A DNA stretch of 64,000 nucleotides from Raillietiella orientalis (Eukaryota): NCBI GenBank assembly GCA_036172245.1, contig JAYWIR010000051.1:1-64000 (forward strand), in the 5' to 3' direction. The translations under genes were made by a program, and so were the position numbers. How positions within the stretch are numbered: the stretch's first letter is position 1; every line of letters begins with the position of its first letter. Positions 1 through 64,000 of the stretch are shown here, one piece after another. The notes beneath the pieces are model-generated. The model saw nothing but the letters and a program-made list of their open reading frames with translations. It was not told the origin of the DNA and made no database searches.

Positions 1-540
1 TCATGTGGACCACCACGGAGCGGTCCATAGATACTGGCAGGATCTTGCGGCCGTCTACGTTCAGCGGCGCATGGATAAGGCGGTGAGCCAAGGTGACATC
101 TTTGCAGACCACCTCGACCCGCTGCCCGCCGCTGAGGACGGAGAGGCCGTCCAGATCCTTCTCAGTGACATTCGCGTCCTTCAACGCTTTGCTGAAGGCG
201 CGCGCTGTCCGGCCGTCGAACAAGTTGCCTACCTGGTAGACAAGCGATGGCTTGTACCCGGAGGCCTTGTATGCGGCCATCTCCGCCATGGCTTCTGCGC
301 TGGGCGCGGCCACCATGGCGCTCCATGTCCTCAGCGTGGCCGGGGATGATTCCGGGGCGGCTGCCCCTGCTCCAGTAGGCTGTGGGGGCGAACTAGCCTC
401 CCCCACTCCCACCTCCATCGCGGTGTCCTCTGGCGTCGTGGCCATTGGACACCGACGATGTACACAAAACACCACACAGAAGAAAAAGCGCTTTCCTACT
501 ACTCTTTGGGGAGTGAAGGAAAAACACGTCCTCCAACTGG
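1..540 (-). mobile_element. 5' end and ORF1 N-terminus of a family-G-like copy (ATG at 445), runs off the window
   Basis: Minus strand encodes MATTPEDTAMEVGV...GYKPSLVYQVGNLFDGRTARAFSK, matching ORF1 at 27506; GGACGTGTTTT 5' motif near 520-531. Confidence 0.8.
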
Positions 541-544
541 CCGC

Positions 545-1895
545 GGAGGGTTCTGGCTGCAACGAGGCTGCCAGCTCCTCCGCGGCTCGCGCGAAGGCTT
601 CGTCATCGATGGTGGTGTCGATGACGGACGCCGCCGCCGGCTCGCTTTCCTCGCTGTTGACTGTGTCAACAGAGGGGAGGTCGTCGGTAGCGGCGAGTTC
701 TTTCCGGCAGCGTTCGGCAACATCGAGAACGCGTTCGACAACGACGCTGCACTCTTTAATTATCGCGCTACCCTGCTCTTTCTTCTTCTGTTGGTAGGCG
801 ATTTTCTTTTCCATCCTCCTCTCCTTCTTTGATTTTTTGGCCGTTGCCACTTGCCACCCAGTCTCATGGCCGGCTCCCTCAACTTTTCCGGCGTTGGTCG
901 CCGGGGTCTCGGGTGCGGCCTGGGTCTTGGGCGCGGGTGGCACAGCCTTCGCGGCAGCTTTCGCCGCCAGCCTTTTCTGCAGAAGCCGGGCGCGTTTTTT
1001 AAGGTTTCTCTTGGAAACCACCCGCACTGCTGCTTTAGGGCACACCTCCCTCGTGTGGCCCATTGTGCCGCATACTTGGCACTGCACATTGGGACACCTC
1101 TTTTTGAGGTGGCCCGACGTATTGCAGAAGCCACAGTATTTCGGCTTCCCCACATACCAGAGGTCGACGGTTTCGCCTTCGACCACCAGTTTGTGGGGAA
1201 GAGTGCAGCCCTCCCGAACGGTCACGCGCGCAGCAGTGAGGCCGTGTTGCAGCCCCGTGTAGTCCTCGAAAGGACTTACTTTCGTCCACTGCGCGTGGAC
1301 CGTTCCGAACTGTTCCAAAGCGGCGCGAACCTGTTCTTTGCGCATTCGCGCGGTGACGCCTAACAGGTGGACCACCATGCTGCGGTCCGCCGTAGTGGGG
1401 AGGAGCCTGCGCGTCCCCATCACAACGGGGGTTTTAAGCAGTCGTTGGGCCAGCTCTGCATGTTTGCAGATGACCTCAACGTACTGACCCTCGCTGCGGA
1501 TGGTCATAGCGCTGAGCTCCTCCTCTTTCACATCGAGAGCGCGAATGCCCTTCGAGAAGGCGCGCGGGCTCTCTAAAGAATATAAATTGCCCACCTTGTA
1601 GAACAATGAGGGGTTGTACCTTTCCTCTACATAGGCCGACAATTCCGCCGCGGCTGCAGGCGATGGCGCCGACACAACGGCGCTCCTCGCCCGCGCTGCA
1701 GCAAGGACCGATTCTGTGGGGGCGGACGCCCCCACCTCCATCGCCTCTGGGGGCGGCGTTGCTGCTGCCCCCTGGCCATCCCTGGTGGTCACGTCAGGCA
1801 TCGCTGCCTGATCGACCACCGAATCACACGATGCTTGCACTGGGGGAGACTTCTTGGCACGAGGAGCATCGAGAAAACACGTCCACCCTGGAGCG
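545..1895 (-). mobile_element. Family K 5' end and degenerate ORF1
   Basis: Colinear and highly similar to 45035-46426; knuckles CGFCNTSGHLKKRC / CQVCGTMGHTREVC; 5' end abuts CACAAGGCGTTCGA. Confidence 0.88.
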
Positions 1896-1938
1896 CACAA
1901 GGCGTTCGACTCCGAGAAAACACGTCCGCCCTAGAGCT

Positions 1939-4045
1939 CACAAGGCATTGGAATGTGCAGACCAAGAACTCCTCTTGGAGCTTCTGGGTCGCATGGGCTT
2001 TCCACTCTCCTTGATTTCCTACCAGTGCTGTTGCTGGAGGAACGCGATAATTTCGATCCTTTTCACTAGTCAAAAGGTGTATGGCGTGCCGGTGCGGGGG
2101 GGCATACATCATGCAGATAGTATCAGTCTTCTGCTCTTTAGCAGCTCTTTTGAGTTGGTGCTGAGAGCGTACAGGGTGACTTCGGCCCCCTTGCTCAGCT
2201 CGTGCCCCGGCACGCCCGCCGTAAGTTTTTATGCCGACGATCTTCCGCTCCTGTTACCTATGTCCACTACGGCGAAGGCGGTCGGAGATTTCTTCGACCT
2301 GTGCAGCCGTGGGACCGGACTTCAGGTGAATAGGGCGAAGTCGTCGGTGGTGCCAGTTGGTGCGGCGTGGGCAGGGCAGCAGGACTGGCTTTGTTTGGGG
2401 ATACCCAAGGCGAGGTGCTTCAAGTATCTTGGTGTGCCGTTGGGGGTCTTCTCCCCTGCGGAAGCGTGGTCCAGCTGCCTCCAAAAAGTCGAAACGGCGA
2501 TCGGCCCGTTCCTGGAAGGCAAGTTTCACTCTCCGGAACGGGCTGCGGTTTGGAACGCCTTTGCGGCCCCCATCCTCCGCCCCTTGCTTTTTGTTTCTCT
2601 CGACCCAGGAGTAGTTAAAAAGAGGACGAAGGACCTCCTCCGCTTCGCCCTTTAAGGCGAGGGGGGCCCCGAGTCCCTTTGAAGGACCTTTGCGCTCCTC
2701 GTCGGGATGGCGGACTTAGCCTCGTGACGCTGGAGCGCGTGAAGAAACAGCTGCGATGGCGTACCCTCGCCATCGCAGTGATGATTTGGAGCACCCCGTG
2801 GTGCATTCCGGCTCGCCTCCTCGCCAGTCGTGTGTCCCGGTGCGAGGGACTCACGTATTTTCTTCTGTGCTCCGGCCGGAAGATCAGAAGTTGCGGCCTA
2901 CAGCTCGGGCGCATGCCATCGTCTGCCATGGAGAACAGCTGGATGGTTTGCTGCCCCGCCAACTCCTCCGCCTGGCTGAAGGAGAACATCGGAACGTGGG
3001 CAGTGGTGAACCAGAGAAGCCACGTAACGTGGAACCGTCTCCGATGCGGCCCCTACACCCGCTGCACTCTGAGGAATCTCCTGGAGAATCCAGCTAGAAG
3101 CACGTGCGCAGAGACAACCTGCCTGGCTACGGCGCTGCCTTTCCTGAGGAGGGCGCTTCACAGCAGTCGTACGCCAAGGTGGCAAGTCTCCTGCTCTATC
3201 GAGGGACGGGAGAAAAAAATGAGCGGCTGGACCATGGGTCAACTGGCGGACGCCACGACCCCGAGCGTCCACCCGCGAGCACTAAGAAGATGGGGCAAGC
3301 TGCTGGCCATCCCTGCGGATGTTCTGAAGTGGCCCCCGCTTCTTCAGGAATCCAGGATCCTGCCTCTTAAGTGGAAAGAGTCGGCGTTGCTGTTGTTGCA
3401 TTGGGGTTTACCCTGCAACGCACGCCGCTCTCACTAAACAAGAGGAGTTGTGGATCCTGCGTGTGTCAGGTGCGGAAAGCGGGAATCGCTCTCCCACCTT
3501 ATTGTGGACTGTGCTGCCCTCCGTCCCCTTTGGGAACGGTTTGGGACGACCCTCGGTCTCCCTACGGGCAGTTCCTCTAGAGACGTTCTTCGGCCCCTCT
3601 TCGTGAAGGACGCCCTGCAGCCAGCCTCAGCCATCGCAGCCTTGTGCTGCGTCCCAGGCATCGTGGCGGCATGGAGCGACACCAACAAGGAAGGAGTGGG
3701 TCAACACGCAAGGGATGTCATCGCATATGCCCAACGCTTCTTGCGGAGAGCTGCTGGATGGCCCTAAGTGGGGAACATACATATGGACCTCGAGGGCTTC
3801 CTTCAACGGATGGGCCCTCCTCTCAGCGAACAGTGATCCCTTCCCTGCCCTCCAACCTTTTTTGTTTGTTCGTGTTTTTATTTTTACTTTTGTTTTTTCC
3901 CCATCCCCTTTCGCTGCCTGGGAGTGCCACGCCGTGCTGCGTCCCGGCGTCCCGGTAGGTCCCGTGCATAAGGCCGTGAGCGGGGCCTGGTACCGCAATA
4001 GTAGAGTTTTAATTAATAAACGCCCCGGAAGCATCCGGGTGGCAA
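1939..4045 (+). mobile_element. Family G 3' half (RT from HKA.. to zinc finger, 3' UTR, terminus), frameshifted
   Basis: HKALECADQELLLELL...YADD...KYLGVP in ORF 1606-2655; CVRCGKRESLSHLIVDC; terminus AATAAACGCCCCGGAAGCATCCGGGTGGCAA ends 4045. Confidence 0.9.
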
Positions 4046-5920
4046 CACCAAATCCCCGGTGCAGGCGGTGCAAAGGGAAATCCTCGCAGAACTCGCGGAC
4101 CGAGATTTTCATGCGGTCCCAGTCTTTGAGGTTGCGGAGGATGACGCCTCTCAGGAACTGACGGAGATGTTCCGCCGCACCGGAGATGCGCGTCCAGTCC
4201 CCTGGCATACGCCACGCCCTGGATGGTGGTCCTTTGTCGCGTGACATAATTTCGATTATCAACCGGAAGTGGTCCGATAGCGTCGACGGAAGTTTCGCTC
4301 GTCTGCCGACACGTGGGCACAGGTCGGCGTCAAGAAAGACGTGGTCTACGCTTTGGGCCATTTCCGGTAGGTCTCCCAGCAAGTTGCGCGTACGCATAGC
4401 GGCGCACAACTCGTTGGTTGCGTCTTTTTGCCTGCAAGGCACACCTGAGAGCAGGCGGATGTTGAAATCCCCACCGATCAGATGTGCCTTGCGTACGTTT
4501 GTATCCGCCAGCCAGTCGCGCTTCAGGGTTTCGAGCAACCGGGAACGTTCCCCGTACCCGCGTCCTCCGCTCGGAGCGTACACATTAGTCACGACAAGGT
4601 CCATCGAGTCGGACCACGTAAGGATAAGCTGGCCAACCCGACCGTCCTTGTCGAATCCTACGTCCTTCACGAAGGAAGCGACCGCTGGCTTCATAAAAAA
4701 AGCGACGCCACAGGTGTTGCGAGCGCCGCATTGCCAAAACAGACGACCCCCTGCGATCCTTTCGATCTCCTGGGCGTTCTCCACGGTGATCACGTGGATC
4801 TCCTGCAGGAGTGCCAGGTCGAAGTCACGCAGGATGTCGTCCGTGTCCCGCCTGTTGCCGTCATCGCGCAGCCCGTTGACGTTCCAGCAGGGTACGCGTA
4901 TCCTACGGCGACAGGCGAGTCCAGGTCTTAATCCTGGGAAATTGGCAATGGTGCTCAAGCCACCTTGTCGGGCGGGACGCTAGGAGCAGGGGGTGCGTCG
5001 CGCACCGCTTCTCTCTCCTCCATGGAGGACGATTCGTCGTCGGAGCCTTGCAGAGGAAGTAGGGGTTCACTCACCTGCACATCCTCCTTCATGGGGGTCG
5101 CTAGCTGCACGGTGTCGGGGAATGAGATATTCCCACCCTCGCCTCCCACGCTGCTGGCTTCCCCCTCGGGGGCCGATTCATCCGCCTCCTTATTGATCCG
5201 GATGCGCCTCCTGGGATTCTGAGACTTACGTCCCGTCTTCTTTGGTGGCGCCTAATACTACTATGCTTCGACAACTCCTCATGGACGCTCGTTTTGTCCA
5301 TTGGGAGTGATACGCCTGTGAGGTGGACCACGATGGAGTGGTCCTCCGTCACAGGGAAGATCCTGAGGCCGTCCACCGTAATAGGGGTGTTCAGCAGTCG
5401 CTGCGGCAGACTTGCCTCTTTGCATGTTAGCTCAACTCGCTGGCCCCCACTAAGGACGGATAGGCCTAAAAGGTCTTTCTCCCTCACGTTCAACCTTTGC
5501 AGCCCCATTTCGAAGGAGCGTGCAATTTTTTCATCAAAATCAGTGCCTACCTTGTAGATCAGAGACGGCTTGTAGCCGCTGTCCTTGTAGGCAGTTTGCT
5601 CCGCTACTGCATCCGGGGATGGTGCAGCAACGACGTCACTCCAACTCCTCGCCTATGGCGAAGAGGGTCGCGAAGGGGCGGTTGCCCCCGATTCCGATGG
5701 GGCAAGTGCCCCGGATTCCGTGGGGGCGGATGCTTCCACTTTCATTGGTGGAGGAGAGCGTGTCGCTTCTCCTCCTCCAACTTCCATCGCGGTGTCCTCA
5801 GGCATTTCTGCCATGGGACACCGGTGCTCCCACACACCAGCCAACCAACGAAAAGCTTCCCACTAACCAGTCCGTGGAGCGATGCCATACCACGTCCGCT
5901 CCCTAGAACGACACGGGGAA
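4046..5920 (-). mobile_element. Family G 5' half: internally deleted ORF1 plus complete APE domain, cut at GFG
   Basis: ORF 3627-4958 carries WNVNGLRDDGNRRDT...SDH...RGFG; ORF1 ATG near 5815; knuckle region missing at about 5255-5270. Confidence 0.88.
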
Positions 5921-5921
5921 G

Positions 5922-6092
5922 TTTTCACCCGGTCACGCCGGGGCGTTTATTGTTAAACACTTTGTTTTAGCGGTACGAGGCCCCGCTACGGCCAATAGTT
6001 CTTTGAACCTGCCGGGAAGCCGGCTGGTAGGCCGGCTTGACTCTCCTCGGCAGCGGAGGGGGTAGGGGGTAAAAACGAAAAAAAAAATAAAC
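5922..6092 (-). mobile_element. 3' UTR and terminus fragment
   Basis: Reverse complement of AATAAACGCCCCGGCGTGACCGGGTGAAAA at 5922-5951, plus GGGGCCTCGTACC motif and T tract. Confidence 0.8.
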
Positions 6093-6094
6093 CC

Positions 6095-6649
6095 TCCTGC
6101 ACCTTCTAGTTGAATGTGCTGCCCTCCGGCCCCTGTGGTAACGTTTCGGTTCCACCTTATGGATCCTGGAAGGTAGTCTTCCCAGAGGCGTTTTTCGGCT
6201 CCTCTTCGTGCGGGACGCCCTGCAGCCAGTCGCTGTTATAGCAGCTCTCTGCTGCGTACGCGGTATTGTGGCAGCTTGGAGTGGATCCGACGAAGCAGAG
6301 GATGCTAACAGAAGGAATGCCGTGGAGTATTCAGCTCGCTTTCTGCGAATAGCATCCCTATGGCCCCACCTGGGAAATCTGCAGAAGGACCTCGTCGGCA
6401 TCCTGCAAAGGATGGAAGCTCCACAAAACGGACAGTGATCCTTTCCCGACCCTCCCAATGACCAATGTTTCTACTTTTTATTTTTTTTTATTTTTGTTTT
6501 TTCCCTAACCCCATCCGTTCACGTGGAGTGTTATGTCGGTCTGTGCACTGACCACCAGACAGCTCTATAGAACTTTTGGCTGCAGCGGGGCCTTGTACCG
6601 CAAAAACTGTTAGTTTTTAAATAAACGCCCCGGCTTGACCGGGAGAAAA
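6095..6649 (+). mobile_element. 5'-truncated 3' fragment (end of ORF2, 3' UTR, terminus)
   Basis: HLLVECAALRPLW...ALCCVRGIVAAW; terminus AATAAACGCCCCGGCTTGACCGGGAGAAAA ends 6649. Confidence 0.85.
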
Positions 6650-8515
6650 CTTCGAACTGTACACTGCACACTGCCTTTGCGACGGCTGGCTTTAGCAGGA
6701 AGGCCACTCCACCGGATCGCCAAAGTAGCCTTCCCTCTGTGAGCCTCTCGATCTCCTGGATGCTTTCTCCCCTGAGGGCGTAAACCTCTTGGAGAAGCGC
6801 CAGGTCGAAGGGTCGCAGGGTGTCGGCCACGCTACGCCTCTTGCTTTCGCCACGCAGCCCGTTGACATTCCAACAGGCTATACGCAGCTGCCTGCAAGAG
6901 GCGATTCCATGCATCATGCTAATGATGGTGGTGGCGATTGTGTAGCCGCCTCCTGTTCGGGAGGCGGCTGGTCGATGTCCACCTGCATGGACGGCGTTTC
7001 CGCAACGACCGGAACGTTGGCAGCCGGACTGAGGTCGATCGGAAGATCCGACCGGGCGGTTTCCACGGAGGGATCCCGCGACCTCGAGGACATCGCCTCC
7101 TTGCTACCCGAGCGCATTTCCTCCTTCTCAGCCTGAGGGGGAGCGACGCACATAGGGTTGCGGGACTTCCGGCCCGCCTTCCTCTTCGGGAGGGCGACGA
7201 TGGGAGCGTTTCCGGCTTCCGTTTCGGACTCGGAAGTTTCCGGTCCTTTGGCTTCCACCGGACGTCTCACGGCCTTCTTTGCAGCCTTAGGCGGCTGCAT
7301 TAAGGTGGCCGCGAGTTCCGCCACCGCCATCGCGAAGTTTTTCTCGTCGCTGCTGCTCGCGTTCCTGTCGCAGGATTCCTGCGCCGGTTCCGCGGCGTTC
7401 GCAACGGTTGCGGGAGTCGTGTTTGCCGATCGACGTTCGATCGACGGAACGCGCTCGATGTTAACGCGGCATTCCTTTATTATTTCGCGCGGCGTAACTT
7501 TTTGCGCCGTTCGCGGTTTTTTTCGGTTTGCTCGCGTTCTGATTTGTGGATTTTTTTGGTTTTTCGTTATTAAGATTTTGATTTTTGGTTTTTTTAGTTG
7601 CGACTGGTTTCCAGACTTCCTCGCCGACGGTTGGATCAGAAGTCTCCTTTTGAAACTCCTGTTCCTTTTGTTCGGCTTCTTCTGAGTTTCGCTGTTGGTA
7701 GCTGTTTGGTTTTTTTTCTGCCTTCTTCCCTTCTTTCAAAATAGGGGTTTCAGGCATTGTATCGGCGTTTTTCGGGCACACAACGCTTGCGTGGCCCTTA
7801 GCGCCGCACGTTGGGTATGTGGCGTCCAAGCATCTCTTTTTGAGATGACCAAACGTGTTGCACAGCCCCCAGTATTTTTGTTTCCCTACGTACCAAAGAT
7901 CAACGAGCTCGTCGTTAATCTCCAGCTTGTGGGGACTTTGAATGTTTTTGCGAAGAGTTACGCGAGCGGCAAGTCGCCCACTAAATGCGCCTCTATATGT
8001 GAAGGCGTTGGACTTCTTCCACATCGCGTAAATCTCAGCGAACTTGTTAATTTCAGTGCTGATGGCTTCATCGCTCATCCGCACTGTTGTTCCTGTTAGG
8101 TGGATCACTATCGAATGATCCACCGTATGTGGGAGAAGATTGCGCCCTTCAAAGGGAACGGGCGTGCAGAGCAATTTGTGCGTGAGCGCTGCATCTCTGC
8201 AGATGAGCTCCGCGAACTGCCCTCCGCTTCCTACCGAGAAGCACAGAATCTCCTCCTCTGTAATGCCCATCCTACGGATGGCGTTACCAAATTTCCGCGT
8301 AGTTAGCGGTGACTATAAATTCCCTACCTTGTACAGCAGGGCTGGATTGTAACCTTCTTTGATGTAGGCTTGCACTTCTGCAGCCACGTCCGGCGGAGCC
8401 GCCGCGGCCACTTTATTGCAAGCCCCCGCCGGGTGGCTAGGCTGATTTTGTGGTGGGGCATGACCCCACCTCCATGGGTTGGGGAGACGTGGATCTCACG
8501 CCTCCCTTTGCAGGT
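6650..8515 (-). mobile_element. ORF1 (degenerate) and APE N-terminus, probably the 5' part of family T
   Basis: ORFs 7461-8270, 6914-7330 and 6531-6917 (MHGIASCRQLRIACWNVNGL..LQEVY); TGATG overlap at 6912-6916. Confidence 0.85.
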
Positions 8516-11494
8516 TTTTCACTCGGGTGAGCCGGGGCTTTTATTATTAAAATTTTTTAAAATACACAAAAAAAATTTCATAATAACGTAATGATTTGTT
8601 TCTTTTTGTTGTTGTTGTTCTTGTTCTTGTTTTTCAGTCGGGACATATTACCCGAATGGCTTGAGGCACTTGTCGTTACCGACCTGAAGGCAGATAAGGT
8701 CCTCTACACTGGCGAAGGGGTGCGGAAAACAAAAAATAAACAAAAAAAAGAAAACGCTTGGGGGGGCAATGTTCTTCGGGAGGGGGAGGGAAGGAAAGGA
8801 ATCACGGTACGCCGTGAGGAGGCCTTTGAATCCGGTCTCGGATGCGGACGAGTGCCTGAAAGTGTTTTCCAAGACGGCGCCAACGGCAGGCCTTCTCCAA
8901 GGAGATGGTTGCCCAGTGGATGGCATTCCGACTGGCATGTCCTCTCCTTGACGCGGTCCACTTGTCCAGTATTCCGCGTATGCAACAGAGCACTGCTACA
9001 TACCCGTAAGCTGGCAAGGCGTTCCGCATCAGGAGTCGAAATATGTTCTTAGGGTCGCCTAGCGGAATGTTCAAGATCGACGAGAGTCGGTCCCACATAT
9101 CGCGAAGGGCAACGCACTCAATTATTACGTGAGGACAGGTTTCCCTTTCCCCGCACTCTGCGCAGTTGTCATCCAACATTCCCCGATGTCTAGTGAGACA
9201 GGTGTGCTCTGCTTCAGAGTCCCTAATGGAGCAGAAGCAACGCCGTCTCCTGCCACTGCAGGGGAAGGGTGCCGTTATCCCACAACGCCGGGTGCCACTT
9301 CACCTCCTTTGGAGGTACTTCGAGCAGCGCGCCCCAGCGTGAAAGTTCATTCGGTGGGACACTCGGGGTACTAGCGTACGCTAGTTCCCGGTACATCCAC
9401 GCCTTCAATAATGTTTTCCTGCCTCCGATGAGGCAGGACACTTCCCACGATGCCTCCTGCTGGCTGTCCCGAACTTCCCTGAGGGAGGGCAGCACTGAGG
9501 CAAGGAGGGTAAAGGAGGCCCACAGAAGCTTCCGTGGGTTGCTGACCATCTCCTGCAGTGGCTGACTAGCGTACCTGCCTCTACGGAGGCAGGAGAAGTC
9601 CTCATCGCTGGAGCCGTTGATTTTAGCCCATGCGGAAATGGATTCCTGGAGCCAGGTAGTCCAGTCCACATGGATGCAGGAGATCCACGGATTGTCTCTC
9701 AGCAGGGCAACCAAGTCCAGCAGCTGAAAACCAAAGTAGTTAGGTCTGCGGTCGTTGGCTACTTGGATTGAGGTCAATCCATGGCAGCCGGTTGCCCAGT
9801 AAGCCAGGAGTCTTGACGGTGCACACCAGGGTGCGGTCCAGTACTTTGCCACAAGGGCAAGTTTACGGAATTGGAGCTGTTGCTTCATGCGCTCCAGCGT
9901 CAGGAGACCAAGTCCACCGTGCCTGCATGGAGCGCACAAGACTTTCAGACGGACGCGTAGCTTCCGATTTCCCCAGAGGTCTTTTCTAATGAGGCCCCTT
10001 GTCCCTTGACGAATCCGGGGAGGTATGGGGAATACAAAAAGTAGGAGGCGGAGGAGGGGGGCCGCAAAAGCGTTCCACACCGCGGCCCATTCCTGCAAGT
10101 AAAACTTGCCTTCCCGGAACGGGCCGATCGCCAACTCCACCTTGTGGAGTCGGTCGGATCAGGCTTCCGCAGCGCAGAAGTCCCTCAACGGAACGCCCAG
10201 GTACTTGAAGTACCCTTTTGTGGGGATCCCCAAGCGGATCCGGTCCGACCGTCCTGCTCGCGACGAGTCCGGAGAAATGATTGACGACTTCGCCCTGTTT
10301 ACCTCGTAACCCGTCCCATGGTTCAGCAACTCAAAGAAATCTTCGAGCGCCCATGCCAGGGTGAACCCGGGAAGCAGAAGCAAAAGGTCGTCGGCATAGG
10401 CCGACACGGCAAGCGTGCAGGGACAGGAGCTCGGCAGGGTTGCCAAAGTCTCCCTGTATGCACTCAGCACCAACTCAAATTAGATGCAGAAGAGCAGGGG
10501 GCTCAAGCTGTCACCCTGCCGGATGCCGCGACGAACCGGCACGCAGTACACGTGCCGGCCGCTGAAACCGATATTGATTGACGCGTTGCGCCAGCAGGAG
10601 CGCAGGTAAGATTGAAGCACGGCAGGGAAACCCATGCGTTCCAAGAGCTCCAGAAGGAGATCCTGGTCGACGCAGTCGAATGCTTTGTGCAAATCGACCG
10701 CGACGGCAAAGGCTCCCGCCGAGTCCATCCCACCCTCTGCCCGATCTTCTTGGTCAGAGGGGGGCGCGAGGCTCCCTTGACCGTCCTGTGCAACGCGTTG
10801 TCGCAACTGCCACCATGAGCTGGCGAGGAGCAGGTTGGCCTCCATGGTTCGTCCGGGAACAGCGTAAGTCTGTTCCGGACTGACCACGGATTCCGCTACC
10901 CGTCCCAGACGCTCAGTCCAGTGCTTGGTGAGCAACTTTGCGTCCACATTCACCACAGTGATAAGACGCCAGTTGCCAACGTTGCGCAAGTCTCCTCCCT
11001 TAGGGAGGAGAGGTACTCTAACTGACCGGAACGAGTTGGCGACATCCTCGCGTTCTCGGATCAGCAAACACAATTTGAGCACCAGGAGAGCCAACTCTGC
11101 CGCTAAGTGGAGGTAGAATTCAGCTGGCAGGCCGTCTTCCCCTGGTGCTTTGTTTTTTTTTAGTTTTTTGATGGCGGAGACAATCTCCGCCATCGTAAAT
11201 TCCAGTTGAAAAGTGTGACGTTCCTCCTCCCTTAACGCGGGAGCACCCTCTGGCAGGCGACGCTGCGCAAAAGGGCTCTCTGGTGTTCTCTTAGCGTAAA
11301 AAGAGGAGTAGAAATCCCGCAAAATGCAGCAAACCTGCGCTGGAGATGAGTGCTCCTGGCCTTCTTCGTCCGGTAAGCAGGCAGACCCGGATTGCCAGGC
11401 CTGCCTCTCAGCTCCAGCCTTGAACTCCGCCAGGCGACGGACGTCGGGCTTGTTGAACAAACGACGGGCCTAGGAATAGTTCCTCTCATGCGGA
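8516..11494 (-). mobile_element. Family T 3' two-thirds (linker, RT, zinc finger, terminus), with stops
   Basis: ORFs 10480-11460, 10159-10473 (YADD), 9223-10140, 8802-9179 (CAECGERETCPHVIIEC); terminus hairpin at 8516-8546. Confidence 0.9.
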
Positions 11495-13622
11495 AAAGGG
11501 AGCCTTAACGATCGCAGTCGACCTCCATGAGGCAACTCCTCTTGGAGCTCCTGGGTCGCATGAACTTCCCACCCTCCCTGATTTCCTACCTGCGCTCTTC
11601 CTTGCGGAACGCGATAATCTCGATTACTTTCAGTCGTCAAAAGGTATATGGCGTGCCGGTGCGGCGGGGCATAAGGCAGGGTGGCAGCCTCAGCCCCCTG
11701 CTCTTTAGCACCTACGCCGACTTGGTGCTGACAGCGTACAGGGTGACTTTAACCCCCTTGCCGAGCTCGTTCTCCGGCACGCCAGCCGTAGCAGCGTATG
11801 CCGACGATCTTCTGCTCCTCTTACCTATGTCCATTCCGGCGAAGGCGGTCGTAGAATTCTTCGACATGCTTAGCCGTGGGACCGGATTACAGGTTGACAG
11901 GGCGAAGTCGTCGGTGGTGCCAGTTAGAGCGGCGTGGGCAGGGCAGCAGGACTGGGTCCGTCTGGGGATCCCCACGGAGAGGTGCATCAAGTACCTTGGT
12001 GTGCCGTTGGGAAACATCTCCCCTGCGGAAGCGTGGTCCAGCTGCCTCCAAAAAGTCGAGAGGGAGATCGGCCCGTTCCTGGAAGGCAACTTTCACTTGC
12101 TAGAAAGGGTCGCGGCTTGGAACTCCGTCGCGGCCCTATCCTTCGCCCCTTGCTTTTTGTTTGCCCCGCCCCCGTGGAATCTAAAAAGCAGACGAAGAAT
12201 CTCCTCCGCATAGCCCTTTCGGGCAAGGGGAGGCCCCGAGTCCCTTTCAAGGACTTGTGCGCTCCGCGTCGAGACGGCGGTCTCAGCAACCTGACGCTGG
12301 AGAGCGTGGAAATCCAGCTGCGATGGCGAATTCTCGCCATCGCAGCGAAGATGTGGAGCACCGCTTGGTGCGTTCCGACCCGCCTCCTGGACAGGCGTGT
12401 GTCCCGCTGCGAAGGACTCGCATCGTTTCTTCTGATCCCTGGCCGGAAGATTCGAATATGCGGTCTACTGCTCGGCCGCATGGCAACCCTGGCGAAGGAA
12501 AACGACTGGATGGTTCGTGGCCCCGCTAACTCCTCCGCTTGGCTGGAGAAAACTGCTGGCACCTGGGCCAAGAAGAACCAAAGGTGCGAAGACCCGATGA
12601 ACTGCCTCCGATTCGGCTTTGACGCCCGCCGAACTCTGCGTGAAATTCTTGAATTTCCATCGAGTTGCACGTGGGCGGAAGGGACACCCCTTGTTACGGC
12701 GATGCCCTTCTTCCAAAGAGCGCTTCACGAAAGCCGGAAGCCAAGGTGGAAAGTCTGCTGCCGTATCGCAGGCAGAGAGAAGATGATGCGCGGCTGGACC
12801 ATGGGAGAGTTGACAGATGCAACGACCCCTAGTTTCCAGCTGCGTGGATTAAGAAGATGGGGCGAGCTGCTCGGCATTCGATTTGATGTCCTGAAGTGGC
12901 CCCCGGTTCTACTTGGATCCAGGATTCTTCCCCTGAAGTGGCGAGAATCGGCGCTTCTGTGGCTGCATTGGGGTCTACCCTGCAACGCGCGCCGCTTCCA
13001 CTGGACTCGGGGAAGAGTAAATCCTGCGTGTGCCAGGTGTGGGGAGCGGGAGTCGCTTACCCACCTCTTAGTTGAATGCCCTGCTGTCCGGATTCTTTGG
13101 GATCGTCTTAAAACGGCACTGGGGATACCGGATGGTGGCAATGTTGGATGTGTCTACAGTCTTGTCTTCGTGCGGGACGCCCTCAGTCCAGCCGCAGCCC
13201 TGGCAGCACTTTGCTGCAATCGTGGTATCGTGGCCGCCTGGAGTGATGTCGAAGATGAAGACTGCATCGTGAGGGACGTCATCGAGTATGCTTCTTGCTT
13301 CCTGCAGAGAGCTACCCGATGGCCCCTTCTGAGAAAAATAAAAATGGAACTCGAAGGCATCCTGCAAAGGATGTGCTTTCCCAGTATTTGTCTGTGTTTC
13401 CTTCCCAGCCCTCGAAACTTCTTTTGTTGTTTGTTTTTCTCTTCTTATTTCATTTTTGTTTGCTTTCCCATCCCCTTCCACTGCCGAGGAGAGCCACACC
13501 GGGCTGCTTCCCGGTGTCCCGGCAGTTGCGGTATTGCGTGGCCGTCAGTAAGGCCTTGTACCACGTTCTGTATTGACTGTATTAATGTTTTCAATAAACG
13601 ACCCAGCGTATCCGTGTGGCAT
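11495..13622 (+). mobile_element. 5'-truncated G-like copy (RT to terminus)
   Basis: ORFs 11527-12213 (YADD) and 11934-14090 (CARCGERESLTHLLVEC); terminus AATAAACGACCCAGCGTATCCGTGTGGCAT ends 13622. Confidence 0.88.
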
Positions 13623-13631
13623 CACGAAAAG

Positions 13632-16346
13632 TCGGTGTGGGTGGACGTGTTTCTTGGTCGCTCCACCAGCGCTTGTCTGGGAAGCAACCGCAGTTTGTGC
13701 AGTTTGGTGTCAAGTGTGGGTCGTAGGTGTCCAATGGCAGCCGTGCCGGAGGACACCGCGATGGATGTAGTCGTAAGGGAGGCAAGTCCTCTCACACAAC
13801 CTACAGCAATGGGGGCAACAGTCCCTGGACCGTCCTTTCAGCCGGCGAAGACTTTTAGCGAAATGATCGCCGCCCCCAGTGCGGAGGCCTTGGCGGAGGA
13901 ATCCGCCTATCGGGCCTGTGAATACAAGCCATCGCTTGTATACAAGGTAGGCCTTTGGTTGAGGAAAACACGGCGCACTCTTTCAGCAGAGCGCTTCAAA
14001 ATGCTAATGTCCGTGAGAAAGATCTGGAAGGTCTGTGCATGCTCAGCGGGGCGCAGCGCGTTGAGCTGGTGTGCAAGAGCATCAGCCTAGCCGATCGCCT
14101 GATAAATACCTCGCTGATCATGGACTGCTGTAAGATCTTCCCGGTGTCAATGGACCACTCGGTAGTTGTCCACTTGACAGGGATATCTAAGCGCACGACG
14201 CTCACTGCCGTCAAAGAAGAATTAAGTAAGTACGGGGACGTACACGCGCTGTGGCCGAAGCCCACAATATTTGAAGGCTACGGACGTCACTTCGGGGGCC
14301 TCGCCGCGGGACGTGTAACCTCAATAGACGAAGCGAAGGTTCCCCACAAACATGAGGTCGCGGGAGAACCGGTAGACCTCTGGTATGCGGGCAAGCCACG
14401 CTATTGCGGCTACTGCGATGCGGTCGGACACATCAGAAAGAGGTGTCCAATCATCGTATGCTACTTGTGCGGGGAGAAGAAACACGTCTTTCGTGTGTGC
14501 CCTAAATGCCCCACCCCGATTCCTTTGGCCGCCAAAAAGGCGCATGGGAAACGCGCGGGGAAAGAAAAATTGGAAAACCGGGTAATTGGACGAGAAAAGC
14601 TGCCAATAACCCAAGCTCCAAGCGCGACGTCAGAGAAAAATCTTCCCAAAACCGCAGAGGGAGAACAGGGCTGGCAGCTAGTCGAAGCAGAAAAAAAGAA
14701 AAAGGACAAGCATGTCCCGAAGAAAGGAGAGAAGGCGGCGGCCGGAACAAAAGCTCAATCCGTGTCGCGCGTAAAAACTCTCCGAGAATGCACGGTTACG
14801 CTGGAGCGCATTGACGTTCCCGCCGACACCACCGGAGGCCATACGGCTTCGATCGATTTTCCCGCCGCGACGAATGCGCGCAAAAAGAGTGTTAGCCGGG
14901 CAACAAACTCGCCGAAACCGAGGACGCAGACTTCGAGAAGGCCGCGGAGGAGCTTGCGGCAACGCTTGCCGAACGCGGGAACCCCTCGCGGAAGAGGCTG
15001 CTTAGACCGGCAGCAGCTAAAATGGCCCCCGCAGGTGAGTCGGAACGGGAGGCCGGAAGTGCATCCTCCTCTGCGGAAGCACCACCAAGAAAAGCAGGAC
15101 GAAAATCCCAGAAACCCCGAAGGTGCATTTTGCTTCCGCTCGAGGGGGATGCAATGGACGAGGAACCAGTGGATGGCAGCGTTGGAGCCCAAGTCGGGCA
15201 TCACCCACGGGCGGAAGCCGACGAGGAGGCGACTTCAATGGAGGGGGGTACTTAGGGGTCAGCAATGCCCCCTGAAACCGCCGTACCTGAATCACCCGCA
15301 CCAATGGATGTGGGCCAACAGGTACGAACAACACCCCCTTCGCACGAGCAGCCGGAGACGTTGGCACGTAAGAAGGATGGGGAGCTGGTGGGCAATACGC
15401 CAACCCCGTCCAGCGATCCGCCCAAAAAGGTGGCGGGAGCCCCACCGCCAAATCCCCAGGAATAACCCCTGGACTCGCCTGTCTCCATCGGATCCGCGCG
15501 GACAGTTGGAATGTCAACCCGCTGCGCGACGACGGAAACAGACGGGACACAGCCGCCACCTTGCGAGATTTCGACCTGGTGCTTTTGCAGGAAATCCACG
15601 TGATCACCGCAAAAGACGCCCAGGAGATCGAAACGATCGCGGGGGGCAATTGTACTGGCGATGCGGCGCCCGCAACACCTGTGAGGTCGCGTTCTTTCTA
15701 AAGCCAGCCATTAACGCGGCCGTGAAGGGAGTGCGCTTTGGGGACGACGGACGGATCGGCCAACTGACCCTCAGATGGTCCGATTGGATCGACCTCATCG
15801 TCACCAATGTGTGCGCTTCTAGCGGTAAACAAGGGTACCAGCAGCGCAACGTGTTACTGGAAACCATGAAGCGCGAATGGCTGGTGGACACGGACGTGCG
15901 AAAGACGCTACTGATAGCAGGGGATTTCAACGTCCGCCTGCTCTCAGATCAGCCCGGAGCACAGGGGAACGCGATCAACGAGTTGTGCGCCGCCATGCGC
16001 GCGCGCAATTTGTTGACAGAAATACAGGGGATGGTCAGCAGCGTGGACCACGTCTTCCTCGACGAAGACCTGTGCAGACGGGTCGAAAAACGAGGGACAC
16101 TTGGATAGACGCCGTCGGACCATACCCGGTTATTATTCGCGTTGCGTCCGCGCGACAAGGGACCGCCATCCAGGGATTGGCGTATGCCAGGGGACTGGAA
16201 GCGCCTCTCAGGAGCGAAAGAACATCTCCGCGAATTCCTGCGACGCGTCACCCTCCAGAATCTCGCGCATTAGGACCTATTCAAGGACTCGGTCCGGGAG
16301 TAATGCGAGCAGTTCCCTATGCAACGTCTGTGACGGGGATTCGGCG
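13632..16346 (+). mobile_element. Family G 5' half: ORF1 (ATG 13734, stop 15465, frameshifted) and APE, cut at GFG
   Basis: 5' motif at 13644; CGYCDAVGHIRKRC; GDFN and VDHVF; ends GGATTCGGCG. Confidence 0.88.
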
Positions 16347-19330
16347 TTATCACCCGGGTACGCCCGGGGCGTTTATTTGAAAACTCTACATGCGTGGTAC
16401 CAGGCCCCACCACGGCCGTAAACACAGGACCTGTCGAAACACCGGGACCCAGCCCAGCGTGGCACTTTCCGACAGCGAGGGGGGATGCGGATAAAACAAA
16501 AAGAAAAATAAAAAAGAAACAAACAAAAAGAAGTTGGAGGGCAGGGAAGAAATCACTGGTCGCTCTTGTGGAGGGCCCATCCGTCGAACGAAGCCCTCGA
16601 GGTCTGTCTGCATATTCCCCAGTTGGGGCCATCCGGCAGCTCTCCGCAAGCAGTGTTGGGCGTACGGGATCACATCCCTTGCCTGTGGACCCACTCTTTC
16701 GTTGTTGGAGTCGCTCCATGCCGCCACGATGCCACGGACACAGCACAAGGCTGCGATGGCTGCGGCTGGCTGCAGTGCGTCCTTCACGAAGAGGGACCGA
16801 AGAACGTCTCTGGGGGTGCTGCCCGTAGGGAGCCCGTTCCTAAAGGGGTCGGAGGGCAGCACAATCCACAATAAGGTGGGGGAGCGAATCCCACTCCCCG
16901 CACCTGGCACACGCAGGATCCACAGCTCCCCTAGTCCAGTGGAAGCGTCGCGCGTCGCAGAATAGACCCCAGTGCAACAGGAGCAACGCCGACCCTTGCC
17001 ACTTAAGAGGCAGGATCCTGGATTCATTCATCACCGAGGGCCACTTCAGCTCATCCCTGGGGATGGCGAGCAGCTCGCCCCATCTTACTAACACTCGCGC
17101 CTGGACGCTCGGGGTCGTGGCGTCGGCCAGTTGTCCAGCCGCTAATAAACTTCTCGCGTCCCTCGATGCAGCAGGAGACTTGCCACCTTGGCGTCCGGCT
17201 GCTGTGAAGTGCCCTCCTCAGGAAGGGAAGCGCCGTAGCTAAGCAGGTCGTCTCTGCCCACGTGCATATTGCTGGACTCTCCAGGAGATTCCGCAGCGTG
17301 CAGCGGACGTAGGGGCTGCATCGGAGACGATTCCACGTTTCGTGGCTACTCTGGTTAATCGCTGCCCACGTTCCAATATTCTCCTACAGCCAGGCAGGGG
17401 AGTTGGCGGGGCAGCAAACGATCCAGCTGTTCTCCTTGGCCAATGTTGCCATGGGCCCGAGCAGTAGGCCGCATCTTCGCATCTTCCGGCCACGGCTCAG
17501 AAGAAAAGAAGCGAGTCCATCGCACCGGGACACACGGCTGGCCAGGAGGCGGGCCGGAGTGCACCAAGGGGTTCTCCACGTCTTCGCTGCGATGGCGAGG
17601 GTTCGCCACCGCAGCTGCTTCTCCACGCGCTCCAGCGTCAGGAGGCCAAGACCGCCGTCCCGACGCGGAGCGCACAAGTCCTTCAGAAGGACTCGGGGCC
17701 TCCCCTTGCCCCAAAGAACGATACGGAGGAGGTGATTTTTCCTCTCCTTCGATTCCACGGTGGGAAGGCAAACAAAAAGCATGGGGCGGAGGATGGGGGC
17801 CGCGAAGGCGTTCCAAACCGCGGCCCGTTCCGGCAAGTGAAACCTGCCTTCCAGGAACGGGCCGATCGCCGTCTCGACTTTTTGGAGGCAGCTGGACCAC
17901 GCTTCCGAATGGGAGTAGTCCCCCAACGGCACATCAAGGTACTTGAAGTACCTCGCCGTGGGGATTCCCAGATGGACCCAGTCCTGCTGCCCTGCCCACG
18001 CCGCACCTATTGGCACAACCGACGACTTCGCCCTGTTAACCTGCAGTCCGATCCCGCGGCTGAGCATATCGAAGCAGTCTCCGACCGCCTTCGCCGGGAT
18101 GGACATAGGTAACATGAGCGGAAGATCGTCGGCATAAAAACTTACGGCGGGCGTGCCGGGGAACGAGCTCGCCAAGGGGGCCAAAGTCACCCTGTACGCT
18201 CTCAGCACGAAGACGGCGTAGGTGCTAAAGAGCAGGGGGCTGAGGCTATCTCCCTGTTTTATGCCTCGCCGCACCAGCACGCCATACACCTTGTGACCGC
18301 TGAAAGAGACGGTAATCATCGCATACCGCCAGCAGGAGCGCAGGTAGGAAATGAGGGAGGGTGGGAAGCCCATGCAACCCAGGAGCTCCAAGAGTATTTC
18401 CTGGTCTACACAGTCGAACGCCTTGTGGAGAACGACTGCGAGCGCTAGGGCCGCCTTCCCCTCCCGAAAGTCCCTTCCCAGCCAGGCTGGCGACCCCAAT
18501 GTAGGGTTGCCGACTTTCCCTCTCCTTTTCTTCTCTCTTCTCTGCAGGTGCACCCATGTGCTTGCGAAGAAGAGGTTGGCATCCATACTTCGCCCGGGAA
18601 CAGCATAAGTCTGTTCCGGGCTAATTACGGATTTTGCCAGCTGCCCCAGACGCAAAGTCCATAGCCCTGCTATCAACTTGGCGTCCGTATTCACGATCGT
18701 GATCGGACACCAGTTCTTTAAATCCCTGAGGTCTTCCCCTTTCGGAAGCAGCCTCACTCTGGCTGACCGAAACAAAACGGAAACATCGCCTCCGTCTCGG
18801 ATCAGCCTGATCAACTTGAGCAACAGGGGAGCCAGCTCTTCCTCGAAGCTCTGGAAGAACTCCGCGGGCAAGCCGTCTTCCCCTGGAGCTTTACGCCTCT
18901 TGAGCCTTTTGATACCGGAGAGAATTTCGCCGGTGATAAAAGGCTCATCGAGGCTTTCCATCTCCTCCTCCCCTATTGCCGGGGCGCCATCCGGAAGCAA
19001 GCGCCGAGAGGCTTCTTGATCCGAAGGCTCCCTGGCGTAAAGGAAGGAATAAAAACTCCGCACGAGATGCCGTACCGACGCCGGGGACGAACATTCCCGG
19101 CCTGGTCGTCCAGCAAGCTGGCCGACCCGGATTGCCAGGCTTGGCAATACGGCGCGGTACTCGACCAGGCTACGGACATTAGAGTTTCTCTCGTACCTAC
19201 GAGCCTGTAAATAGGCCCGATAATTGCGAGGACCCTCGCCGAATCCTGGTTGAAGGCAGTCCAGGGGGAACTGCTCGTAGAACTCCCGGACCGAGGCCTT
19301 AAGAAGGTCCCAATCCGAGAGATTCTGGAG
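16347..19330 (-). mobile_element. Family G 3' two-thirds (end of APE to terminus)
   Basis: ORF 17384-19147 (587 aa with full RT motifs); terminus hairpin at 16347-16377. Confidence 0.9.
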
Positions 19331-21941
19331 CGGCGAGCGGACGTGTCTTTTCGTTGCTCCTCAGTTTCATTTCCGTTGGTGCTTGTGCGTGGTGTTTGTG
19401 GAGGATTAGGCAGCAATGTCTGATACCACCACCGGTGAGGATCCGGGGGCGATGACCTCATTGCCCCCCGGAGGATATGGAGGTGGGGGCTCCCGCATCA
19501 GTGGAGGCTCCCGCCAGCACGGATGCGCCCTCGGCCCTACCCATGGCTTTGAACGCCGTGAAAGCGGCACCTACGTCAGCGGCTATGGCGGAAATGCGCG
19601 CTTACCTGGAGGAGGGGTATAACCCACCCCTTCTATATAAGGTAGGCGGTTTATATTCTCCCGAGAACGCGCGCCCCTCCTCGCAGGCGATGCGCGTTCT
19701 CGGTGTACAAAAAGAGGAGCTTCTGGCTATGTCCGTCAGAAGCGGGGGTCAATTTGTGGAAGTTATCTGCAAGAAGGCAACTCTTGCTCAGAGACTTCTG
19801 CGAACCCCCGTAATTATGGGCAGCCGGAGGCTTCTTCCAATTACTGAAGACCGGTCGGTGATTATTCACCTGACCGGTATCACGTTCCGGATGACGAAGG
19901 AGGCCGTCCGGAACGAATTAGAAAACTTTGCAACTGTCCACGCGCTGTGGGGTAAGCCTACTCCTTTTCTTGATTACGACGGGGTGCTTGGCGGCCTGGG
20001 TGCAGCGCGAGTGACGGTTCGCGAAGGATGAGAGTTTCCCCACAAACTCACTGTCAACGGTGAATCCGTTGACGTGTGGTACGTGGGTAAACCCAAGTTT
20101 TGCGGCTGTTGCAGCAGCTTTGGTCACCTTAAAATGAGGTGTCCGAGCGTGCAGTGCCAGCACTGCAAACAAGCGGGGCACATCCGTCTGGTATGCCCCC
20201 AAAACACAGTCCGCGTCGTGTCCGCGAAAAACGCGAGAAAGCGCGCGGCTAAAAAGAGGAAAAAACTGGCGGCTCGTGCTGCTGCTAAGGAGGTCACTTC
20301 CGCCACCAAGGAGAAGGCCAGCCCCGAGACCTTGGCGAAAAACGCGGAAAAGGTCGAGGGCGAGGGTCAAGAGCCAGGGTGGCAAAAGGTCGACCCCAAG
20401 AAAAACTCCCCTAAGAAGGGAAAGAACGTGGCGAAACGGAGCGAAACCGCTCCGCGCCGCGAAAAAACCAAAGCTGCTGCGTCATCGTAGAGCAGATTCC
20501 CGCCATCGACGAATGCGGCGCTAAAGAACTCGCTGCTGCCCCTGCACAACCCTCCGTTGACAAAGTCAACAAGGAGGGGAGCGAGGCGGCGGCGTCCGTC
20601 ATCGAGCCCACGCTCGATGACGTCGCCTTCGAGCGCGCCGCGGAGGAACTGGCTGCCTCGTTGCAGCCGGCCGCCCCCAAGGCTGGCAAGAAGGCTGTCA
20701 GGCGTCCGGCTTCCCCTCAGGAGTCGGCCACTTCCGACCTCGAGGTGAAAGCCGGAAACACAGCATCCATCTCCTCGGCACCCCGCAAAAAGGCAGGACG
20801 AAAGTCCACAATGCCCCGGAAGATCGTCTCCCCCGACGAAGGGGAAGAGATGGCTTCCGGCTGCGAGGGTGCGATAAGCGTGGGAAACTCACGGGACCCG
20901 TCTCCCGAGACAATCCCACGCTCCGGCACGGAGGGGATGGAGGTGGTGGAGGCCGAACAGGTGCCTTTGGTGCCTGAAGAGGCCTGCGTCCCCATGGACA
21001 TTCCGAACACCTGCCCCGCGGCAGGTGGTGCAGCGCCACCTTCCCAGCAATAAAGCCGGGAATCGCCTCCCGTCGACGTCTGCTGATCGCCTGCTGCAAC
21101 GTCAACGGGCTAAGCAACGACGGCAAGAGGCGTGACGTGGCCGCCACCCTGGCATCCTTCGATCTGGTGCTGCTGCAGGAGATCCACGTGATCTCCGCAG
21201 ATCAAGCCGTGGAGATCGAAGGGATCTCGGGTGTTCGGCTGCTGTGGCGCTGCGGTACCGCGAAATCTAGCGGTGTCGCCTTCCTGCTCCGATTAGCCAT
21301 GGAGGCCGCAATAAAGGACGTACGGTTTGATGACGCCGGTCGCGTCGGCCAGCTGACTCTCAGCTGGTCCGACTCAATCGACCTGGTCGTCACCAACCTG
21401 TACGCTCCTAGCGGTAAGGACGCGTTGAGAGCGAAGGCAAGAAGAGAATTCTACCTTGCCCTCGGACGCGATTGGCTGATCGAAGCAAGTGTTCGCAAAG
21501 CGCACCTGATCGCAGGTGACTTCGACCTGCGCCTGCTTTCAGGTGCGCCGGATACACTGAACGACCGCGTCAACGAGTTGTGCGCAGAAATGAACACGCG
21601 CTACTTGTTGCCCGGGGACACGGCCATGGAAAGCAGCATCGATCACGTGTACCATGATCAGCACCTATGCTCTCGGGTGGGCAGGCGCGGCAAGGTACCA
21701 TCCGAGCTGTCGGACCATGGTCGGATCATGTTCGAAGTTCGTCCGCGCGACAAGGGCCCCTCCTCGTCAGCGTGGCGTCTGCCAGGGGACTGGCTGAAGG
21801 TCCCGGACGCGGCGGAACATCTCTGCGCGTTCATTCGGAACTTCAGGATGCGGACGCTTCAGGACTGGGACCGCTTCAAGGAGTCGGTCCAGGAGTTCTG
21901 CGACCGGTTCCCTTTTCATCGCCTCCCTCCGGGATTTGGGG
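19331..21941 (+). mobile_element. 5' half (ORF1 + APE) of a K-related copy, interrupted at GFG; continues at 27623
   Basis: ORFs 19477-20031, 20074-20490 (CGCCSSFGHLKMRC, CQHCKQAGHIRLVC), 20661-21053, 21137-22120 (APE to PPGFG). Confidence 0.9.
21931..21941 (+). repeat. Target-site duplication, left copy (GGGATTTGGGG); right copy GGGAGTTGGGG at 27623-27633
   Basis: 10/11 identity; the host reading frame resumes GEGPRNER after the right copy, as in the uninterrupted site near 55033. Confidence 0.75.
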
Positions 21942-22158
21942 TTTTCACCCGGGTACGGCCGGAACGTTTATTGAAAAAACTCTGCATAAACCTGGTACGA
22001 GGCCCCACTAACGGCTACACAACACCGTACCTGCCGGGACGTCGGGACGCAGCCCGGCGTGACCCTCCTCGGCAGTGGAGGGGGATAAGGATCAAAACAA
22101 AAAGAAAAATAAAGATATGAAAAGAAAAACAAAAAGAGTTTGGAGGGAGGGGAAGGGA

Positions 22159-25100
22159 TCACCATCCACTGGGAGGAGGGCCCATCCTTCGCAGGATTCC
22201 CTCCAGGTCCATTTTCATGCTTCAAAGATGAGGCCATCTCGCAGCTCTCCGCATGAAGCAGACCGCACACGGGATGACATCCCTCGCGTTGGCATCCACT
22301 CCTTCGTCGCGAATGTCGCTCCAGGCCGCCACGATGCCCCGGATGCAGCAGAGGGCTGCGAGGGCTGCGGCGGGCTGCAAGGCGTCCCGCACGAAGAGGG
22401 GCCGAAGAACGTCTCTGGGCGCGCTGCCCATTGGGAGCCCGAGGGTCGTCCCGAACCGTTCCCACAGGGGTCGGGGGGCAGCACAGTCAACAAGTAGGTG
22501 GGGGAGCAATTCCCGCTCCCCACACCTGGCACACTCAGGCCTTACACTTCCCCGCGTCCAGTGGAAGCGGCGCGCGTTGCAGGGTAGACCCCAGTGCAAC
22601 AGTAGCAGCGCCGACTCTTGCCACTTAAGGGGGAGAAGCCTGGATCCGATTAATATTGGGGGCCACTTCAGGTCATCCGTCGGGATGCCGAGCAGCTCGC
22701 CCCATCTACGAAGTCCACGAGGGAGGGCAATCGGGATTATGGCATCTGCCAGTTCTCCCATGGTCCAACCGCTCATCTTCTTTTCCTTGCCTGCGATTCG
22801 GCAGGAGACTTGCCACTTTGGCTTGCGGCCGCTGGTTAAAGCCCTTCGTAGGAAAGGCAGGGTCGAAGCTAGAGGGGTAGTCTCCGCCCACGTGCTCCTG
22901 GCGGGACACTCCATAGTAGTCCGCAGTGTGCAGCAGGCGTTGGGGCCGAATCGCAGGCGGTTCCAGTCTGGGGAAGTCTGGAGGTTCAGCTTGGCCCACG
23001 TCGCAACGGATTCCTCCAGTCAGGCGGAGGAGTTGGCGGGGCTGCATACCGTCCAGCCGTTGTCTCTGACCAGGGCTTCCATGCGCCCAAGAAGAAGGCC
23101 GCATCTTCTCACCTTCCTGGCGGAGCACAGAAGGTACGACGCGAGTCCTTGCGTCCTGGACACACGGCAGGCGAGGATTCGGGCCGTAGCGCACCAAAGG
23201 GTGCTCCATGACTTTGCTGCGATGGCGAGGGTGCGCCGTTGCAGCTGTATTTCCAGGCGCTCCAGCGTCAGGAGGCCGAGACCGCCGTGCCGACGAGGAG
23301 CGCATAAATCATCCAGAGGCACACGTGGCCTCCCGCTGCCCCAGAGGGCGATGCGGAGTAGGTCTTTTGTCTTCTTTTTAATGTCACCGGGGACGGGGCA
23401 CACAAAAAGCAGGGGGCGGAGGATGGGAGCCGCGAAGGCGTTCCACACCGCTGTCCGTTCCGGCAGAAGGAACTTGCCTTCCAGCAACGGGCCGATTGCC
23501 AACTCTACCTTCTGGAGACGACCTGACCAGGCTTCTGCGAGGCAGAAGTCCCCCAACGGGACACCCAGGTACTTCAGGTACCTGGCCGTGGGGATCCCCA
23601 AGCGGATCCAGTCAGGCCGTCCGACCCACGTCGCACCCACCGGTACGACCGAAGACTTCTCCTTGTTTACCCGCAGTCCAGTCCCACGACTTAGCAGGTC
23701 GAAGAAATCCTCGACTGCGGCTGCCGGGGCGGACATGGGCAACATGAGCAGAAGATCGTCGGCGTATGCTGCAACGGCGGGCGTGCCGGGGCACGAGCTG
23801 GCCAGAGCAGCCAAAGTCACCCTGTACGCTCTCAGCACCAACTCAAAGTAGGTGCTGAAGAGCAGGGGACTGAGGCTATCGCCCTGCCGTATGCTTCGCC
23901 GCACCGGCACGCCGTACACCTGTTGGCTGGAAAAGACGATGTTGACAATGGCATTGCGCCAGTATGAGCGCAGGTAGGGGAGAAGGGAGGGTGGGAAGCC
24001 CATGCGACCCAGGAGCTCCAGCAGTAGCTCCTGGTCTACGCAGTCGAACGCCTTATGGAGATCGACCGCGATCGCTAGGGCCCCCTTCCCAGCCCAGGTG
24101 TCCATTCCCAGCCCAGCTGGCGGCCCCAAAGTGGGCTTGCCAATCTTTCCGCCAGTTTCATTCAGGCAGCGCTGCACATGGAACCATGTGCTCGCGAAGA
24201 ACAGGTTGGCATCCATACTTCGCCCGGGAACAGCGTACGTCTGCTCCGGGCTAATTATGGATTCTGCCACCTGTCCTACACGCGAAGCCCACAGTCCAGC
24301 GATCAGCTTGGCGTCCGTATTCACGATTGTGATCGGACGCCAATTGCCCAAGGATCTCAGGTCTCCTCCCTTCGGGAGGAGCCTCACACGGGCTGACCGA
24401 AACGAGGCGGGAACGTCGCCTTCGTCTCGGATCAGCCCGGTCAACTGAAGCACCAGGGGTGCCAGCTCTGCCGCGAAACATTGAAACAATTCCGCAGGCA
24501 GGCCGTCCTCCCCTGGCGCCTTTCGCCTCTTGAGCCTTTTAATACCGGCGAGAATTTCATTGGTAGAAAAAGGCTCGTCGAGGCTTTCCATCTCCTCCTC
24601 CCCTATTGCCGGGGCTCAATCCGGGAGCAGGAACCGCGAGGCGTTCCGCTCTGGGGTTGCCCTAGCGTAGAGGGAGGAGTAATAACGTCGCACGAGGTGC
24701 CTGATCGCGGGTGGGGCGGATCGCTCCCGGCCCTGGTCGTCCAGCAAGCTGGCCGACCAGGATTGTCAGGCTTGGCGTTCGGCCCCGGCTCGATATTCCG
24801 CGAGGCGACGGACATTCGGGGTCCTCTCGTACCGGCGGGCCTATAGATAAGCCCGATGGTTCCGAGCCCCCTCCCCGAATCCGGGGGGCAGGCGGTGCAG
24901 GGGAGAGCCCTCGCAGAGCTCGCGGACCAAGGCCTTGAAGAGGTTTCAGTCTTGGAGACTGCGGAGGGTGACGCCTCTCAGGAATTCGCGAAGGTGTTCT
25001 TTCTCATCTGAGAGCCGCGTCCAGTCCCCAGGCAGACGCCACGCCCTGGACGGGGGTCCTTTGTCGCGCTCGCAAACCTCGGCGATGATCCTGGAATGGT

Positions 25101-25755
25101 CCGACAGCGTCGACGCTACTTTGCCCCGTTTTCCGACCCGCGAGCACAGGTCGACATCCAGGAAGAAGTGGTCGATGCTGCGGTCCATTCCCTCCGCGTC
25201 TGCCAACAAGTTGCGCGTGCGCATGGCAGCGCACAACTCGTTGGCCGTGCGTTCTTGTGCTTCGGGCTCACCTGACAGCAGACGGAGATTGTAGTCTCCA
25301 GCTATCAGGTGTGCCTTCCGCACATTCGTGTCGGCCAGCCAATCGCGCTTCAGGGTTTCCAGCAGCCTGCTACGGTCGCTGTATCCCCCTTTTCCGCTCG
25401 GGGCGTGCACGTTCGTGACGATCAATTCGATCGAGTCGGACCAGCTGAGAATCAGCTGACCGACCCGACCGTCGTCATCAAAGCGTACGCCCTTCACGGC
25501 AGCGTCGATGGCCGGCTTGACGAAGAACGCGACCCCGCAGGTGTTGCGGGCGCCGCATCGCCAATACAGTCGACCCCTTGCGATCGCCTCAATCTCCTGG
25601 ACGTCTGCCGAGGTGATCACGTGGATCTCCTGCAGCAGGGCCAGGTCGAAGTCACGCAGGGTGTCGGCCGTATCTCGTCTGTTGCCTTCGTCGCGCAGCC
25701 CGTTGACGTTCCAACTGGCCACGCGGATTCGACGGCGACAGGCGAGCCCAGGTGT
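22159..25755 (-). pseudogene. ORF2 (APE-RT-zinc finger) with several stops and frameshifts
   Basis: Pieces 24946-25722, 23020-24591 and 22222-22914 are colinear with ORF2 at 54161-57748. Confidence 0.88.
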
Positions 25756-27506
25756 TATTCCTGGGAAATCGGCTGTGCGGCGTCCGCCACCTGTTGGGGC
25801 GGGACGCTAGGTGGAGGAGGAGGGACAGGTGCCTCTAGCACCTGGTCACCCTCTTCCATCGGTGACGGCGCGTCGGGCGGTTCACCCTCAGGTGGGGTCG
25901 CGCCTACCTGCTGGCCCTCCTCCATTGGGGTGGGCTCCTCAGGGTCCGCGACGGCAGGGGGGATTACGCTCCCCTGCTCACCCTCCTCCATGGGGTTGTC
26001 CTGCTCGACGGCTTCCGCGCGTGGGAGCTCCCCCTCCGGGATTACCACGCTGTCGGCGACTTCCTGCTTCTCCTCCTCGCTCGTGGAGGGGAGGCGCTTC
26101 CTCGGGTTTTGGGACTTGCGTCCCGTCTTCCAGGGGGGTGCCTCCGTGGAGGAGGATGTACTCCCGGCCCCCAGTTCTAACTCACCTGCGGGGGCCTTCT
26201 TTACTGGAGCCGGCCTCCGCACGGCCTTGCGCGAGGGGTTCTCACGCTCAGCCAGCGTGGCCGCGAGCTCCTCCGCCGCCTTCGCGAAGGCGGCGTCCTC
26301 GCCGGTGGCGAGCGCGTCGCGCGTCTCACCCTCTGTGCAAACAGAGGGTTCGCCGTCGCGAACCTCGGGCGCGGCGGAAACGGCGAGGGTAGGCTCGTTG
26401 CCCCGGGTGGCAGCCTCGGGAACGCTGATGCGCTTTAGTGCTACCGAGCACTCGCGGAGAGTTTTAGATCGCGGGCCTGGTTTTTTCGCCTTCGCGACCG
26501 TCTTTTTCTCCAGCTTCTCTTGTGAACCCTTTTTGGGTTCTTTTCTGGCCTTTACCAGCGTCCATCGTTCTTCCTCGCCCGCGTCTTTCGCGGTTTTTTC
26601 CGCCGCCGCCTGGGTTGGAGGAGGAGGAGAAGGCTGCTGGGGCCGGCCATTCTCGCGATGAGGTCTTTCGACCTTATTCATTTTTTTCGTCTGTGCCCTT
26701 TTGGCAGCAGGTGGCACCGGGAAGGGGCGTTTAGGGCACACTCGACGGACGTGTCCCTTTTCCCCGCACAAGTGGCACTCGATATTCGGGCACCGCCTGT
26801 GCACATGCCCCACTGCATCGCAGTAGCCACGATAGCGGGGTTTCCCCACGTACCAGAGGTCGACTGGCTCCTTCCCGAACTCCAGTTTGTGGGGTAACTC
26901 AGCACTCTCGTTTACAGTGACACGCGCTGCTGCCTGGCCACCAAAGAGGCTGTTATAGCCGTCAAAAATGGTTGGCTTTGGCCACAGCGCGTGCACATCT
27001 CCGTATTTCCTCAATTCCGCGTTCACCGCAGAGCGCGTCATGCGGTTCGTGATCCCCGTTAGATGGACCACTACGGAGCGGTCCATGCTAACGGGTAGGA
27101 TCTTTCGGCCAGCCACATTCAGCGGGGTGTTGATGAGGCGCTGCGCTAGGGCTACGTCTTTGCAGACGACCTCCACGCGTTGCCCCCCGCTGAGTACGGC
27201 GAGGCCGTCAAGATCCTCCTCACGCACGGGGAATTCCTGTAGTGTCTTGCTAAAGGCACGCGCGGTGCGACCGTCGAACAGGTTTCCTACCTTATAAACC
27301 AGGGATGGTTTATATCCGGAGGCCCTGTAGGCCGCTTGCTCAGCCAAGGTTTCCGCGCTCGGCGCGGCTACCATGGCGCTCCAGCTCCGAGTCTTGGGCG
27401 ACGAGGGCGATTCCGGGGCGGATACCCCTGATTCTGTAGGTCGTGGGGGGGGGCTAGCCTCCCTCACGCCTGCCTCCATCGTGGTGTCTTCTGGCAGCGA
27501 TGCCAT
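25755..27506 (-). CDS. ORF1 gag-like nucleic-acid-binding protein, 583 aa, open
   Basis: MASLPEDTTMEAG start shared with other copies; knuckles (R)GYCDAVGHVHRRC and CHLCGEKGHVRRVC; low-complexity C-terminus. Confidence 0.85.
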   Translation of the reverse strand: MASLPEDTTMEAGVREASPPPRPTESGVSAPESPSSPKTRSWSAMVAAPSAETLAEQAAYRASGYKPSLVYKVGNLFDGRTARAFSKTLQEFPVREEDLDGLAVLSGGQRVEVVCKDVALAQRLINTPLNVAGRKILPVSMDRSVVVHLTGITNRMTRSAVNAELRKYGDVHALWPKPTIFDGYNSLFGGQAAARVTVNESAELPHKLEFGKEPVDLWYVGKPRYRGYCDAVGHVHRRCPNIECHLCGEKGHVRRVCPKRPFPVPPAAKRAQTKKMNKVERPHRENGRPQQPSPPPPTQAAAEKTAKDAGEEERWTLVKARKEPKKGSQEKLEKKTVAKAKKPGPRSKTLRECSVALKRISVPEAATRGNEPTLAVSAAPEVRDGEPSVCTEGETRDALATGEDAAFAKAAEELAATLAERENPSRKAVRRPAPVKKAPAGELELGAGSTSSSTEAPPWKTGRKSQNPRKRLPSTSEEEKQEVADSVVIPEGELPRAEAVEQDNPMEEGEQGSVIPPAVADPEEPTPMEEGQQVGATPPEGEPPDAPSPMEEGDQVLEAPVPPPPPSVPPQQVADAAQPISQE

Positions 27507-27622
27507 CGGACACCAACGATGTGAAAAAGCACACACTGAACCAAAAAAAAACCGCTTTCCGCTGCTCGTTCGCGGAGCGCCGGAAAAACACCGCCGTTCG
27601 CGAAGCGCCGCTCTCGAAAAGA

Positions 27623-28545
27623 GGGAGTTGGGGAGGGTCCGCGTAACGAAAGGTGCTATCTTCAGGCCCGACATTACGCGAGAACCCCCGACATGCGCAG
27701 GTTAGCAGACTATCGAGCGGGAGCCGAGAGGCAAGCCTAGCAATCCGGGTCGGCTAGCTAGCTGGACGACCAGGGTCGGAAGCACTTGGCTCCTGCTCAG
27801 AAGCGCGGCATTGTGAAGAAATTTTACTCCTCCCTGTACGCCAGGGCGCCTCCGGAGAGAGACGTCTCACGACTTCTGCTTCCGGAAGGTGCTCCAGCGA
27901 TCGTGGAAAAGGAGAAAAGAAGCCTCGACGAGCCTTTCACGATGGACGAGATCCTCTCGGCCATCGGAAAGCTCAAGAGGCGGAAGGCTCCAGGGGAGGA
28001 CGGCCTGCCCGCGGAGTTTTACCAAATTTCGCGGCAGAGCTTACCCCTCTGGTACATCAGCTCACCTTGCTGATTCGCGAGACAGGTGACGTTCCCACCT
28101 CGTTTCGTTCAGCAAATCTGCGGCTCCTCCCGAAGGGAGGAGACCTAAGGAGCATGAACAACTGGAGTCCCATCACAATAGTGAATGCGGACGCCAAGTT
28201 GATAGCCAAGATGTGGGCAGAGCGTCTGGAACGGGTTGCCAACATCTTCATCAGCCCGGAACAGACTTATGCGTTTCCCGGGCGGAGCATGGAGGCGAAC
28301 CTGTTCCACGCTTCCACATGCTTAGAGCTCCAACAAGGAAGGAGCATAATAAGCAACCGGAATTCCGGTGCGTCCGTCGGTGGGCGACAGGATGGTCGGG
28401 AGGGGAGAGGAGCCCTCGCGGTCGCAGTCGATTTCCATAAAGCATTCGATTGCGTCGACCAGAATCTCCTTTTGGAGCCTCTGGAACGCTTGGGCTTCCC
28501 GGCCTCTTTGCTGGGCTAACTGCGCTCCAGCTGGCGATTCAACGG
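27623..28545 (+). mobile_element. Continuation of the 19331 element (linker and RT N-terminal half)
   Basis: GEGPRNERCYLQAR...KAPGEDGLPAEFY...VDFHKAFDCVDQ. Confidence 0.85.
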
Positions 28546-29595
28546 GCAGATGTTCGTCAGCCAGGGAGAACGGAACACGCAGGGTGTGGCGGTCCCAATC
28601 AAGAACAACTTGGGCCCCACTATTCTCGAAGTGTTCTGTCCCCAGCCCGGACGAATCATCGGCGTGCGACTGGCCTGGTCCGCTACTGTTCACATCATCC
28701 TGGTGAACCTGTACGGGCCGCACAGGCTGAAACATCGTTGTGCGGAGGCGTTGCATGCACCACTCCGTAAAAAGGTAGCCCCCAAGGACGTCGTGATTGT
28801 GGCTGATGATCTCAACATATTGGATGAGATCACTCACTCCCAAGACGTCAGAGGAAGGACAGCGTGTCGGCGGCTATCCGAAGAGTTCGGACTGGTGTGG
28901 CGAACTGCAAGTCACAAGCCGATCGATCACGTCCTGCACAGCACCGAACTTGGGAATCGCATCCAGGGTTTTAGAGACATTATGACCACGGTGTTCGATC
29001 ACCACCTGGTGCTGTTTTCCCTAAGAACGGAGAATCCTCGGCAGAGGCAAGGCACCAGGGCGGCGCTCATCAGCATACCCACCTGGTTCGAAATCCATCC
29101 CAGACATCAGGCTGTCCTTGAAACGATTCTGAAGGAAACAACAATCCGAAGAGTCGCCGACTGGGACAGCCTGAACCACAGGATACACCTGTTAGCAAAC
29201 ATGCAGTTCGGGGATAGGCGCTTGAGGCAGAAGGCGTACCGGGAGCTGAACATCTAAGATCGCTTACTCTCAAAGTACTTCGATCAGTACGACAGTCGGT
29301 AAGTCCTCAAGAACATAAAAGGGGAAGTCGGCGTGCTGGAGAAGAGAAATATGGCGACAGATATCTTCAGCATCCAGTACGATGGTCAAAAGCGACAGTC
29401 GTCTGAGGACATCGTGGATGCCTTTCACAGGCATTACACGAAACACTTCAGGCGACAACATCTCTGTCGCTCTAGTCAACAGGCTTTTCTGAGCTACCTC
29501 GAGAAGAGGACCGACGATCTCCAGCGGAACAGACTGGAGGAGGAGTTCTCCGAAGATGAGGTGAAGACTGAGTTTGGTCAACTACGCAAGGACGT
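28546..29595 (+). mobile_element. Fragment of a divergent LINE ORF2 (APE C-terminal part and linker)
   Basis: ORF 28550-29257 has degenerate APE motifs GVAV, VNLYGP, ADDLN, IDHVL, FDHH; ORF 29333-29632 has linker-like LEEEFSEDEV. Confidence 0.7.
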
Positions 29596-31760
29596 TTGTC
29601 ACCCGGATATGCCGGGGCATTTATTATTCTAATTTTCTACAGAAATTTGATAATAAAGTCTTTAAAAAGATGTTTTCTGTGAGGAAAAACTGGGTTCTCC
29701 CACCTTGCTTGACGTGTCGGTTGCCGGTGCATAGACCGGTTAGGTCCATTCCCGAGGCGCATGGAAAGGGAAAACCAGAACAAAAACAAACAAAAAAAGA
29801 GATAACGGGGAGGGAAACAGTTATATGGGGAGAAGGGGTGGCAGGGAAGGGATCACTGGGCTCCTGGGTCGGTCCTCCGCATCATGTTAAGGATGCAGTC
29901 AAGTTCGGTTTTTATTGTGAAAGGTAGACGCCACCTTGTCGCCATCTCTAAAGAGATCGTCGTCCATTGGATGGCGTCCCTGCATCTTGGGCCTCTTCTT
30001 CTGGCGTGCCACCTTTGCACAATGCCGCGCACGCAGCAGAGGACTGCTAGCGACGCAGCAGGGCGCAGGCCGTCACGCAGAGAGAAGCGACGGTAAATTT
30101 CCTTAGGGTCGCCTACTGGAACATGGAGGATTGGGGCGATTCGACTCCAGAGTCCAACCAGGGCGACACACTCGAGGGCGAGATGCGGGAAAGTTTCACT
30201 TTCTCCGCACTATACAATGCGGGCATCCACATTCACTAGTGTCCAGTGAGACAGGCGTGCTCTGCTTAACAGTCCCCAGTGCAGAAATAGCAACGCCGTC
30301 TCCTGCCACTTCAACGGAAGTGTACCGCAATCCCAACACGCTGGGGGACACTTCACCTACTCCTAGGATATCGCGAGCAGCACTTCCAAGCGCACAAGTC
30401 CGTGAGGCGGGACGCTCGGGGTGGCAGCGTCCGTGAGCTCCCGAGTCGTCCACGCCTTTAAAGGTTTTTTCCTGCCTCGGATGAGGCAGGACACTTCCCA
30501 CGATGCCAGCTCGTTGCTGCTCCTACTGTTTTTCAGGGAGGACAGAACGGGGGCAAGGGGGCTGAAAGAAGCCCACAGAAACTTCCAGGGCGTGTTGATA
30601 ATATTCTGCAGCGGCTTTCGAGCGTACGGTCCTCGTTGTAGGCAGTTGTATTCCGCCTCGCTCGTGCCGTTGATCTTAGCCTACGCGGAAGCTGACTCCT
30701 GGAGCCAGGCAGTGCAGTTCGCGGGAAGGCAGGAGATCCAGGTATTCTCTCTCGTCAGGGCGACCATCTGGCGCAAATCGGGGCCACAGTTGGATAGGCT
30801 GCGCTGCTAGGCCACGAGGATCGAGGACAATCCTTCGCAGCCGGTCGCTATTCTGGCGAGGAGCCGTGCCGGATCGCACCATGGCGTCATCCTTAAGCTA
30901 GCCGCAAGGGCTAACTTTCGAATTGTTGTTTGTAGTTGGATGCGCTCAAACGTGACGAGGCCAAAGCCACCATCCCTGCGTGCAGCGCACAAGCCTTTCA
31001 ATCGGACTGGCGACCTCGCTGTGCCCCAAAGGGCGGTCCTCAAGAGGGCTTTGGTCCGTCTCTGTATGATGGGAGGGGCGGGGCAAACAAAAAGTGAGGG
31101 GCGAAGGAGGGGGGCCGCGAACGCGTTCCACATTGCGGCCCGCTCCTGCAAGTAAAACTTGCTTTTCCGGAACGGGCCGATCGCCAGCTCCACCTTTTGG
31201 AGATGGTCGGACCAGGCTTCTGCAACGCAGAAGTCTCCCAACGGAACGCCAAGGTACTTGAAGTACCTTTCCGTGGGGATCCTTAAGCGGATGCAGTCCG
31301 GCCGTCCGGCCCAAGCCGTATTGTTTAAAAGTAGTGGTGATGTTGGAACGATGGAAGATTTCTCTTTGTTGACCTCGAGGCCCGTCCCGCGGCGCAGCAA
31401 CTCAAAGAAATCTTCGATCGCCGACGCCGGGGTGGACTCGGGGAGTAGGAACAGAAGGTCGTCGGCGTAGGCCGACACGGCAGGCGTGCCTGGACACGAG
31501 CTTGGCAGGGTTGCCTGAGTCTCCCTGTGTGCCCTCGGCACCAGCTCGAAGTAGATGCTGAAGAGCAAGGGGCTCACACTGTCACCCTGCCTTATGCCAC
31601 GGCGAACCGGCTCGCCGTACATGTGTCGGCCGCTAAAAGAGATGTTTATTAGAGCGAAGCGCCAGGAGGGGCGCAGGTAAGCCCGGAAGACGGCCGGGAA
31701 TCCCAAGCGTTCCAAGAGCTCCAGAAGGAGTTCCTGGTCGACGCAATCGAACGCTTTACG
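29596..31760 (-). mobile_element. Family T-like 3' half, cut at RKAFD
   Basis: ORF 30807-31715 (QGDSVSPLLF, YADD); terminus hairpin at 29596-29626; begins CGTAAAGCGTTCGA. Confidence 0.88.
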
Positions 31761-34700
31761 TCGGCTACAGCCGACGTGTTTCCTCGGTGCTCCTTGTGCC
31801 GGGAACCGTCTCTAGGTGTAGGATTCGTGTGTGGTGGTGGTCGATCACGCAGCAATGCTTGACACGACCACCAGTGCGTGTCAGGGGGCGGTGGCAACGT
31901 CGCCTCCTGAAGAAATGGAGTGCCACGTGGCGGCGGCAACTTCGCCTATAGAGAAGGTGGAGTGCCAGGAGGCGGCGGCAACGTCGCCTTCAGTGGCGAA
32001 GGAGGTGGGGGCGTTCTCCCCCACAAAACCGTTCCCCGCTGCAGCGCGGGAGTGGAGCGCCCTCGTGTCGGCGCCATCGCCTGCAGCCGCGGCGCAATTA
32101 TCTGCCTATGTGGAAGAGGGGTATAACCCATCACTATTCTACAAGGTAGGAAATTTGTTTTCTTCTGAGAGTGCGTTCGCCTTTTCGAAGGGGATGCGCG
32201 CTCTCGATGTTAAAGAGGAGTTCTGCGCTATGACCATTCGTAGCGGGGGGCAGTACGTAGAGGTGATCTGCAAACATGCAGATCTGGCCCAACGTCTGCT
32301 TAAAACCCCCGTGGTAATGGGGACACGCAGGCTCCTTCCCGTTACGGCGGACCACAGTATGGTGGTCCACCTTTTAGGAGTTACCGCGCGGATGCGGAAA
32401 GAACAGTTACGCGCCGCGTTGGGAAAAGAAGGCACGGTCGATGCAGTATGTACCAAGCCTAGTCCTTTTGAGGACTATACCACAGTTCAATGCGGCTTCA
32501 CGGCTGCCCGTGTAACCGTTCGGGAGGGCTCTACCCTTCCCCACAAACAGCTGGTCGGCGAAGAAAGCGTCGATCTCTGGTACGTGGGGAAGCCCAAATA
32601 CTGTGGCTTCTGCAACACGTCGGGACACCTTAAAAGGAGGTGCCTTAACGTACAGTGCCAGGTATGCGGGACAATGGGCCACACGAAGGAAGTGTGTCCA
32701 CAATCCGCTGTGCGCGTGGTTTCCGCGAGGAACCTTAAAAAACGCGCGCGGCTGCTACAGAAAAGGCTGGCGGCGAAGGCTCCTGCCCAAGCTATGCCAC
32801 CCACACCCGTGGTCCAGGCAGCAGCCGACACCCCGGCAACGAATGCCGAAAACATCGACAAAAGCGGTCAGGTGCCGGAATGGCAAGAAACCACAGCGAA
32901 AAAGGAAAAGTCGAAGAAACAACGACGAATTGAAAAAAAGCTCGCTTACCAAAATAAAAAACAGCAGGTTAGCGAGAATTTAAAAGAATGCACCGTCGTC
33001 GTGGAACGCGTTCCCGCCGAACGTCGCAAGGTAGAAATCGCTGCTACCGACGAGCACTGTTGAAAATGTCAACAGCGTGGGGAGCGAACCGGCGGAAGCG
33101 TCCGTCATTGAGACCGTGATCGATGACGCCGCCTTCGAGCGTGTGGCGGAGGAGCTGGCTGCATCGCTGCAACCAGACCCCTTCAAGGCTGGCAAAATGG
33201 CAGTGAGGCATCAGGCTTCCAAAGAGGAGTCGGTAACTTCCGACCCCGAAGCGCAGGCCGGAAACTAAGTTTCCATCTCCGCGGCACCCCGCCGGAAGGC
33301 TGGAAGGAGGTCCTGCAAACCCCGGAAATCCCCTCTCCAGGTCGAAAACCTGGAGATGACTTCCGACTGCGAGCGTGCCATGAGCGTGGGAGAATCGCGG
33401 GAATCGTCACCCGAGAGGCCACCACGCACAGACACGGAAGAGATGGAGGGGATTGAAGCCGGAAAGGTAACCAAGGTGCCTGAGGAGGCTGAAACCCTAA
33501 TGGTCACCTCACCCGCCTCGGAAGCAACGGGTTCCTCCACACCGTCATCTTCCCGGCAGTAATGCCGGGAATCTCTCCCGCCGTCGTCTGCACATCGCCG
33601 TTTGGAACGTGAACGGGATGACAGACGCCAGCAGGAGACGTGACATGGCCGCCATTCTAGGATCGTTCGACCTTGCGCTGCAGCAGGAGATCCATGTGAT
33701 CTCTGCAGAACAGCCGCAGGAGATCGAACGCATCTCCGGAGGGCGGCTGTGGTATCGGTGTGGAACATCGAGAAGTTGTGGTGTCGCCTACCTGCTTCGG
33801 CCCGCCATTCAGGCCGCCGCCCGTGGAGTGCGGTTCGACGATCACGGTCGTGTCGGCCAGCTGACTCTCAGTTGTTCCGACTCGATCGACCTGACCGTCA
33901 CGAACGTTTACGCCCCGAGCGGAGCGCACCTGAGGAACAGGAGGGCCAGGAAAGAATTTTTCGTTGCCCTCCATCGCCACTGGTTGACCGAGGCAGGCGT
34001 GCGGAATGCCCATCTGGTTGCAGGCGATTTTAACGTTCGTCTGAAACCGGATGGGCCGAATCATGAGCGGGACCTGGTCAACGAGGTGTGCGCGGCGGTG
34101 CACACTTGTAATTTGTTGGCCAGTGTACCAGGGATGGAGGAGAACATCGATCACGTGTTTCTTGACCGGCACCTGTGCACTCGTGTGGGCAGGCGCTGCA
34201 AGTTACCGTGCGAGTTGTCCGACCATCGACCAATCGTGATTGAAATCCATCCGCGCGACAGGGGCCCCTCCTCGTCAGTGTAGCGTTTCCCAGGGGACTG
34301 GCTGAAGCTCACGGGCGCGACGGAACATATCCGCACGTTTACACGGAGCTTTAGGATGCAGACACTTTAGGATTGGGACCGCTTCAAACGGACGGTCCAG
34401 GAGTTCTGCGACCAGTTCCCTCTGCACCGCCTACCTGCGGGATTTGGGGACGGCGTACTTAACGAACGAGCCTACCAGCAGGCTCGCCGTTACGCCAGGA
34501 CCCCCGACATTCGTAGGCTGGCGGAATACAAAGCGGGAGCCGAGAGGCAAGCCTGGCAGTACGGTTCGACCACCTTCCTCGACGATCAGGGCAAGGAGCA
34601 GTCGGCACCTGCCCAAATCCGCGGTCTGCTGCGGCGTTTTTACTCCTCCCTGTACGCAAGAACGCCTCCCGAGCGGGATCTCTCGCGAATCCTGCTTCCG

Positions 34701-37367
34701 GAAGGCGCTCCTGCGATCGGGGAAGAGGAGAAAAAGTCCATCAACGAGTCTTTCACGATGAGCGAGATCATCTCGGCCATCGGAAAGCTCAAGAGGCGAA
34801 AGGCTCCAGGGGAGGACGGCCTGTCCGCGGAGTTTTATCAAACTTTCGCGGCTGAGCTAACCCCCCTGGTACATCAACTCACCTTGCTGATACGCGAATC
34901 AGGTGACGTTCCCGCCTCGTTTCGTTTGGCAAAGGTGCGGCTTCTTCGTAAGGGAGGAGATCTGAGGAGCATGAACAACTGGCGTCCCATCACAATAGTG
35001 GATGCGGACGACAAGTTGATAGCTAAGGTTTGGGCTGAGCGCTTGGGACGCGTTGCAAACGCCTTCATCAGCCCGGAACAGACGTATGCTGTTCCGGGGC
35101 GAAGCATGGAGGCGAACCTGTTCCACGCTTCCACCTGGCTAGAGCTCCAACACGAAAGGGGCTTGATGCGCACCAGGAATTCCGGTGAGTCCGTCAGTCA
35201 TGCGATGGATGGTCGGATGGGGGAGAGAGCACTTGCGGTCGCTGTCGACTTGCGTAAAGCATTCGACAGCGTCGACCAGAATCTCCTGCTGGAGCTTTTG
35301 GAACGCTTGGGCTTCCCGGCCTCATTAGTGGCCTATCTACGCTCCTGCTGGCGCGATTCGCAAATCAATGTTACCTTCAGCGGGCATACTGTTCACGGCG
35401 TGCCGGTGCGACGTGGGAACCGGCAGGGAGACAGCCTGAGCCCCTTGCTCTTCAGTACCTACGTTGAGATGGTACTGAGAGCGTACAGGGAAACTCTGGC
35501 GCACCTGCCGCATGAATGCGCCGGAACGCCTGCGGTGTCAGCATATGCGGACGACCTTCTGCTACTGCTTCCGATGTCCACCCCGGCTTTGGCGGTCGAG
35601 AAGTTCTTCGACCTGCTGAATCAAGGGACCGGGCTAACCGTGAACAGGGCGAAGTCGTCCGTGATGCCAGTTGGTGCGGCGTGGGTAGGGCAGCAGGACT
35701 GGGTCCGTTTGGGGATCCCCACGGTGAGGTGGATCAAGTACCTCGGTGTGCCGTTGGGGGACTTCTCCCCTGCGAAAGCTTGGTCCGGCTGCCTTCAAAA
35801 AGTAGAAACGGCTATCGGCCCGTTCGGAGGCGGCAGGTTTTTCCTGCCTGAACGGGCCGCGGTTTGGAACATGTTCGCGGCTCCTCTCCTCCGCCCCTTG
35901 CTTTTTGTTTGCCACGCCCTCGGGGAATCTAAAAAGCGGACAAAGGACCTCCTCCGCATAGCTCTTTGGGGCAAGGGGAGGCCCCAAGTCCCTTTGAAGG
36001 ACTTGTGCGCTCCGCGTCCGGACGGCGGTCTCAGCATCCTGACGCTGGAGCGCGTGAAAATCCAGCTGCGATGGCGGACCCTCGCCATCGCAGCGAAGAT
36101 GTGGAGCACCGCTTGGTGCGTTGCGACCCGCCTCCTGGCCAGGCGTGTGTCCCGCTGCGAAGGACTCGCATCGTTTCTTCTGCGCCCTGGCCGGAAGTTT
36201 CGAAGAAGCGGTCTACTGCTCGGCCGCATGGCAACCCTGGCAAAGGAGAACCACTGGATGCTTTGTGGCCCTGCCAACTCCTCCGTTTGGCTGGAGGAGA
36301 CTGCTCGCACCTGGGCCAAGCAGAACCAGAGGTGCGAAGACCAGATGAACTGCCTGCGAGTCGGCTTTTACGCCCGCCGAACTCTCCGTGAAATTCTTGA
36401 ATTTCCACCGCGTTGCACGTGGGCGGAAGGCACACCCCTTGATACGGCGATGCCCTTCCTCCAAAGGGCGCTTCACGAATGCCGGAAGCCAAGGTGGAAA
36501 GTCTGCTGCCGTATCGCAGGCAGAGAGAAGATGATGCGTGGCTGGACCATGGGAGAGTTGACAGATGCAACGACCCCTAGTTTCCAGCTGCGTGGATTAA
36601 GAAGATGGGGCGAGCTGCTCGGCATTCGATTGGATGACCTGAAGTGGCCCCGGTTCTACTTGGATCCAGGATTCTTCCCCTGTAGTGGCAAGAATCGGCG
36701 CTTCTGTGGCTGCATTGGGGTCTACCGTGCAACGCGCGGCGCTTCCACTGGACGCGGGGAAGAGTAAATCCTGCGTGTGCCAGGTGTGGGGAGCAGGAGT
36801 CGCTTCCCCACCACTTAGTTGAATGCCCTGTCGTCCGGATTCTTTGGGATTGTCTTAAAACGGCACTGGGGATACCGGATGGTAGCAATGTTGGATGTGT
36901 CTTCAGTCTTGTCTTCGTGCGGGACGCCCTCATTCCAGCCGCAGCCCTGGCAGCACTTTGCTGCATTCGTGGTATCGTGGCGGCCTGGAGTGATGCCGAA
37001 GATGAAGACTGCATCGTGAGGGATGTCATCGAGTTTGCTTCTCGCTTCCTGCAGAGAGCTATCCGATGGCCCCATCTAGGAAAACTGAATATGGAACTAG
37101 AAGGCATCCTGCAAAGGATGGGCCCTCCCTGCAGTTTTCTGTGATCCCTTCCCGGCCCTCGAAATCTTTTTGTGGTTTGTTTTTATCTTTTATTTTATTT
37201 TTGTTTTCTCCCGCATGCCCCTCCACTGCCCAGGAGAGCCACACCGGGCTGCGTCCCGGTGTCCCGGCAGTTCCGGTATTGCGTGGCCGTCAGTGGGGCC
37301 TTGTACCACGTTCTGTATTCACTGTTGAAGTGTTTTTAATAAACGTCCCGGCGTATCCGCGTGGCAT
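31761..37367 (+). mobile_element. Full-length-sized element, chimeric (family K 5' part, G-like 3' part); ORF1 31855-33562, ORF2 33562-37144, both disrupted
   Basis: ORFs 31831-33063, 33609-34283, 34758-36767, 36917-37144; 5' motif at 31773; terminus ends 37367. Confidence 0.88.
31882..32000 (+). repeat. About 3 copies of a 42-bp repeat in ORF1 N-terminus
   Basis: AVATSPPEEMECHV / AAATSPIEKVECQE / AAATSPS. Confidence 0.7.
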
Positions 37368-38749
37368 CGCCGAAACCTGGAGGGAGACGGTTCAGGGGAA
37401 ACTGGTCGCAGAACTCGAGGACTGAGCTCTTCAAGTCGTCTTAGTCCGCGAGCGACTGCAGATGGAAGCCTTGCAGGAACGAGCGAAGATGTTGAACTGC
37501 TCCTGCGAGGCGCAACCAGTCCCCTGGCAAACGCCACGCTGTGGAGGGTGGAGCTCTACCGCGCGGGTATATTTCTATCACGAGCCGGGTATGGTCGGAA
37601 AGTTCGGATGGCACTGCCCCTCGATTTCCCACCCGCGAACACAGGTGGTTGTCCAGGAACATGTGATCGATCCTCGTCTCCGTTTCGGCGTCACCGGCCA
37701 ACAAGTTGCGCGCGTGCATGGCAGCGCACATCTCGTTGACCAGCTGTGCGCGAATGTCGGTCGCACCTGCCAGCAGGTGGACGTTAAAGACACCGGCAAT
37801 GAGGTGCTCCTTTCGCATGTCTAGTTCGGCCAGCCAATCTCGCCGCAGGCCTTCGAAGAACGCCATGCGTTTCCCGCGCCTGTGGCTCGTTCTGGGCGCG
37901 TACACGTTGGTCACGACGAGGTCGATCGCGTCGGACCACTTGGCAACAAGCTGCCCGATTTGACATTCCCCGTCGAAGTGCACGTCGCGCAGCGCATTAA
38001 CGACGGCTGGCTTCAGCATGAAAGCCACACAGCGGGTGCGGTCTCTCCCGTTGTCGTATATGAGCCGCCCGCCTGCGATCCGTTCGATTTCCTGGGCCTC
38101 CTCTGCTTGGAGCACGTGCGTCTCCTGCAGAAGCGCCAGGTCGAAGTCCCGCAGGCTGGCGGCCACTTCTCTCCTCTTGCCGTCGTCGCGCAACCCGTTG
38201 ACGTTCCAACAGATTACGCGCAGTCGCCGGCAGGAGGAGAGTCCACGCGTTGGTGTGTTTATGGTGTTTGCTTCCCGTCCTCCGCCTGCTTTTCAGCAGG
38301 CGGGAGTTGTGTGTCCATTGCGAAGGGGTTTTCCTCGCAAGGAGGCGGTCCGTCGGTGGTTGTGGTGGTGGTTGGAGGATCCTCCTAGGCCAGGGACGCC
38401 TCCGGCGAGGAGTCGCGAGACATCGCGGACATCGCCTCCCCGTCGTCGTGGTCCGACCGCATTTCCTCCTCCGCCGGTGGAGGTGCGGAGCGCCGCGGAT
38501 TGCTACCTTGTGGCCCGCTTTGCGCTTCGGGAGAGCGACAGACGGAGCGTTGCCGGATACGGCTTCGGACTCGGAAGTCTCCGGTCCTTTCGCTTCAGCC
38601 GGACGCCTCAAGGCCTTCTTCTCGGCCTTGGGAGGTTGCTGGAGCATGACTGCCAACTCTTCCGTTGCCTTATTGAAGTCCCGGTCGTCGCTGCTCACGC
38701 TGGGCTCGCGACTTTGTCGCAGCGTCGGCGTTCGCGTGGCGGCGGGACA
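37368..38749 (-). mobile_element. ORF1 C-terminus and APE, cut at GFG (same family as 6650-8515)
   Basis: ORF 37441-38193 (LQETH, NVYAP, IDHMF, SDH); RRPAEAKGPETSESE shared with ORF 6914-7330. Confidence 0.87.
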
Positions 38750-38999
38750 GGCTATGGATCGAGCGCCTAGACGGAATAGCGGAGTCCTTGGTAAGTCCAG
38801 AGCAGACGTATGCTGTTCCGGGGCGGTCGATGGACGCGAATCTCTTCTTCGCGCGAACATGGTTCGAGTTGCAGCAGCGCGTGGCGCAGCAGAGCCAGGC
38901 AGCCGAAATCGCCGCTGCCAAAGGTAAGCGGCGGTGTTCAAGGCAGGATGGAACGCCGGGAGCCTTAGCGTTCGCAGTCGATCTCTGCAAAGCGTTCGA
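38750..38999 (+). mobile_element. Family M RT fragment ending at KAFD; probably continues at 46427
   Basis: SPEQTYAVPGRSMDANLFF...AVDLCKAFD. Confidence 0.8.
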
Positions 39000-40027
39000 T
39001 TTTCACTCGGATTTCGCCTGGGCGTTTATTGTAAAATAAACTTTTACAAACACGTGCGGTGGCTGGACCATTGCTCCAGCCACGCACGAACAAACACAGA
39101 GCCTGCCGGGTCACCGGTTCGCAGACCGGTACGGTCCACCACGGCAGAAGGGGGAAAGGGGAAAAACAAAAAACAAAACAAAAAAGAAAAGAAAAGTTGG
39201 GAGGTTAAGGAAAGGGATCACAGTTGCTGGTGGGGCCGTTGCATCCTTTGCAGGATGCCGGCAAGCTCCTTCTGTATTTCTGGATCCAGGTGAAGCCATC
39301 GGGACGCCCTCCTCAGGAACTGGGAGGCTGGCTGAATGGCACCCTGGTCGCGTTGTCCTCCCGTAGCCTTGCTCCAAGCGGTGACGATCCCGCGAAGGCA
39401 GCACAAAGCTGCTAACGAGGCCGCGGGCCGAAGGGCGTCGGCAACGAACAGGGCCTTCAGTGCGTCCCTGGGGTTGCTGCAGGGGATTCCGATGGCCGCG
39501 GCAAACCGAAACTATAGGGGCCGAAGGGCAACACAATCCACTAGCAGGTGGGGGAGGGAATCCCGTTCCCCACACCTGACGCAATTGGAATCCACCGCTC
39601 CCCAGGTCCATTGGTGTCGGCGGCCGTTGCAGAAGAGTCCCCAGTGCTGCAACAGTAGAGCCGACTCCTGCCATTTTAAGGGGAGGGCAAAAGGGGGCAA
39701 CTTCAGATGTTCAGTGGGAACATCGAGCAGCGCACCCCAGCGCAGAAGTCCATTGGGAGGCGTACTCGGGGTCGCAGCGTCTGTTAACTGGCCCGTCTTC
39801 CACTCTCCTATCTTCTTCTCCTTTCCGGAGATTGTTACTGTAACCACCCACTTCGCCGCAACATCGCTGTCCAGATCTTCCATCAGAGAGGGCAGCGCAG
39901 CAGCGAGGGGGGTTCTTCCTGCCCACGCTCTCTTCTTTGGATCCTCCAGGATCTCGCGGAGCGTGCAACTTCGGTAACCCCCAAACAGGAACCTTCGTTT
40001 CTCTTGAAAGCGTTGCATGCCGAACTG
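39000..40027 (-). mobile_element. Family K 3' end
   Basis: Near-identical to 49694-50742; terminus at 39000-39030. Confidence 0.88.
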
Positions 40028-43000
40028 AAGTCGTCCGCAACTACTGTCGCGGAAGCCTCCGAAAATCGCAAAGGCGAATGGAAAATTGTGGAGAGGACGA
40101 AAGAAAAATCTCCAAAAAAGGCTCCGCAACCTCCATCCGTGAGCTCTTACAAAGGAAAAATGCATTCGCGAAAATACGAAAACATGCGCATCTTGTGACT
40201 TTTCCAAGGAAAAAGCCAGCGCCTTCAACGCGTGCAAGTCCGCTTCTCTGACCGCCGAGAAGACCATTCCGGTGCAATCGGACGGATGCAAGCGCACGTC
40301 GATCGTGCCACCATCAGGATCCGCAAAGGAGTCCGATAGCGCAGCTCAACGACGCGTTACTCGCGCGGGAGCGAGCGCCCGCAGGGATGAAGCCCTGAGG
40401 CGTGACACACTCGCCGCGGAACGGCGAGTGCTCACTCCGGATCCCACAGGTTCTGCACCCGGGGAGGAGCATCCGATTACGTGCAGCACAGTTGAGGCCG
40501 GTGGCGACCGCGCCCTCCAGCCCGTCGTGCTGCTTCGTGCCCGCTCGCTGGGTGAGGCGAGCACCACGGCCTCGCTTTCCCAGCCGTGATGAGGGCAATC
40601 GCGTCTTCTCGTCGTGTTGCCGTAACGTCTTGGAACGTCAACGGGCACCAACACGAGGAGAAAAGGCGACTAGTGGCTGACGCTCTGCGCGCCTTCGACT
40701 TGACGCTCCTGCAGGAGATTCACAGCATCTCCGGAGAGCAGACTGCCGCAATCGAACGGCGCGCGGGCGGAACGCTACTTTATAGGTGCGGCGTTGCACG
40801 TACGTGCGGCGTCGCTTTCCTCGTGCGAGGAACTTTGGCGGGAGCGGTGCGCAGCGTTCGTTTCGACACGGAAGGCCGAGTGGGACAGCTTGTATCCAAG
40901 TGGTCCGACTCGATCGACCTTGTCGTAACCAACGTGTACGCGCCGAGCGGTGGTGGACGATGGGCCGAAAGGATTGAGTTCTTCGGTACCCTTCAAAGCC
41001 AGTGGCTCACTCGATCTCACCCTACTGTGGCCCATCTCATTGCGGGGACTTTAACGTCCACCTGCTTTCCGAGAATAGATCCCACATAAGGGAAAAGTTG
41101 CTAGCGGAAGAGATGTGCGCGTACGTGCACGCGTGCAACTTGTTCTCTAGCGACCCTGTTATGGCAGCAACGCCGGACCACGTATACCTTGATGAACACT
41201 TCCTCTGTCGAGTGGGTCGGAGAGGTCCCGTGCCGTCCGTGCTTTCAGACCACAACAGGCTCGAGTTCGAGTTGCTCCCGCCAGGCAAGGGGCCTCCAAA
41301 CTGTTTTTGGAGGATTCCGGCAGACTGGCTAAGCCACCCGGAGGCGGCTGAGCATCTTCGCCAGTACCTCCTCAGCTTTGCCATAAGTGAGCTTGAGGTC
41401 TGGGACGATCTGAAAAGATCGGTCCGCGAGTTCTGCTGCCGGTTTCCCTGGCACCAGCTTCCGCGCGGCTTCGGAGAAGGCGTAGCCAACAGCAGAGATC
41501 TTCTGCTGGCCCGCTTTTTTTCCAGGCGCGCGGACGTTGTCGATTATCCAATTACAAGGCCAAGGCCGAGCGCCAGTTCTGGCAGTCAGTGGAGGCAGTT
41601 CTGCTCGTCGACAAGGACCGGGAATGCTCGGCGCCAGCCTACGTGCGACGGATAGTCAGGCGCTATTACTCTTCTCTGTATGCAGAGGCACCGACGGAAC
41701 GCAGCCTCTCCCGGCTGCTTCTGCCGATTGATGCACCTGTTGTAGACGAGGAGGAACGCGCGCGTCTTGATGAGCCCTTCACGGCAGAGGAAATTTCCTC
41801 GGCCATCTCGGGGCTCAAGAGACGAAAAGCGCCAGGCGAAGATGGGCTCCCCGCGGAATTCCTTCAGTGTTTTGTGGCGGAGCTCATCCTTCTGGTGCTC
41901 CAACTCTCGTGGCTGATGCGAGACTCGGGCAATGTCCCCGCCCCGTTTCGCTCTGCGAAGGTGCGTGCACTGCCGAAAGGCGGAGATTTGCGCCAACTGA
42001 ACAACTGGCGTCCGATCACATTAGTGAATTCGGACGTCAAGTTGTTCTCGAAACTTTGGGTGGCGCGGATGGGTAGGATCGCGGAATCCTTGGTAAGTCC
42101 GGAGCAGACGTACCCTGTTCCTGGGCGGTCCATGGACGCGAATCTCCTGTTCATCCGCACATGGCTGCAATTGCACCATCGTGTGGGGATGGATCGTCGT
42201 GTGGAAGCGACGCCTTCGATCTCTCACCGAAGGAGGCGCGGGACGCAAAGGGAGACACCGAGAGCCTTGGCGGTTGCAGTCGATCTGCACAAAGCTTTCG
42301 ATTGCGTGAACCAAAAGCTTCTTCTTGAGCTTTTGGAACGTCTGGGTCTTCCGGCATCCCTGTTGGCGTACTTGCGCTCCTGCTGGCGCCACGCGATTAC
42401 ATCCATTATTTTCAGTGACTGTCGCGTGTACGGCGTGCCGGTACGACGAGGAATTAGGCAGCGTGAGGCTTAAGCCCACTGCTCTTTAGCATCCATTTTG
42501 AATTGGTGCTGGAGGCTTACAGGCTGATGCTAGCCAACCTGCCGAGCTCCTGTCCAGGTACGCCAGCCGTGGCAGCCTATGCCGACAACCACCTTCTCCT
42601 GTTGCCCTTGTCCATCCCGGCGACATCGCTTGAAGTCTTCTTTGAGTTGATTAGTCGCGGTGCGGGCGTGAGCGTCAACAGGAGTAAGTGTATGGTTGTT
42701 CCGTTGGGTACGACGTGGGAGGGGCAGTCCGACTGGATCGGCCTGAGAATCCCCACGGGCAGGTACCTCAGGTACCTTGGCGTGCCGGTGGGCGACTTCT
42801 GCGTCTCAGAAGCGTGTTCGGACTGCCTTCGGAAGGCAGAGCGTGCACCTTGCCCGTTTTCAGGAGGCGAGTTCGTCTTGCCGGAACGGGCCAGCATCTG
42901 GAACACCTTCGTTGCCCCCCTCCTTCGCCCCCTGTTTTCTGTTTGTCCACCCCCCCAGGAAGTCAAAGTCTGGGCGCAGCGACTTCTACGCAAAGCGTTG

Positions 43001-44494
43001 TGGGCCGCTGCTAGATTCTGTGTTAGACTTAAAGACTTGGTGGCGCCGCGTCAGGATGCAGGCTTGGGCATCCTCGACTTAAACAGCATCGAACTGCAGG
43101 TGCAGTTCCGCATGCTGTTGCTGTGTGCGAAGGCTGTGGTGTACGCCGTGGTGCTCACCCGCACGCCTTATACTGAGGCGCTGCTCGTGAAGCCAGGGAC
43201 TGATTTCGGCACACCAGAATTGGGATTGGCTTTCCGCTAAGGCAGCTTTCCTGATTGCTGGAAGCCCAAAGCTGGAAATTCTGCCGCCTCATGAACATTA
43301 ATGCATGGCGGCAGGAATCTTTTTCATCGTTGCAGCTTCCGAAAGAACGAGCCCGGAAGATCTTCGGCGCCTGCGACTTCTCCTCAGTCATCCAATGGAC
43401 GAAGTCATGCAGGACAAGAAGATGTCGGATCGTCTGGCCGCCACACCACTCGCCGCAGCGCTGTCTGCCCTCAGGGCAAGCAACGACGGTTGCCTACTGG
43501 CGGAATGGGAGTTATCCTGCAAAATAGCGGGAATCAGTAAGCTCCTCGGCAGCTGGACGACAAAGGAGCTGGTGCAAGCCGCCACACCTCGGAATCGGGC
43601 GAAGGGACTGCTTCGGTGGAGCGAACATTTAAGTGTGCCCCCCGGAGAGATAGTGGTTCCCCCCGTTTGTTTGGACAGCTCCGTGTTCCCCCTTAAGTGG
43701 AAACAAGATGTGCTGCTCTTTTTACATTGTGCATTTCACTGTAATAGGCAGCGAAGCATCGTTTCCGGGGGAGCTGCTTTGCCAAACTGTTTAAGGTGCG
43801 GAGAGATCGAGTCTTTTTCACATCTTTTGCTGGACTGCGGTGACCTCCGGGAACTGTGGCGAAGTCTCACTTCGGCCATCATGCCACAAGGAGGCACTGC
43901 CATTGATGTGCTGCGGCGCTTCTTCAGCAGAAATGGACTTTCGGTTGGCGCGATTGTCGCAACCATGTGTTGCGTTCGCGCCATCGTGAAGGCCCGCTAC
44001 GCCCTAGAGTTGTCAGCGCAGCGAAAGGAGGCTCACCTGCTTGCAGCTCAACTCATGGAGAAGGCTTCAAGCTGGTCTCATCTTCGTCACAAGGTGAATG
44101 AGGACATCACCGGCATACATCGCCGGTTTACACATCTTTGAGAACGGCGTAATCTGGTCACCCCTGCGACCTCTCGCCCACCCATACCCCGTCCTCGTTC
44201 GCTCGGTAAAATTTCCGGTGCCCCTGCTTTTCTCCCCGTGTCTTCCAGAGCGATCCCAAAGACCCTTATCCCGTCCTCCTTATTTATTGTTTTTATTTCA
44301 TTTTGGTTTCTTTGTGTTCCCCGCCCCCCCACACCGTTCACAAAACTGTTACTCTCTCCTGCGAGCCAGCAATCTTCTCTTCATTCTTGTTCAGTCGTCG
44401 GTTGGGAGTTTGGTTCTTAACTGGTTTATTTTGTATAATTGCTTTTTTTGGTTATGTTATATGGAATAAACGCCCCGGCGTGACCGGGTGAGAA
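40028..44494 (+). mobile_element. 5'-truncated family M copy (ORF1 C-terminus, frameshifted ORF2 40589-44141, terminus)
   Basis: ORFs 40586-41089, 41002-41655, 41589-42473, 42503-43240 (YADN), 43305-44141; terminus ends 44494. Confidence 0.88.
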
Positions 44495-46426
44495 ATCTCT
44501 TGCGCTTGTTCTGCAGAGATCACGTAGATCTCCTGCAGCAGCGCAAGGTCATAGGACTTTAGAAGGGCGGCCATGTCTCGTCTCCTGCCGGCGTCTGTCA
44601 TGCCGTTCACGTTCCAAACCGCGATGCGCAGACGACGGCGTGAGGAGATTCCCGGCATTACTGCTGGGAAGATTAAGGTGCGGGGGAGCCCTCCTCTTGC
44701 GAGGCGGGCGGGATGTCCATGGGGGTTTCGGCCTTCTCAGGCACCTGAGGCACCTGTTCGGCCTCCACCCCCTCCATCCCCTCCGTGTCCGCGCGTGGGA
44801 GTCTCTCGGGCGACGTGTCCCGAGAGTTTCCCACGCTCATGGCACCCTCGCTTGCGGAAGCCATCTCTTGCCCTTCCACGGGGGAGACGAGCTTCCTTGG
44901 ATTTGTGGACTTACGTCCAGCCTTCTGGCGCGGTGCCGTGGAAACGGAGGCTGCGTTTCCGGCCTCCACCTCGGGGTCGGAAGTGGGGGACTCCTGAGGG
45001 GAGGCCGGACGCCTTACGGCCTTCTTGTCAGCCTTGGAGGGTTCTGGCTGCTACGAGGCTGCCAGTTCCTCCGTGGCTCGCGCGAAGGCTACGTTATCGA
45101 TGATGGTGTCGATGACGGACGCCGCCGCCGGCTTGCTCCCCTCGCTGTTGACTGTGTCAACAGATTGGAGGTCGTCGGTAGCGGCGAGTTCTTTCCGGCA
45201 GCGTTCGGCAACATCGAGAACGCGTTCGAAAACGACGCTGCACTCTTTAATAATCGCGCTACCCTGCTCTTTCTGCTTCTGTTGGTAGGCGATTTTCTTT
45301 TCCATCCTCCTCTCCTTCTTTGATTCTTTGGCCGTTGTCACTTGCCACCCAGTCTCCTGACCGGCTCCCTCAACTTTTTCGGCGTTGATCGCCGGGGTCT
45401 CGGGTGCGGCCTGGGTCTTGGGCGCTGGTGGCACAACCTTCGCGGCAGCTTTCGCCGCCAGCCTTTTCTGTAGAATCCGGGCGCGTTTTTTAAGGTTTCT
45501 CTTGGAAACCATTCGCACTGCTGCTTTTGGGCACACCTCCCTCGTGTGGCCCATTGTGCCGCATACTTGGCACTGCACATTGGGACACCTCTTTTTGAGT
45601 TGGCCCGACGTATTGCAGAAGCCGCAGTATTTCGGCTTCCCTACATACCAGAGGTCGACGGTTTCGCCTTCGACCACCAGTTTGTGGGGAAGAGTGCAGC
45701 CCTCCCGAACGGTCACGCGCGCAGCAGTGAGGCCGTGCTGCAGCCCCGTGTAGTCCTCGAAAGGACCAACTTTCGTCCACTGCGTGTGGACCGTTCCGTA
45801 TTCCTCCAACGCGGCGCGAACCTGTTCCTTGCGCTTCCGCGCGGTAACACCTAACAGGTGGACCACCATGCTGCGGTCCGCCGTAATAGGGAGGAGCCTG
45901 CGCGTCTCCATCACAACGGGGGTTTTAAGCAGTCGTTGGGGCAGCTCTGCTTGTTTGCAGATGACCTCAACGTACTGACCCCCACTGCGGATGGTCATCG
46001 TCCTGAGCTCCTCCTCTTTCACATCGAGAGCGCGCATGCCCTTCGAGAAGACGCGCGCGCTCTCTAAAGAATATAAATTGCCTACCTTGTAGAACAATGA
46101 GGGGTTGTACCCTCCTCTACATAGGACGACAATTCCGCCGCGGCAGCAGGCGATGCCGCCGACACAACGGCGCTCCACGCCCGCGCTGCAGCGGGGACCG
46201 ATTCTGTGGGGGCGGATGCCCCCCCTCCATCGCTTCCGGGGGCGACGTTGCCGCCGCCCCCTGGCTCTCCATCGTTTCTAGAGGCGGCGTTTCCGCTACC
46301 CTCTGGCCATCCCTGGTGGTCGCGTCAGGCATCGATGCCTGATCGACCACCGAACCACACGACGCTTGCACTGGGGGAGACTTCCTAGCACGAGGAGCAC
46401 CGAGAAAACACGTCCACCCTGGAGCA
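44495..46426 (-). mobile_element. Family K 5' end, ORF1 and APE start
   Basis: ORFs 45051-46178, 44673-44969, 44452-44658 (MPGISSRRRLRIAVWNVNGMTDA). Confidence 0.88.
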
Positions 46427-48483
46427 CGCAAGGCGTTAGACAGTTTATACCAGGACCTCCTTCTGGCGCTTCTGGGACGCCTAGGCCTCCCGACGCACCT
46501 CCTCGCCTACTTGCGCTCCTGCTGGCGCCATACGTTATGCTGTATCTCTTTCAGCGGGCGCCACGTGTACGGTATTCCCATACGGCGGGGTATCAGGCAG
46601 GAAGACAGCTTAAGCCCCCTGCTCTTCAGCATCTTCTTTGAGTTGGTGCTGAGGGCGTACAGGCTGACGCTGGCCAACTTGCCGAGCTCCTGCCCGGGAA
46701 CACCGGTCGTGGCCGCGTATGCTGACGACCTTCTCCTGCTGCTGCCCATGTTAACCCCGTCGTCCAGGCTCGAGGACTTCTTCGAGCTCATTCGTCGGGG
46801 AGCGGGCCTGAGCGTAAACAGGACGAAATCAACCGTTGTACCGGTTGGCTCCACCTGGGTGGGGCAGTCCGACTGGATCCGCCTGGAGATCCCCACGGGC
46901 AGGTGCTTGAAGTACCTCGGCGTTCCCTTGGGCGCCTTCTGTCCAGCAGAAGCGTGGTCGGACTGCCTTCACAAGGCCGAGACTGCTCTGGGCCCGTTCC
47001 AAGGCGGCAGGTTCCTCCTGTCGGAACGGGCCTTCGTGTGAAACATTTTCGTTGCCCCCCTCCTCCGTCCCCTCTTTTTTGTTTGTCCCCCTCCCTACTC
47101 GGCTAAGCGCCGGGCGCAACGCCTGTTGCGTTACCCCCTTCAGGTCCAGGATATGCCTGAAGGAGTTGGCAGCTTCTAGGCGGGATGCAGGATTGGGCAT
47201 CCTGACGCTGGAGCGGATCGGGCTTCTAGTGCAGTTCCGCATGCTGGCACTTTGTGCGCAGCTCTGGACTACTTCCTGGTGTGCTCCATCGCGGCTGCTG
47301 CTACGGCGCTGAACGGGTGGCGACGGACTACGTTCGTTGCATCTGCGCACGGAGCGCGTCCAGAAAGGATTCGGCTGCCCCCTGAAGCAGCTCGCCACGC
47401 TTCTGGGAAAGTATGAGTGGATCTCTTGCCGGCCGACGAACTTCAACGCCTGGAGGCAGGAAGCCTTATCGTCCTGGGCAGCGCAACAGGATGTGTCCCG
47501 TTTGGAACTCCGTTGCGTGAAACTTTCCCCATACTGTCCAGTGGGGGAGGTGCTGGAAGACCAGGACCAGTGGACACGCCTAGCCGCTACGCCACTCGCC
47601 GAAGCACTGTGTGCACTGATGGTGCGAGATGACAGTGACCTGCCGGCGAGGTGGGAGATCACCTGCGAAATTGCAGGCGAAACCCGACTGCTGGGCAGCT
47701 GGCGGACTTGCGAAGTGGCAGACGCTGCCACACCTCGCATCCTTGCAAAGGGGCTTCTCCGGTGGAGTGAGCTCCTCGGGGTGCCCACCGATGAACTTGT
47801 GGTCCCTTCTGCGTGTTTGGACGCGACTCTCTTCCCCCTTCGGTGGAAGCAGGACGCTTTTCTGCTGGTGCATTGGGGTTTGTACTGCAACCAGCGGGCG
47901 CACCTGATTTCCGGGGGAGTTGCTTCCCCGAACTGTGCCAAATGCGGAGCGGTGGAATCGCTTCCGCATTTGCTGTTTGAGTGCGGTGCCCTCCAGGAGC
48001 TGTGGCAGCGGCTGTCTTCAGCGCTCCTTCACCCTGGAAATACCGCACTGGATTGGATGGGCCGCTTCTACACGCGTGGCGGACTTTCTCTTGGAGCGGT
48101 CGTCCCAATCATCTGCTCCATCCGCGCCATTGTCAGGGCCCGCCACGCACCGCACATGCGAGCAGTCCCAACATCGGTCCCCGACACCGCAGCCTGCAAC
48201 CTGCAAATGGCTGCCGGGTGGCCACATCTTGGAGCCGAATTGAGGACGGAGATCGGCGGCATTCACCGCCGGTTCTGAGAATAGGAACGGTTAGACTGTG
48301 TACCCCTGTCCCCGCCCTCCCACCCAATTCATTTATTTATTTTCCCACCCCCTCCCGTTCCGAAATCTCAGTGTACCCGGCCTGCGTTCCGGGAATCTAC
48401 TCCCCATTCTCTGTTCCCCTTGCCTGGGAACACAGTTCCCAGTTGATATTAAGAATGAGAGTCCCGGCGCAACCGGTAATAAA
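46427..48483 (+). mobile_element. Family M-like 3' half starting at RKALD
   Basis: ORFs 46511-47041 (YADD) and 47337-48278 (CAKCGAVESLPHLLFEC); variant terminus CCCGGCGCAACCGGTAATAA near 48463-48482. Confidence 0.83.
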
Positions 48484-49679
48484 CGAAAACGCTGCATTCT
48501 TTAATTTGCTCGCTTGCCTGCTCTTTTTTCTGGCGGTACGCGAGCTTTTTCTCCATCCTCCTCTCCTTCTTTGATTTTTTGGCGGTTGCCACTTGCCACC
48601 CAGGCTCCTGGCTAGTTCCCTCGACTTGTGCGGCGTTGCTCGCCGCGGTCTCGGGTGCGGCCTTGGTCTTGGGCGCAGGTGGCATAGCCTTCGCTGCAGC
48701 CTTCGCCGCCAGTTTCTTCTGCAGCAGCCGGGCGCGTTTTTTATGGTTTCTCTTGGAAACCACACGCACTGCTGCTTTTGGGCACACCTCCCTCGTGTAA
48801 CCCATTGTGCCGCATACTTGGCACTGCACGTTGGGACACCTCTTTATGAGGTGGCCCGATGTATTGCAGGAGCCGCAGTATTTCGGCTTCCCCACATACC
48901 AGTGGTCGACCGTTTCGCCTTCGACCACCAGTTTGTGGGGAAGAGTGCAGCCCTCCCTAACGGTTACGCGCGCAGCCGCGAGGCCGTGTTGCAGCGCCGT
49001 GTAGTCCTCGAAAAGACTATCTTTCGTCCACTGCGCGTGGACCGTTCCTTATTCCTCCAACGCGGCGCGAACCTGTTCCTTGCGCATCCGCGCGGTTACA
49101 CCTAACAGGTGGACCACCGTGCTGCGGTCCGCCGTACTGGGGAGGAGCCTGCGCGTCCCCATCACAACAAGGGTTTTGAGCAGTCGTTGGGCAAGCTCTG
49201 CATGTTTGCAGATGACCCCAACGTACTGACCCCCGCTGCGTATGGTCATAGCGCTGAGCTACTCCTCTCTCACATCGAGAGCGCGCATGCCCCTCGAAAA
49301 GGCGCGCGCGCTCTCTAAAGAATAAACGTTGCCTACCTTGTAGAACAATGAGGGATTGTACCCCTCCTCTACATAGGCCGACAATTCCGCCGCGGCTGCA
49401 GGCGATGGCGTCGACATAACGGCGCTCCATCCCCGCGCTGCAACGGGGACCGTTTCTGTGGGGGCGGATGCCCCCACCTTCACCGCCTCTGGGGGCGACG
49501 ATGCCGCCGCCCCCTGGCTATCCATCGTCTCTGAGGGCGGCGTTTCCGCTGCCCCCTGGCCATCCCTGATGGTCGCGTCAGGCATCGCTGCCTGATCGAT
49601 CACCGAACCACACGACGCTGGCACTGAAAGAGAATTCCTAGCACAAGGAGCACCGGGAAAACACGTTTGCCCTAGAGCG
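48484..49679 (-). mobile_element. Family K 5' end and ORF1 to ECSV
   Basis: ORFs 49259-49684, 49049-49249, 48449-48928. Confidence 0.87.
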
Positions 49680-49693
49680 CACAAGGCGGTCGA
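49680..49693 (+). repeat. Isolated 14-bp target-site copy (CACAAGGCGGTCGA) between two tandem K elements
   Basis: 13/14 match to CACAAGGCGTTCGA (HKAFD codons); flanked exactly by a K 5' end and a K 3' tail. Confidence 0.8.
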
Positions 49694-52052
49694 TTTTCAC
49701 CCGGATTTCGCCGGGGCGTTTATTGTAAAATAAACTTTTACAAACACGTGCGGTGGCTGGACCATTGCTCCAGCCACGCACGAACAAACACAGAGCCTGC
49801 CGGGTCTCCGGTTCGCAGACCGGTACGGTCCACCACGGCAGCAGGGGGAAGGGGGAAAAAAAAAAAAAAAACAAAACAAAAAAAAAAAAAGAAAAGTTGG
49901 GAGGGTAAGGGAAGGGATCACAGTTGCTGGTGGGGCCGTTGCATCCTTTGCAGGATGCCGGCAAGCTCCTTCTGTATTCCTGGATCCAGGTGGGGCCATC
50001 GGGACTCCCTCCTCAGGAAATGGGAGGCCGGCTGGATGGCACCCTGGTCGCGTTGTCCTCCCGTAGCCTTGCTCCAAGCGGTGACGATCCCGCGAAGGCA
50101 GCACAGAGCTGCTAACGAGGCTGCTGGCCGAAGGGCGTTGGCAACGAAGAGGGCTTTCAGTGCGTCCCTGGGGTTGCTGCAGGGGATTCCGATGGCCGTG
50201 GCAAAGCGAAACCAAAGGGGCCGAAGGGCAACACAATCCACTAGCAGGTGGGGGAGGGACTCCCGTTCCCCACTCCTGACGCAACTGGGGTCCACCGCTC
50301 CCCAGGTCCAGTGTTGTCGGCGGGCGTTGCAGGGGAGTCCCCAGTGCTGCAACAGTAGAGCCGACTCCTGCCATTTTAAGGGGAGGGCGGAAGTGTTCAT
50401 GAGCACCGGGGGCCACTTCAGATGTTCAATGGGAACATCGAGCAGCGCACCCCAGCGCAGAAGTCCATTGGGAGGCGTACTCGGGGTCGCAGCGTCTGTT
50501 AACTGGCCCGTCTTCCACTCTCCTATCTTCTTCTCCTTTCCGGAGATTGTTACTGTAACCACCCACTTCGCCGCAACATCGCTGTCCAGATCTTCCATCA
50601 GGGAGGGCAGCGCAGCAGCGAGGGGGGTTCTTCCTGCCCACGCTCTCTTCTTTCGATCCTCCAGGATCTCGCGGAGCGTGCAACTTCTGTAACCCTCAAA
50701 CAGGAACCTTCGTTCCTGTTGAAAGCGTTGCATGCCGAACTGTTCCCACGTTTGAACGGTTTCCTGCAACGAGGCACTACCGTTCAACGGGCGACAGGTT
50801 AGCAATCCTGGGTTTTTCCGATACAGCGCAGCCACCCTCCGTAGCTGGAGTCCGCATCGGTTGACGCGGCGACGGAGTGCAAGAAACGACGTCAGTCCCG
50901 TCTTACCGGTTGCTTGCTGGAGTAGGAGACGTGCAGGGACGCACCAACAGGTGCACTACAACTCTGGAACGAGTGCCGACAAGCGGAACTGGAGCTGAAG
51001 CTTTAGCCGCTCCAGCGTTAGGAGGCCCAGATTACCATCCCGACGAGAAGCGCACAAGTCCTTTAAGCGGAATCGGGCCCTCCCGTTGCCCCAAAGGGCG
51101 ATACGGAGGAGGTCCTTCGTCCTCTTTTTGATCCCCTCTGTGGGGGGGCAAACAAAAAGCAGGGAGCGGAGGAGAGGAGCCGCGAACGTGTTCCAAACCG
51201 CGGCCCGTTCAGGCAGGAAAAACCTGCCGCCTCGGAACGGGCCGATAGCCGTCTCTACTTTTTGGAGGCAGCCGGACCACGCTTCCGCAGGGGAGTAGTC
51301 CCCCAACGGCACACCAAGGTACTTGAAGTACCTCACCGTGGGGATCCCCAAACGGAACCAGTCCTGCTGCCCTGCCCACGCCGCACCAACTGGCATCACG
51401 GACGACTTCGCCCTGTTCACCGTAAGTCCGGTTCCCCGATGCAGCAGGTCGAAGAACTCCTCGGCCGCCGCAGCCGGGGTGGACATAGGGAGCAGCAGCA
51501 GAAGGTCGTCCGCGTATGCTGAAACGGCCGGCGTACCGGCACAGTCGTGCGGCAGGTGCGCCAGAGTTCCCCTGTACCCTCTCAGTACCAACTCAAAGTA
51601 GGTACTGAAGAGCAAGGGGCTCAGGCTGTCTTCCTGCCGGATCCCACGCCGCACCGGCACGCCGTGCACGGTCTTCCCGCTGAAAGTAACGTTGATGAGC
51701 GCGTCGCGCCAGCAGGAGCGCAGATAGGCCACTAATCAGGCCGCGAAGCCCAAGCGTTCCAGAAGCTCCAGAAGGAGATTCTGGTCGACGCAATTGAATG
51801 CTTTCCGCAAGTCGATTGCGACCGCAAGGGCTCCCTCCCCCACATGACCATCCAACCCCTTGCCGGCGCACGCACCGGAATTCCGGCTGCGCACCAAGCT
51901 CCTTTCATGTTGGAGCTCTAGCCAGGTGGAAGCGTGGAACAGGTTCGCCTCCATGCTTCGCCCGGGAACAGCATATGTCTGTTCCGGGCTGATGAACATC
52001 TTGGCAACCCGTCCCAGACGCTCTGCCTAAACCTTAGCCAGCAACTTGGCGT
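49694..52052 (-). mobile_element. Family K 3' half; continues at 57955
   Basis: ORFs 51736-51999, 50956-51732 (YADD), 49918-50835; terminus at 49694-49724. Confidence 0.9.
52038..52052 (+). repeat. Perfect 15-bp target-site duplication CCAGCAACTTGGCGT, second copy at 57955-57969
   Basis: Exact direct repeat flanking the 52053-57954 element; removing the insert restores host NADAKLLAKV on the minus strand. Confidence 0.95.
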
Positions 52053-52140
52053 GCGTACGTGTTTTTGTAGCGCTCCTCCGCGCCTGGTGTAAAGCGTTTG
52101 GTTTCTTTTGTGTTCGTGTGTGGAGCATCTGCGGTGTCCA

Positions 52141-54161
52141 ATGGCAGAAATGCCTGAGGACACCGCGATGGATATAGGAGGAGGAGGGGCTTGCTCCTCT
52201 CCCCAACCCACGGAGGTGGGGGCAATCGCTCCCACGGAGGCGACGGCAGCCGCACCCCTGAAAAAGGGGGCAACCGCCGCCTCGGAAGCGAGGGCAAAGG
52301 CCCCCTTGAAAAAGGGGGCAAAAGCCCCGCTGGAACAGGGTGCAACCGCCCCCTTGAAAAAGGGGACAACCGCAACCCTGGAAAAGGGCGCAACCGCCTC
52401 CTTGAAAAAGGGGGCACCTGCACCCTCAAATGCGTCTTCGGCATCGCCGAAGACCTGGAGTTCAGTGTCTGCAGCCCCATCTCCTGCAGCCCTCGCCGAG
52501 CAGAAAGCCTACCTCGAGCAGGGATACAAGCCGTCCCTGATATACAAGGTAGGCAATCTGTTTGTCGGGAACACCGCTCGCAACTTCGAAAGGGAGTTGC
52601 AGCGGTTGAACGTAAAAGAGGAAGACCTGGAAGGTCTTTCCGTGTTGAGTGGTGGTCAGCGGGTGGAGCTGACTTGCAGAAATGCAAGCCTTGCTCAACA
52701 CCTCCTGAATACGCCAATCACACTGGAAGGCCGAAAGGTTTTCCCGGTAACGGAGGATCGCTCCGTGGTGACGCACCTCACGGGAGTCACCCTCCGCATG
52801 TCGAAAGCCGACGTGCAGGAGGAACTCGGAAAATACGGAACGGTTCACGCGCTATGGCCCAAGCCCAACGTCTTCCAGAGTTACGGAAGACTGTTTAGTG
52901 GCATGGCTGGTGCGCGTGTAACCGTCCACAAAAACGGTGAGCTACCCCACAAACTAGACGTCGGCAACGAGACCGTCGACGTCTGGTACGTGGGCAAGCC
53001 CAAGTACTGTGGACACTGTGATGCCACAGGGCACCTGAAAAAGCGGTGCCCTCGCATCCAGTGTTTCCACTGTGGAGAGAAGGGCCACCTCCGCAAAGTG
53101 TGTCCTAAACGCGAAACCCCGGCACCCCTGCTTTGAAAAAAGCCAAAGGGAAACGCGCGGGGCGATCGGACAAGCCTAAGGAGGCACCCGAGAGGCGGAA
53201 CCCACAGCCAGAGCCCGAACCCGTGCAGCAAACGCCGGTCGTGGAATCTACCGACGACGCCGAAAAGAGCGAAGGCTGGCAGAAGGCGAAGCCTAAAGCT
53301 AAAAAACCAAAGAAAACCGAAGGATCGACAGCGGAACCCGCGACGTCTCCTCTAAATAGGAGACAACGGCGCGCGTTGATCCGCGAATGTTCGGTCGCTT
53401 TGGAGCGTGTGGAGGTACCCGAGACCGCCACCGGTGGAGATATCCCCCGCGTCGACGCCGACGATAACGCGATCCCGGAAGGCGAACCCTCTGTGCAAAC
53501 AGAGGGGGAACCGCGCGACGCGCTCGCCGCGATCGACGAGGCCTCCTTCCAGCAGGCGGCGGAAGAGCTCGCGGCCGAACTCGCCGACCGTGAGAACGGC
53601 GCGCGAAAGGCCTTGCGAAGGCCGGCCGCGACCAGGGCACCTCCGACAGGTGACCACGACCCGGATGCCGGAAGTGCGTCCTCTTCCACGGAGGCGCCTC
53701 CGAAGAAGACTGGACGGAAGTCCAAGAATCCCAAGAGGCGCATCCCGACGAAGAGCGAGGGGGACGCACCGGCAGCCGAAGGGGAAGCCGGCAGCGTGGG
53801 AACGGAGGGAGGAATTTTCCCACCCTCCGCCACCGAGCAGCCGGCCACCCCCATGGAGGAGGGGGAGCAGGTAGGGCATTGCCTCCCCCTTCCACCGGTG
53901 GAGCCTGCGGAGAAGATGGTCATGGAAGAGGGGGAGCAGACAGCTGAGAACCGCTCCCCCCTGCCGTCCATCGCAGTCGAGGAATCGGCCCACATGGAAG
54001 AGGGGAAGCAGGTGCGTGAAGCATGCTCCCTTCAACCGTTGCGGTCCGCCGAGGAATCGGCCCCCATGGAGGTGGGAGAACCGCTGGGCGGTGCCCCCAT
54101 GCCTCCATCCGTCCCGCCCGACCAGGTGGCGGGAGCCCCATTGCCACTTTCCCAGGAGTAA
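52141..54161 (+). pseudogene. ORF1 gag-like protein with one frameshift near 53130
   Basis: ORFs 52108-53136 and 53133-54161 together match the open ORF1 at 25755-27506; knuckles CGHCDATGHLKKRC and CFHCGEKGHLRKVC. Confidence 0.85.
52252..52419 (+). repeat. 7 x 24-bp coding tandem repeat (APLKKGAT-like)
   Basis: APLKKGAT/AASEARAK/APLKKGAK/APLEQGAT/APLKKGTT/ATLEKGAT/ASLKKGAP. Confidence 0.85.
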
Positions 54162-57100
54162 CACCTGGGCTCGCCTGTCGCCGTCGATTACGCGTGGCCT
54201 GCTGGAACGTGAACGGGCTGCGCGACGACGGCAACAGACGGGACACGGCCGCCACCCTGCGTGACTTCGACCTGGCACTCCTGCAGGAGATCCACGTGAT
54301 CACCGCGGAGAACGCCCAGGAGATCGAAAGGATCGCAGGGGGACGGCTGATGTGGCAATGCGGCACCCGATACACCTGCGGCGTCGCGTTTTTTATGAAG
54401 CCGGCAGTCGACGCAGCCGTGAAGGGCGTGCACTTCGACGAAGCCGGTCGTGTCGGCCAGCTGATTCTCAGGTGGTCCGACACGATCGACCTCGTCGTAA
54501 CAAATGTGTACGCTCCGAGCGGTCCTACCAGGTACCAGGAACGTAAGGCGTTCCTGGAAACCCTGAAGCGCGACTGGCTGGCGGAAGCGAACGTGCGCGT
54601 GGCTCACCTGATAGCGGGAGACTTTAATCTCCGCCTGCTATCAGGTGAGCCACACGCACAGGAACGGACGGCTAACGAGTTGTGCGCCGCCATGCGCACG
54701 CGCAACTTGTTAGGGGATCTTTCGGAAATGGTCAGCAGCATCGACCACGTCTTCCTGGATGTCGACCTGTGTTCACGGGTCGGCAAACGAGGGAAAGTTG
54801 CGGCGGAGCTGTCTGACCATTTCCGGTTGATATTCGAGGTGTGCCCGCGCGACAAGGGCCCCCCATCGAGGGCGTGGCGTCTGCCTGGGGACTGGACGCG
54901 ACTCTCAGGTGCGAAGGAACACCTTCGCGAATTCCAGAGAGGCGTCACCCTCCGCAATCTCAATGATTGGGACCTTTTTAAGGCCTCGGTCCGCTTGTTT
55001 TGCGAGGAGTTCCCCTTGCACCTCCTGCCCCGGGGATTTGGGGAGGGCATCCGTAACGAACGAGCGTACTTGTATGCCCGTGGTTACGCGAGGACCCCCA
55101 ATGTCCGTCGCCTGGCAGAGTACCGAGCCGGGGCCGAACGTCAAGTCTGGCAATCCGGATCGGCCAGCTTGCTGGACGACCAGGACCGGGAGCACTCGGC
55201 TCCGGCTAGAATACGGCACCTCGTGCGGCGTTTTTATTCCTCCCTTTACGCCAGGGCGCCCCCGGACCAAGATGCCTCCCGGCGCTTGCTTCCGAACGGT
55301 GCCCTGGCAATAGGGGAGGAGGAGAAGGAAAGCCTCGACGAGCCTTTTACCACCGGCGAAATTCTCGCCGGTATCAAAAGGCTCAAGAGGCGGAAAGCAC
55401 CAGGGGAGGACGGCCTGCCTGCGGAGTTTTTTCAATGCTTCGCGGCAGAGTTGGCACCCCTGGTGCTTGAGTTGACAAGGCTGATCCGAGATGAAGGCGA
55501 TGTACCCGCCTCGTTTCGGTCAGCCAGAGTGAGGCTCCTTCCGAAAGGAGGAGACCTCAGGAAACTCATCAACTGGCGTCCGATCACAATTGTGAACACG
55601 GACGCCAAGTTGATCGCCGGACTGTGGGCTTCGCGTCTGGGGCAGGTGGCCAATTCCATACTTAGCCCGGAGCAGACTTACGCTGTTCCCGGGCGAAGTA
55701 TGGAGGCCAACCTCTTCTTCGCGAGCACATGGTTTCATGTGCAGAGTAGTCAAGAAAAGGAAGAGGGAAGGATTGGCAGCCCCGCTTTGGGGGCGTCAGC
55801 CGGGCAGGGACAGGACTCCCAGGTGGGGAAGGGAGCCCTAGCGATCGCAGTCGATCTGCACAAAGCGTTTGACTGCGTGGACCAGGATCTCCTGCTGGAG
55901 CTCCTGGGACGCATGGGCTTCCCTCTCTCCCTACTGACCTACCTGCGCTCTTGCTGGCGCAGCGCGCTGATCAATATCTCTTTCAGAGGTCAAATGGCGT
56001 ACGGCGTGCCGGTACTGCGGGGCATACGGCAGGGCGACAGCCTCAGTCCCCTGCTCTTTAGCACCTACTTTGAGTTGGTGCTGAGAGCGTACAGGGTGAC
56101 TTTGGCCCCCTTGCCGAGCTCGTGCCCCGGCACGCCCGCCGTTGCAGCATACGCCGACGATCTTTTGCTTCTGTTGCCGATGTCCACCCCGGCGAAGGCG
56201 GTCGGGGATTTCTTCGATCTGCTTAGCCGCGGGACCGGACTTACGGTGAACAGGGCGAAGTCGACGGTGGTTCCAGTCGGTGCGGCGTGGGCTGGGCAGA
56301 AGGACTCGGTCCGCTTGGGGATCCCCACGGCGAGGTGCTTGAAGTACCTTGGAGTGCCGTTGAAGGACTACTCCCCTGCGGAAGCGTGGTCCGGCTGCCT
56401 CCAAAAAGTGGAAACGGCGATCGGCCCGTTTCTGGAAGACAAGTTTCTCCTTCCGGAACGGGCCGCGGTATGGAACGCGTTCGCGGCTCCTATCCTCCGC
56501 CCCCTGCTTTTTGTTTGCCCCGTCCCCAGAGAGTTGAAAAAACGGACGAAGGACCTCCTGAGAATTGCCCTTTGGGGAAGAGGGAGGCCCCGAGTCCCGT
56601 TGAAGGACTTGTGTGCTCCACGTCGGGATGGCGGTCTCGGCCTCTTGACGATGGAACGAGTAGAGATTCAGCTGCGGTGGCGAACCCTCGCCATCGCAGC
56701 GAAGTTATGGAGCACCCCTTGGTGCGTTCCGGCCCGAATCCTTGCCAACCGTGTATCCGGAACGGAGGGTCTCGCGTCCTATCTTCTCTGCCGTGGCAGG
56801 AAGATCAAGAGATGCGGACTTCTCCTGGGAGGCATGGCAACTCTGGCTAAGGAAAACGGCTGGATGGTATGCAGCCCCGCCAACTCCTCCGCATGGCTGG
56901 AGGAGACAGCTGGCACGTGGGCGAAGATAAACCAGAAGAACGGAGAGATGTGGAACTGCCTGCGACGCGGCGCCTATTCCCGCTGCACTCTGCGGAAGAT
57001 ACTCCAGTGTCCCGCGAGAAGCACGTGGGCAGAGACAACCCCCCTAGCTACGGCGATGCCCTTCCTGAGGAGGGCGCTCTCCAGCAGCCGCAAGCCTTGG

Positions 57101-57748
57101 TGGCAAGTCTCCTGCCGCATCGCAGGCAAGGAGTAGTTGATCAGCGGCTGGTCCACGGGTGAATTGGCGGACGCCAGTACCCCTAGTGTCCAGCCGAGAG
57201 GATTGCAGAGATGGGGCGAGCTACTCGGCATCCAGCCGGATGACCTGAAGTGGCCCCCGGTATTAATTGGATCTAGGATCCTCCCCCTGAAGTGGCAGGA
57301 GTCGGCGCTTATGTTGTTGCATTGGGGTCTACCCTGCAACGAACGCCCCCACCACTGGACCAGGGGTCGAGTAGATCCTACCTGCATCAGGTGTGGGGAA
57401 CGGGAAACCCTCCCCCACCTTCTTGTTGATTGTGCTGCCCTCCGACCCCTGTGGGAACGTCTTCGTGCCTCCCTACGGATCCAGGAGGGCAGCCAGCCCA
57501 GAGACGTTTTTCGGCTTCTGTTCGTGCATGATGCCCTGCGTCCAGCCGCTACCCTGGCTACACTTTGCTGCGTACGCGGGATTGTGACGTGCTGGAGCAA
57601 CGTCAGAAGACCGAGCCACGACAGGGATGCCGTCGTACTTGCAGTCCGCTACCTGCGGATTGTGAACAGATGGCCCCAACTGGGAATTATACGGACGGAC
57701 CTCGAGGGCATCCTGCGAAGGATGGACCCTCCTTCCAGTGGTCAGTGA
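54161..57748 (+). pseudogene. ORF2 APE-RT-zinc finger (about 1195 codons), open except one TAG at 57134-57136
   Basis: ORFs 54023-57136 and 57137-57748 are in the same frame; APE and RT motifs intact; CIRCGERETLPHLLVDC. Confidence 0.92.
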
Positions 57749-57954
57749 TCCCTCCCCAACCCTCCCAAATCTTTTGGTTTTTATGTTTTATTTTTCTTTT
57801 TGTTTTCTCCCTCACCCCCTTCCGCTGCCGAGGAGAGTCGCGCCGGTCTGCGTACCGGCGACCCGGCAGGTCCAGTTGAGTTGGCCGTAGTGGGGCCTCG
57901 TACCACGAATCAGAGAGAATTTTTAATAAACGCCCCGGCGTGACCGGGTGGCAA

Positions 57955-59758
57955 CCAGCAACTTGGCGTCCGCATTCACTATTGTGATGGGACGCCAGTT
58001 GTTCATGCTCCTCAGATCTCCTCCCTTAGGGAGCAGCCGCACCTTTGCCGAACGAAACGAGGTGGGAACGTCACCTGTTTCGTTAAGCTCAGCCGCGAAA
58101 TTTGATAAAACTCCGCGGGCAGGCCGCGGATTTGGGCAGGTGCCGAGTGCTCCTGGCCCTGATCGTCCAGTAAGCTGGCCGATCCGGACTGTTAGGCTTG
58201 CCTCTCGGCTCCCGCTTTGTATTCCGCCAGCCTGCGGATGTCGGGGGTCCTGGCGTAACGACGGGCCTGCAGATAGGCTCGTTCGTTACGGACCCCGGTC
58301 CCAAAACCCGTAGGTAGGCGGTGCAGAGGGCACTGGTCGCAGAACTCCTGGACCGACCGCTTGAAGCGGTCCCAATCCTGGAGTGTCCGCAGCCTGAAGC
58401 ACCGTATGAACGTGCCGAGATGTTCCGCCGCGTCCGGGAGCTTCAGCCAGTCCCCTGGGAGACGCCACGCTGAAGAGGGGGGGCCCCTGTCGCGCGGATG
58501 GATCTCAAGGACTAGCGGGCGATGGTCGGACAGCTCGCACGGTAACTTGCCGCGCCTGCCCTCGCGAGGGCACAGGTGCTCGTCAAGAAACACGTGGTCA
58601 ATGCTGTCTTCCATCCCCGGTGCACTGGCCAACAAATTACAGGTGTGCACCGCCATGCACACCTCGTTGACCAGGTCATGCTCGGGATTCTGCCCATCTG
58701 GTTTCAGGCGAACGTTGAAATCGCCTGCAACCAGATGGGCATTCCGCACGCCTGCTTCGGTCAGCCAGTCTCGCCGGAGGGCAAGGAAAAACTCTTTCCT
58801 CGCCCTTCTGTTCATCAGGTCCTTGCCGCTCGGTGCGTACACGTTCATGACGATCAGATCGATCGAGTCGGACCACGTGAGAGTCAGCTGGCCGACACGA
58901 CCGTGATCGTCGAACCGCACGCCCCGAGCCGCGGCCTCGACGGCTGGCCGAAGCAGGTAGGCGACACCGCAACTTTTCGCTCTCGCACACCTGTACCATA
59001 GCCGCCATTTGGAGATCCGTTCGATCTCTTGCGCTTGTGCTGCAGAGATCACGTGGATCTCCTGCAGCAGCGCAAGGTCGTAGGACTCCAGAAGGGCGGA
59101 TATGTCTCGTCTTTTGCCGGCGTCTGTCATGCCGTTCACGTTCCAAAAGGCGATGCGCTGACGACGGCGGGAGGAGATTCCCGGCATTACTGCTGGGAAG
59201 ATTAAGGTGCGGGGGAGCCCTCCTCTTGCGAGGCGGGCGGGATGTCCATGGGGGTTTCGGCCTTCTCAGGCACCTGAGGCACCTGTTCGGCCTCCACCCC
59301 CTCCATCTCCTCCGTGTCCGCGCGTGGGAGTCTCTCGGGCGACGGGTCCCGAGAGTTTCCCACGCTCATGGCACCCTCGCTTGCGGAAGCCATCTCTTCC
59401 CCTTCGACGGGGAGACGAGCTTCCATGGCTTTGTGGACTTACGTCCAGCCTTCTGGCGCGGTGCCGTGGAAACGGAGGCTGCGCTTCCGACCTCCACCTC
59501 GGGGTCGGAAGTGGAGGACTCCTGAGGGGAGGCCGGACGCCTTACGGCCTTCTTGCCAGCCTTGGAGGGTTCTCGCTGCAACGAGGCTGCCAGCTGCTCC
59601 GCGGCTCGCGCAAAGGCTACGTTATCGATGGTGGTGTCGATGACGGACGCCGCCGCCGGCTCGCTCCCCTCGCTGTTGACAGAGTCAACAGAGGGGTTGT
59701 CGTCGGTAGCAGCGAGTTCTTTTTCGCAGCGGTCGGGAATACGTTCGACGACGACGCT
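57955..59758 (-). mobile_element. Family K ORF1 C-terminus, APE and deleted linker (upstream part of 49694-52052)
   Basis: ORF 58192-59187 complete APE; TAATG overlap at 59185-59189. Confidence 0.9.
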
Positions 59759-59848
59759 CGCACGGACGTGTACTGTGTTGCTCCTCGAGCGTGATTCCTG
59801 TCCGTCTTTTTGTGTGTGGTGGGCCCGAGTGCGTCCACTGGGATGTCC

Positions 59849-61786
59849 ATGGAACCCCTGCAGCAAAAGATGGATGTGGAGGCTGCTACTGGCAGTGGAG
59901 ACTCTTCTCCACTTGTCCGGTCCGCCTCTGATTCTTGTGTCTCGCCACCGGCGAGAAGCTTCGCCGCCGTCGTCAAGGCGGCGGCAGCCAACGGAGCACC
60001 GCCCGACGAAGCAGAGCTGCAGGCATATGCAGCCCATGGCTACAAGCCTGCGCTCTGCTATCCGGTGAGTGCTTCTATCTCCGACGGGGTCGGAGAAAAT
60101 TTGTGGGACGAGCTTTTGCGCGTCGGGGTCCTTCAGGACGACCTCCTGGCCGTCATGCCGGTTAACGCGCTCGGACACTGGGAGGTGCACTGCGAAGAGG
60201 CATCCCTAGTCCAGCGCCTTCTCCGCACCCCGCTAAATATCCGCGGGAAGGAGGTCGTCCCGTCGGCCATGGACCAGTCGTTCGTGGTCCGATTATCCGC
60301 CGTCCAGGTGGACACGCCCGATCGCGTGCTCGTCGCTGCACTAAGTGCATTCGCCACGGTGCACGCGCTGTGGAGAGCAGAAAATCCGATCAAAAGGATT
60401 GCATCTTTCTACAGCGGACTTGCCATGGCGCGTGTCACCATGGTGGATAGGAGGCAAATGCCTCCGCACTTGCAGGTGGGCGATGCGATCATCCACCTTA
60501 AATTTGCCGGTCAGCGACCGGCTTGCGGCATTTGCGGTGCAGAGGGCCACCGTGCGTGGACGTGCCCTTCACGCAACTGCCGCTATTCTAAACACCTCGG
60601 TTACTCCATCAAAGAGTGCGCCGAGCTGAAGAGAAAGCGGCAGGCGAAAAGCCGCCAACATTCGACCCCGTCCGCGCCGAAAAGATCACCCGTTGTGCCA
60701 CGGGAGAAATCTGGCGCGAAGGGCGGGGCATCTTCGAGTGGAGCTCCCGCGAAAAAGGACGCGGTTGCTTCAGGGAAGCCACCATCCCAGACAACCGCGC
60801 AGACGGGAAAGATGCCACGTCGCCCTAGGGGCAAATCGCCCCCTTCGAAGCAGCCTAAGAGTGCGGGCACGCACTCAATCAAGGCAGCTGAACCGTCCGC
60901 GTCCGCTTGCGCGTCCAGAGGAGCACACGGGAAACCGTGCGCGGGTACCCCCGGAGCTGCCTCTGAACGGCAGTCTCCTCCTACGGCGGTGGAGATCACG
61001 TCTTCCACGCCGAAGGTACGAGCAGCGAAGGCTGCAATAGCGCCTCGCGGGACGACGGCAATGACCGGCGTTTCGCCCGCATCGGCTAAGGAGCAGGTGC
61101 AGTGCGTAACGGGGACGGAGCCGTCTCCCGCCGCGAGCGCGAAACCTGAGCTCGCATCTCCGGCCAAACAATTGAGGGAGGCGTCGGCCTCCCAGGAGGG
61201 CGTCCCCGACGCGGGCTGGACTCGAGTCTCCAGGATGCCCACAAAGGGGAAGAAGAAGGTTGACCCTTCAATATTCCCCATCCTTAAGGTGGGTGGGAGG
61301 CAAAAGAGAAGCACGCCTAAGAAGGTGCGTACCCAGGTACGCACTACGGCTGCGTGCTCTGTCTCCGTCGCTTCGCGCGAGACGGCGGCTGCGGAAGCCA
61401 AAGCTCCGGAAGCTGCGTTGGCGACTGCGACGACCCCCGCGCGGGCAGGGCAAGCCTCCACCTGCCGAAACAAAAAGAGCCTGGCAAAACGCCAGTCTCG
61501 CGCCAGGCACTCGGATTCCGAGATGGAGTCCGAGTGCAAACAAATGGAGCGCGCATCCCGGGGTAAGCCGGTAGCGCGCCGGGCTAAAGTGCGAAAGCAC
61601 GAGCCTGTTGCCGGAGGCGGTTCCGGCTCCTGCACGGAGACCGAGGCGATGATCCTCGGCTCCCAGGACTCAGCTGGGCGCGATGTGGCGGCGAACGGGA
61701 GCGATTCCGCTTCCCAATCCGCTCTCCTACCAGCTGACTTCTCGCCGGACGGGGCGAGGAGCACGCCGTCATGTCCGCAGCAGTGA
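59849..61786 (+). CDS. Divergent ORF1 gag-like protein, about 645 aa, open
   Basis: CGICGAEGHRAWTC knuckle (second knuckle degenerate); GYKPAL.Y and VHALW shared with other ORF1s; start could also be 59843. Confidence 0.8.
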   Translation: MEPLQQKMDVEAATGSGDSSPLVRSASDSCVSPPARSFAAVVKAAAANGAPPDEAELQAYAAHGYKPALCYPVSASISDGVGENLWDELLRVGVLQDDLLAVMPVNALGHWEVHCEEASLVQRLLRTPLNIRGKEVVPSAMDQSFVVRLSAVQVDTPDRVLVAALSAFATVHALWRAENPIKRIASFYSGLAMARVTMVDRRQMPPHLQVGDAIIHLKFAGQRPACGICGAEGHRAWTCPSRNCRYSKHLGYSIKECAELKRKRQAKSRQHSTPSAPKRSPVVPREKSGAKGGASSSGAPAKKDAVASGKPPSQTTAQTGKMPRRPRGKSPPSKQPKSAGTHSIKAAEPSASACASRGAHGKPCAGTPGAASERQSPPTAVEITSSTPKVRAAKAAIAPRGTTAMTGVSPASAKEQVQCVTGTEPSPAASAKPELASPAKQLREASASQEGVPDAGWTRVSRMPTKGKKKVDPSIFPILKVGGRQKRSTPKKVRTQVRTTAACSVSVASRETAAAEAKAPEAALATATTPARAGQASTCRNKKSLAKRQSRARHSDSEMESECKQMERASRGKPVARRAKVRKHEPVAGGGSGSCTETEAMILGSQDSAGRDVAANGSDSASQSALLPADFSPDGARSTPSCPQQ

Positions 61787-62843
61787 TGCGTGGACTCGCG
61801 TCCGCTCGTCGCGTCAGCGTGGCCTGTTGGAATGTCAACGGGCTACGTGATGCTGACAAAAGGCGGACGGTAGCCAACGCTTTGCGCGCGTTCGATCTGG
61901 TGCTGCTGCATGAGATACATAGCATCTCCGAACGGCAGCCATCGGATCTGGAAGAGCGCGCGGGCGGAACGCTACACTGGCGGCAAGGCTCCGCGCACAC
62001 GTGCGGAGTCGCGTTCCTCGTGCGAGGCAGGGTGGCGGAGGCGGTGCGGAACGTTTGTTTCGACGAGGAAGGTCGTGTGGGCCAACTTGTCCTCAAGTGG
62101 TCTGAATCGATCGACATGGTCGTTACGAATATCTACGCGCCGAGCGGCGGCCGGCATTACGCCCAGCGACTTGCATTCCTGGGTGGCCTGCGCAGCCGCT
62201 GGCTCGCTGACTCCGGCCCTAACGTGGCGCACCTCCTTGCAGGAGACTTCAACGTCCACCTGCTAACAGAGGAGAGATGCCGCTTGAGGGAGAAGCAACT
62301 GGTGAGCGAGGTATGCGCGTCCGTGCGCGTGCAAAACTTGCTTGCTGGTGAGCCCGGGATGGAGAGATCGACGGACCATGCGTTCCTCGATGAACACCTG
62401 CTCTCACGAGTAGGTCGGAGAGGGCGTCTGCTGTCCGCGATTTCGGATCATCCTAGACTGGAGTTCGAGCTCCTCCCGCCTAGCAAAGGGCGTCCGATGA
62501 ACGTCTGGAGGTTGCCGGCCGACTGGCTTAGCAATTCGGAGGCGGCGGAGCATCTCCGCCAACACCTCCTGGGCTTCGCCATCTGTGAACTCGAGGAATG
62601 GGACGATCTGAAAAGATCGGTCCGCGAGTTCTGCTGCCGGTTCCCCTTGCACCTGCTTCCCCGCGGCTTCGGGGAGGGTGTCGCGAACAGCAGATCCTAT
62701 CTGCAGGCGCGTACCTTTTCACGATGCCCGGACGTCCGGCGTCTGGCGGAGTATAAGGCCAGGGCCGAGCGCCAGGATTGGCAGTCTGGAGCGGCTTGTC
62801 TGCTCGAAGACGCTGGCCAGGAATGCTCGGCTGCAGCCGAAGT
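61786..62843 (+). pseudogene. ORF2 APE domain and linker, truncated by insertion
   Basis: MRGLASARRVSVACWNVNGL...NIYAP...GDFN...SDH...RGFGEG. Confidence 0.88.
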
Positions 62844-64000
62844 TTGCCACCCGGATATGCCGGGGCATTTATTATTCTAATTTTCTACAAAAATTAGATA
62901 ATAAAGCCTTTCAAAAGTTAATTGTGGGAAACACTTGGTTTTCCCACCTTGGTTGACGTGTATGTTGCCGGTGCATAGACCGGTTAGGTCCATCCCCGAG
63001 GCGCATGGGAAGGGAAAACTAGAACAAAAACAAACAAAAAGAGAGATAACGGGGAGGGAAACAGTTGTATGGGGAGAGGTGGGTGGCAGGGAAGGGATCA
63101 ATGGGCGCCTGGGTCGGTCCTCCGCATCCTGTTCAGGATGCAGTCAAGTTCAGTTTTTATTGTGAAAGGTAGACGCCACCTTGTCGCCGTCTCTAAAGAA
63201 ATCGTCGTCCAGTGGATGGCGTCCCTGCATCTTGGGTCTCTTCTTCTGGCGTGCCACCTTTGCACAATGCCGCGCACGCAGCAGAGGACTGCTAGCGACG
63301 CAGCAGGGCGCAGGCCGTCACGCAGAGAGAAGCGACGGTAAATTTCCTTAGGGTCGCCTACTGGAACATGGAGGATTGGGGCGATTCGACTCCAGAGTCC
63401 AACCAGGGCGACACACTCGAAGGCAAGATGCGGGAAAGTTTCACTTTCTCCGCACTATACAATGCGGGCATCCACATTCACTAGTGTCCAGTGAGACAGG
63501 CGTGCTCTGCTTAACAGTCCCCAGTGCAGAAATAGCAACGCCGTCTCCTGCCACTTCAACGGAAGTGTACCGCAATCCCGAAACGCTGGGGGCCACCTCA
63601 CCTACTCCTAGGGTATCGCGAGCAGCACTTCCAAGCGCGCAAGTCCGTGAGGCGGGACGCTCGGGGTGGCAGCGTCTGTGAGCTCCCGAGTCGTCCACGC
63701 CTTTAAAGGTTTTTTCCTACCTTGGATGAGGCAGGACACTTCCCACGATGCCAGCTCGTTGCTGCTCCTACTGTTTTTCAGGGAGGACAGAATGGGGGCA
63801 AGGGAGCTGAAAGAAGCCCACAGGAACTTCCGGGGCGTGTTGATAATCTCCTGCAGCGGCTGTCGAGCGTACGGTCCTCGTTGTAGGCAGTTGTATTCCG
63901 CCTCGCTCGTGCCGTTGATCTTAGCCCACGGGGAAGCTGACTCCTGAAGCCAGGCAGTGCAGTTCGCGGGGATGCAGGAGATCCAGGTATTCTCCCTCAT
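62844..64000 (-). mobile_element. Family T-like 3' end, near-twin of 29596-30750; runs off the window
   Basis: Long identical stretches with 29930-30500; terminus at 62844-62874. Confidence 0.88.

Follow-up and report, generated by a model that had tools for sequence, protein, structure and literature searches.

Sequence-specific LINEs are exemplified by R1 and R2 in 28S rDNA, Tx1L in the Tx1D transposon, and TRAS and SART in telomeric repeats. In these systems the endonuclease nicks a multicopy target at a single defined sequence; orientation at that site is fixed, the target-site duplications (TSDs) are short and re-insertion occurs in tandem. Self-nesting is described for the L1-type LINEs Zepp (Chlorella and Coccomyxa) and ZeppL (Chlamydomonas) of green algae, which, in the excerpts of the sources examined, accumulate almost only in their own clusters by way of existing copies, forming LINE-dominated domains that are candidate centromeres (PMC8226300, PMC3446292, PMC9940879). 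How new copies reach old ones is presented in these excerpts as an open question (PMC8226300, PMC9940879). The non-LTR element Cnl1 of Cryptococcus also prefers its own copies and builds nested arrays, and the available part of its description speaks of subtelomeric insertion ‘within itself in tandem orientation’ (PMC9942834).

The whole stretch of DNA analysed here (the window, 64 kb) is a LINE-only cluster, with 94% of its length demonstrably LINE; about 29 fragments are distinguished, and they represent six or more subfamilies. As with Zepp and ZeppL, copies land in existing copies and generate a LINE-dominated cluster, in this case one whose nested events can be parsed, a likeness in nesting behaviour. 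Unlike the tandem same-strand 3′ arrays of Zepp and ZeppL, 11 of the 15 3′ ends in the window are antisense and only four are same-strand, and several subfamilies are involved, each at exact sites in coding sequence. The locus differs from Cnl1 in its antisense orientation, in the participation of several families and in having no telomeric repeat within the 64-kb window. It differs from R1, R2, Tx1L, TRAS and SART in that insertion is into protein-coding motifs of other LINEs, the reverse transcriptase (RT) active-site region among them, and in that sister subfamilies occupy separate sites within a single gene, with every observed site on one strand. Near-constant antisense nesting at exact sites is not described for the known self-nesting LINEs; the excerpts of the Zepp and ZeppL descriptions examined mention neither orientation nor defined sites, and the literature searched, a limited collection represented partly by excerpts, yielded no description of antisense, site-specific LINE-in-LINE nesting.

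All subfamilies share one 3′ terminus (...AATAAACGCCCCGG-N4-6-CCGGGTG followed by about four A-rich bases, without a long poly(A)) and one 5′ leader (GGACGTGTTTT..GCTCC). The full-length copy F26 (52053..57954, plus strand; 5,902 bp) serves as the reference, and positions along it are given below as reference positions. Its ORF1 carries a CCHC knuckle (zf-CCHC), and its ORF2 (54020-57136) encodes an endonuclease domain (PF03372, Exo_endo_phos, E = 4e-12) followed by an RT domain (PF00078, RVT_1, E = 6e-21), with a single in-frame stop at 57134-57136. Both domains are also present in other copies, and the ORF1 of each subfamily has CCHC knuckles. The elements are APE-type LINEs in organization, with endonuclease then RT in ORF2, a defined 3′ end, variable 5′ truncation (F5, F6, F9, F11 and F21 are among the truncated copies) and TSDs. 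A conserved 3′ hairpin was considered but not supported, as RNAalifold applied to the 3′ termini gave three pairs and no covariation; the terminus is conserved at the level of sequence. The 64-kb window has no Rfam match, and thus no known ribozyme resides at the 5′ leaders. A Protein Atlas search returned generic endonuclease-plus-RT clusters only. ORF2 shares at most 26–27% identity with the full-length relatives found, the sole closer match being a 619-aa protein with 66% identity, and a metagenome scan with an ORF2 alignment recovered five loci, all distant relatives with 25–35% identity.

To define junction orientation, the window was scanned for AATAAACGCCCCGG with up to three mismatches, which gave 19 matches where 5.2 are expected. 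Fourteen of these (two mismatches or fewer) coincide with termini named in an earlier note on this DNA, and a fifteenth terminus, at 48483, is a diverged version. Plus-strand elements terminate at 4045, 6649, 13622, 37367, 44494, 48483 and 57954, and minus-strand elements at 5922, 8516, 16347, 21942, 29596, 39000, 49694 and 62845 (position 62844, cited earlier, is the junction, and the terminus belongs to the minus-strand element beginning at 62845). When the 450 nt downstream of each terminus were compared by blastx with the F26 ORF1 and ORF2 proteins, ten flanks proved to be antisense coding sequence, four were sense 5′ regions and one, at 29596, was without a match. Pairwise BLASTP (E = 1e-12, 227 collinear residues) and tblastn (E = 1e-8) identify this last flank as a diverged endonuclease fragment on the plus strand; a search with a profile built from close copies gave no match, and it was the pairwise BLASTP that settled the strand.

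The final count, with 11 of 15 3′ ends antisense in resident coding sequence and four same-strand (5922, 8516, 13622 and 49694), bears out what the earlier note had claimed. Antisense orientation holds for every one of the 11 3′ junctions that enter internal coding sequence, and none of the 15 3′ ends lies at sense internal coding sequence. Upstream of 5′ ends, eight flanks are antisense (the full starts of F2, F12, F13, F17, F22, F26 and F28, plus truncated F9) and two are sense (about 540 and 28537), the same two that had been named earlier. Neighbouring fragments are on opposite strands in 22 of 28 pairs (binomial p = 0.0037), and 15 of 17 orientable events in the 64-kb window are antisense (p = 0.0023). 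Counting distinct 3′ sites gives eight of eight antisense (p = 0.0078), or nine of 11 distinct sites (p = 0.065) with 5′-only cases added. One related sample, run X1, with contigs 95–99% alike, holds 0.16 of the sampled words and gives slender independent support to the junctions. Among the matches listed (8 of 135 pieces), one X1 contig crosses the 62845 junction (62613-62896) and another (44146-44524) extends 30 nt beyond the 44494 junction; the contigs are short, and most junctions are neither bridged nor contradicted.

The insertions recur at defined positions, and independent hits share both the exact nucleotide of the repeated target and the orientation. Site T1, directly after the endonuclease domain, receives four of the 15 3′ ends at the same nucleotide (4045, 16347, 21942 and 37367) and is also found on the 5′ side of F13 and F9. 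Subfamily A1 copy F3 (1939..4045, plus), which runs from a T2 site to its 3′ end, terminates at T1 of F4 (4046..5906, minus), a copy extending from its 5′ start through the endonuclease region and stopping at T1. Another A1 copy, F11 (16347..19334, minus; reference position ~2890 to the 3′ end), terminates at T1 of F10 (13639..16346, plus; 5′ start to T1). Full-length F17 (31757..37367, plus), which combines an A2 3′ end with a B-like 5′ part, terminates antisense at T1 of F18 (37368..38736, minus), a resident piece running from a T4-homologous position to T1. The full-length A1 element F13 (21942..27622, minus; 5,681 bp) is an antisense insertion at T1 that splits its resident into F12 (19335..21941, plus; 5′ start to T1) and F14 (27623..28536, plus; T1 to reference ~3870), and it is flanked by an 11-bp TSD with one mismatch (21931-21941 and 27623-27633). 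The 5′-truncated A2 copy F9 (11496..13622, plus), which lacks the KAFD codons through a deletion at about 11534, has its 5′ side antisense at T1 of the C-like F8 (8516..11495, minus; T1 to the 3′ end).

Site T2, the antisense of RT codons K-A-F-D, is used five times: at 39000, in the remnant at 49694 and on the 5′ sides at 1938, 31757 and 46428. The 3′ part of a B element, F20 (39000..40027, minus), ends at T2 of F19 (38737..38999, plus), a D-like copy that stops there; F22 (44495..46428, minus) is the 5′ part of the B element to which F20 belongs, and F23 (46429..48483, plus; D-like, T2 to the 3′ end) is the right half of the resident element begun by F19. A 12-bp TSD at T2 with two mismatches (38988-38999 and 46429-46440) brackets F20–F22. 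The interval 40028-40540, between F20 and F21, has no fragment assignment. The 5′ start of F2 (545..1938, minus), the 5′ part of a B-type element with its leader duplicated at 1896-1952, lies antisense at T2 of F3, as does that of F17 at T2 of F16 (29596..31756, minus; subfamily C, T2 to the 3′ end). Site T4, in the ORF1 region, is used twice (48483 and 59762/3): F23 ends antisense at T4 of F24 (48484..49681, minus; B-type, 5′ start to T4), and F28 (59763..62844, plus) starts antisense at T4 of F27 (57955..59762, minus; reference ~3570 down to T4). Every use of T1, T2 and T4 is antisense, and unoccupied homologous T1, T2 and T4 sites, along with further sites, are present in other copies.

Other positions are also entered in antisense. 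The reference copy F26 separates F27 from the 3′ part of the same B element, F25 (49694..52052, minus), and is flanked by an exact 15-bp TSD, CCAGCAACTTGGCGT, at 52038-52052 and 57955-57969. F28, in which a 663-codon ORF1 is open and the endonuclease of ORF2 is present, is interrupted in ORF2 at reference ~3154 by the antisense 3′ end of F29 (62845..64000, minus), the 3′ part of a subfamily C element that shares 94% identity with F16. The 3′ end of F16 itself lies antisense within F15 (28537..29595, plus), a diverged, lower-GC LINE fragment that extends from the C-terminal part of the endonuclease to the start of the RT and joins F14 in sense orientation. Two 3′ ends lie antisense in endonuclease coding regions: that of F21 (40541..44494, plus; D-like, 5′-truncated) in F22 at reference ~2265, and that of the 560-bp 3′ fragment F6 (6092..6649, plus) at reference ~2380 in F7 (6650..8500, minus), which belongs to a diverged family and runs from its 5′ start to that position. 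At the left edge, the 5′ part of F1 (1..540, minus; leader and ORF1) continues beyond the window, and its 5′ start at about 530-540 adjoins F2 in sense orientation.

At each of the four same-strand 3′ ends, a remnant of 12–16 nt is followed by a same-strand 5′ start, in accord with the earlier claim of a target-site remnant in at least one of them. The 170-bp 3′ fragment F5 (5922..6091, minus) is tandem upstream of F4, with 15 nt (5907-5921) between it and the F4 5′ start; F8 is tandem upstream of F7; F9 is tandem with F10 across a T1-like remnant, and its assignment to T1 comes from this remnant and its 5′ side; and F25 is tandem upstream of F24, the 5′ start of which is preceded by a T2-like remnant (49682-49693). 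Re-use of a duplicated target copy explains these joins better than the assumption that they form a class of their own.

The three whole insertions (F26, F13 and F20–F22) have TSDs of 11–15 bp, and the split halves F25 and F27, F12 and F14, and F19 and F23 are each collinear and of the same family. Furthermore, the subfamily of the 3′ end tracks the site: A1 (F3, F11 and F13) and A2 (F17 and F9) are found at T1, subfamily B (F20 and F25, 94% alike) at T2, and the D-like F21 and F23 share a nick after CGTTCG. Subfamily C occupies two positions (in F15 and at ~3154) that have only AAC[GT]TC in common, and two A-group copies, F26 and F6, are at sites other than T1. Thus, specificity is not absolute.

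These results are most consistent with a model in which sequence-specific target-primed reverse transcription of at least six LINE subfamilies into the ORFs of their relatives built the LINE-only domain, a reading to which we assign a probability of roughly 0.6. Each subfamily would prime reverse transcription at a short asymmetric sequence particular to it, located where a resident LINE encodes ORF1, the endonuclease or the N-terminal part of the RT, and the asymmetry of the site would impose one orientation on all hits there. At every site seen, the nicked primer strand would be the sense strand of the resident, which places the new copy antisense; the earlier note had reasoned in the same way, and its logic is right given that orientation. 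Complete insertions create the 11–15 bp TSDs; others are 5′-truncated or join upstream with loss of 0.8–3.3 kb of resident sequence. A same-strand head-to-tail join would arise when a later copy re-uses the duplicated target just upstream of an earlier insert. Strand-specific recognition by the endonuclease, as also proposed earlier, fits the recurrence at single nucleotides, the subfamily-linked sites and the TSDs; reading of the sequence by the endonuclease, or by its ribonucleoprotein, is inferred from these features, as is the succession of insertion events. Several observations count against this model. Antisense orientation at eight of eight distinct 3′ sites does not follow from site specificity alone; subfamily C, F26 and F6 show that specificity is not absolute; the short core shared by the D-like sites occurs on both strands, as set out below; and the 5′ and 3′ flanks of F17 and F19–F23 represent different positions or families, so that some events need added steps of deletion or rearrangement. 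The whole case is also built on a single 64-kb window.

The constancy of polarity is what a general strand rule would predict, wherein nicking by the ribonucleoprotein is confined to the sense strand displaced when a resident LINE is held in an R-loop or transcription bubble, and a weak endonuclease preference picks the nucleotide. Such a rule accounts for polarity at all eight distinct 3′ sites and all 11 3′ junctions into coding sequence, and fits the confinement of sites to reference positions ~1330–3870, with none in the last 2 kb or the untranslated regions. It also gains from the behaviour of short motifs: counts of nine motifs on the sense and antisense strands revealed no useful bias, and the D-site core CGTTCGA occurs seven times in sense and nine times in antisense, and thus such a short core is unable to set the strand. 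However, re-use of the same nucleotide and the tracking of site by subfamily point to reading of sequence, GC skew along F26 is weak (+0.02 to +0.04), and the two sense 5′ junctions depart from the rule. An R-loop formed by the incoming element RNA, one version of the earlier proposal, is weakened by the 72–79% identity between inserted copy and resident around the sites and by the 24% identity of the F15 protein to the reference ORF2, a comparison made with F26 rather than with the inserted F16; R-loop nicking in general is a candidate mechanism only. We consider the strand rule unlikely.

Polarity could also reflect survivorship, if copies insert in both orientations and sense nestings, being direct repeats, are lost by recombination so that mainly antisense nestings remain. 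The domain has been rearranged, as indicated by the losses of resident sequence at junctions, and mosaics such as F17 and F20, which matches F25 at 94% only as far as 40027, fit such a history. Nevertheless, insert and resident mostly belong to different subfamilies that are 65–80% alike, a poor substrate for homologous recombination; partial collapse should leave some 3′ ends at sense internal coding sequence, where none is seen; and loss does not explain recurrent exact sites with duplications. Survivorship is therefore quite improbable. Slightly more doubtful still is the proposal that a few ancestral composites were copied, by segmental duplication or by retrotransposition of host and guest together, or that assembly artefacts leave far fewer independent events, for although similarity spans junctions (545-2599 versus 45036-47087, 82%; 15443-19304 versus 21031-24941, 74%) and the identities of inserted and resident parts rank alike over four T1 events, this similarity is no higher than the general level between subfamilies, the other ends have dissimilar surroundings (T1 for the 3′ end of F3, T4 for that of F23 and F15 for that of F16), the 3′-end bases differ between events (GGCAA, GATAA, GAAAA and GGCAT), the duplications and the collinearity of the split halves agree with single insertions, and the 62845 junction is also present in the related sample. 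Some composites may nonetheless be ancient duplicates, a point against the model of sequence-specific insertion, as junction regions are 74–82% alike between loci and their inserted and resident parts rank alike in identity.

Polarity might itself be a rule rather than an accumulation of accidents, although we hold this only tentatively and think it unlikely: the window would then record a guild of LINEs able to prime only from the sense strand of LINE genes, mutual parasites of ORFs in a LINE-only, perhaps centromere-like domain. Possible causes are recognition of the target in the form of displaced single-stranded DNA, or the loss of endonucleases that nick the antisense strand and would thereby cut the first-strand cDNA of their own element, such that only sense-strand nickers persist as self-targeters. 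If such a rule holds, every promoter is placed antisense to a relative. A strand rule across many sites, were it to hold genome-wide, would limit target-primed reverse transcription in a way not seen before, and convergent transcription would be inherent to domains of this kind. Because the window supplies nucleotide-level sites, duplications and a relation of subfamily to site, targeting can be tested with defined oligonucleotide substrates.

Two further proposals were considered and rejected. Twin priming does not apply, as the junctions are complete 3′ termini of different subfamilies. The notion that targets coincide with peaks of conservation fails as a general rule, with percentiles of 0.21–0.83 over seven sites, and a modest pattern of this kind is seen for T2 and the F26 site only.

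The window is 53–63% G+C and carries Exo_endo_phos and RVT_1 domains in long open frames on both strands, with CCHC knuckles in the frames upstream of these endonuclease/reverse transcriptase (RT) frames. Self-comparison and tblastn with ORF1 and ORF2 of the best-preserved copy (F26, plus strand, 52053–57954, with a single in-frame stop at 57134–57136) identify 94% of the window as LINE sequence, and the stretches without a match are internal to elements, within untranslated regions or variable parts of ORF1. We parsed the window from left to right into 29 LINE fragments (F1–F29); the parse is our own reading of the comparisons, and some boundaries are good to only about 10–40 nt. Reference coordinates are positions on F26 (window coordinate minus 52059). 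F20 matches F25 at 94% identity up to 40027, where the match ends abruptly; in the roughly 0.5 kb that follows, between F20 and F21 (40028–40540), no similarity to other copies or reference proteins could be detected, and the piece is unassigned. One unnamed relative matches ORF2 at 66%, full-length relatives are otherwise no more than 26–27% identical, and a Protein Atlas search returned only generic endonuclease-plus-RT clusters. An Rfam search of the window found nothing.

All 15 element 3′ ends share the terminus ...AATAAACGCCCCGG-N4-6-CCGGGTG with about four A-rich bases after it, and a long poly(A) is absent from every one. A scan for this motif gave 19 matches where 5.2 were expected; 14 matches with at most two mismatches are located at termini, and the terminus at 48483 carries a diverged form. 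The terminus could form a hairpin, yet its alignment contains no covariation. An AATAAA hexamer lies 20–22 nt upstream of each of the 15 termini, and together with the short A-rich end it resembles a cleavage signal whose tail is very short. Full 5′ ends share the leader GGACGTGTTTT..GCTCC. Grouping by the final 540 nt yields subfamilies A1 (F3, F11 and F13), A2 (F9 and F17) and A3 (F26 and F5), with F6 as a single within the A group, as well as B (F20 and F25, 94% alike), C (F16 and F29, also 94% alike) and the singles F8, F21 and F23.

Antisense nesting of these elements is genuine, and its regularity exceeds chance, within this one 64-kb window. When 450-nt flanks taken downstream of the 3′ ends were searched by blastx, ten matched antisense coding sequence, four matched the 5′ region of a copy on the same strand, in sense, and one had no match. 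The last, at 29596, proved in a pairwise comparison (E = 1e-12) to be a fragment of a diverged endonuclease on the plus strand, and hence antisense too. The earlier note, which held that the LINEs nest almost exclusively in antisense, had counted 11 antisense 3′ junctions and four same-strand joins, and this count is borne out; its sole correction concerns 62844, where the junction stands and the terminus itself belongs to a minus-strand copy starting at 62845. At the 5′ side, F2, F12, F13, F17, F22, F26, F28 and the truncated F9 have antisense sequence upstream, and F1 (~540) and F15 (28537) have sense sequence.

Neighbouring fragments of the parse lie on opposite strands in 22 of 28 cases (p = 0.0037). 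All 11 of the 3′ junctions into internal coding sequence are antisense (binomial p = 0.001), as are 15 of 17 orientable events (p = 0.0023). Because repeated hits on a single site do not test orientation independently, the fair counts are those per site: 8/8 for distinct 3′ sites (p = 0.0078) and 9/11 when 5′-only cases are included (p = 0.065). Independent read support is limited: among the matches listed for one related sample, whose contigs are 95–99% alike to the window, the 62845 junction is present, and another contig extends 30 nt past the 44494 junction.

Three sites within resident coding sequence are used recurrently. T1 (reference ~2983; codons ..GFG, about 70 residues beyond the endonuclease domain) receives the 3′ ends at 4045, 16347, 21942 and 37367 at the identical nucleotide, and also adjoins F13 and F9 on their 5′ sides. 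T2 (reference 3803–3814), antisense of the RT codons K-A-F-D, is marked by the 3′ end at 39000, a 12-nt remnant at 49682–49693 and the 5′ starts of F2, F17 and F22, and T4 (reference ~1330, in the ORF1 region) by the 3′ end at 48483 and the 5′ start of F28. Single-use sites at reference ~2265, 2380, 3154 and 3558 and at the RT start of F15, with one 3′ end each, fall in sequence coding for the endonuclease, the linker and the N-terminal part of the RT. Other copies retain unoccupied versions of recurrent and single sites. F9 (~11497–11540) reads through the RT region but is missing about 27 nt, which contain the KAFD codons of T2. Site choice tracks subfamily: A1 and A2 use T1, B uses T2, and the D-like copies F21 and F23 are both at a nick after CGTTCG. 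The two C copies occupy different positions with only AAC[GT]TC in common, and F26 and F6 each have a site of their own.

Three insertions are seen whole, each flanked by a target-site duplication: F26 (15 bp, exact), F13 (11 bp, one mismatch) and F20–F22 (12 bp, two mismatches). Their split hosts, F25+F27, F12+F14 and F19+F23, are collinear and single-family. A contig of the related sample that matches from 57959 on is preceded by letters like the sequence left of F26 (~52030), the pattern expected of an uninterrupted B-type copy at the F26 site, although it may be a paralogue. In the same-strand joins, 12–16 nt separate the 3′ end from the next 5′ start; these bases are a T2 copy at 49694 and T1-like at 13622, and the 5′ side of F9 adjoins T1 of F8. 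Such joins are expected when a later element enters a target-site duplication at its upstream copy, and the four are therefore not sense insertions into resident coding sequence. The 5′ end of F2 (1896–1952) is doubled: the T2 copy of F3 itself is followed by a partial leader of 29 nt, then by another T2-like copy that differs in sequence, and lastly by the full leader. A copy of the target may be present at the 5′ end of B-type RNAs.

Some junctions are irregular. F17 starts at T2 of F16 and ends at T1 of F18, and therefore either some 820 bp of host sequence is absent or there are two hosts. The F19–F23 element meets F18 at a T4-homologous position on its 5′ side and F24 at T4 on its 3′ side, F18 and F24 being different families, and the upstream joins of F21 and F6 show apparent loss of host sequence. 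Some composites may be products of old duplication rather than separate insertions: similarity spans junctions between loci at 74–82%, with inserted-part and resident-part identities ranking alike, although the far ends of the same composite pieces sit in different contexts.

Sequence-specific target-primed reverse transcription into resident LINEs accounts for the precision of the sites, for the duplications, for the way site choice tracks subfamily and for the constant orientation at each site. What it leaves unexplained is the restriction of all sites to one strand. A strand bias of short motifs was not found (CGTTCGA, for example, occurs seven times on sense and nine times on antisense strands). 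The one-strand rule may reflect a transcription-coupled R-loop, survivorship or selection against nicking of an element's own cDNA. An R-loop formed by the incoming RNA is unlikely to set the strand, given identities of 72–79%. The sites do not in general lie at conservation peaks, T2 and the F26 site being modest exceptions.

R1, R2, Tx1L, TRAS and SART are site-specific LINEs and the nearest in mechanism to those of the window. Zepp is described as nesting into tandem arrays of 3′ ends (PMC8226300) and Cnl1 as inserting within itself in tandem orientation (PMC9942834). We found no report of antisense nesting at defined coding sites in the literature searched. The window joins two known kinds of arrangement, site-specific LINEs and self-nesting LINE clusters, and within the literature searched the combination is new.

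Single copies have further features. F15 (28537–29595), one of only two sense 5′ joins, belongs to a much more diverged LINE family of lower G+C (53% locally) and shares 24% identity with F26 across the endonuclease region. ORF1 of F28 (59795–61786) is uninterrupted, with 663 codons compared with 347+350 in two frames in F26, and has only a weak CCHC signal. The N-terminal part of F26 ORF1 contains a tandem repeat of 24/48 bp (52218–52416) encoding repeated ..GATAAPLKK..-like units, and a 42-bp tandem repeat of 2–2.5 copies occurs on opposite strands in the 5′ regions of F17 (31887–31989) and F22 (46225–46307).

Follow-up and report, generated by a model that had tools for sequence, protein, structure and literature searches.

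Antisense insertions of an L1-like LINE family at one position in the reverse transcriptase motif A of related LINEs

Introduction

Site-specific LINEs are known whose targets are genes for rRNA or snRNA, telomeres, microsatellites or, in a few cases, DNA transposons. The window analysed here, a 64-kb stretch of DNA, is a nested pile of related L1-like LINEs carrying an endonuclease (APE) and a reverse transcriptase (RT), and is almost wholly LINE sequence. It raises the question of whether one of these families, K, has a fixed target in the coding sequence of the catalytic RT motif of its relatives, which, if true, would be a new target class. An earlier note on this DNA had proposed that K ends fall base-exactly on the KAFD-coding part of RT motif A in other LINEs, always antisense and with a fixed 14-bp duplication, and that K homes to this motif like an intein, disabling a competitor with each insertion. 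Here we examine the junctions of K, the sites used by its sister families and the explanations that could account for both.

Results

The K family

The following parts of K were identified.

545-1895, minus strand: K1, 5' part of a copy (5' UTR and ORF1) with its 5' end at 1895; 94.3% alike to K3 and 90.0% to K4
1910-1938, minus strand: 29-nt remnant of a second K 5' end
31761-37368, plus strand: K2, full-length chimera whose left part resembles K and whose right part resembles V, with the switch visible in sliding identity
39000-40030, minus strand: Ka, K 3' part with the tail ...CCGAGTGAAAA; 93.5% alike to 49682-50742
44494-46426, minus strand: K3, 5' part of a K copy that has its 5' terminus at 46426 and is interrupted at 44494, where the antisense element Q has its 3' end
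48489-49679, minus strand: K4, 5' part of a K copy whose 5' terminus is at 49679
49694-52052, minus strand: K5, 3' part with the K tail, the ORF2 C-terminus and the RT
57956-59763, minus strand: K5, 5'-ward part, which holds the K APE and the N-terminus of the RT and is interrupted at 59763, where the antisense element O has its 5' end

K encodes both an apurinic-like endonuclease and a reverse transcriptase, with the APE domain of K5 at 58192-59265 on the minus strand (Pfam Exo_endo_phos, E 2e-12) and its RT domain at 50956-51735 on the same strand (Pfam RVT_1). The K APE shares 59% identity with the APE of G, another LINE of the pile. The nearest database relatives of K are plant L1-type ORF2 proteins (about 25% identity) and the top match among solved structures is human L1 ORF2p (E 8e-44); judged from such best matches rather than from a tree, the kinship of K appears to lean towards L1. 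Every K 3' end reads ...GTGAAAA, with a tail of just 4 A, and lies about 25 nt past an AATAAA.

K junctions at motif A

Site A is a 14-mer with the consensus CACAAGGCGTTCGA, which covers the codons H/R-K-A-F-D of RT motif A and aligns with motif A of the solved R2 and L1 RTs. The host elements and the 14-mers adjoining K are listed below.

1896-1909, plus strand: orphan site A 14-mer CACAAGGCGTTCGA, adjoining the K1 5' end
1939-4046, plus strand: host H1, a G-like LINE, from its RT motif A CACAAGGCATTGGA to its 3' end; ORF2 from residue 614
29596-31760, minus strand: host T, from its site A 14-mer (31747-31760, CGTAAAGCGTTCGA on the minus strand) to its 3' end; ORF2 from residue 614
38751-38999, plus strand: host M, upstream part, ending in the 14-mer TGCAAAGCGTTCGA (38986-38999); ORF2 to residue 618
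46427-48480, plus strand: host M, downstream part, starting with CGCAAGGCGTTAGA; its 3' end abuts the antisense K4 in K ORF1
49680-49693, plus strand: 14-bp spacer CACAAGGCGGTCGA separating the 5' end of K4 from the 3' end of K5, a tandem through the re-used duplication

Site A is occupied by all seven K termini of the window, namely four full 5' ends, the 29-nt 5' remnant and two tails, and probing the 64-kb window for K termini returned none away from site A. K1, on the minus strand, has its 5' end at 1895, followed by CACAAGGCGTTCGA at 1896-1909; K3 and K4 end at 46426 and 49679, followed by CGCAAGGCGTTAGA and CACAAGGCGGTCGA; and K2, on the plus strand, starts at 31761 next to the 14-mer TCGAACGCTTTACG at 31747-31760, which is CGTAAAGCGTTCGA on the minus strand. 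All four are full-length 5' ends. The two K 3' tails start at 39000 and 49694, directly after ..TTCGA, and both junctions are exact, without extra bases. K lies antisense to the host LINE in every case in the window, and the hosts comprise at least three non-K LINE families (H1/G-like, T and M), as the earlier note had stated; the sequence at every coordinate that it quoted was likewise as described, with K ends base-exact at site A.

Two junctions needed correction. At 1896 the 14-mer is present as claimed, but what lies beyond it is the 29-nt K 5' remnant rather than a host, and only then comes the true host, H1, with a 14-mer of its own, CACAAGGCATTGGA, at 1939; the stretch 1910-1938 together with 1939-1952 is a 43-bp tandem duplicate of 1867-1909, with 7 mismatches in 43 counted by eye. 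The copy at 31761 does begin at site A, but it finishes elsewhere: its 3' end, at 37368, abuts site B (described below) of an antisense APE piece (37369-38292). By sliding identity K2 resembles K over its 5'-ward stretch, up to about 35,800-35,900, and V over the remainder as far as the 3' end. This points to a post-insertion recombinant in which the host segment between sites A and B would have been deleted, and the 3' end would then lie at site B because K2 recombined after insertion; alternatively, its two junctions could have been set separately.

The 14-bp spacing is exact in the K4/K5 tandem, at 49680-49693. Around K in host M, 11 of the 14 bases are identical between 38986-38999 and 46427-46440, and Ka and K3 are probably one insertion. 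Together with the duplication flanking G (see below), the K4/K5 spacer and the M pair display a target duplication of fixed length and a tandem separated by the same length. For K, the earlier claim of a 14-bp duplication in the KAFD-coding part of motif A is supported.

Site A is nevertheless unoccupied in 8 of the 12 RT copies of the window, and an intact GCGTTCGA stands at two unoccupied copies, at 18427 (a perfect consensus) and 24057; therefore the presence of the 14-mer is insufficient for insertion, or the activity of K was brief. The motif A of K5 itself, CGGAAAGCATTCAA, is also unoccupied.

Other families and other fixed sites

Next we examined the remaining LINEs of the pile. Site B, which encodes LPRGFG between the APE and the RT in ORF2, is used antisense, with four direct 3' junctions (4046, 16351, 21942 and 37368) and two tandem re-insertions, which adjoin the 5' ends of E2 and N. 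The first of these direct junctions is the 3' end of host H1, lying at site B of the antisense element E2, and the element S is found inside P/R at site B with both flanks present. Site D, which encodes DAKLLA, holds a single insertion, and a further fixed antisense site in ORF2 is site E.

52053-57955, plus strand: G, full-length LINE, antisense in the K5 RT at site D, with a perfect 14-bp duplication CAGCAACTTGGCGT at 52039-52052 and 57956-57969

The list of 15 3' junctions comprises 4 tandem re-insertions and 11 others, every one of which abuts an antisense LINE. The tails also differ in site by lineage: K at site A (2/2), V-type at site B (2/2) and G-like at site B (4/5). Some insertions lie at look-alikes of the usual sites. 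P has its 5' end at CCCAATCC, which precedes site B by about 90 bp, M sits at GCGTTTTCG in K ORF1, and site D has 6 of 9 nick-proximal bases in common with site B by our own count. The use of look-alikes at non-homologous positions argues for recognition of sequence rather than of position. By our reading, a weak TT-N3-4 pattern is all that sites A, B, D and E have in common next to the nick, so that a factor besides the nuclease may contribute to the precision.

The insertions are stacked, H1 in E2, K in H1, T and M, and G in K5, with a further nest W > N > F > P > S of alternating orientation. The locus grows as an alternating-orientation nest, and K is one member of a guild of LINEs whose lineages differ in the antisense site that they prefer in their relatives' ORF2: G-like elements and V use site B, G has once used site D, a look-alike, and O/M insert in K ORF1. 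One 5' junction, that of Z at about 530, appears sense-oriented relative to K1.

Target choice

We consider it likely that the L1-like APE+RT LINEs of family K use target-primed reverse transcription (TPRT) to integrate at one defined sequence. The K 3' end (...GTGAAAA) is joined to the host ORF2 sense strand right after ...GCGTTCGA, within the K-A-F-D codons of motif A, and the junction with the K 5' end lies 14 bp upstream of this point, leaving a 14-bp duplication. The first nick would fall after TTCGA on the host sense strand of the target duplex CACAAGGCGTTCGAC; this position, and a second cut 14 nt upstream, had been predicted earlier and fit the geometry of the junctions. K can re-insert at site A because the 14-bp duplication recreates the target, giving K-14 bp-K tandems. 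Specificity may lie in the element's own machinery, with the APE reading roughly 8-14 nt around the nick, possibly helped by read-through flank RNA that anneals to the target, a mechanism proposed for R1; the APE alone and the APE with such help are equally conceivable sources of specificity. What K gains would be a safe, self-renewing target rather than the killing of a competitor.

In a stronger form of the RNA-assisted mechanism, which is possible but which we regard as rather unlikely, the nuclease would be only weakly specific (T-rich, then G/C, then the nick). Read-through K transcripts carrying the downstream duplicate (UCGAACGCCUUGUG) would anneal to the nicked host sense strand (...CACAAGGCGTTCGA-3'), and each lineage would inherit its site from the position of its parent. 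Consistent with this, lineages with related ORF2 hold to different sites, in the proportions given above for K, V-type and G-like tails, the nick contexts read as having little in common beyond TT, and the K 3' junctions are without extra bases. Read-through is plausible because the K 3' end comes about 25 nt after AATAAA with a 4-A tail, and the same idea has been put forward for R1 (PMC2718515). However, the look-alike off-sites of P, G and M keep the nick-proximal bases, as a nuclease footprint predicts, and the T family (95% identity) is found at two unrelated flanks, so that inheritance of the site is not universal. DNA cannot tell annealing from recognition by protein, and the mechanism is partly compatible with APE-led integration of K at one defined sequence.

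Independence of the insertions

We then asked whether a single insertion, with its K/RT junction later copied by segmental duplication or unequal crossing-over in the pile, could explain the recurrence of site A. The pile does recombine, K2 being a chimera with a deleted host segment; a 43-bp junction duplication is present at 1867-1952, and K4 and K5, taken with the O/M pieces, might represent an array duplicated into two units. Copying predicts, however, that the flanks are at least as similar as K. The 5' parts of K1, K3 and K4 are 89.7-94.3% alike, and that of K2 is 79.6-81.1% alike to them, whereas the three host flanks are only 70.0-74.3% alike among themselves, and the hosts differ in their 3' tails and in family. 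Because the K copies are far more alike than the hosts, the K/host junctions are independent events rather than copies of one junction, and K is younger than its hosts; descent of all junctions from one insertion, for which the earlier note had asked for a check, is accordingly very improbable.

It is just as improbable that the 14-mer belongs to K itself, through 5' transduction or a transcript starting upstream, and is uninformative on the target. At 1896 the 14-mer is indeed followed by another K 5' remnant and not by host. Elsewhere, however, the host flank runs on past the 14-mer in frame as RT: in a tblastn parse host pieces begin at ORF2 residue 614/615 at 1939, 31760 and 46430, with the flanks at 31760 and 46427 continuing through the rest of the RT, and a host piece stops at residue 618 at 39000, the host RT at 38999 having reached that residue before the K tail. 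The 14-mers also vary between copies in step with the hosts. A 14-mer carried along by K is contradicted at three of the four junctions.

Near-random insertion with survival only inside dead LINEs, which gains what little plausibility it has from a window where any surviving insertion falls in a LINE, is the least credible explanation, as it cannot yield base-identical junctions, a fixed orientation and a fixed 14-bp duplication over independent events. With about 5.9 kb x 2 strands of homologous target, we infer, by argument rather than simulation, a negligible chance that three further independent junctions would fall at the same base in the same orientation. Within this one window, independent K copies thus occur at the same nucleotide in the same orientation, and from three occupied host RTs and one tandem in 64 kb, site-specific targeting by K is well supported. 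Searches beyond the window yielded no further copies.

Discussion

The pattern at this locus is mutual nested self-targeting of a LINE guild and not a K-specific attack on a catalytic motif. Homing to disable competitors is too narrow a description, since sister families use sites B, D and E and K re-enters its own duplication. Tentatively, the guild of L1-like lineages may divide among its members nucleotide-precise antisense "homing" sites in each other's ORF2 (RT motif A for K, the LPRGFG linker and its look-alikes for G/V-type, the K ORF1 site for O/M-type). The choice would be inherited with the 3' module, that is, a divergent ORF2 C-terminus and the 3' UTR, possibly via read-through flank RNA, and the mutual self-targeting would build LINE-only islands of alternating orientation, Zepp or centromere-like.

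The comparison with inteins and homing introns also does not hold, as nothing restores the host ORF. Like homing endonuclease genes, inteins and group II introns, K has its recognition site in a highly conserved, slowly drifting coding motif. There, however, splicing restores the host gene, whereas K lies antisense and destroys the ORF; K copies in the window are several kilobases long, interrupt the host ORFs and have no sign of splice signals. In addition, K would move by TPRT and not by double-strand-break repair, and the "host gene" in its case is a parasite too. The likeness of K to homing is thus confined to the choice of a conserved motif.

A closer likeness is R1, the APE-type element of arthropods with one site in 28S rDNA, which shows a 14-bp duplication, tandems separated by the 14-bp duplicate and off-target sites that are identical over 4-9 bp close to the nick (PMC2718515). 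K and R1 have in common one fixed nick site with a 14-bp duplication, tandem copies exactly one duplicate apart through re-insertion into the 5' duplicate, and precise 3' junctions, and the pile adds the occasional look-alike sites with few common bases around the nick. The target of R1 is a multicopy RNA gene, whereas that of K is the RT coding sequence of its relatives, always on the antisense side; by its best matches K appears L1-like; and in this pile a single target gene carries a separate site for each of several sister lineages. Tx1-clade LINEs are likewise APE-type and prefer defined positions inside other mobile elements, Tx1L in Tx1D, Tx1-Mar in Mariner-N4_AMi and Tx1-9_AMi in Harbinger families (PMC4494074). 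Their targets are non-autonomous DNA transposons, in contrast to the conserved catalytic-motif coding stretch of related autonomous LINEs, own kin included, that K occupies.

In behaviour, the pile is similar to Zepp and ZeppL, the L1 LINEs of green algae, whose clusters, in the descriptions accessible, arise through "nested insertion into existing copies", as is also found here; such Zepp-type clusters have 61% GC (PMC3446292) and the window has 59%. Those descriptions say only that existing copies are targeted, and the nucleotide-level target, orientation rule and duplication length given here for K are absent from them. By description, 5' truncation has left mostly 3' ends in Zepp arrays, whereas the four K 5' junctions are all full-length. 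The TGTAA signal of chlorophytes differs from the AATAAA seen before the 3' ends here. Sites A, B, D and E would supply a concrete base-level rule for the growth of nested LINE clusters, such as those that green-algal centromeres are reported to carry. The locus is also a natural system in which to ask what determines the target choice of LINEs, be it the nuclease, the ORF2 C-terminus or flank RNA, a matter of relevance to programmable LINE-based insertion tools.

Composition of the window

The window (G+C 59% over its 64 kb) consists almost wholly of related LINEs with an apurinic-type endonuclease (APE) and a reverse transcriptase (RT), as identified with Pfam. One ORF2 is intact (1038 aa, 54020-57136); in the database it comes closest to L1-type ORF2 proteins of plants (about 25% identity) and to one metagenome protein (67%), and its best relative of solved structure is human L1 ORF2p (E 8e-44). 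When the pieces were mapped onto the intact element, we found a nest W > N > F > P > S of LINE elements in which orientation alternates at each level:

9415-28552, five-deep nest, W (minus) > N (plus) > F (minus) > P/R (plus) > S (minus), strictly alternating, with the innermost S full-length

Family K inserts antisense into RT motif A

Within this one window, which holds all the evidence on K, it is well supported that family K inserts site-specifically, and in antisense orientation, into RT motif A of other LINEs. The target, termed site A, is a 14-mer in the H/R-K-A-F-D codons of the host RT. The K 5' ends and 3' tails that the earlier note had placed at this motif read exactly as it described them:

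1895, K on the minus strand, 5' end adjoining a 14-mer of the form YRYAARGCGTTCGA (host sense strand)
46426, K on the minus strand, 5' end adjoining a 14-mer of the same form
49679, K on the minus strand, 5' end adjoining a 14-mer of the same form
31761, K on the plus strand, 5' end adjoining a 14-mer of the same form
39000, start of a K 3' tail (...GTGAAAA in K sense), directly after ..TTCGA
49694, start of a K 3' tail (...GTGAAAA in K sense), directly after ..TTCGA
1910-1938, 29-nt remnant of a K 5' end at site A, a terminus additional to those in the note

Probing the window with the K termini returned these ends and no further ones, so that 7/7 termini, counting the 29-nt remnant, lie at site A. 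Parsed at the protein level against the intact ORF2, the host RT pieces at 1939, 31760 and 46430 begin at residue 614/615, and the piece at 39000 stops at residue 618; the K flank is thus genuine RT, broken in the H/R-K-A-F-D codons. This stretch aligns with motif A of the solved R2 and L1 RTs, and the Asp before it would correspond to the first catalytic Asp of L1 ORF2p.

The fixed 14-bp duplication claimed in the earlier note was recovered in two ways. Its length can be read off directly in the tandem at 49680-49693, where the 3' end of copy K5 and the 5' end of copy K4 are separated by 14 bp, and the pieces of host M that flank K (38986-38999 and 46427-46440) overlap by 14 bp, 11/14 of which are identical. 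That K itself carries the 14-mer along is ruled out wherever the host RT runs on in frame.

Twelve RT copies cover motif A. Three of them, in the host LINEs H1, T and M, contain K; eight have a free site, including a perfect consensus at 18427, and element V is deleted there, a 20-bp deletion (11500-11540) having taken out exactly the K-A-F-D codons and left gtcgacctccatgag next to gcaactcc.

Some further features of the junctions were observed. At 1867-1952 a junction unit of 43 bp, made up of the terminal 29 nt of K at its 5' end and the 14-mer, occurs twice in tandem (7/43 mismatches between units); template jumping may have produced it, or else an unequal exchange involving two junctions. 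Read on the host sense strand, the terminal 11 nt at the 5' end of K (GCCCTAGAGCG; 1885-1895, 46416-46426, 49669-49679) resemble the host RT sequence GCCCTAGCG, found 15 nt upstream of the 14-mer site (for example 55835-55843); this likeness could be chance or the trace of an old transduction. Finally, element Z, whose 5' end (~529-545) comes after the truncated copy K1, is oriented as K1 is, the sole apparent sense-oriented junction seen.

K insertions are independent, and one copy is chimeric

The 5' parts of K1, K3 and K4 match one another at 89.7-94.3%, and K2 matches them at 79.6-81.1%, whereas the host flanks at the K junctions are only 70.0-74.3% alike; furthermore, the K hosts carry differing 3' tails. 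K parts that are more alike than their host flanks, together with the differing host tails, argue for separate insertions. By these comparisons K is a younger family inserted separately into at least three older ones, H1 (G-like), T and M. An origin of all junctions from one insertion copied by segmental duplication, an alternative raised in the earlier note, is ruled out by host flanks less alike than the K parts.

Copy K2 (31761-37368) has its 5' end at site A of host T and its 3' end at a second fixed point, site B, in a piece of APE that runs antisense. By sliding identity it follows K5 (84-93%) as far as ~35,800-35,900 and V (87-97%) after the switch; on the side where it does not fit, the respective comparison falls to 44-65% or 62-78%. 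Exactly the stretch between sites B and A is missing from the host. Most simply, one host carried two insertions, of K type at site A and of V type at site B, and K2 arose by homologous recombination between them. A single retrotransposition with ends at two sites is rejected, as the sharp K/V switch and the precise absence of that host stretch fit recombination better. Read as a recombinant, K2 keeps a valid K junction at its 5' end, and tails of V type lie at site B in 2/2 cases.

The piece at 37358-38690 (minus) is ruled out as the downstream part of K4, since in this region its likeness to K5 is only 66.7%.

Other fixed insertion sites

K is one instance of a general rule among the LINE families of the window, for which we list the other sites:

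Site B, ORF2 residues 341-346 (LPRGFG), between APE and RT; antisense host after GG(A/T)TTYGGNG
4046 (4046/4047), 3' end of H1 at site B, adjoining antisense host
16351 (16345-16351), 3' end of F at site B, adjoining antisense host
21942 (21941/21942), 3' end of S at site B, adjoining antisense host
37368 (37368/37369), 3' end of K2 at site B, adjoining antisense host
5926 (X1 element) and 13629 (V), site-B-like duplicate just upstream of the E2 and N 5' ends, tandem re-insertions
11490 and 27622, host pieces restarting at the same point of site B
52053-57955, intact element G, 5.9 kb, antisense in the K5 RT at DAKLLA (site D)
48481-48494 and 59750-59763, site E, K4 and K5 broken at the same point of K ORF1

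The tails at the site B junctions belong to G-like and V-like LINEs, and S (21942-27615) has both flanks in the single host P/R. At site D, G is flanked by a perfect 14-bp duplication, CAGCAACTTGGCGT (52039-52052 and 57956-57969). At site E the M 3' end adjoins K4 and the O 5' end adjoins K5, with a duplicate of ~14 bp in common, CGAAAACG(ACG)CTG; either this is another specific site, or the two places are units of an array that was duplicated.

Four of the 15 3' junctions listed are tandem re-insertions, and the remaining 11/11 adjoin an antisense LINE. Look-alike sequences are used at non-homologous positions (P at CCCAATCC, G at AAGTTGCTG, M at GCGTTTTCG), which points to insertion by sequence recognition. 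Not every family keeps to one site. Two T copies (29591-30753 and 62839-63998) are 95% alike, yet their 3' ends adjoin antisense ORF2 at positions unrelated to each other, near residues 455 and 400.

The observation in the earlier note is confirmed, and the site-specific antisense insertion of K in RT motif A is well supported; the mechanistic and adaptive glosses put on it were borne out in part only. K is a site-specific APE LINE, of a known kind, and belongs to a wider, arguably more interesting, system of partitioned self-targeting.

A shared 3' terminus and searches beyond the window

All families have a common 3' end, AATAAACGCCCCGG-loop-CCGGGTG followed by a short A-rich tail. Its parts are AATAAA, a short GC hairpin (CCCGG-loop-CCGGG), TG and the tail.

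3' ends with the common terminus: 4046, 5926, 6648, 13629, 16351, 21942, 29596, 37368, 39000, 44493, 49694, 57955, 62844

The terminus is a candidate, and probable, RT recognition element. By eye, no complementarity of the K 3' end with the primer strand was seen.

Among public runs, one DNA run matches 0.19 of the sampled window words, and no RNA run is listed. Of its contigs, 260 short ones were placed on 38900-50800 (17 at ≥99%, 50 at 95-99%, 79 at 90-95% and 114 at <90%), and no K terminus was found among their loose ends in the 6 listed of 152. A metagenome scan with the common 3'-end pattern gave 0 matches, and one with the ORF2 alignment gave 5 loci, each 25-35% identical, of which 0/5 were K relatives. 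Protein Atlas matches were generic APE+RT clusters without taxonomy.

Possible mechanism and known systems

The geometry of the K junctions is that of classical target-primed reverse transcription. In this scheme the K RNA would be primed at its 3' end by the host sense strand ending ...GCGTTCGA-3', and the second cut would fall 14 bp upstream of the first. Site-specific use by K predicts that most K 3' flanks begin TCGAACGC.. and most 5' flanks end ..CCTTGTG, inside antisense RT.

In the passages of PMC2718515 that concern R1, this element has a 14-bp duplication, tandems separated by the duplicate through re-insertion into the 5' duplicate, and off-sites with a few identities near the nick, with read-through flank RNA proposed to play a part. 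As far as those passages go, K and R1 are close parallels in duplication length, tandems and off-sites. LINEs with other transposons as targets are known in the Tx1 clade, according to part of PMC4494074, and existing copies are reported as targets of Zepp-type LINEs in portions of PMC8226300 and PMC3446292. In the full-text literature, supplements aside, we found no description of a LINE targeting an RT-coding motif of other LINEs, and an earlier description is possible; nor did we find a base-level target for Zepp/ZeppL in that literature, supplements and the primary Zepp papers aside.

The APEs of K (58192-59265) and G are 59% identical and their ORF2 C-termini are much more divergent (41%). 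The specificity of K may lie in the APE, in the divergent ORF2 C-terminus together with the 3' UTR, or in flank RNA.

Follow-up and report, generated by a model that had tools for sequence, protein, structure and literature searches.

Introduction

Among LINEs that integrate at specific sequences, known targets are RNA genes, telomeres, microsatellites and one DNA transposon; R1, TRAS and SART are target-specific elements of the APE type, and Zepp and Cnl1 form LINE nests aimed at copies already present. Here we describe a 64-kb window (the whole stretch of DNA analysed) in which one L1-like lineage, clade G, joins resident LINEs at a single nucleotide of their ORF2. In the passages considered of one published account, the early-branched, Tx1 and R1 groups account for most target-specific families, the targeting of multicopy sequences is viewed as a low-harm strategy, and the 3' boundaries of target-specific LINEs are described as precise and their 5' boundaries as variable (PMC4640811).

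Like LINEs of the Tx1 and R1 clades, such as Keno in U2 snRNA genes, the elements described here combine an APE with a fixed 3' junction in a multicopy target, and their domain set (ORF1 CCHC, APE and RT) is compatible with these groups. Unlike them, they enter a protein-coding motif of LINE ORF2, that of their own family included, and always in antisense orientation. The target is neither a microsatellite nor a telomere; it also differs from the multicopy RNA genes used by the rDNA-, snRNA- and tRNA-targeting LINEs R1, R2, Keno and Utopia, and a search of the 64 kb for RNA genes returned no Rfam family at gathering score. With Zepp and ZeppL of green algae the locus shares a LINE-in-LINE nest, many 5'-truncated copies and three head-to-tail joins; compared by description, the passages considered on Zepp and ZeppL describe neither a single-nucleotide or coding-motif target nor an antisense rule, and here, unlike in those passages, several lineages coexist, two of them with different exact sites. 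Cnl1 arrays of Cryptococcus are, in the excerpts considered, tandem, in the same orientation and subtelomeric, whereas here the copies separate the APE of an ORF2 from its RT, in antisense orientation, and other families are also hit. Human LINE-1 ORF2p shares the APE-RT order and the logic of target-primed reverse transcription (TPRT) with target-site duplications, but LINE-1 is a poly(A) user whose endonuclease, according to the part of the source considered, nicks a loose TTTTT/AA consensus (PMC8565326), whereas here we find a 10-nt G-rich site, a conserved 3' palindrome and no poly(A). The literature searched yielded no LINE with a conserved ORF2 coding motif as its exact target, entered at a single nucleotide and in antisense orientation, both in its own family and in others.

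Results

Self-comparison resolved the window as a nest of L1-like non-LTR retrotransposons, with LINE within LINE throughout (Table 1), and a domain scan found ORF1 with CCHC and ORF2 with APE and RT. Of 76 ORFs scanned, 10 contain the APE-type endonuclease domain of the ORF2 N-terminus (PF03372). In one of them, ORF 54020-57133 (E=4e-12, 46.7 bits, cutoff 24.5), the RT domain PF00078 follows downstream and occupies residues 511-780 of the same 1038-aa ORF (E=6e-21). The ORF1 zinc knuckle matched PF00098 in 52093-53133 (23.7 bits, cutoff 20.8), and a C-terminal zinc-binding domain after the RT, PF13966, scored 21.3 bits, below its cutoff of 27.5. Among solved structures, human L1 ORF2p is nearest in sequence (E=8e-44 over the RT). 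Hallmarks of TPRT are present in the form of an 11-bp (10/11) and a 15-bp duplication and of the 5'-truncated copies A, B and E. A protein search returned four matches, the best a 66%-identical fragment and none named as Tx1-group, and a protein-cluster atlas matched generic APE-RT clusters only. Scanning metagenomes with the ORF2 alignment gave five loci at only 25-35% identity, and a pattern scan for the 3' tail gave no match there. One DNA sequencing run contained 0.11 of the sampled window words, and 551 of its contig pieces mapped at 80% likeness; among the matches listed (6 of 387 loose ends and 15 of 26 joints) none bears on position 55043.

Table 1. Coordinates of inserts, hosts and target sites in the 64-kb window.
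Feature	Position	Strand	Description
Insert A	1939..4045	plus	clade G, RT-to-3' part; tail ...CCGGGTGGCAA
Host A GFG site, occupied	4055..4046	minus	GGATTTGGTG; putative nick after base 4046
Host A	4046..5897	minus	5' UTR, ORF1 and clade-G APE, ending at GFG
Host E, RT side only	8517..11494	minus	clade Y
Insert E	11488..13622	plus	clade G, sister of D's 3' part; tail ...GTGTGGCAT
20-nt remnant adjoining E's 3' end	13623..13642	minus	probable degenerate GFG site
Host B	13643..16346	plus	5' start GGACGTGTTTC; ORF1 and clade-G APE, ending at GFG
Host B GFG site, occupied	16337-16346	plus	GGATTCGGCG
Insert B	16347..19338	minus	clade G, sister of A; tail ...CCCGGGTGATAA
Host C, 5' part	19339..21941	plus	APE in clade b; ends at GFG
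Host C GFG site, occupied	21932-21941	plus	GGATTTGGGG
Insert C	21942..27622	minus	full-length clade-G element, 5,681 bp; tail ...CCCGGGTGAAAA
Host C, RT side	27623..28552	plus	starts with second duplication copy, then AGGG...
Insert D, 5' two-thirds	31773..35900	plus	b-like: 84-93% to b copy, 66-87% to E
Empty GFG site, b-like part of D	34440-34449	plus	
Insert D, 3' third	35900..37367	plus	clade G: 83-98% to E, 44-73% to b; tail ...CCGCGTGGCAT
Host D GFG site, occupied	37377..37368	minus	GGTTTCGGCG
Host D, APE side	37368..38292	minus	ends at GFG; own lineage in APE tree
Second target, host RT motif A	38995..39010		...AAAGCGTTCGA, last base 38999; antisense b tail z39 from 39000
Empty GFG site	41467-41476	plus	
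Second target again	49670-49693 (entry 49670..49704)		24-nt motif-A-like spacer ...AAGGCGGTCGA
Clade-G copy, other site	52053-57955	plus	antisense in b-family host, ~ORF2 aa 525
Empty GFG site	58299-58308	minus	
Empty GFG site	62665-62674	plus	

The GFG site comprises the Gly-Phe-Gly codons of the linker between APE and RT plus one base. Four 3' termini adjoin host GGN TTY GGN G, with 4046, 16346, 21941 and 37368 as the last host bases, the same four junctions at an identical base that the earlier note had picked out, and the antisense element tail follows directly (TTGCCACCCGG in A, TTATCACCCGG in B, TTTTCACCCGG in C and ATGCCACGCGG in D). Insert E, with its 3' end at 13622 and its 5' junction at ~11494, is a probable fifth case. 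Junctions 37368 and 13622 are ambiguous by 1 nt, since the final T of the tail may complement the next A of the host. All five inserts at GFG are antisense to the host ORF, a rule left unstated in the earlier note but implied by its orientations, and all five fall in clade G (100/100 support). Under a uniform null of 6 kb on two strands, the chance that at least 4 of 7 other G-type ends share one nucleotide is ~1.7e-15, or 1.4e-13 with a tolerance of ±1 nt; a hand calculation restricted to the four exact cases yields ~2e-11.

Host sequence of the same site is found on both sides of inserts C and E only, and for A, B and D the site evidence is the 3' junction. Host C is continuous across its insert and resumes in frame as GVGEGPRNER after an 11-bp target duplication (GGGATTTGGGG at 21931-21941 and GGGAGTTGGGG at 27623-27633, 10/11 identical), in agreement with the duplication and the frame GEGPRNER recorded previously for 21942-27622. 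Insert E is 5'-truncated near ORF2 aa 605; homology to host E, whose own hairpin tail ends near 8517, begins ~8-11 nt past the putative nick position. The 5' junction formerly placed at ~11494, within about 10 nt of the site, is real, at 8-11 nt, and is the 5' end of insert E. On the other side of this insert, the 20-nt flank resembles the flank of host A (6 of 2000 shuffles reach the score) and that of host C (52 of 2000), and in the same shuffle test its likeness to the flanks of hosts B and D was not significant. Upstream, insert A breaks off at RT motif A, where a b-family copy cuts it with its 5' end (1925).

There are ten matches to the 10-mer GGWTTYGGNG in the window, against a shuffle mean of 3.58, and 3 of 100 shuffled sequences contain at least that many. 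Eight of the ten stand at the homologous GFG position, where four copies are occupied and four empty; the two non-homologous matches, at 14910-14919 and 15446-15455 on the minus strand, are both unoccupied. Among the homologous GFG sites of the window, 7 of 12 are empty, including those carried by insert B (19237-19246), insert C (24873-24882) and the clade-G copy at 52053-57955 (55034-55043). Variants of the site are GGC TTC in clade K and GGGA in one b copy. With so many empty sites and two stray 10-mers left unhit, either the 10-mer is not sufficient or insertion is far from saturating.

The insertions are independent events. In the host APE tree, A and B belong to clade G, C to clade b and D to a lineage of its own, and host E is of clade Y, which bears out two earlier claims, that the hosts come from different families with synonymous differences (at least four lineages) and that G also inserts into its own family. 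Identity is 84% between inserts A and B (path 0.20) but only 74% between their hosts (path 0.41), which are not sisters, so that one duplicated composite does not explain them; host A is nearest to copy 52053-57955 (z=6), and this copy paired with insert C, as a control, shows the opposite regional trend (82% in APE, 77% from RT to the 3' end). We consider it extremely unlikely that one ancestral insertion created a host-insert composite that was later segmentally duplicated or retrotransposed as a unit, the objection that the earlier note had raised against itself and that the host and insert trees contradict. Self-alignments do run unbroken across junctions (for example 1939-4998 against 18427-15397 at 80%), a pattern that separate insertions at one nucleotide of homologous hosts would likewise produce, and inserts A and B are sisters, as are E and the 3' part of D; however, the histories of hosts and inserts do not match, hosts C, D and E stand in other clades, insert lengths and 5' ends all differ (C full length, B truncated near ORF2 aa 300, E near aa 605), and C carries a separate duplication, with its host continuous across the insert.

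Within the window, use of the GFG site is restricted to clade G. The window holds 14 hairpin-type 3' termini, of which 5 of the 6 in the G clade and none of the 8 others lie at GFG (Fisher p=0.003); when the weakly placed termini F and f5 are counted with G, the figures are 5/8 against 0/6 (p=0.028). The G-like tails of F (at 6649) and f5 (at 5922), for which tree placement is weak, lie away from GFG, and so does copy 52053-57955, a G copy already noted at another site, which is flanked by a 15-bp duplication (CCAGCAACTTGGCGT at 52038-52052 and 57956-57970). Family b has a second target: both of its termini lie in RT motif A, after AAAGCGTTCGA or AAGGCGGTCGA, compared with 0 of 12 other termini (p=0.011), and in the second instance the motif-A-like spacer is bordered by a b 5' end at 49669 and by the b tail z49, which runs from 49694. 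That b has its own precise site indicates that targets are family-specific and not a general fragile spot. A GFG site that is a general weak point, structure-prone or nicked by the host and open to any retrotransposon without element-encoded specificity, is in our judgement very improbable, given that non-G termini use it in 0 of 8 cases and that b has a different exact site. All 12 junctions with readable host orientation are antisense, those outside GFG included (p=2.4e-4), which hints at a strand-wide bias beyond one motif, but this bias may reflect survival, with nested copies in direct orientation lost by recombination, as seemingly happened at D.

Clade-G elements end in AATAAAYG, a CCCGG...CCGGG palindrome and TGRNAA, without poly(A), and in 14 of 14 tails AATAAA lies ~26-28 nt ahead of the element end. 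Pairing between a read-through flank and the target has been proposed for some rDNA and telomere elements, and here it would place the precision in transcripts whose GFG flank anneals to a new GFG site, with an endonuclease of loose specificity. We regard this as unlikely, although less so than the explanations weighed above. A read-through flank CNCCRAANCC would pair perfectly with GGNTTYGGNG on the nicked strand, the 3' junctions are precise and lack poly(A), and the three head-to-tail arrangements with 20-24-nt spacers (13623-13642, 5898-5921 and 49670-49693) fit the reuse of duplicated targets; yet the position of AATAAA suggests a transcript end at that point, copy 52053-57955 shows the identical exact terminus at its other site, where no GFG flank is present, and pairing cannot explain where the nick is placed. 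Examined as a putative RNA hairpin, the 3' palindrome is nearly invariant in sequence, and 0 of 3 predicted pairs covary.

The element that ends at 37367 modifies the earlier count of four G inserts: all four 3' junctions stand, but this element is a b/G chimera of which only the 3' third is G. The parents switch near 35860-35950, in conserved RT; the 5' end adjoins RT motif A of the Y-clade host y29, the 3' junction belongs to the G part, and host D lacks 816 bp between GFG and motif A. Its matching RT side is probably y29 (29596-31772, minus strand). The loss of 816 bp appears best explained by recombination between two neighbouring insertions, given a parent switch at ~35900 and two ends that each lie at the site typical of their parent; a single insertion with an 816-bp target deletion was rejected in favour of this reading.

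Discussion

Our sequence analysis suggests that clade G is most probably an L1-like, APE-encoding non-LTR lineage that integrates by TPRT at a specific sequence. The sense strand of a resident LINE ORF2 would be nicked after GGN TTY GGN G, and the freed 3'-OH would prime cDNA synthesis from the precise 3' end of the element. Because priming would occur on the nicked sense strand, the new copy would always be antisense and the host endonuclease would be split from its RT. Cutting of the second strand 11-20 nt upstream would give the duplications of 11 and 15 bp (and one of about 17-20 bp inferred at host B), and a cut a few nt downstream would account for the loss of 8-11 nt at insert E. We infer that the element's own APE sets the specificity and that the RT together with the 3' hairpin fixes the start point. 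The target would be a coding motif kept by selection in every LINE lineage present, G included; with the motif conserved in all of them, every LINE copy would be a potential landing site and elements would pile into nests.

Judged from the junctions, sequence- and family-specific targeting of LINE coding motifs appears real within this one 64-kb window. If it is general, then most G termini should be followed by CNCCRAANCC and most b termini by TCGAACGC. Genome-wide, such targeting would provide a simple sequence-level mechanism for the growth of LINE-only clusters, would imply competition or turnover among LINE lineages, as each hit parts a resident endonuclease from its RT, and would supply two closely related APE enzymes with different long targets, which would help to explain, and might help to redirect, the recognition of targets by APE-type enzymes. 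More tentatively, and with slightly less than even confidence, we suggest that related LINE lineages may divide ORF2 codon motifs into private sites, Gly-Phe-Gly for G and Lys-Ala-Phe-Asp for b, both entered antisense. The LINE population would then be its own rDNA-like safe harbour, in which each new copy disables an older one; nested clusters would be self-perpetuating, possibly like the LINE-based centromeres of some algae; and G and b, as close relatives with targets of 10-12 nt, would form a natural swap pair for studying how an APE reads its target.

For the inverted pair f5/F, twin priming was considered and rejected, as the two pieces share only 71% likeness and each has a 3' terminus of its own. 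By eye, the sequences flanking f5 (5898-5921) and the host E tail (8484-8516) resemble the GFG site, motif A and the neighbouring APE in ways that conflict with one another.

Nucleotide-exact insertion into LINE ORF2

Clade G is well supported in this window as a group of target-specific APE LINEs whose target lies inside LINE ORF2 codons. The target, which we refer to as the GFG site, consists of Gly-Phe-Gly codons plus one base (GGN TTY GGN G) between APE and RT. Four G insertions had been claimed in the earlier note to end after one exact nucleotide of it, and all four re-read as claimed (see table). At each of these four junctions the reverse complement of the element 3' end adjoins the host directly, and at all GFG junctions the insert is antisense to the host ORF. 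The hosts do differ at synonymous positions, as had been noted, with variable third positions in the Gly-Phe-Gly codons (GGA/GGT, TTT/TTC, GGT/GGC/GGG). The junctions at 37368 and 13622 possibly lie one base further; there, the element's last T is the complement of the next host A. Insert C (21942-27622) is full length, and its reported duplication and the return of the host frame (GEGPRNER) were both recovered, with flanks GGGATTTGGGG and GGGAGTTGGGG and the host picking up again in frame as GVGEGPRNER. One clade-G copy, 52053-57955, indeed uses a site other than GFG, sitting antisense within the ORF2 of a b-family element, near aa 525, with a 15-bp duplication, CCAGCAACTTGGCGT. Seven homologous GFG sites carry no insert (19237, 24873, 34440, 41467, 55034, 58299 and 62665), and the 10-mer GGWTTYGGNG occurs twice in the window away from the homologous position, both times without an insert.

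Coordinates of junctions, b-type ends and reference reading frames
Feature	Host sequence up to the junction	Position	Strand
Host A, GFG junction, host sense	GGATTTGGTG	last host base 4046	minus
Host B, GFG junction, host sense	GGATTCGGCG	last host base 16346	
Host C, GFG junction, host sense	GGATTTGGGG	last host base 21941	
Host D, GFG junction, host sense	GGTTTCGGCG	last host base 37368	minus
z39, b tail, antisense	...GCAAAGCGTTCGA	last host base 38999 (38995-39010)	
z49, b tail, antisense	...CAAGGCGGTCGA	49693 (49670-49704)	
b-type 5'-end intervals near motif A		1882-1939; 46413-46430; 31757-31773	
ORF1 of copy 52053-57955		52093-53133	+
ORF2 of copy 52053-57955 (APE, then RT)		54020-57133	+

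Clade restriction of the GFG site

The 3' tail is nearly identical among clades G, b, Y and K and consists of AATAAA, an 8-nt gap, the palindrome CCCGG...CCGGG, TG and 2-4 A, without poly(A). With a relaxed pattern (ATAAA, the palindrome, TG, 2-4 A, without poly(A)) we counted 14 termini of this common type in the window, for example at 4016-4045, 57926-57955 and 8517-8544. In an ML tree built from the 11 rows long enough to cover the RT-to-3' region, inserts A and B, inserts D and E, insert C and copy 52053-57955 unite as clade G with 100/100 support, next to clades b (z49), Y (host E and y29, the copy at 29596-31772 (-)) and K (k47 and el41). In a tree of the last 550 nt, the G-like tails F and f5 fall weakly near G, while z39 groups with z49 and y62 with y29. 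Five of the six tree-supported G termini lie at GFG versus none of the eight others (p=0.003); when F and f5 are counted as G the comparison becomes 5/8 versus 0/6 (p=0.028), and the four exact cases alone give 15/1001 = 0.015 by hand arithmetic. With a uniform null, five ends would coincide at one position with a probability of ~1.7e-15. Fragments f5 (5922-6091, -) and F (6089-6649, +) stand head to head and are 71% alike; F adjoins host APE at about aa 140, and for the 24-nt flank of f5 no assignment was reached.

Independence of the insertions

The alternative named in the earlier note, that the junctions were duplicated from a single event, was not upheld. Inserts A and B share 84% identity (path 0.20) versus 74% (path 0.41) for their hosts, a contrast of z=6, and host A is nearer to copy 52053-57955 (80%) than to host B. 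Regional rate differences cannot explain this contrast, because in the control pair, copy 52053-57955 and insert C, APE is the less diverged region (82% vs 77%). The claim that the hosts come from different families was borne out by an APE tree (10 rows; the short fragments 6651-7034 and 44464-44733 excluded), in which clade G contains hosts A and B as well as copy 52053-57955 and insert C, clade b contains host C as well as the 5' part of D and the b-family host of 52053-57955, and host D is on its own; el41 and el62 form clade K. Moreover, the 3' part of D and insert E are 88% alike overall in different hosts, and truncation points differ among all inserts. Self-alignments run unbroken across the junctions, which could be taken as proof of common descent; we rejected this argument because same-site hits in homologous hosts give the same pattern.

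Insert E (~11488-13622, +) is 5'-truncated. To its left lies the RT side of the minus-strand host E, whose homology begins 8-11 nt past the nick position, in agreement with the 5' junction at ~11494 that had been placed within about 10 nt of the site. To its right are 20 nt, CACGAAAAGTCGGTGTGGGT, which resemble the antisense GFG flanks of host A (6/2000 shuffles reach the score) and host C (52/2000), with no resemblance to those of hosts B or D in the same shuffle test, and which are followed by the 5' start of host B (GGACGTGTTTC at 13643). We read insert E and host B as successive insertions at one site of host E, of which the second used the duplicated target copy, and consider insert E a probable rather than certain fifth GFG event.

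A chimeric element and a second site at motif A

The element whose 3' end lies at 37367 (insert D) is chimeric, b-like at first and then clade-G-like. In sliding windows, the part of 31773-37367 before ~35860 is 84-93% identical to the b copy and 66-87% identical to E; past that point the values are 83-98% for E and 44-73% for b. The parent switch (~35860-35900) lies where RT is most conserved. The 5' end of the element adjoins RT motif A of the Y-clade y29 and its 3' end the GFG site of host D, and the 816 bp that separate motif A from GFG in an intact element are absent from the host. The parent switch, and the position of each end at the site typical of its parent, led us to reject a single insertion with an 816-bp target deletion. 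The simplest reading is a Y-type host that had received two antisense insertions, one of b at motif A and one of G at GFG, after which homologous recombination between them deleted the intervening stretch. Since the chimera is read as a recombination of separate insertions, the 3' junction at 37368 still counts as a G event, although the object is not a single insertion.

Motif A (KAFD) is a second insertion hot spot, at which the z39 and z49 tails follow AAAGCGTTCGA and AAGGCGGTCGA, respectively. Both b-type termini are antisense against motif A versus 0/12 others (p=0.011), and motif A is intact at eight sites. At 13-26 nt upstream of the motif-A nick position there are four b-type 5' ends (1925, 46413, 49669 and 31773), whose hosts belong to clades G, K and Y; beside three of the four is a near-identical 25-nt stretch, CCCTRGAGC.C.CAAGGCG.T.GAC, which may be a piece of target that the transcript brought with it. 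A 43-bp tandem duplication (1840-1925) spans the junction of a b 5' end with RT motif A of insert A, and the 5' start motif appears at both 1882 and 1925. This common motif, GGACGTGT(T/C)T...GCTCC, is also found at 13643, 19339, 31773, 52055 and 59764 (+) and at 529, 5897, 46413 and 49669 (-), and three head-to-tail joins consist of a 3' tail, a 20-24-nt spacer and the next 5' start (13622/13643, 5922/5897 and 49694/49669).

Mechanism and relation to known elements

The 3' junction is clade-restricted, strand-specific and nucleotide-exact, and is accompanied by target-site duplications of 11 and 15 bp and one small target loss. We infer a nick in the ORF2 sense strand after GGNTTYGGNG, made by the clade-G ORF2 protein, which would then prime reverse transcription at the exact RNA end. 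Because AATAAA sits ~26-28 nt ahead of the element end in 14/14 tails, these tails suggest that transcripts end at the element end and that RT recognises the conserved palindrome rather than poly(A). No covariation was seen in the palindrome, and the tails are too conserved in sequence for an RNA-pairing test. The APE proteins vary between clades, as in a 2-residue insertion after NVYAPSG in clade b.

Insertions are antisense at 12/12 junctions with readable host orientation, including those off GFG and motif A (p=2.4e-4; f5 and host E's own tail, whose orientation is not readable, are excluded). This bias could be the strand bias of the nick site, and may come partly from survival, because recombination removes nests in direct orientation, as it probably did at D.

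Target-specific APE elements are placed in the Tx1 and R1 clades and target RNA genes, microsatellites and telomeres (PMC4640811), whereas here the target is a LINE ORF2 codon motif. Zepp directs nested insertion at existing copies (PMC8226300); Cnl1 inserts into itself in tandem orientation (PMC9942834), whereas the insertions described here are antisense and also enter the ORF2 of other families. In the papers searched, no LINE was described whose exact target is a conserved codon motif of ORF2 hit in antisense, nor were two sister families with differing sites of this kind, and Zepp may have a published target at nucleotide level.

Make-up of the window

The 64 kb consist almost wholly of related non-LTR retrotransposons nested inside each other, at 56-62% GC, from which an A/T-rich low-complexity stretch (8545-8615) immediately upstream of the host E 3' tail stands out. 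Among 76 stop-to-stop ORFs of at least 200 aa across the window, 10 carry the APE domain PF03372, 13 RVT_1, one a CCHC knuckle and one a below-threshold zf-RVT; Rfam families numbered 0 in the window. The most complete copy, 52053-57955 (+), served as the coordinate reference onto which every fragment was mapped at nucleotide and protein level, and the nearest solved protein is human LINE-1 ORF2p (E=8e-44). ORF1, a low-complexity middle and the APE start share one open frame at 13922-16105 (+, 728 aa) and 25758-27701 (-, 648 aa) and occupy three different frames in the reference copy, so the ancestral element may have encoded one polyprotein and the reference copy may be frameshifted. An APE-like stretch at 28541-29200 (+), with 24% identity to reference ORF2, represents what its divergence marks as a much more distant LINE lineage inside the same nest.

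Two clade-Y 3' parts, 29591-30753 (in host ORF2 at ~aa 475 of a distant element) and 62839-63998 (at ~aa 400 of el62), share 95% identity with unlike flanks, which suggests that clade Y was recently active without a common exact site. Finally, a contig of the public run X1 joins a tail resembling that of 52053-57955 (window 57950), via AGAA, to b-family APE position 59024; because this is the same join as that of el41 and b at 44495, the genome in the run is probably identical or very closely related.
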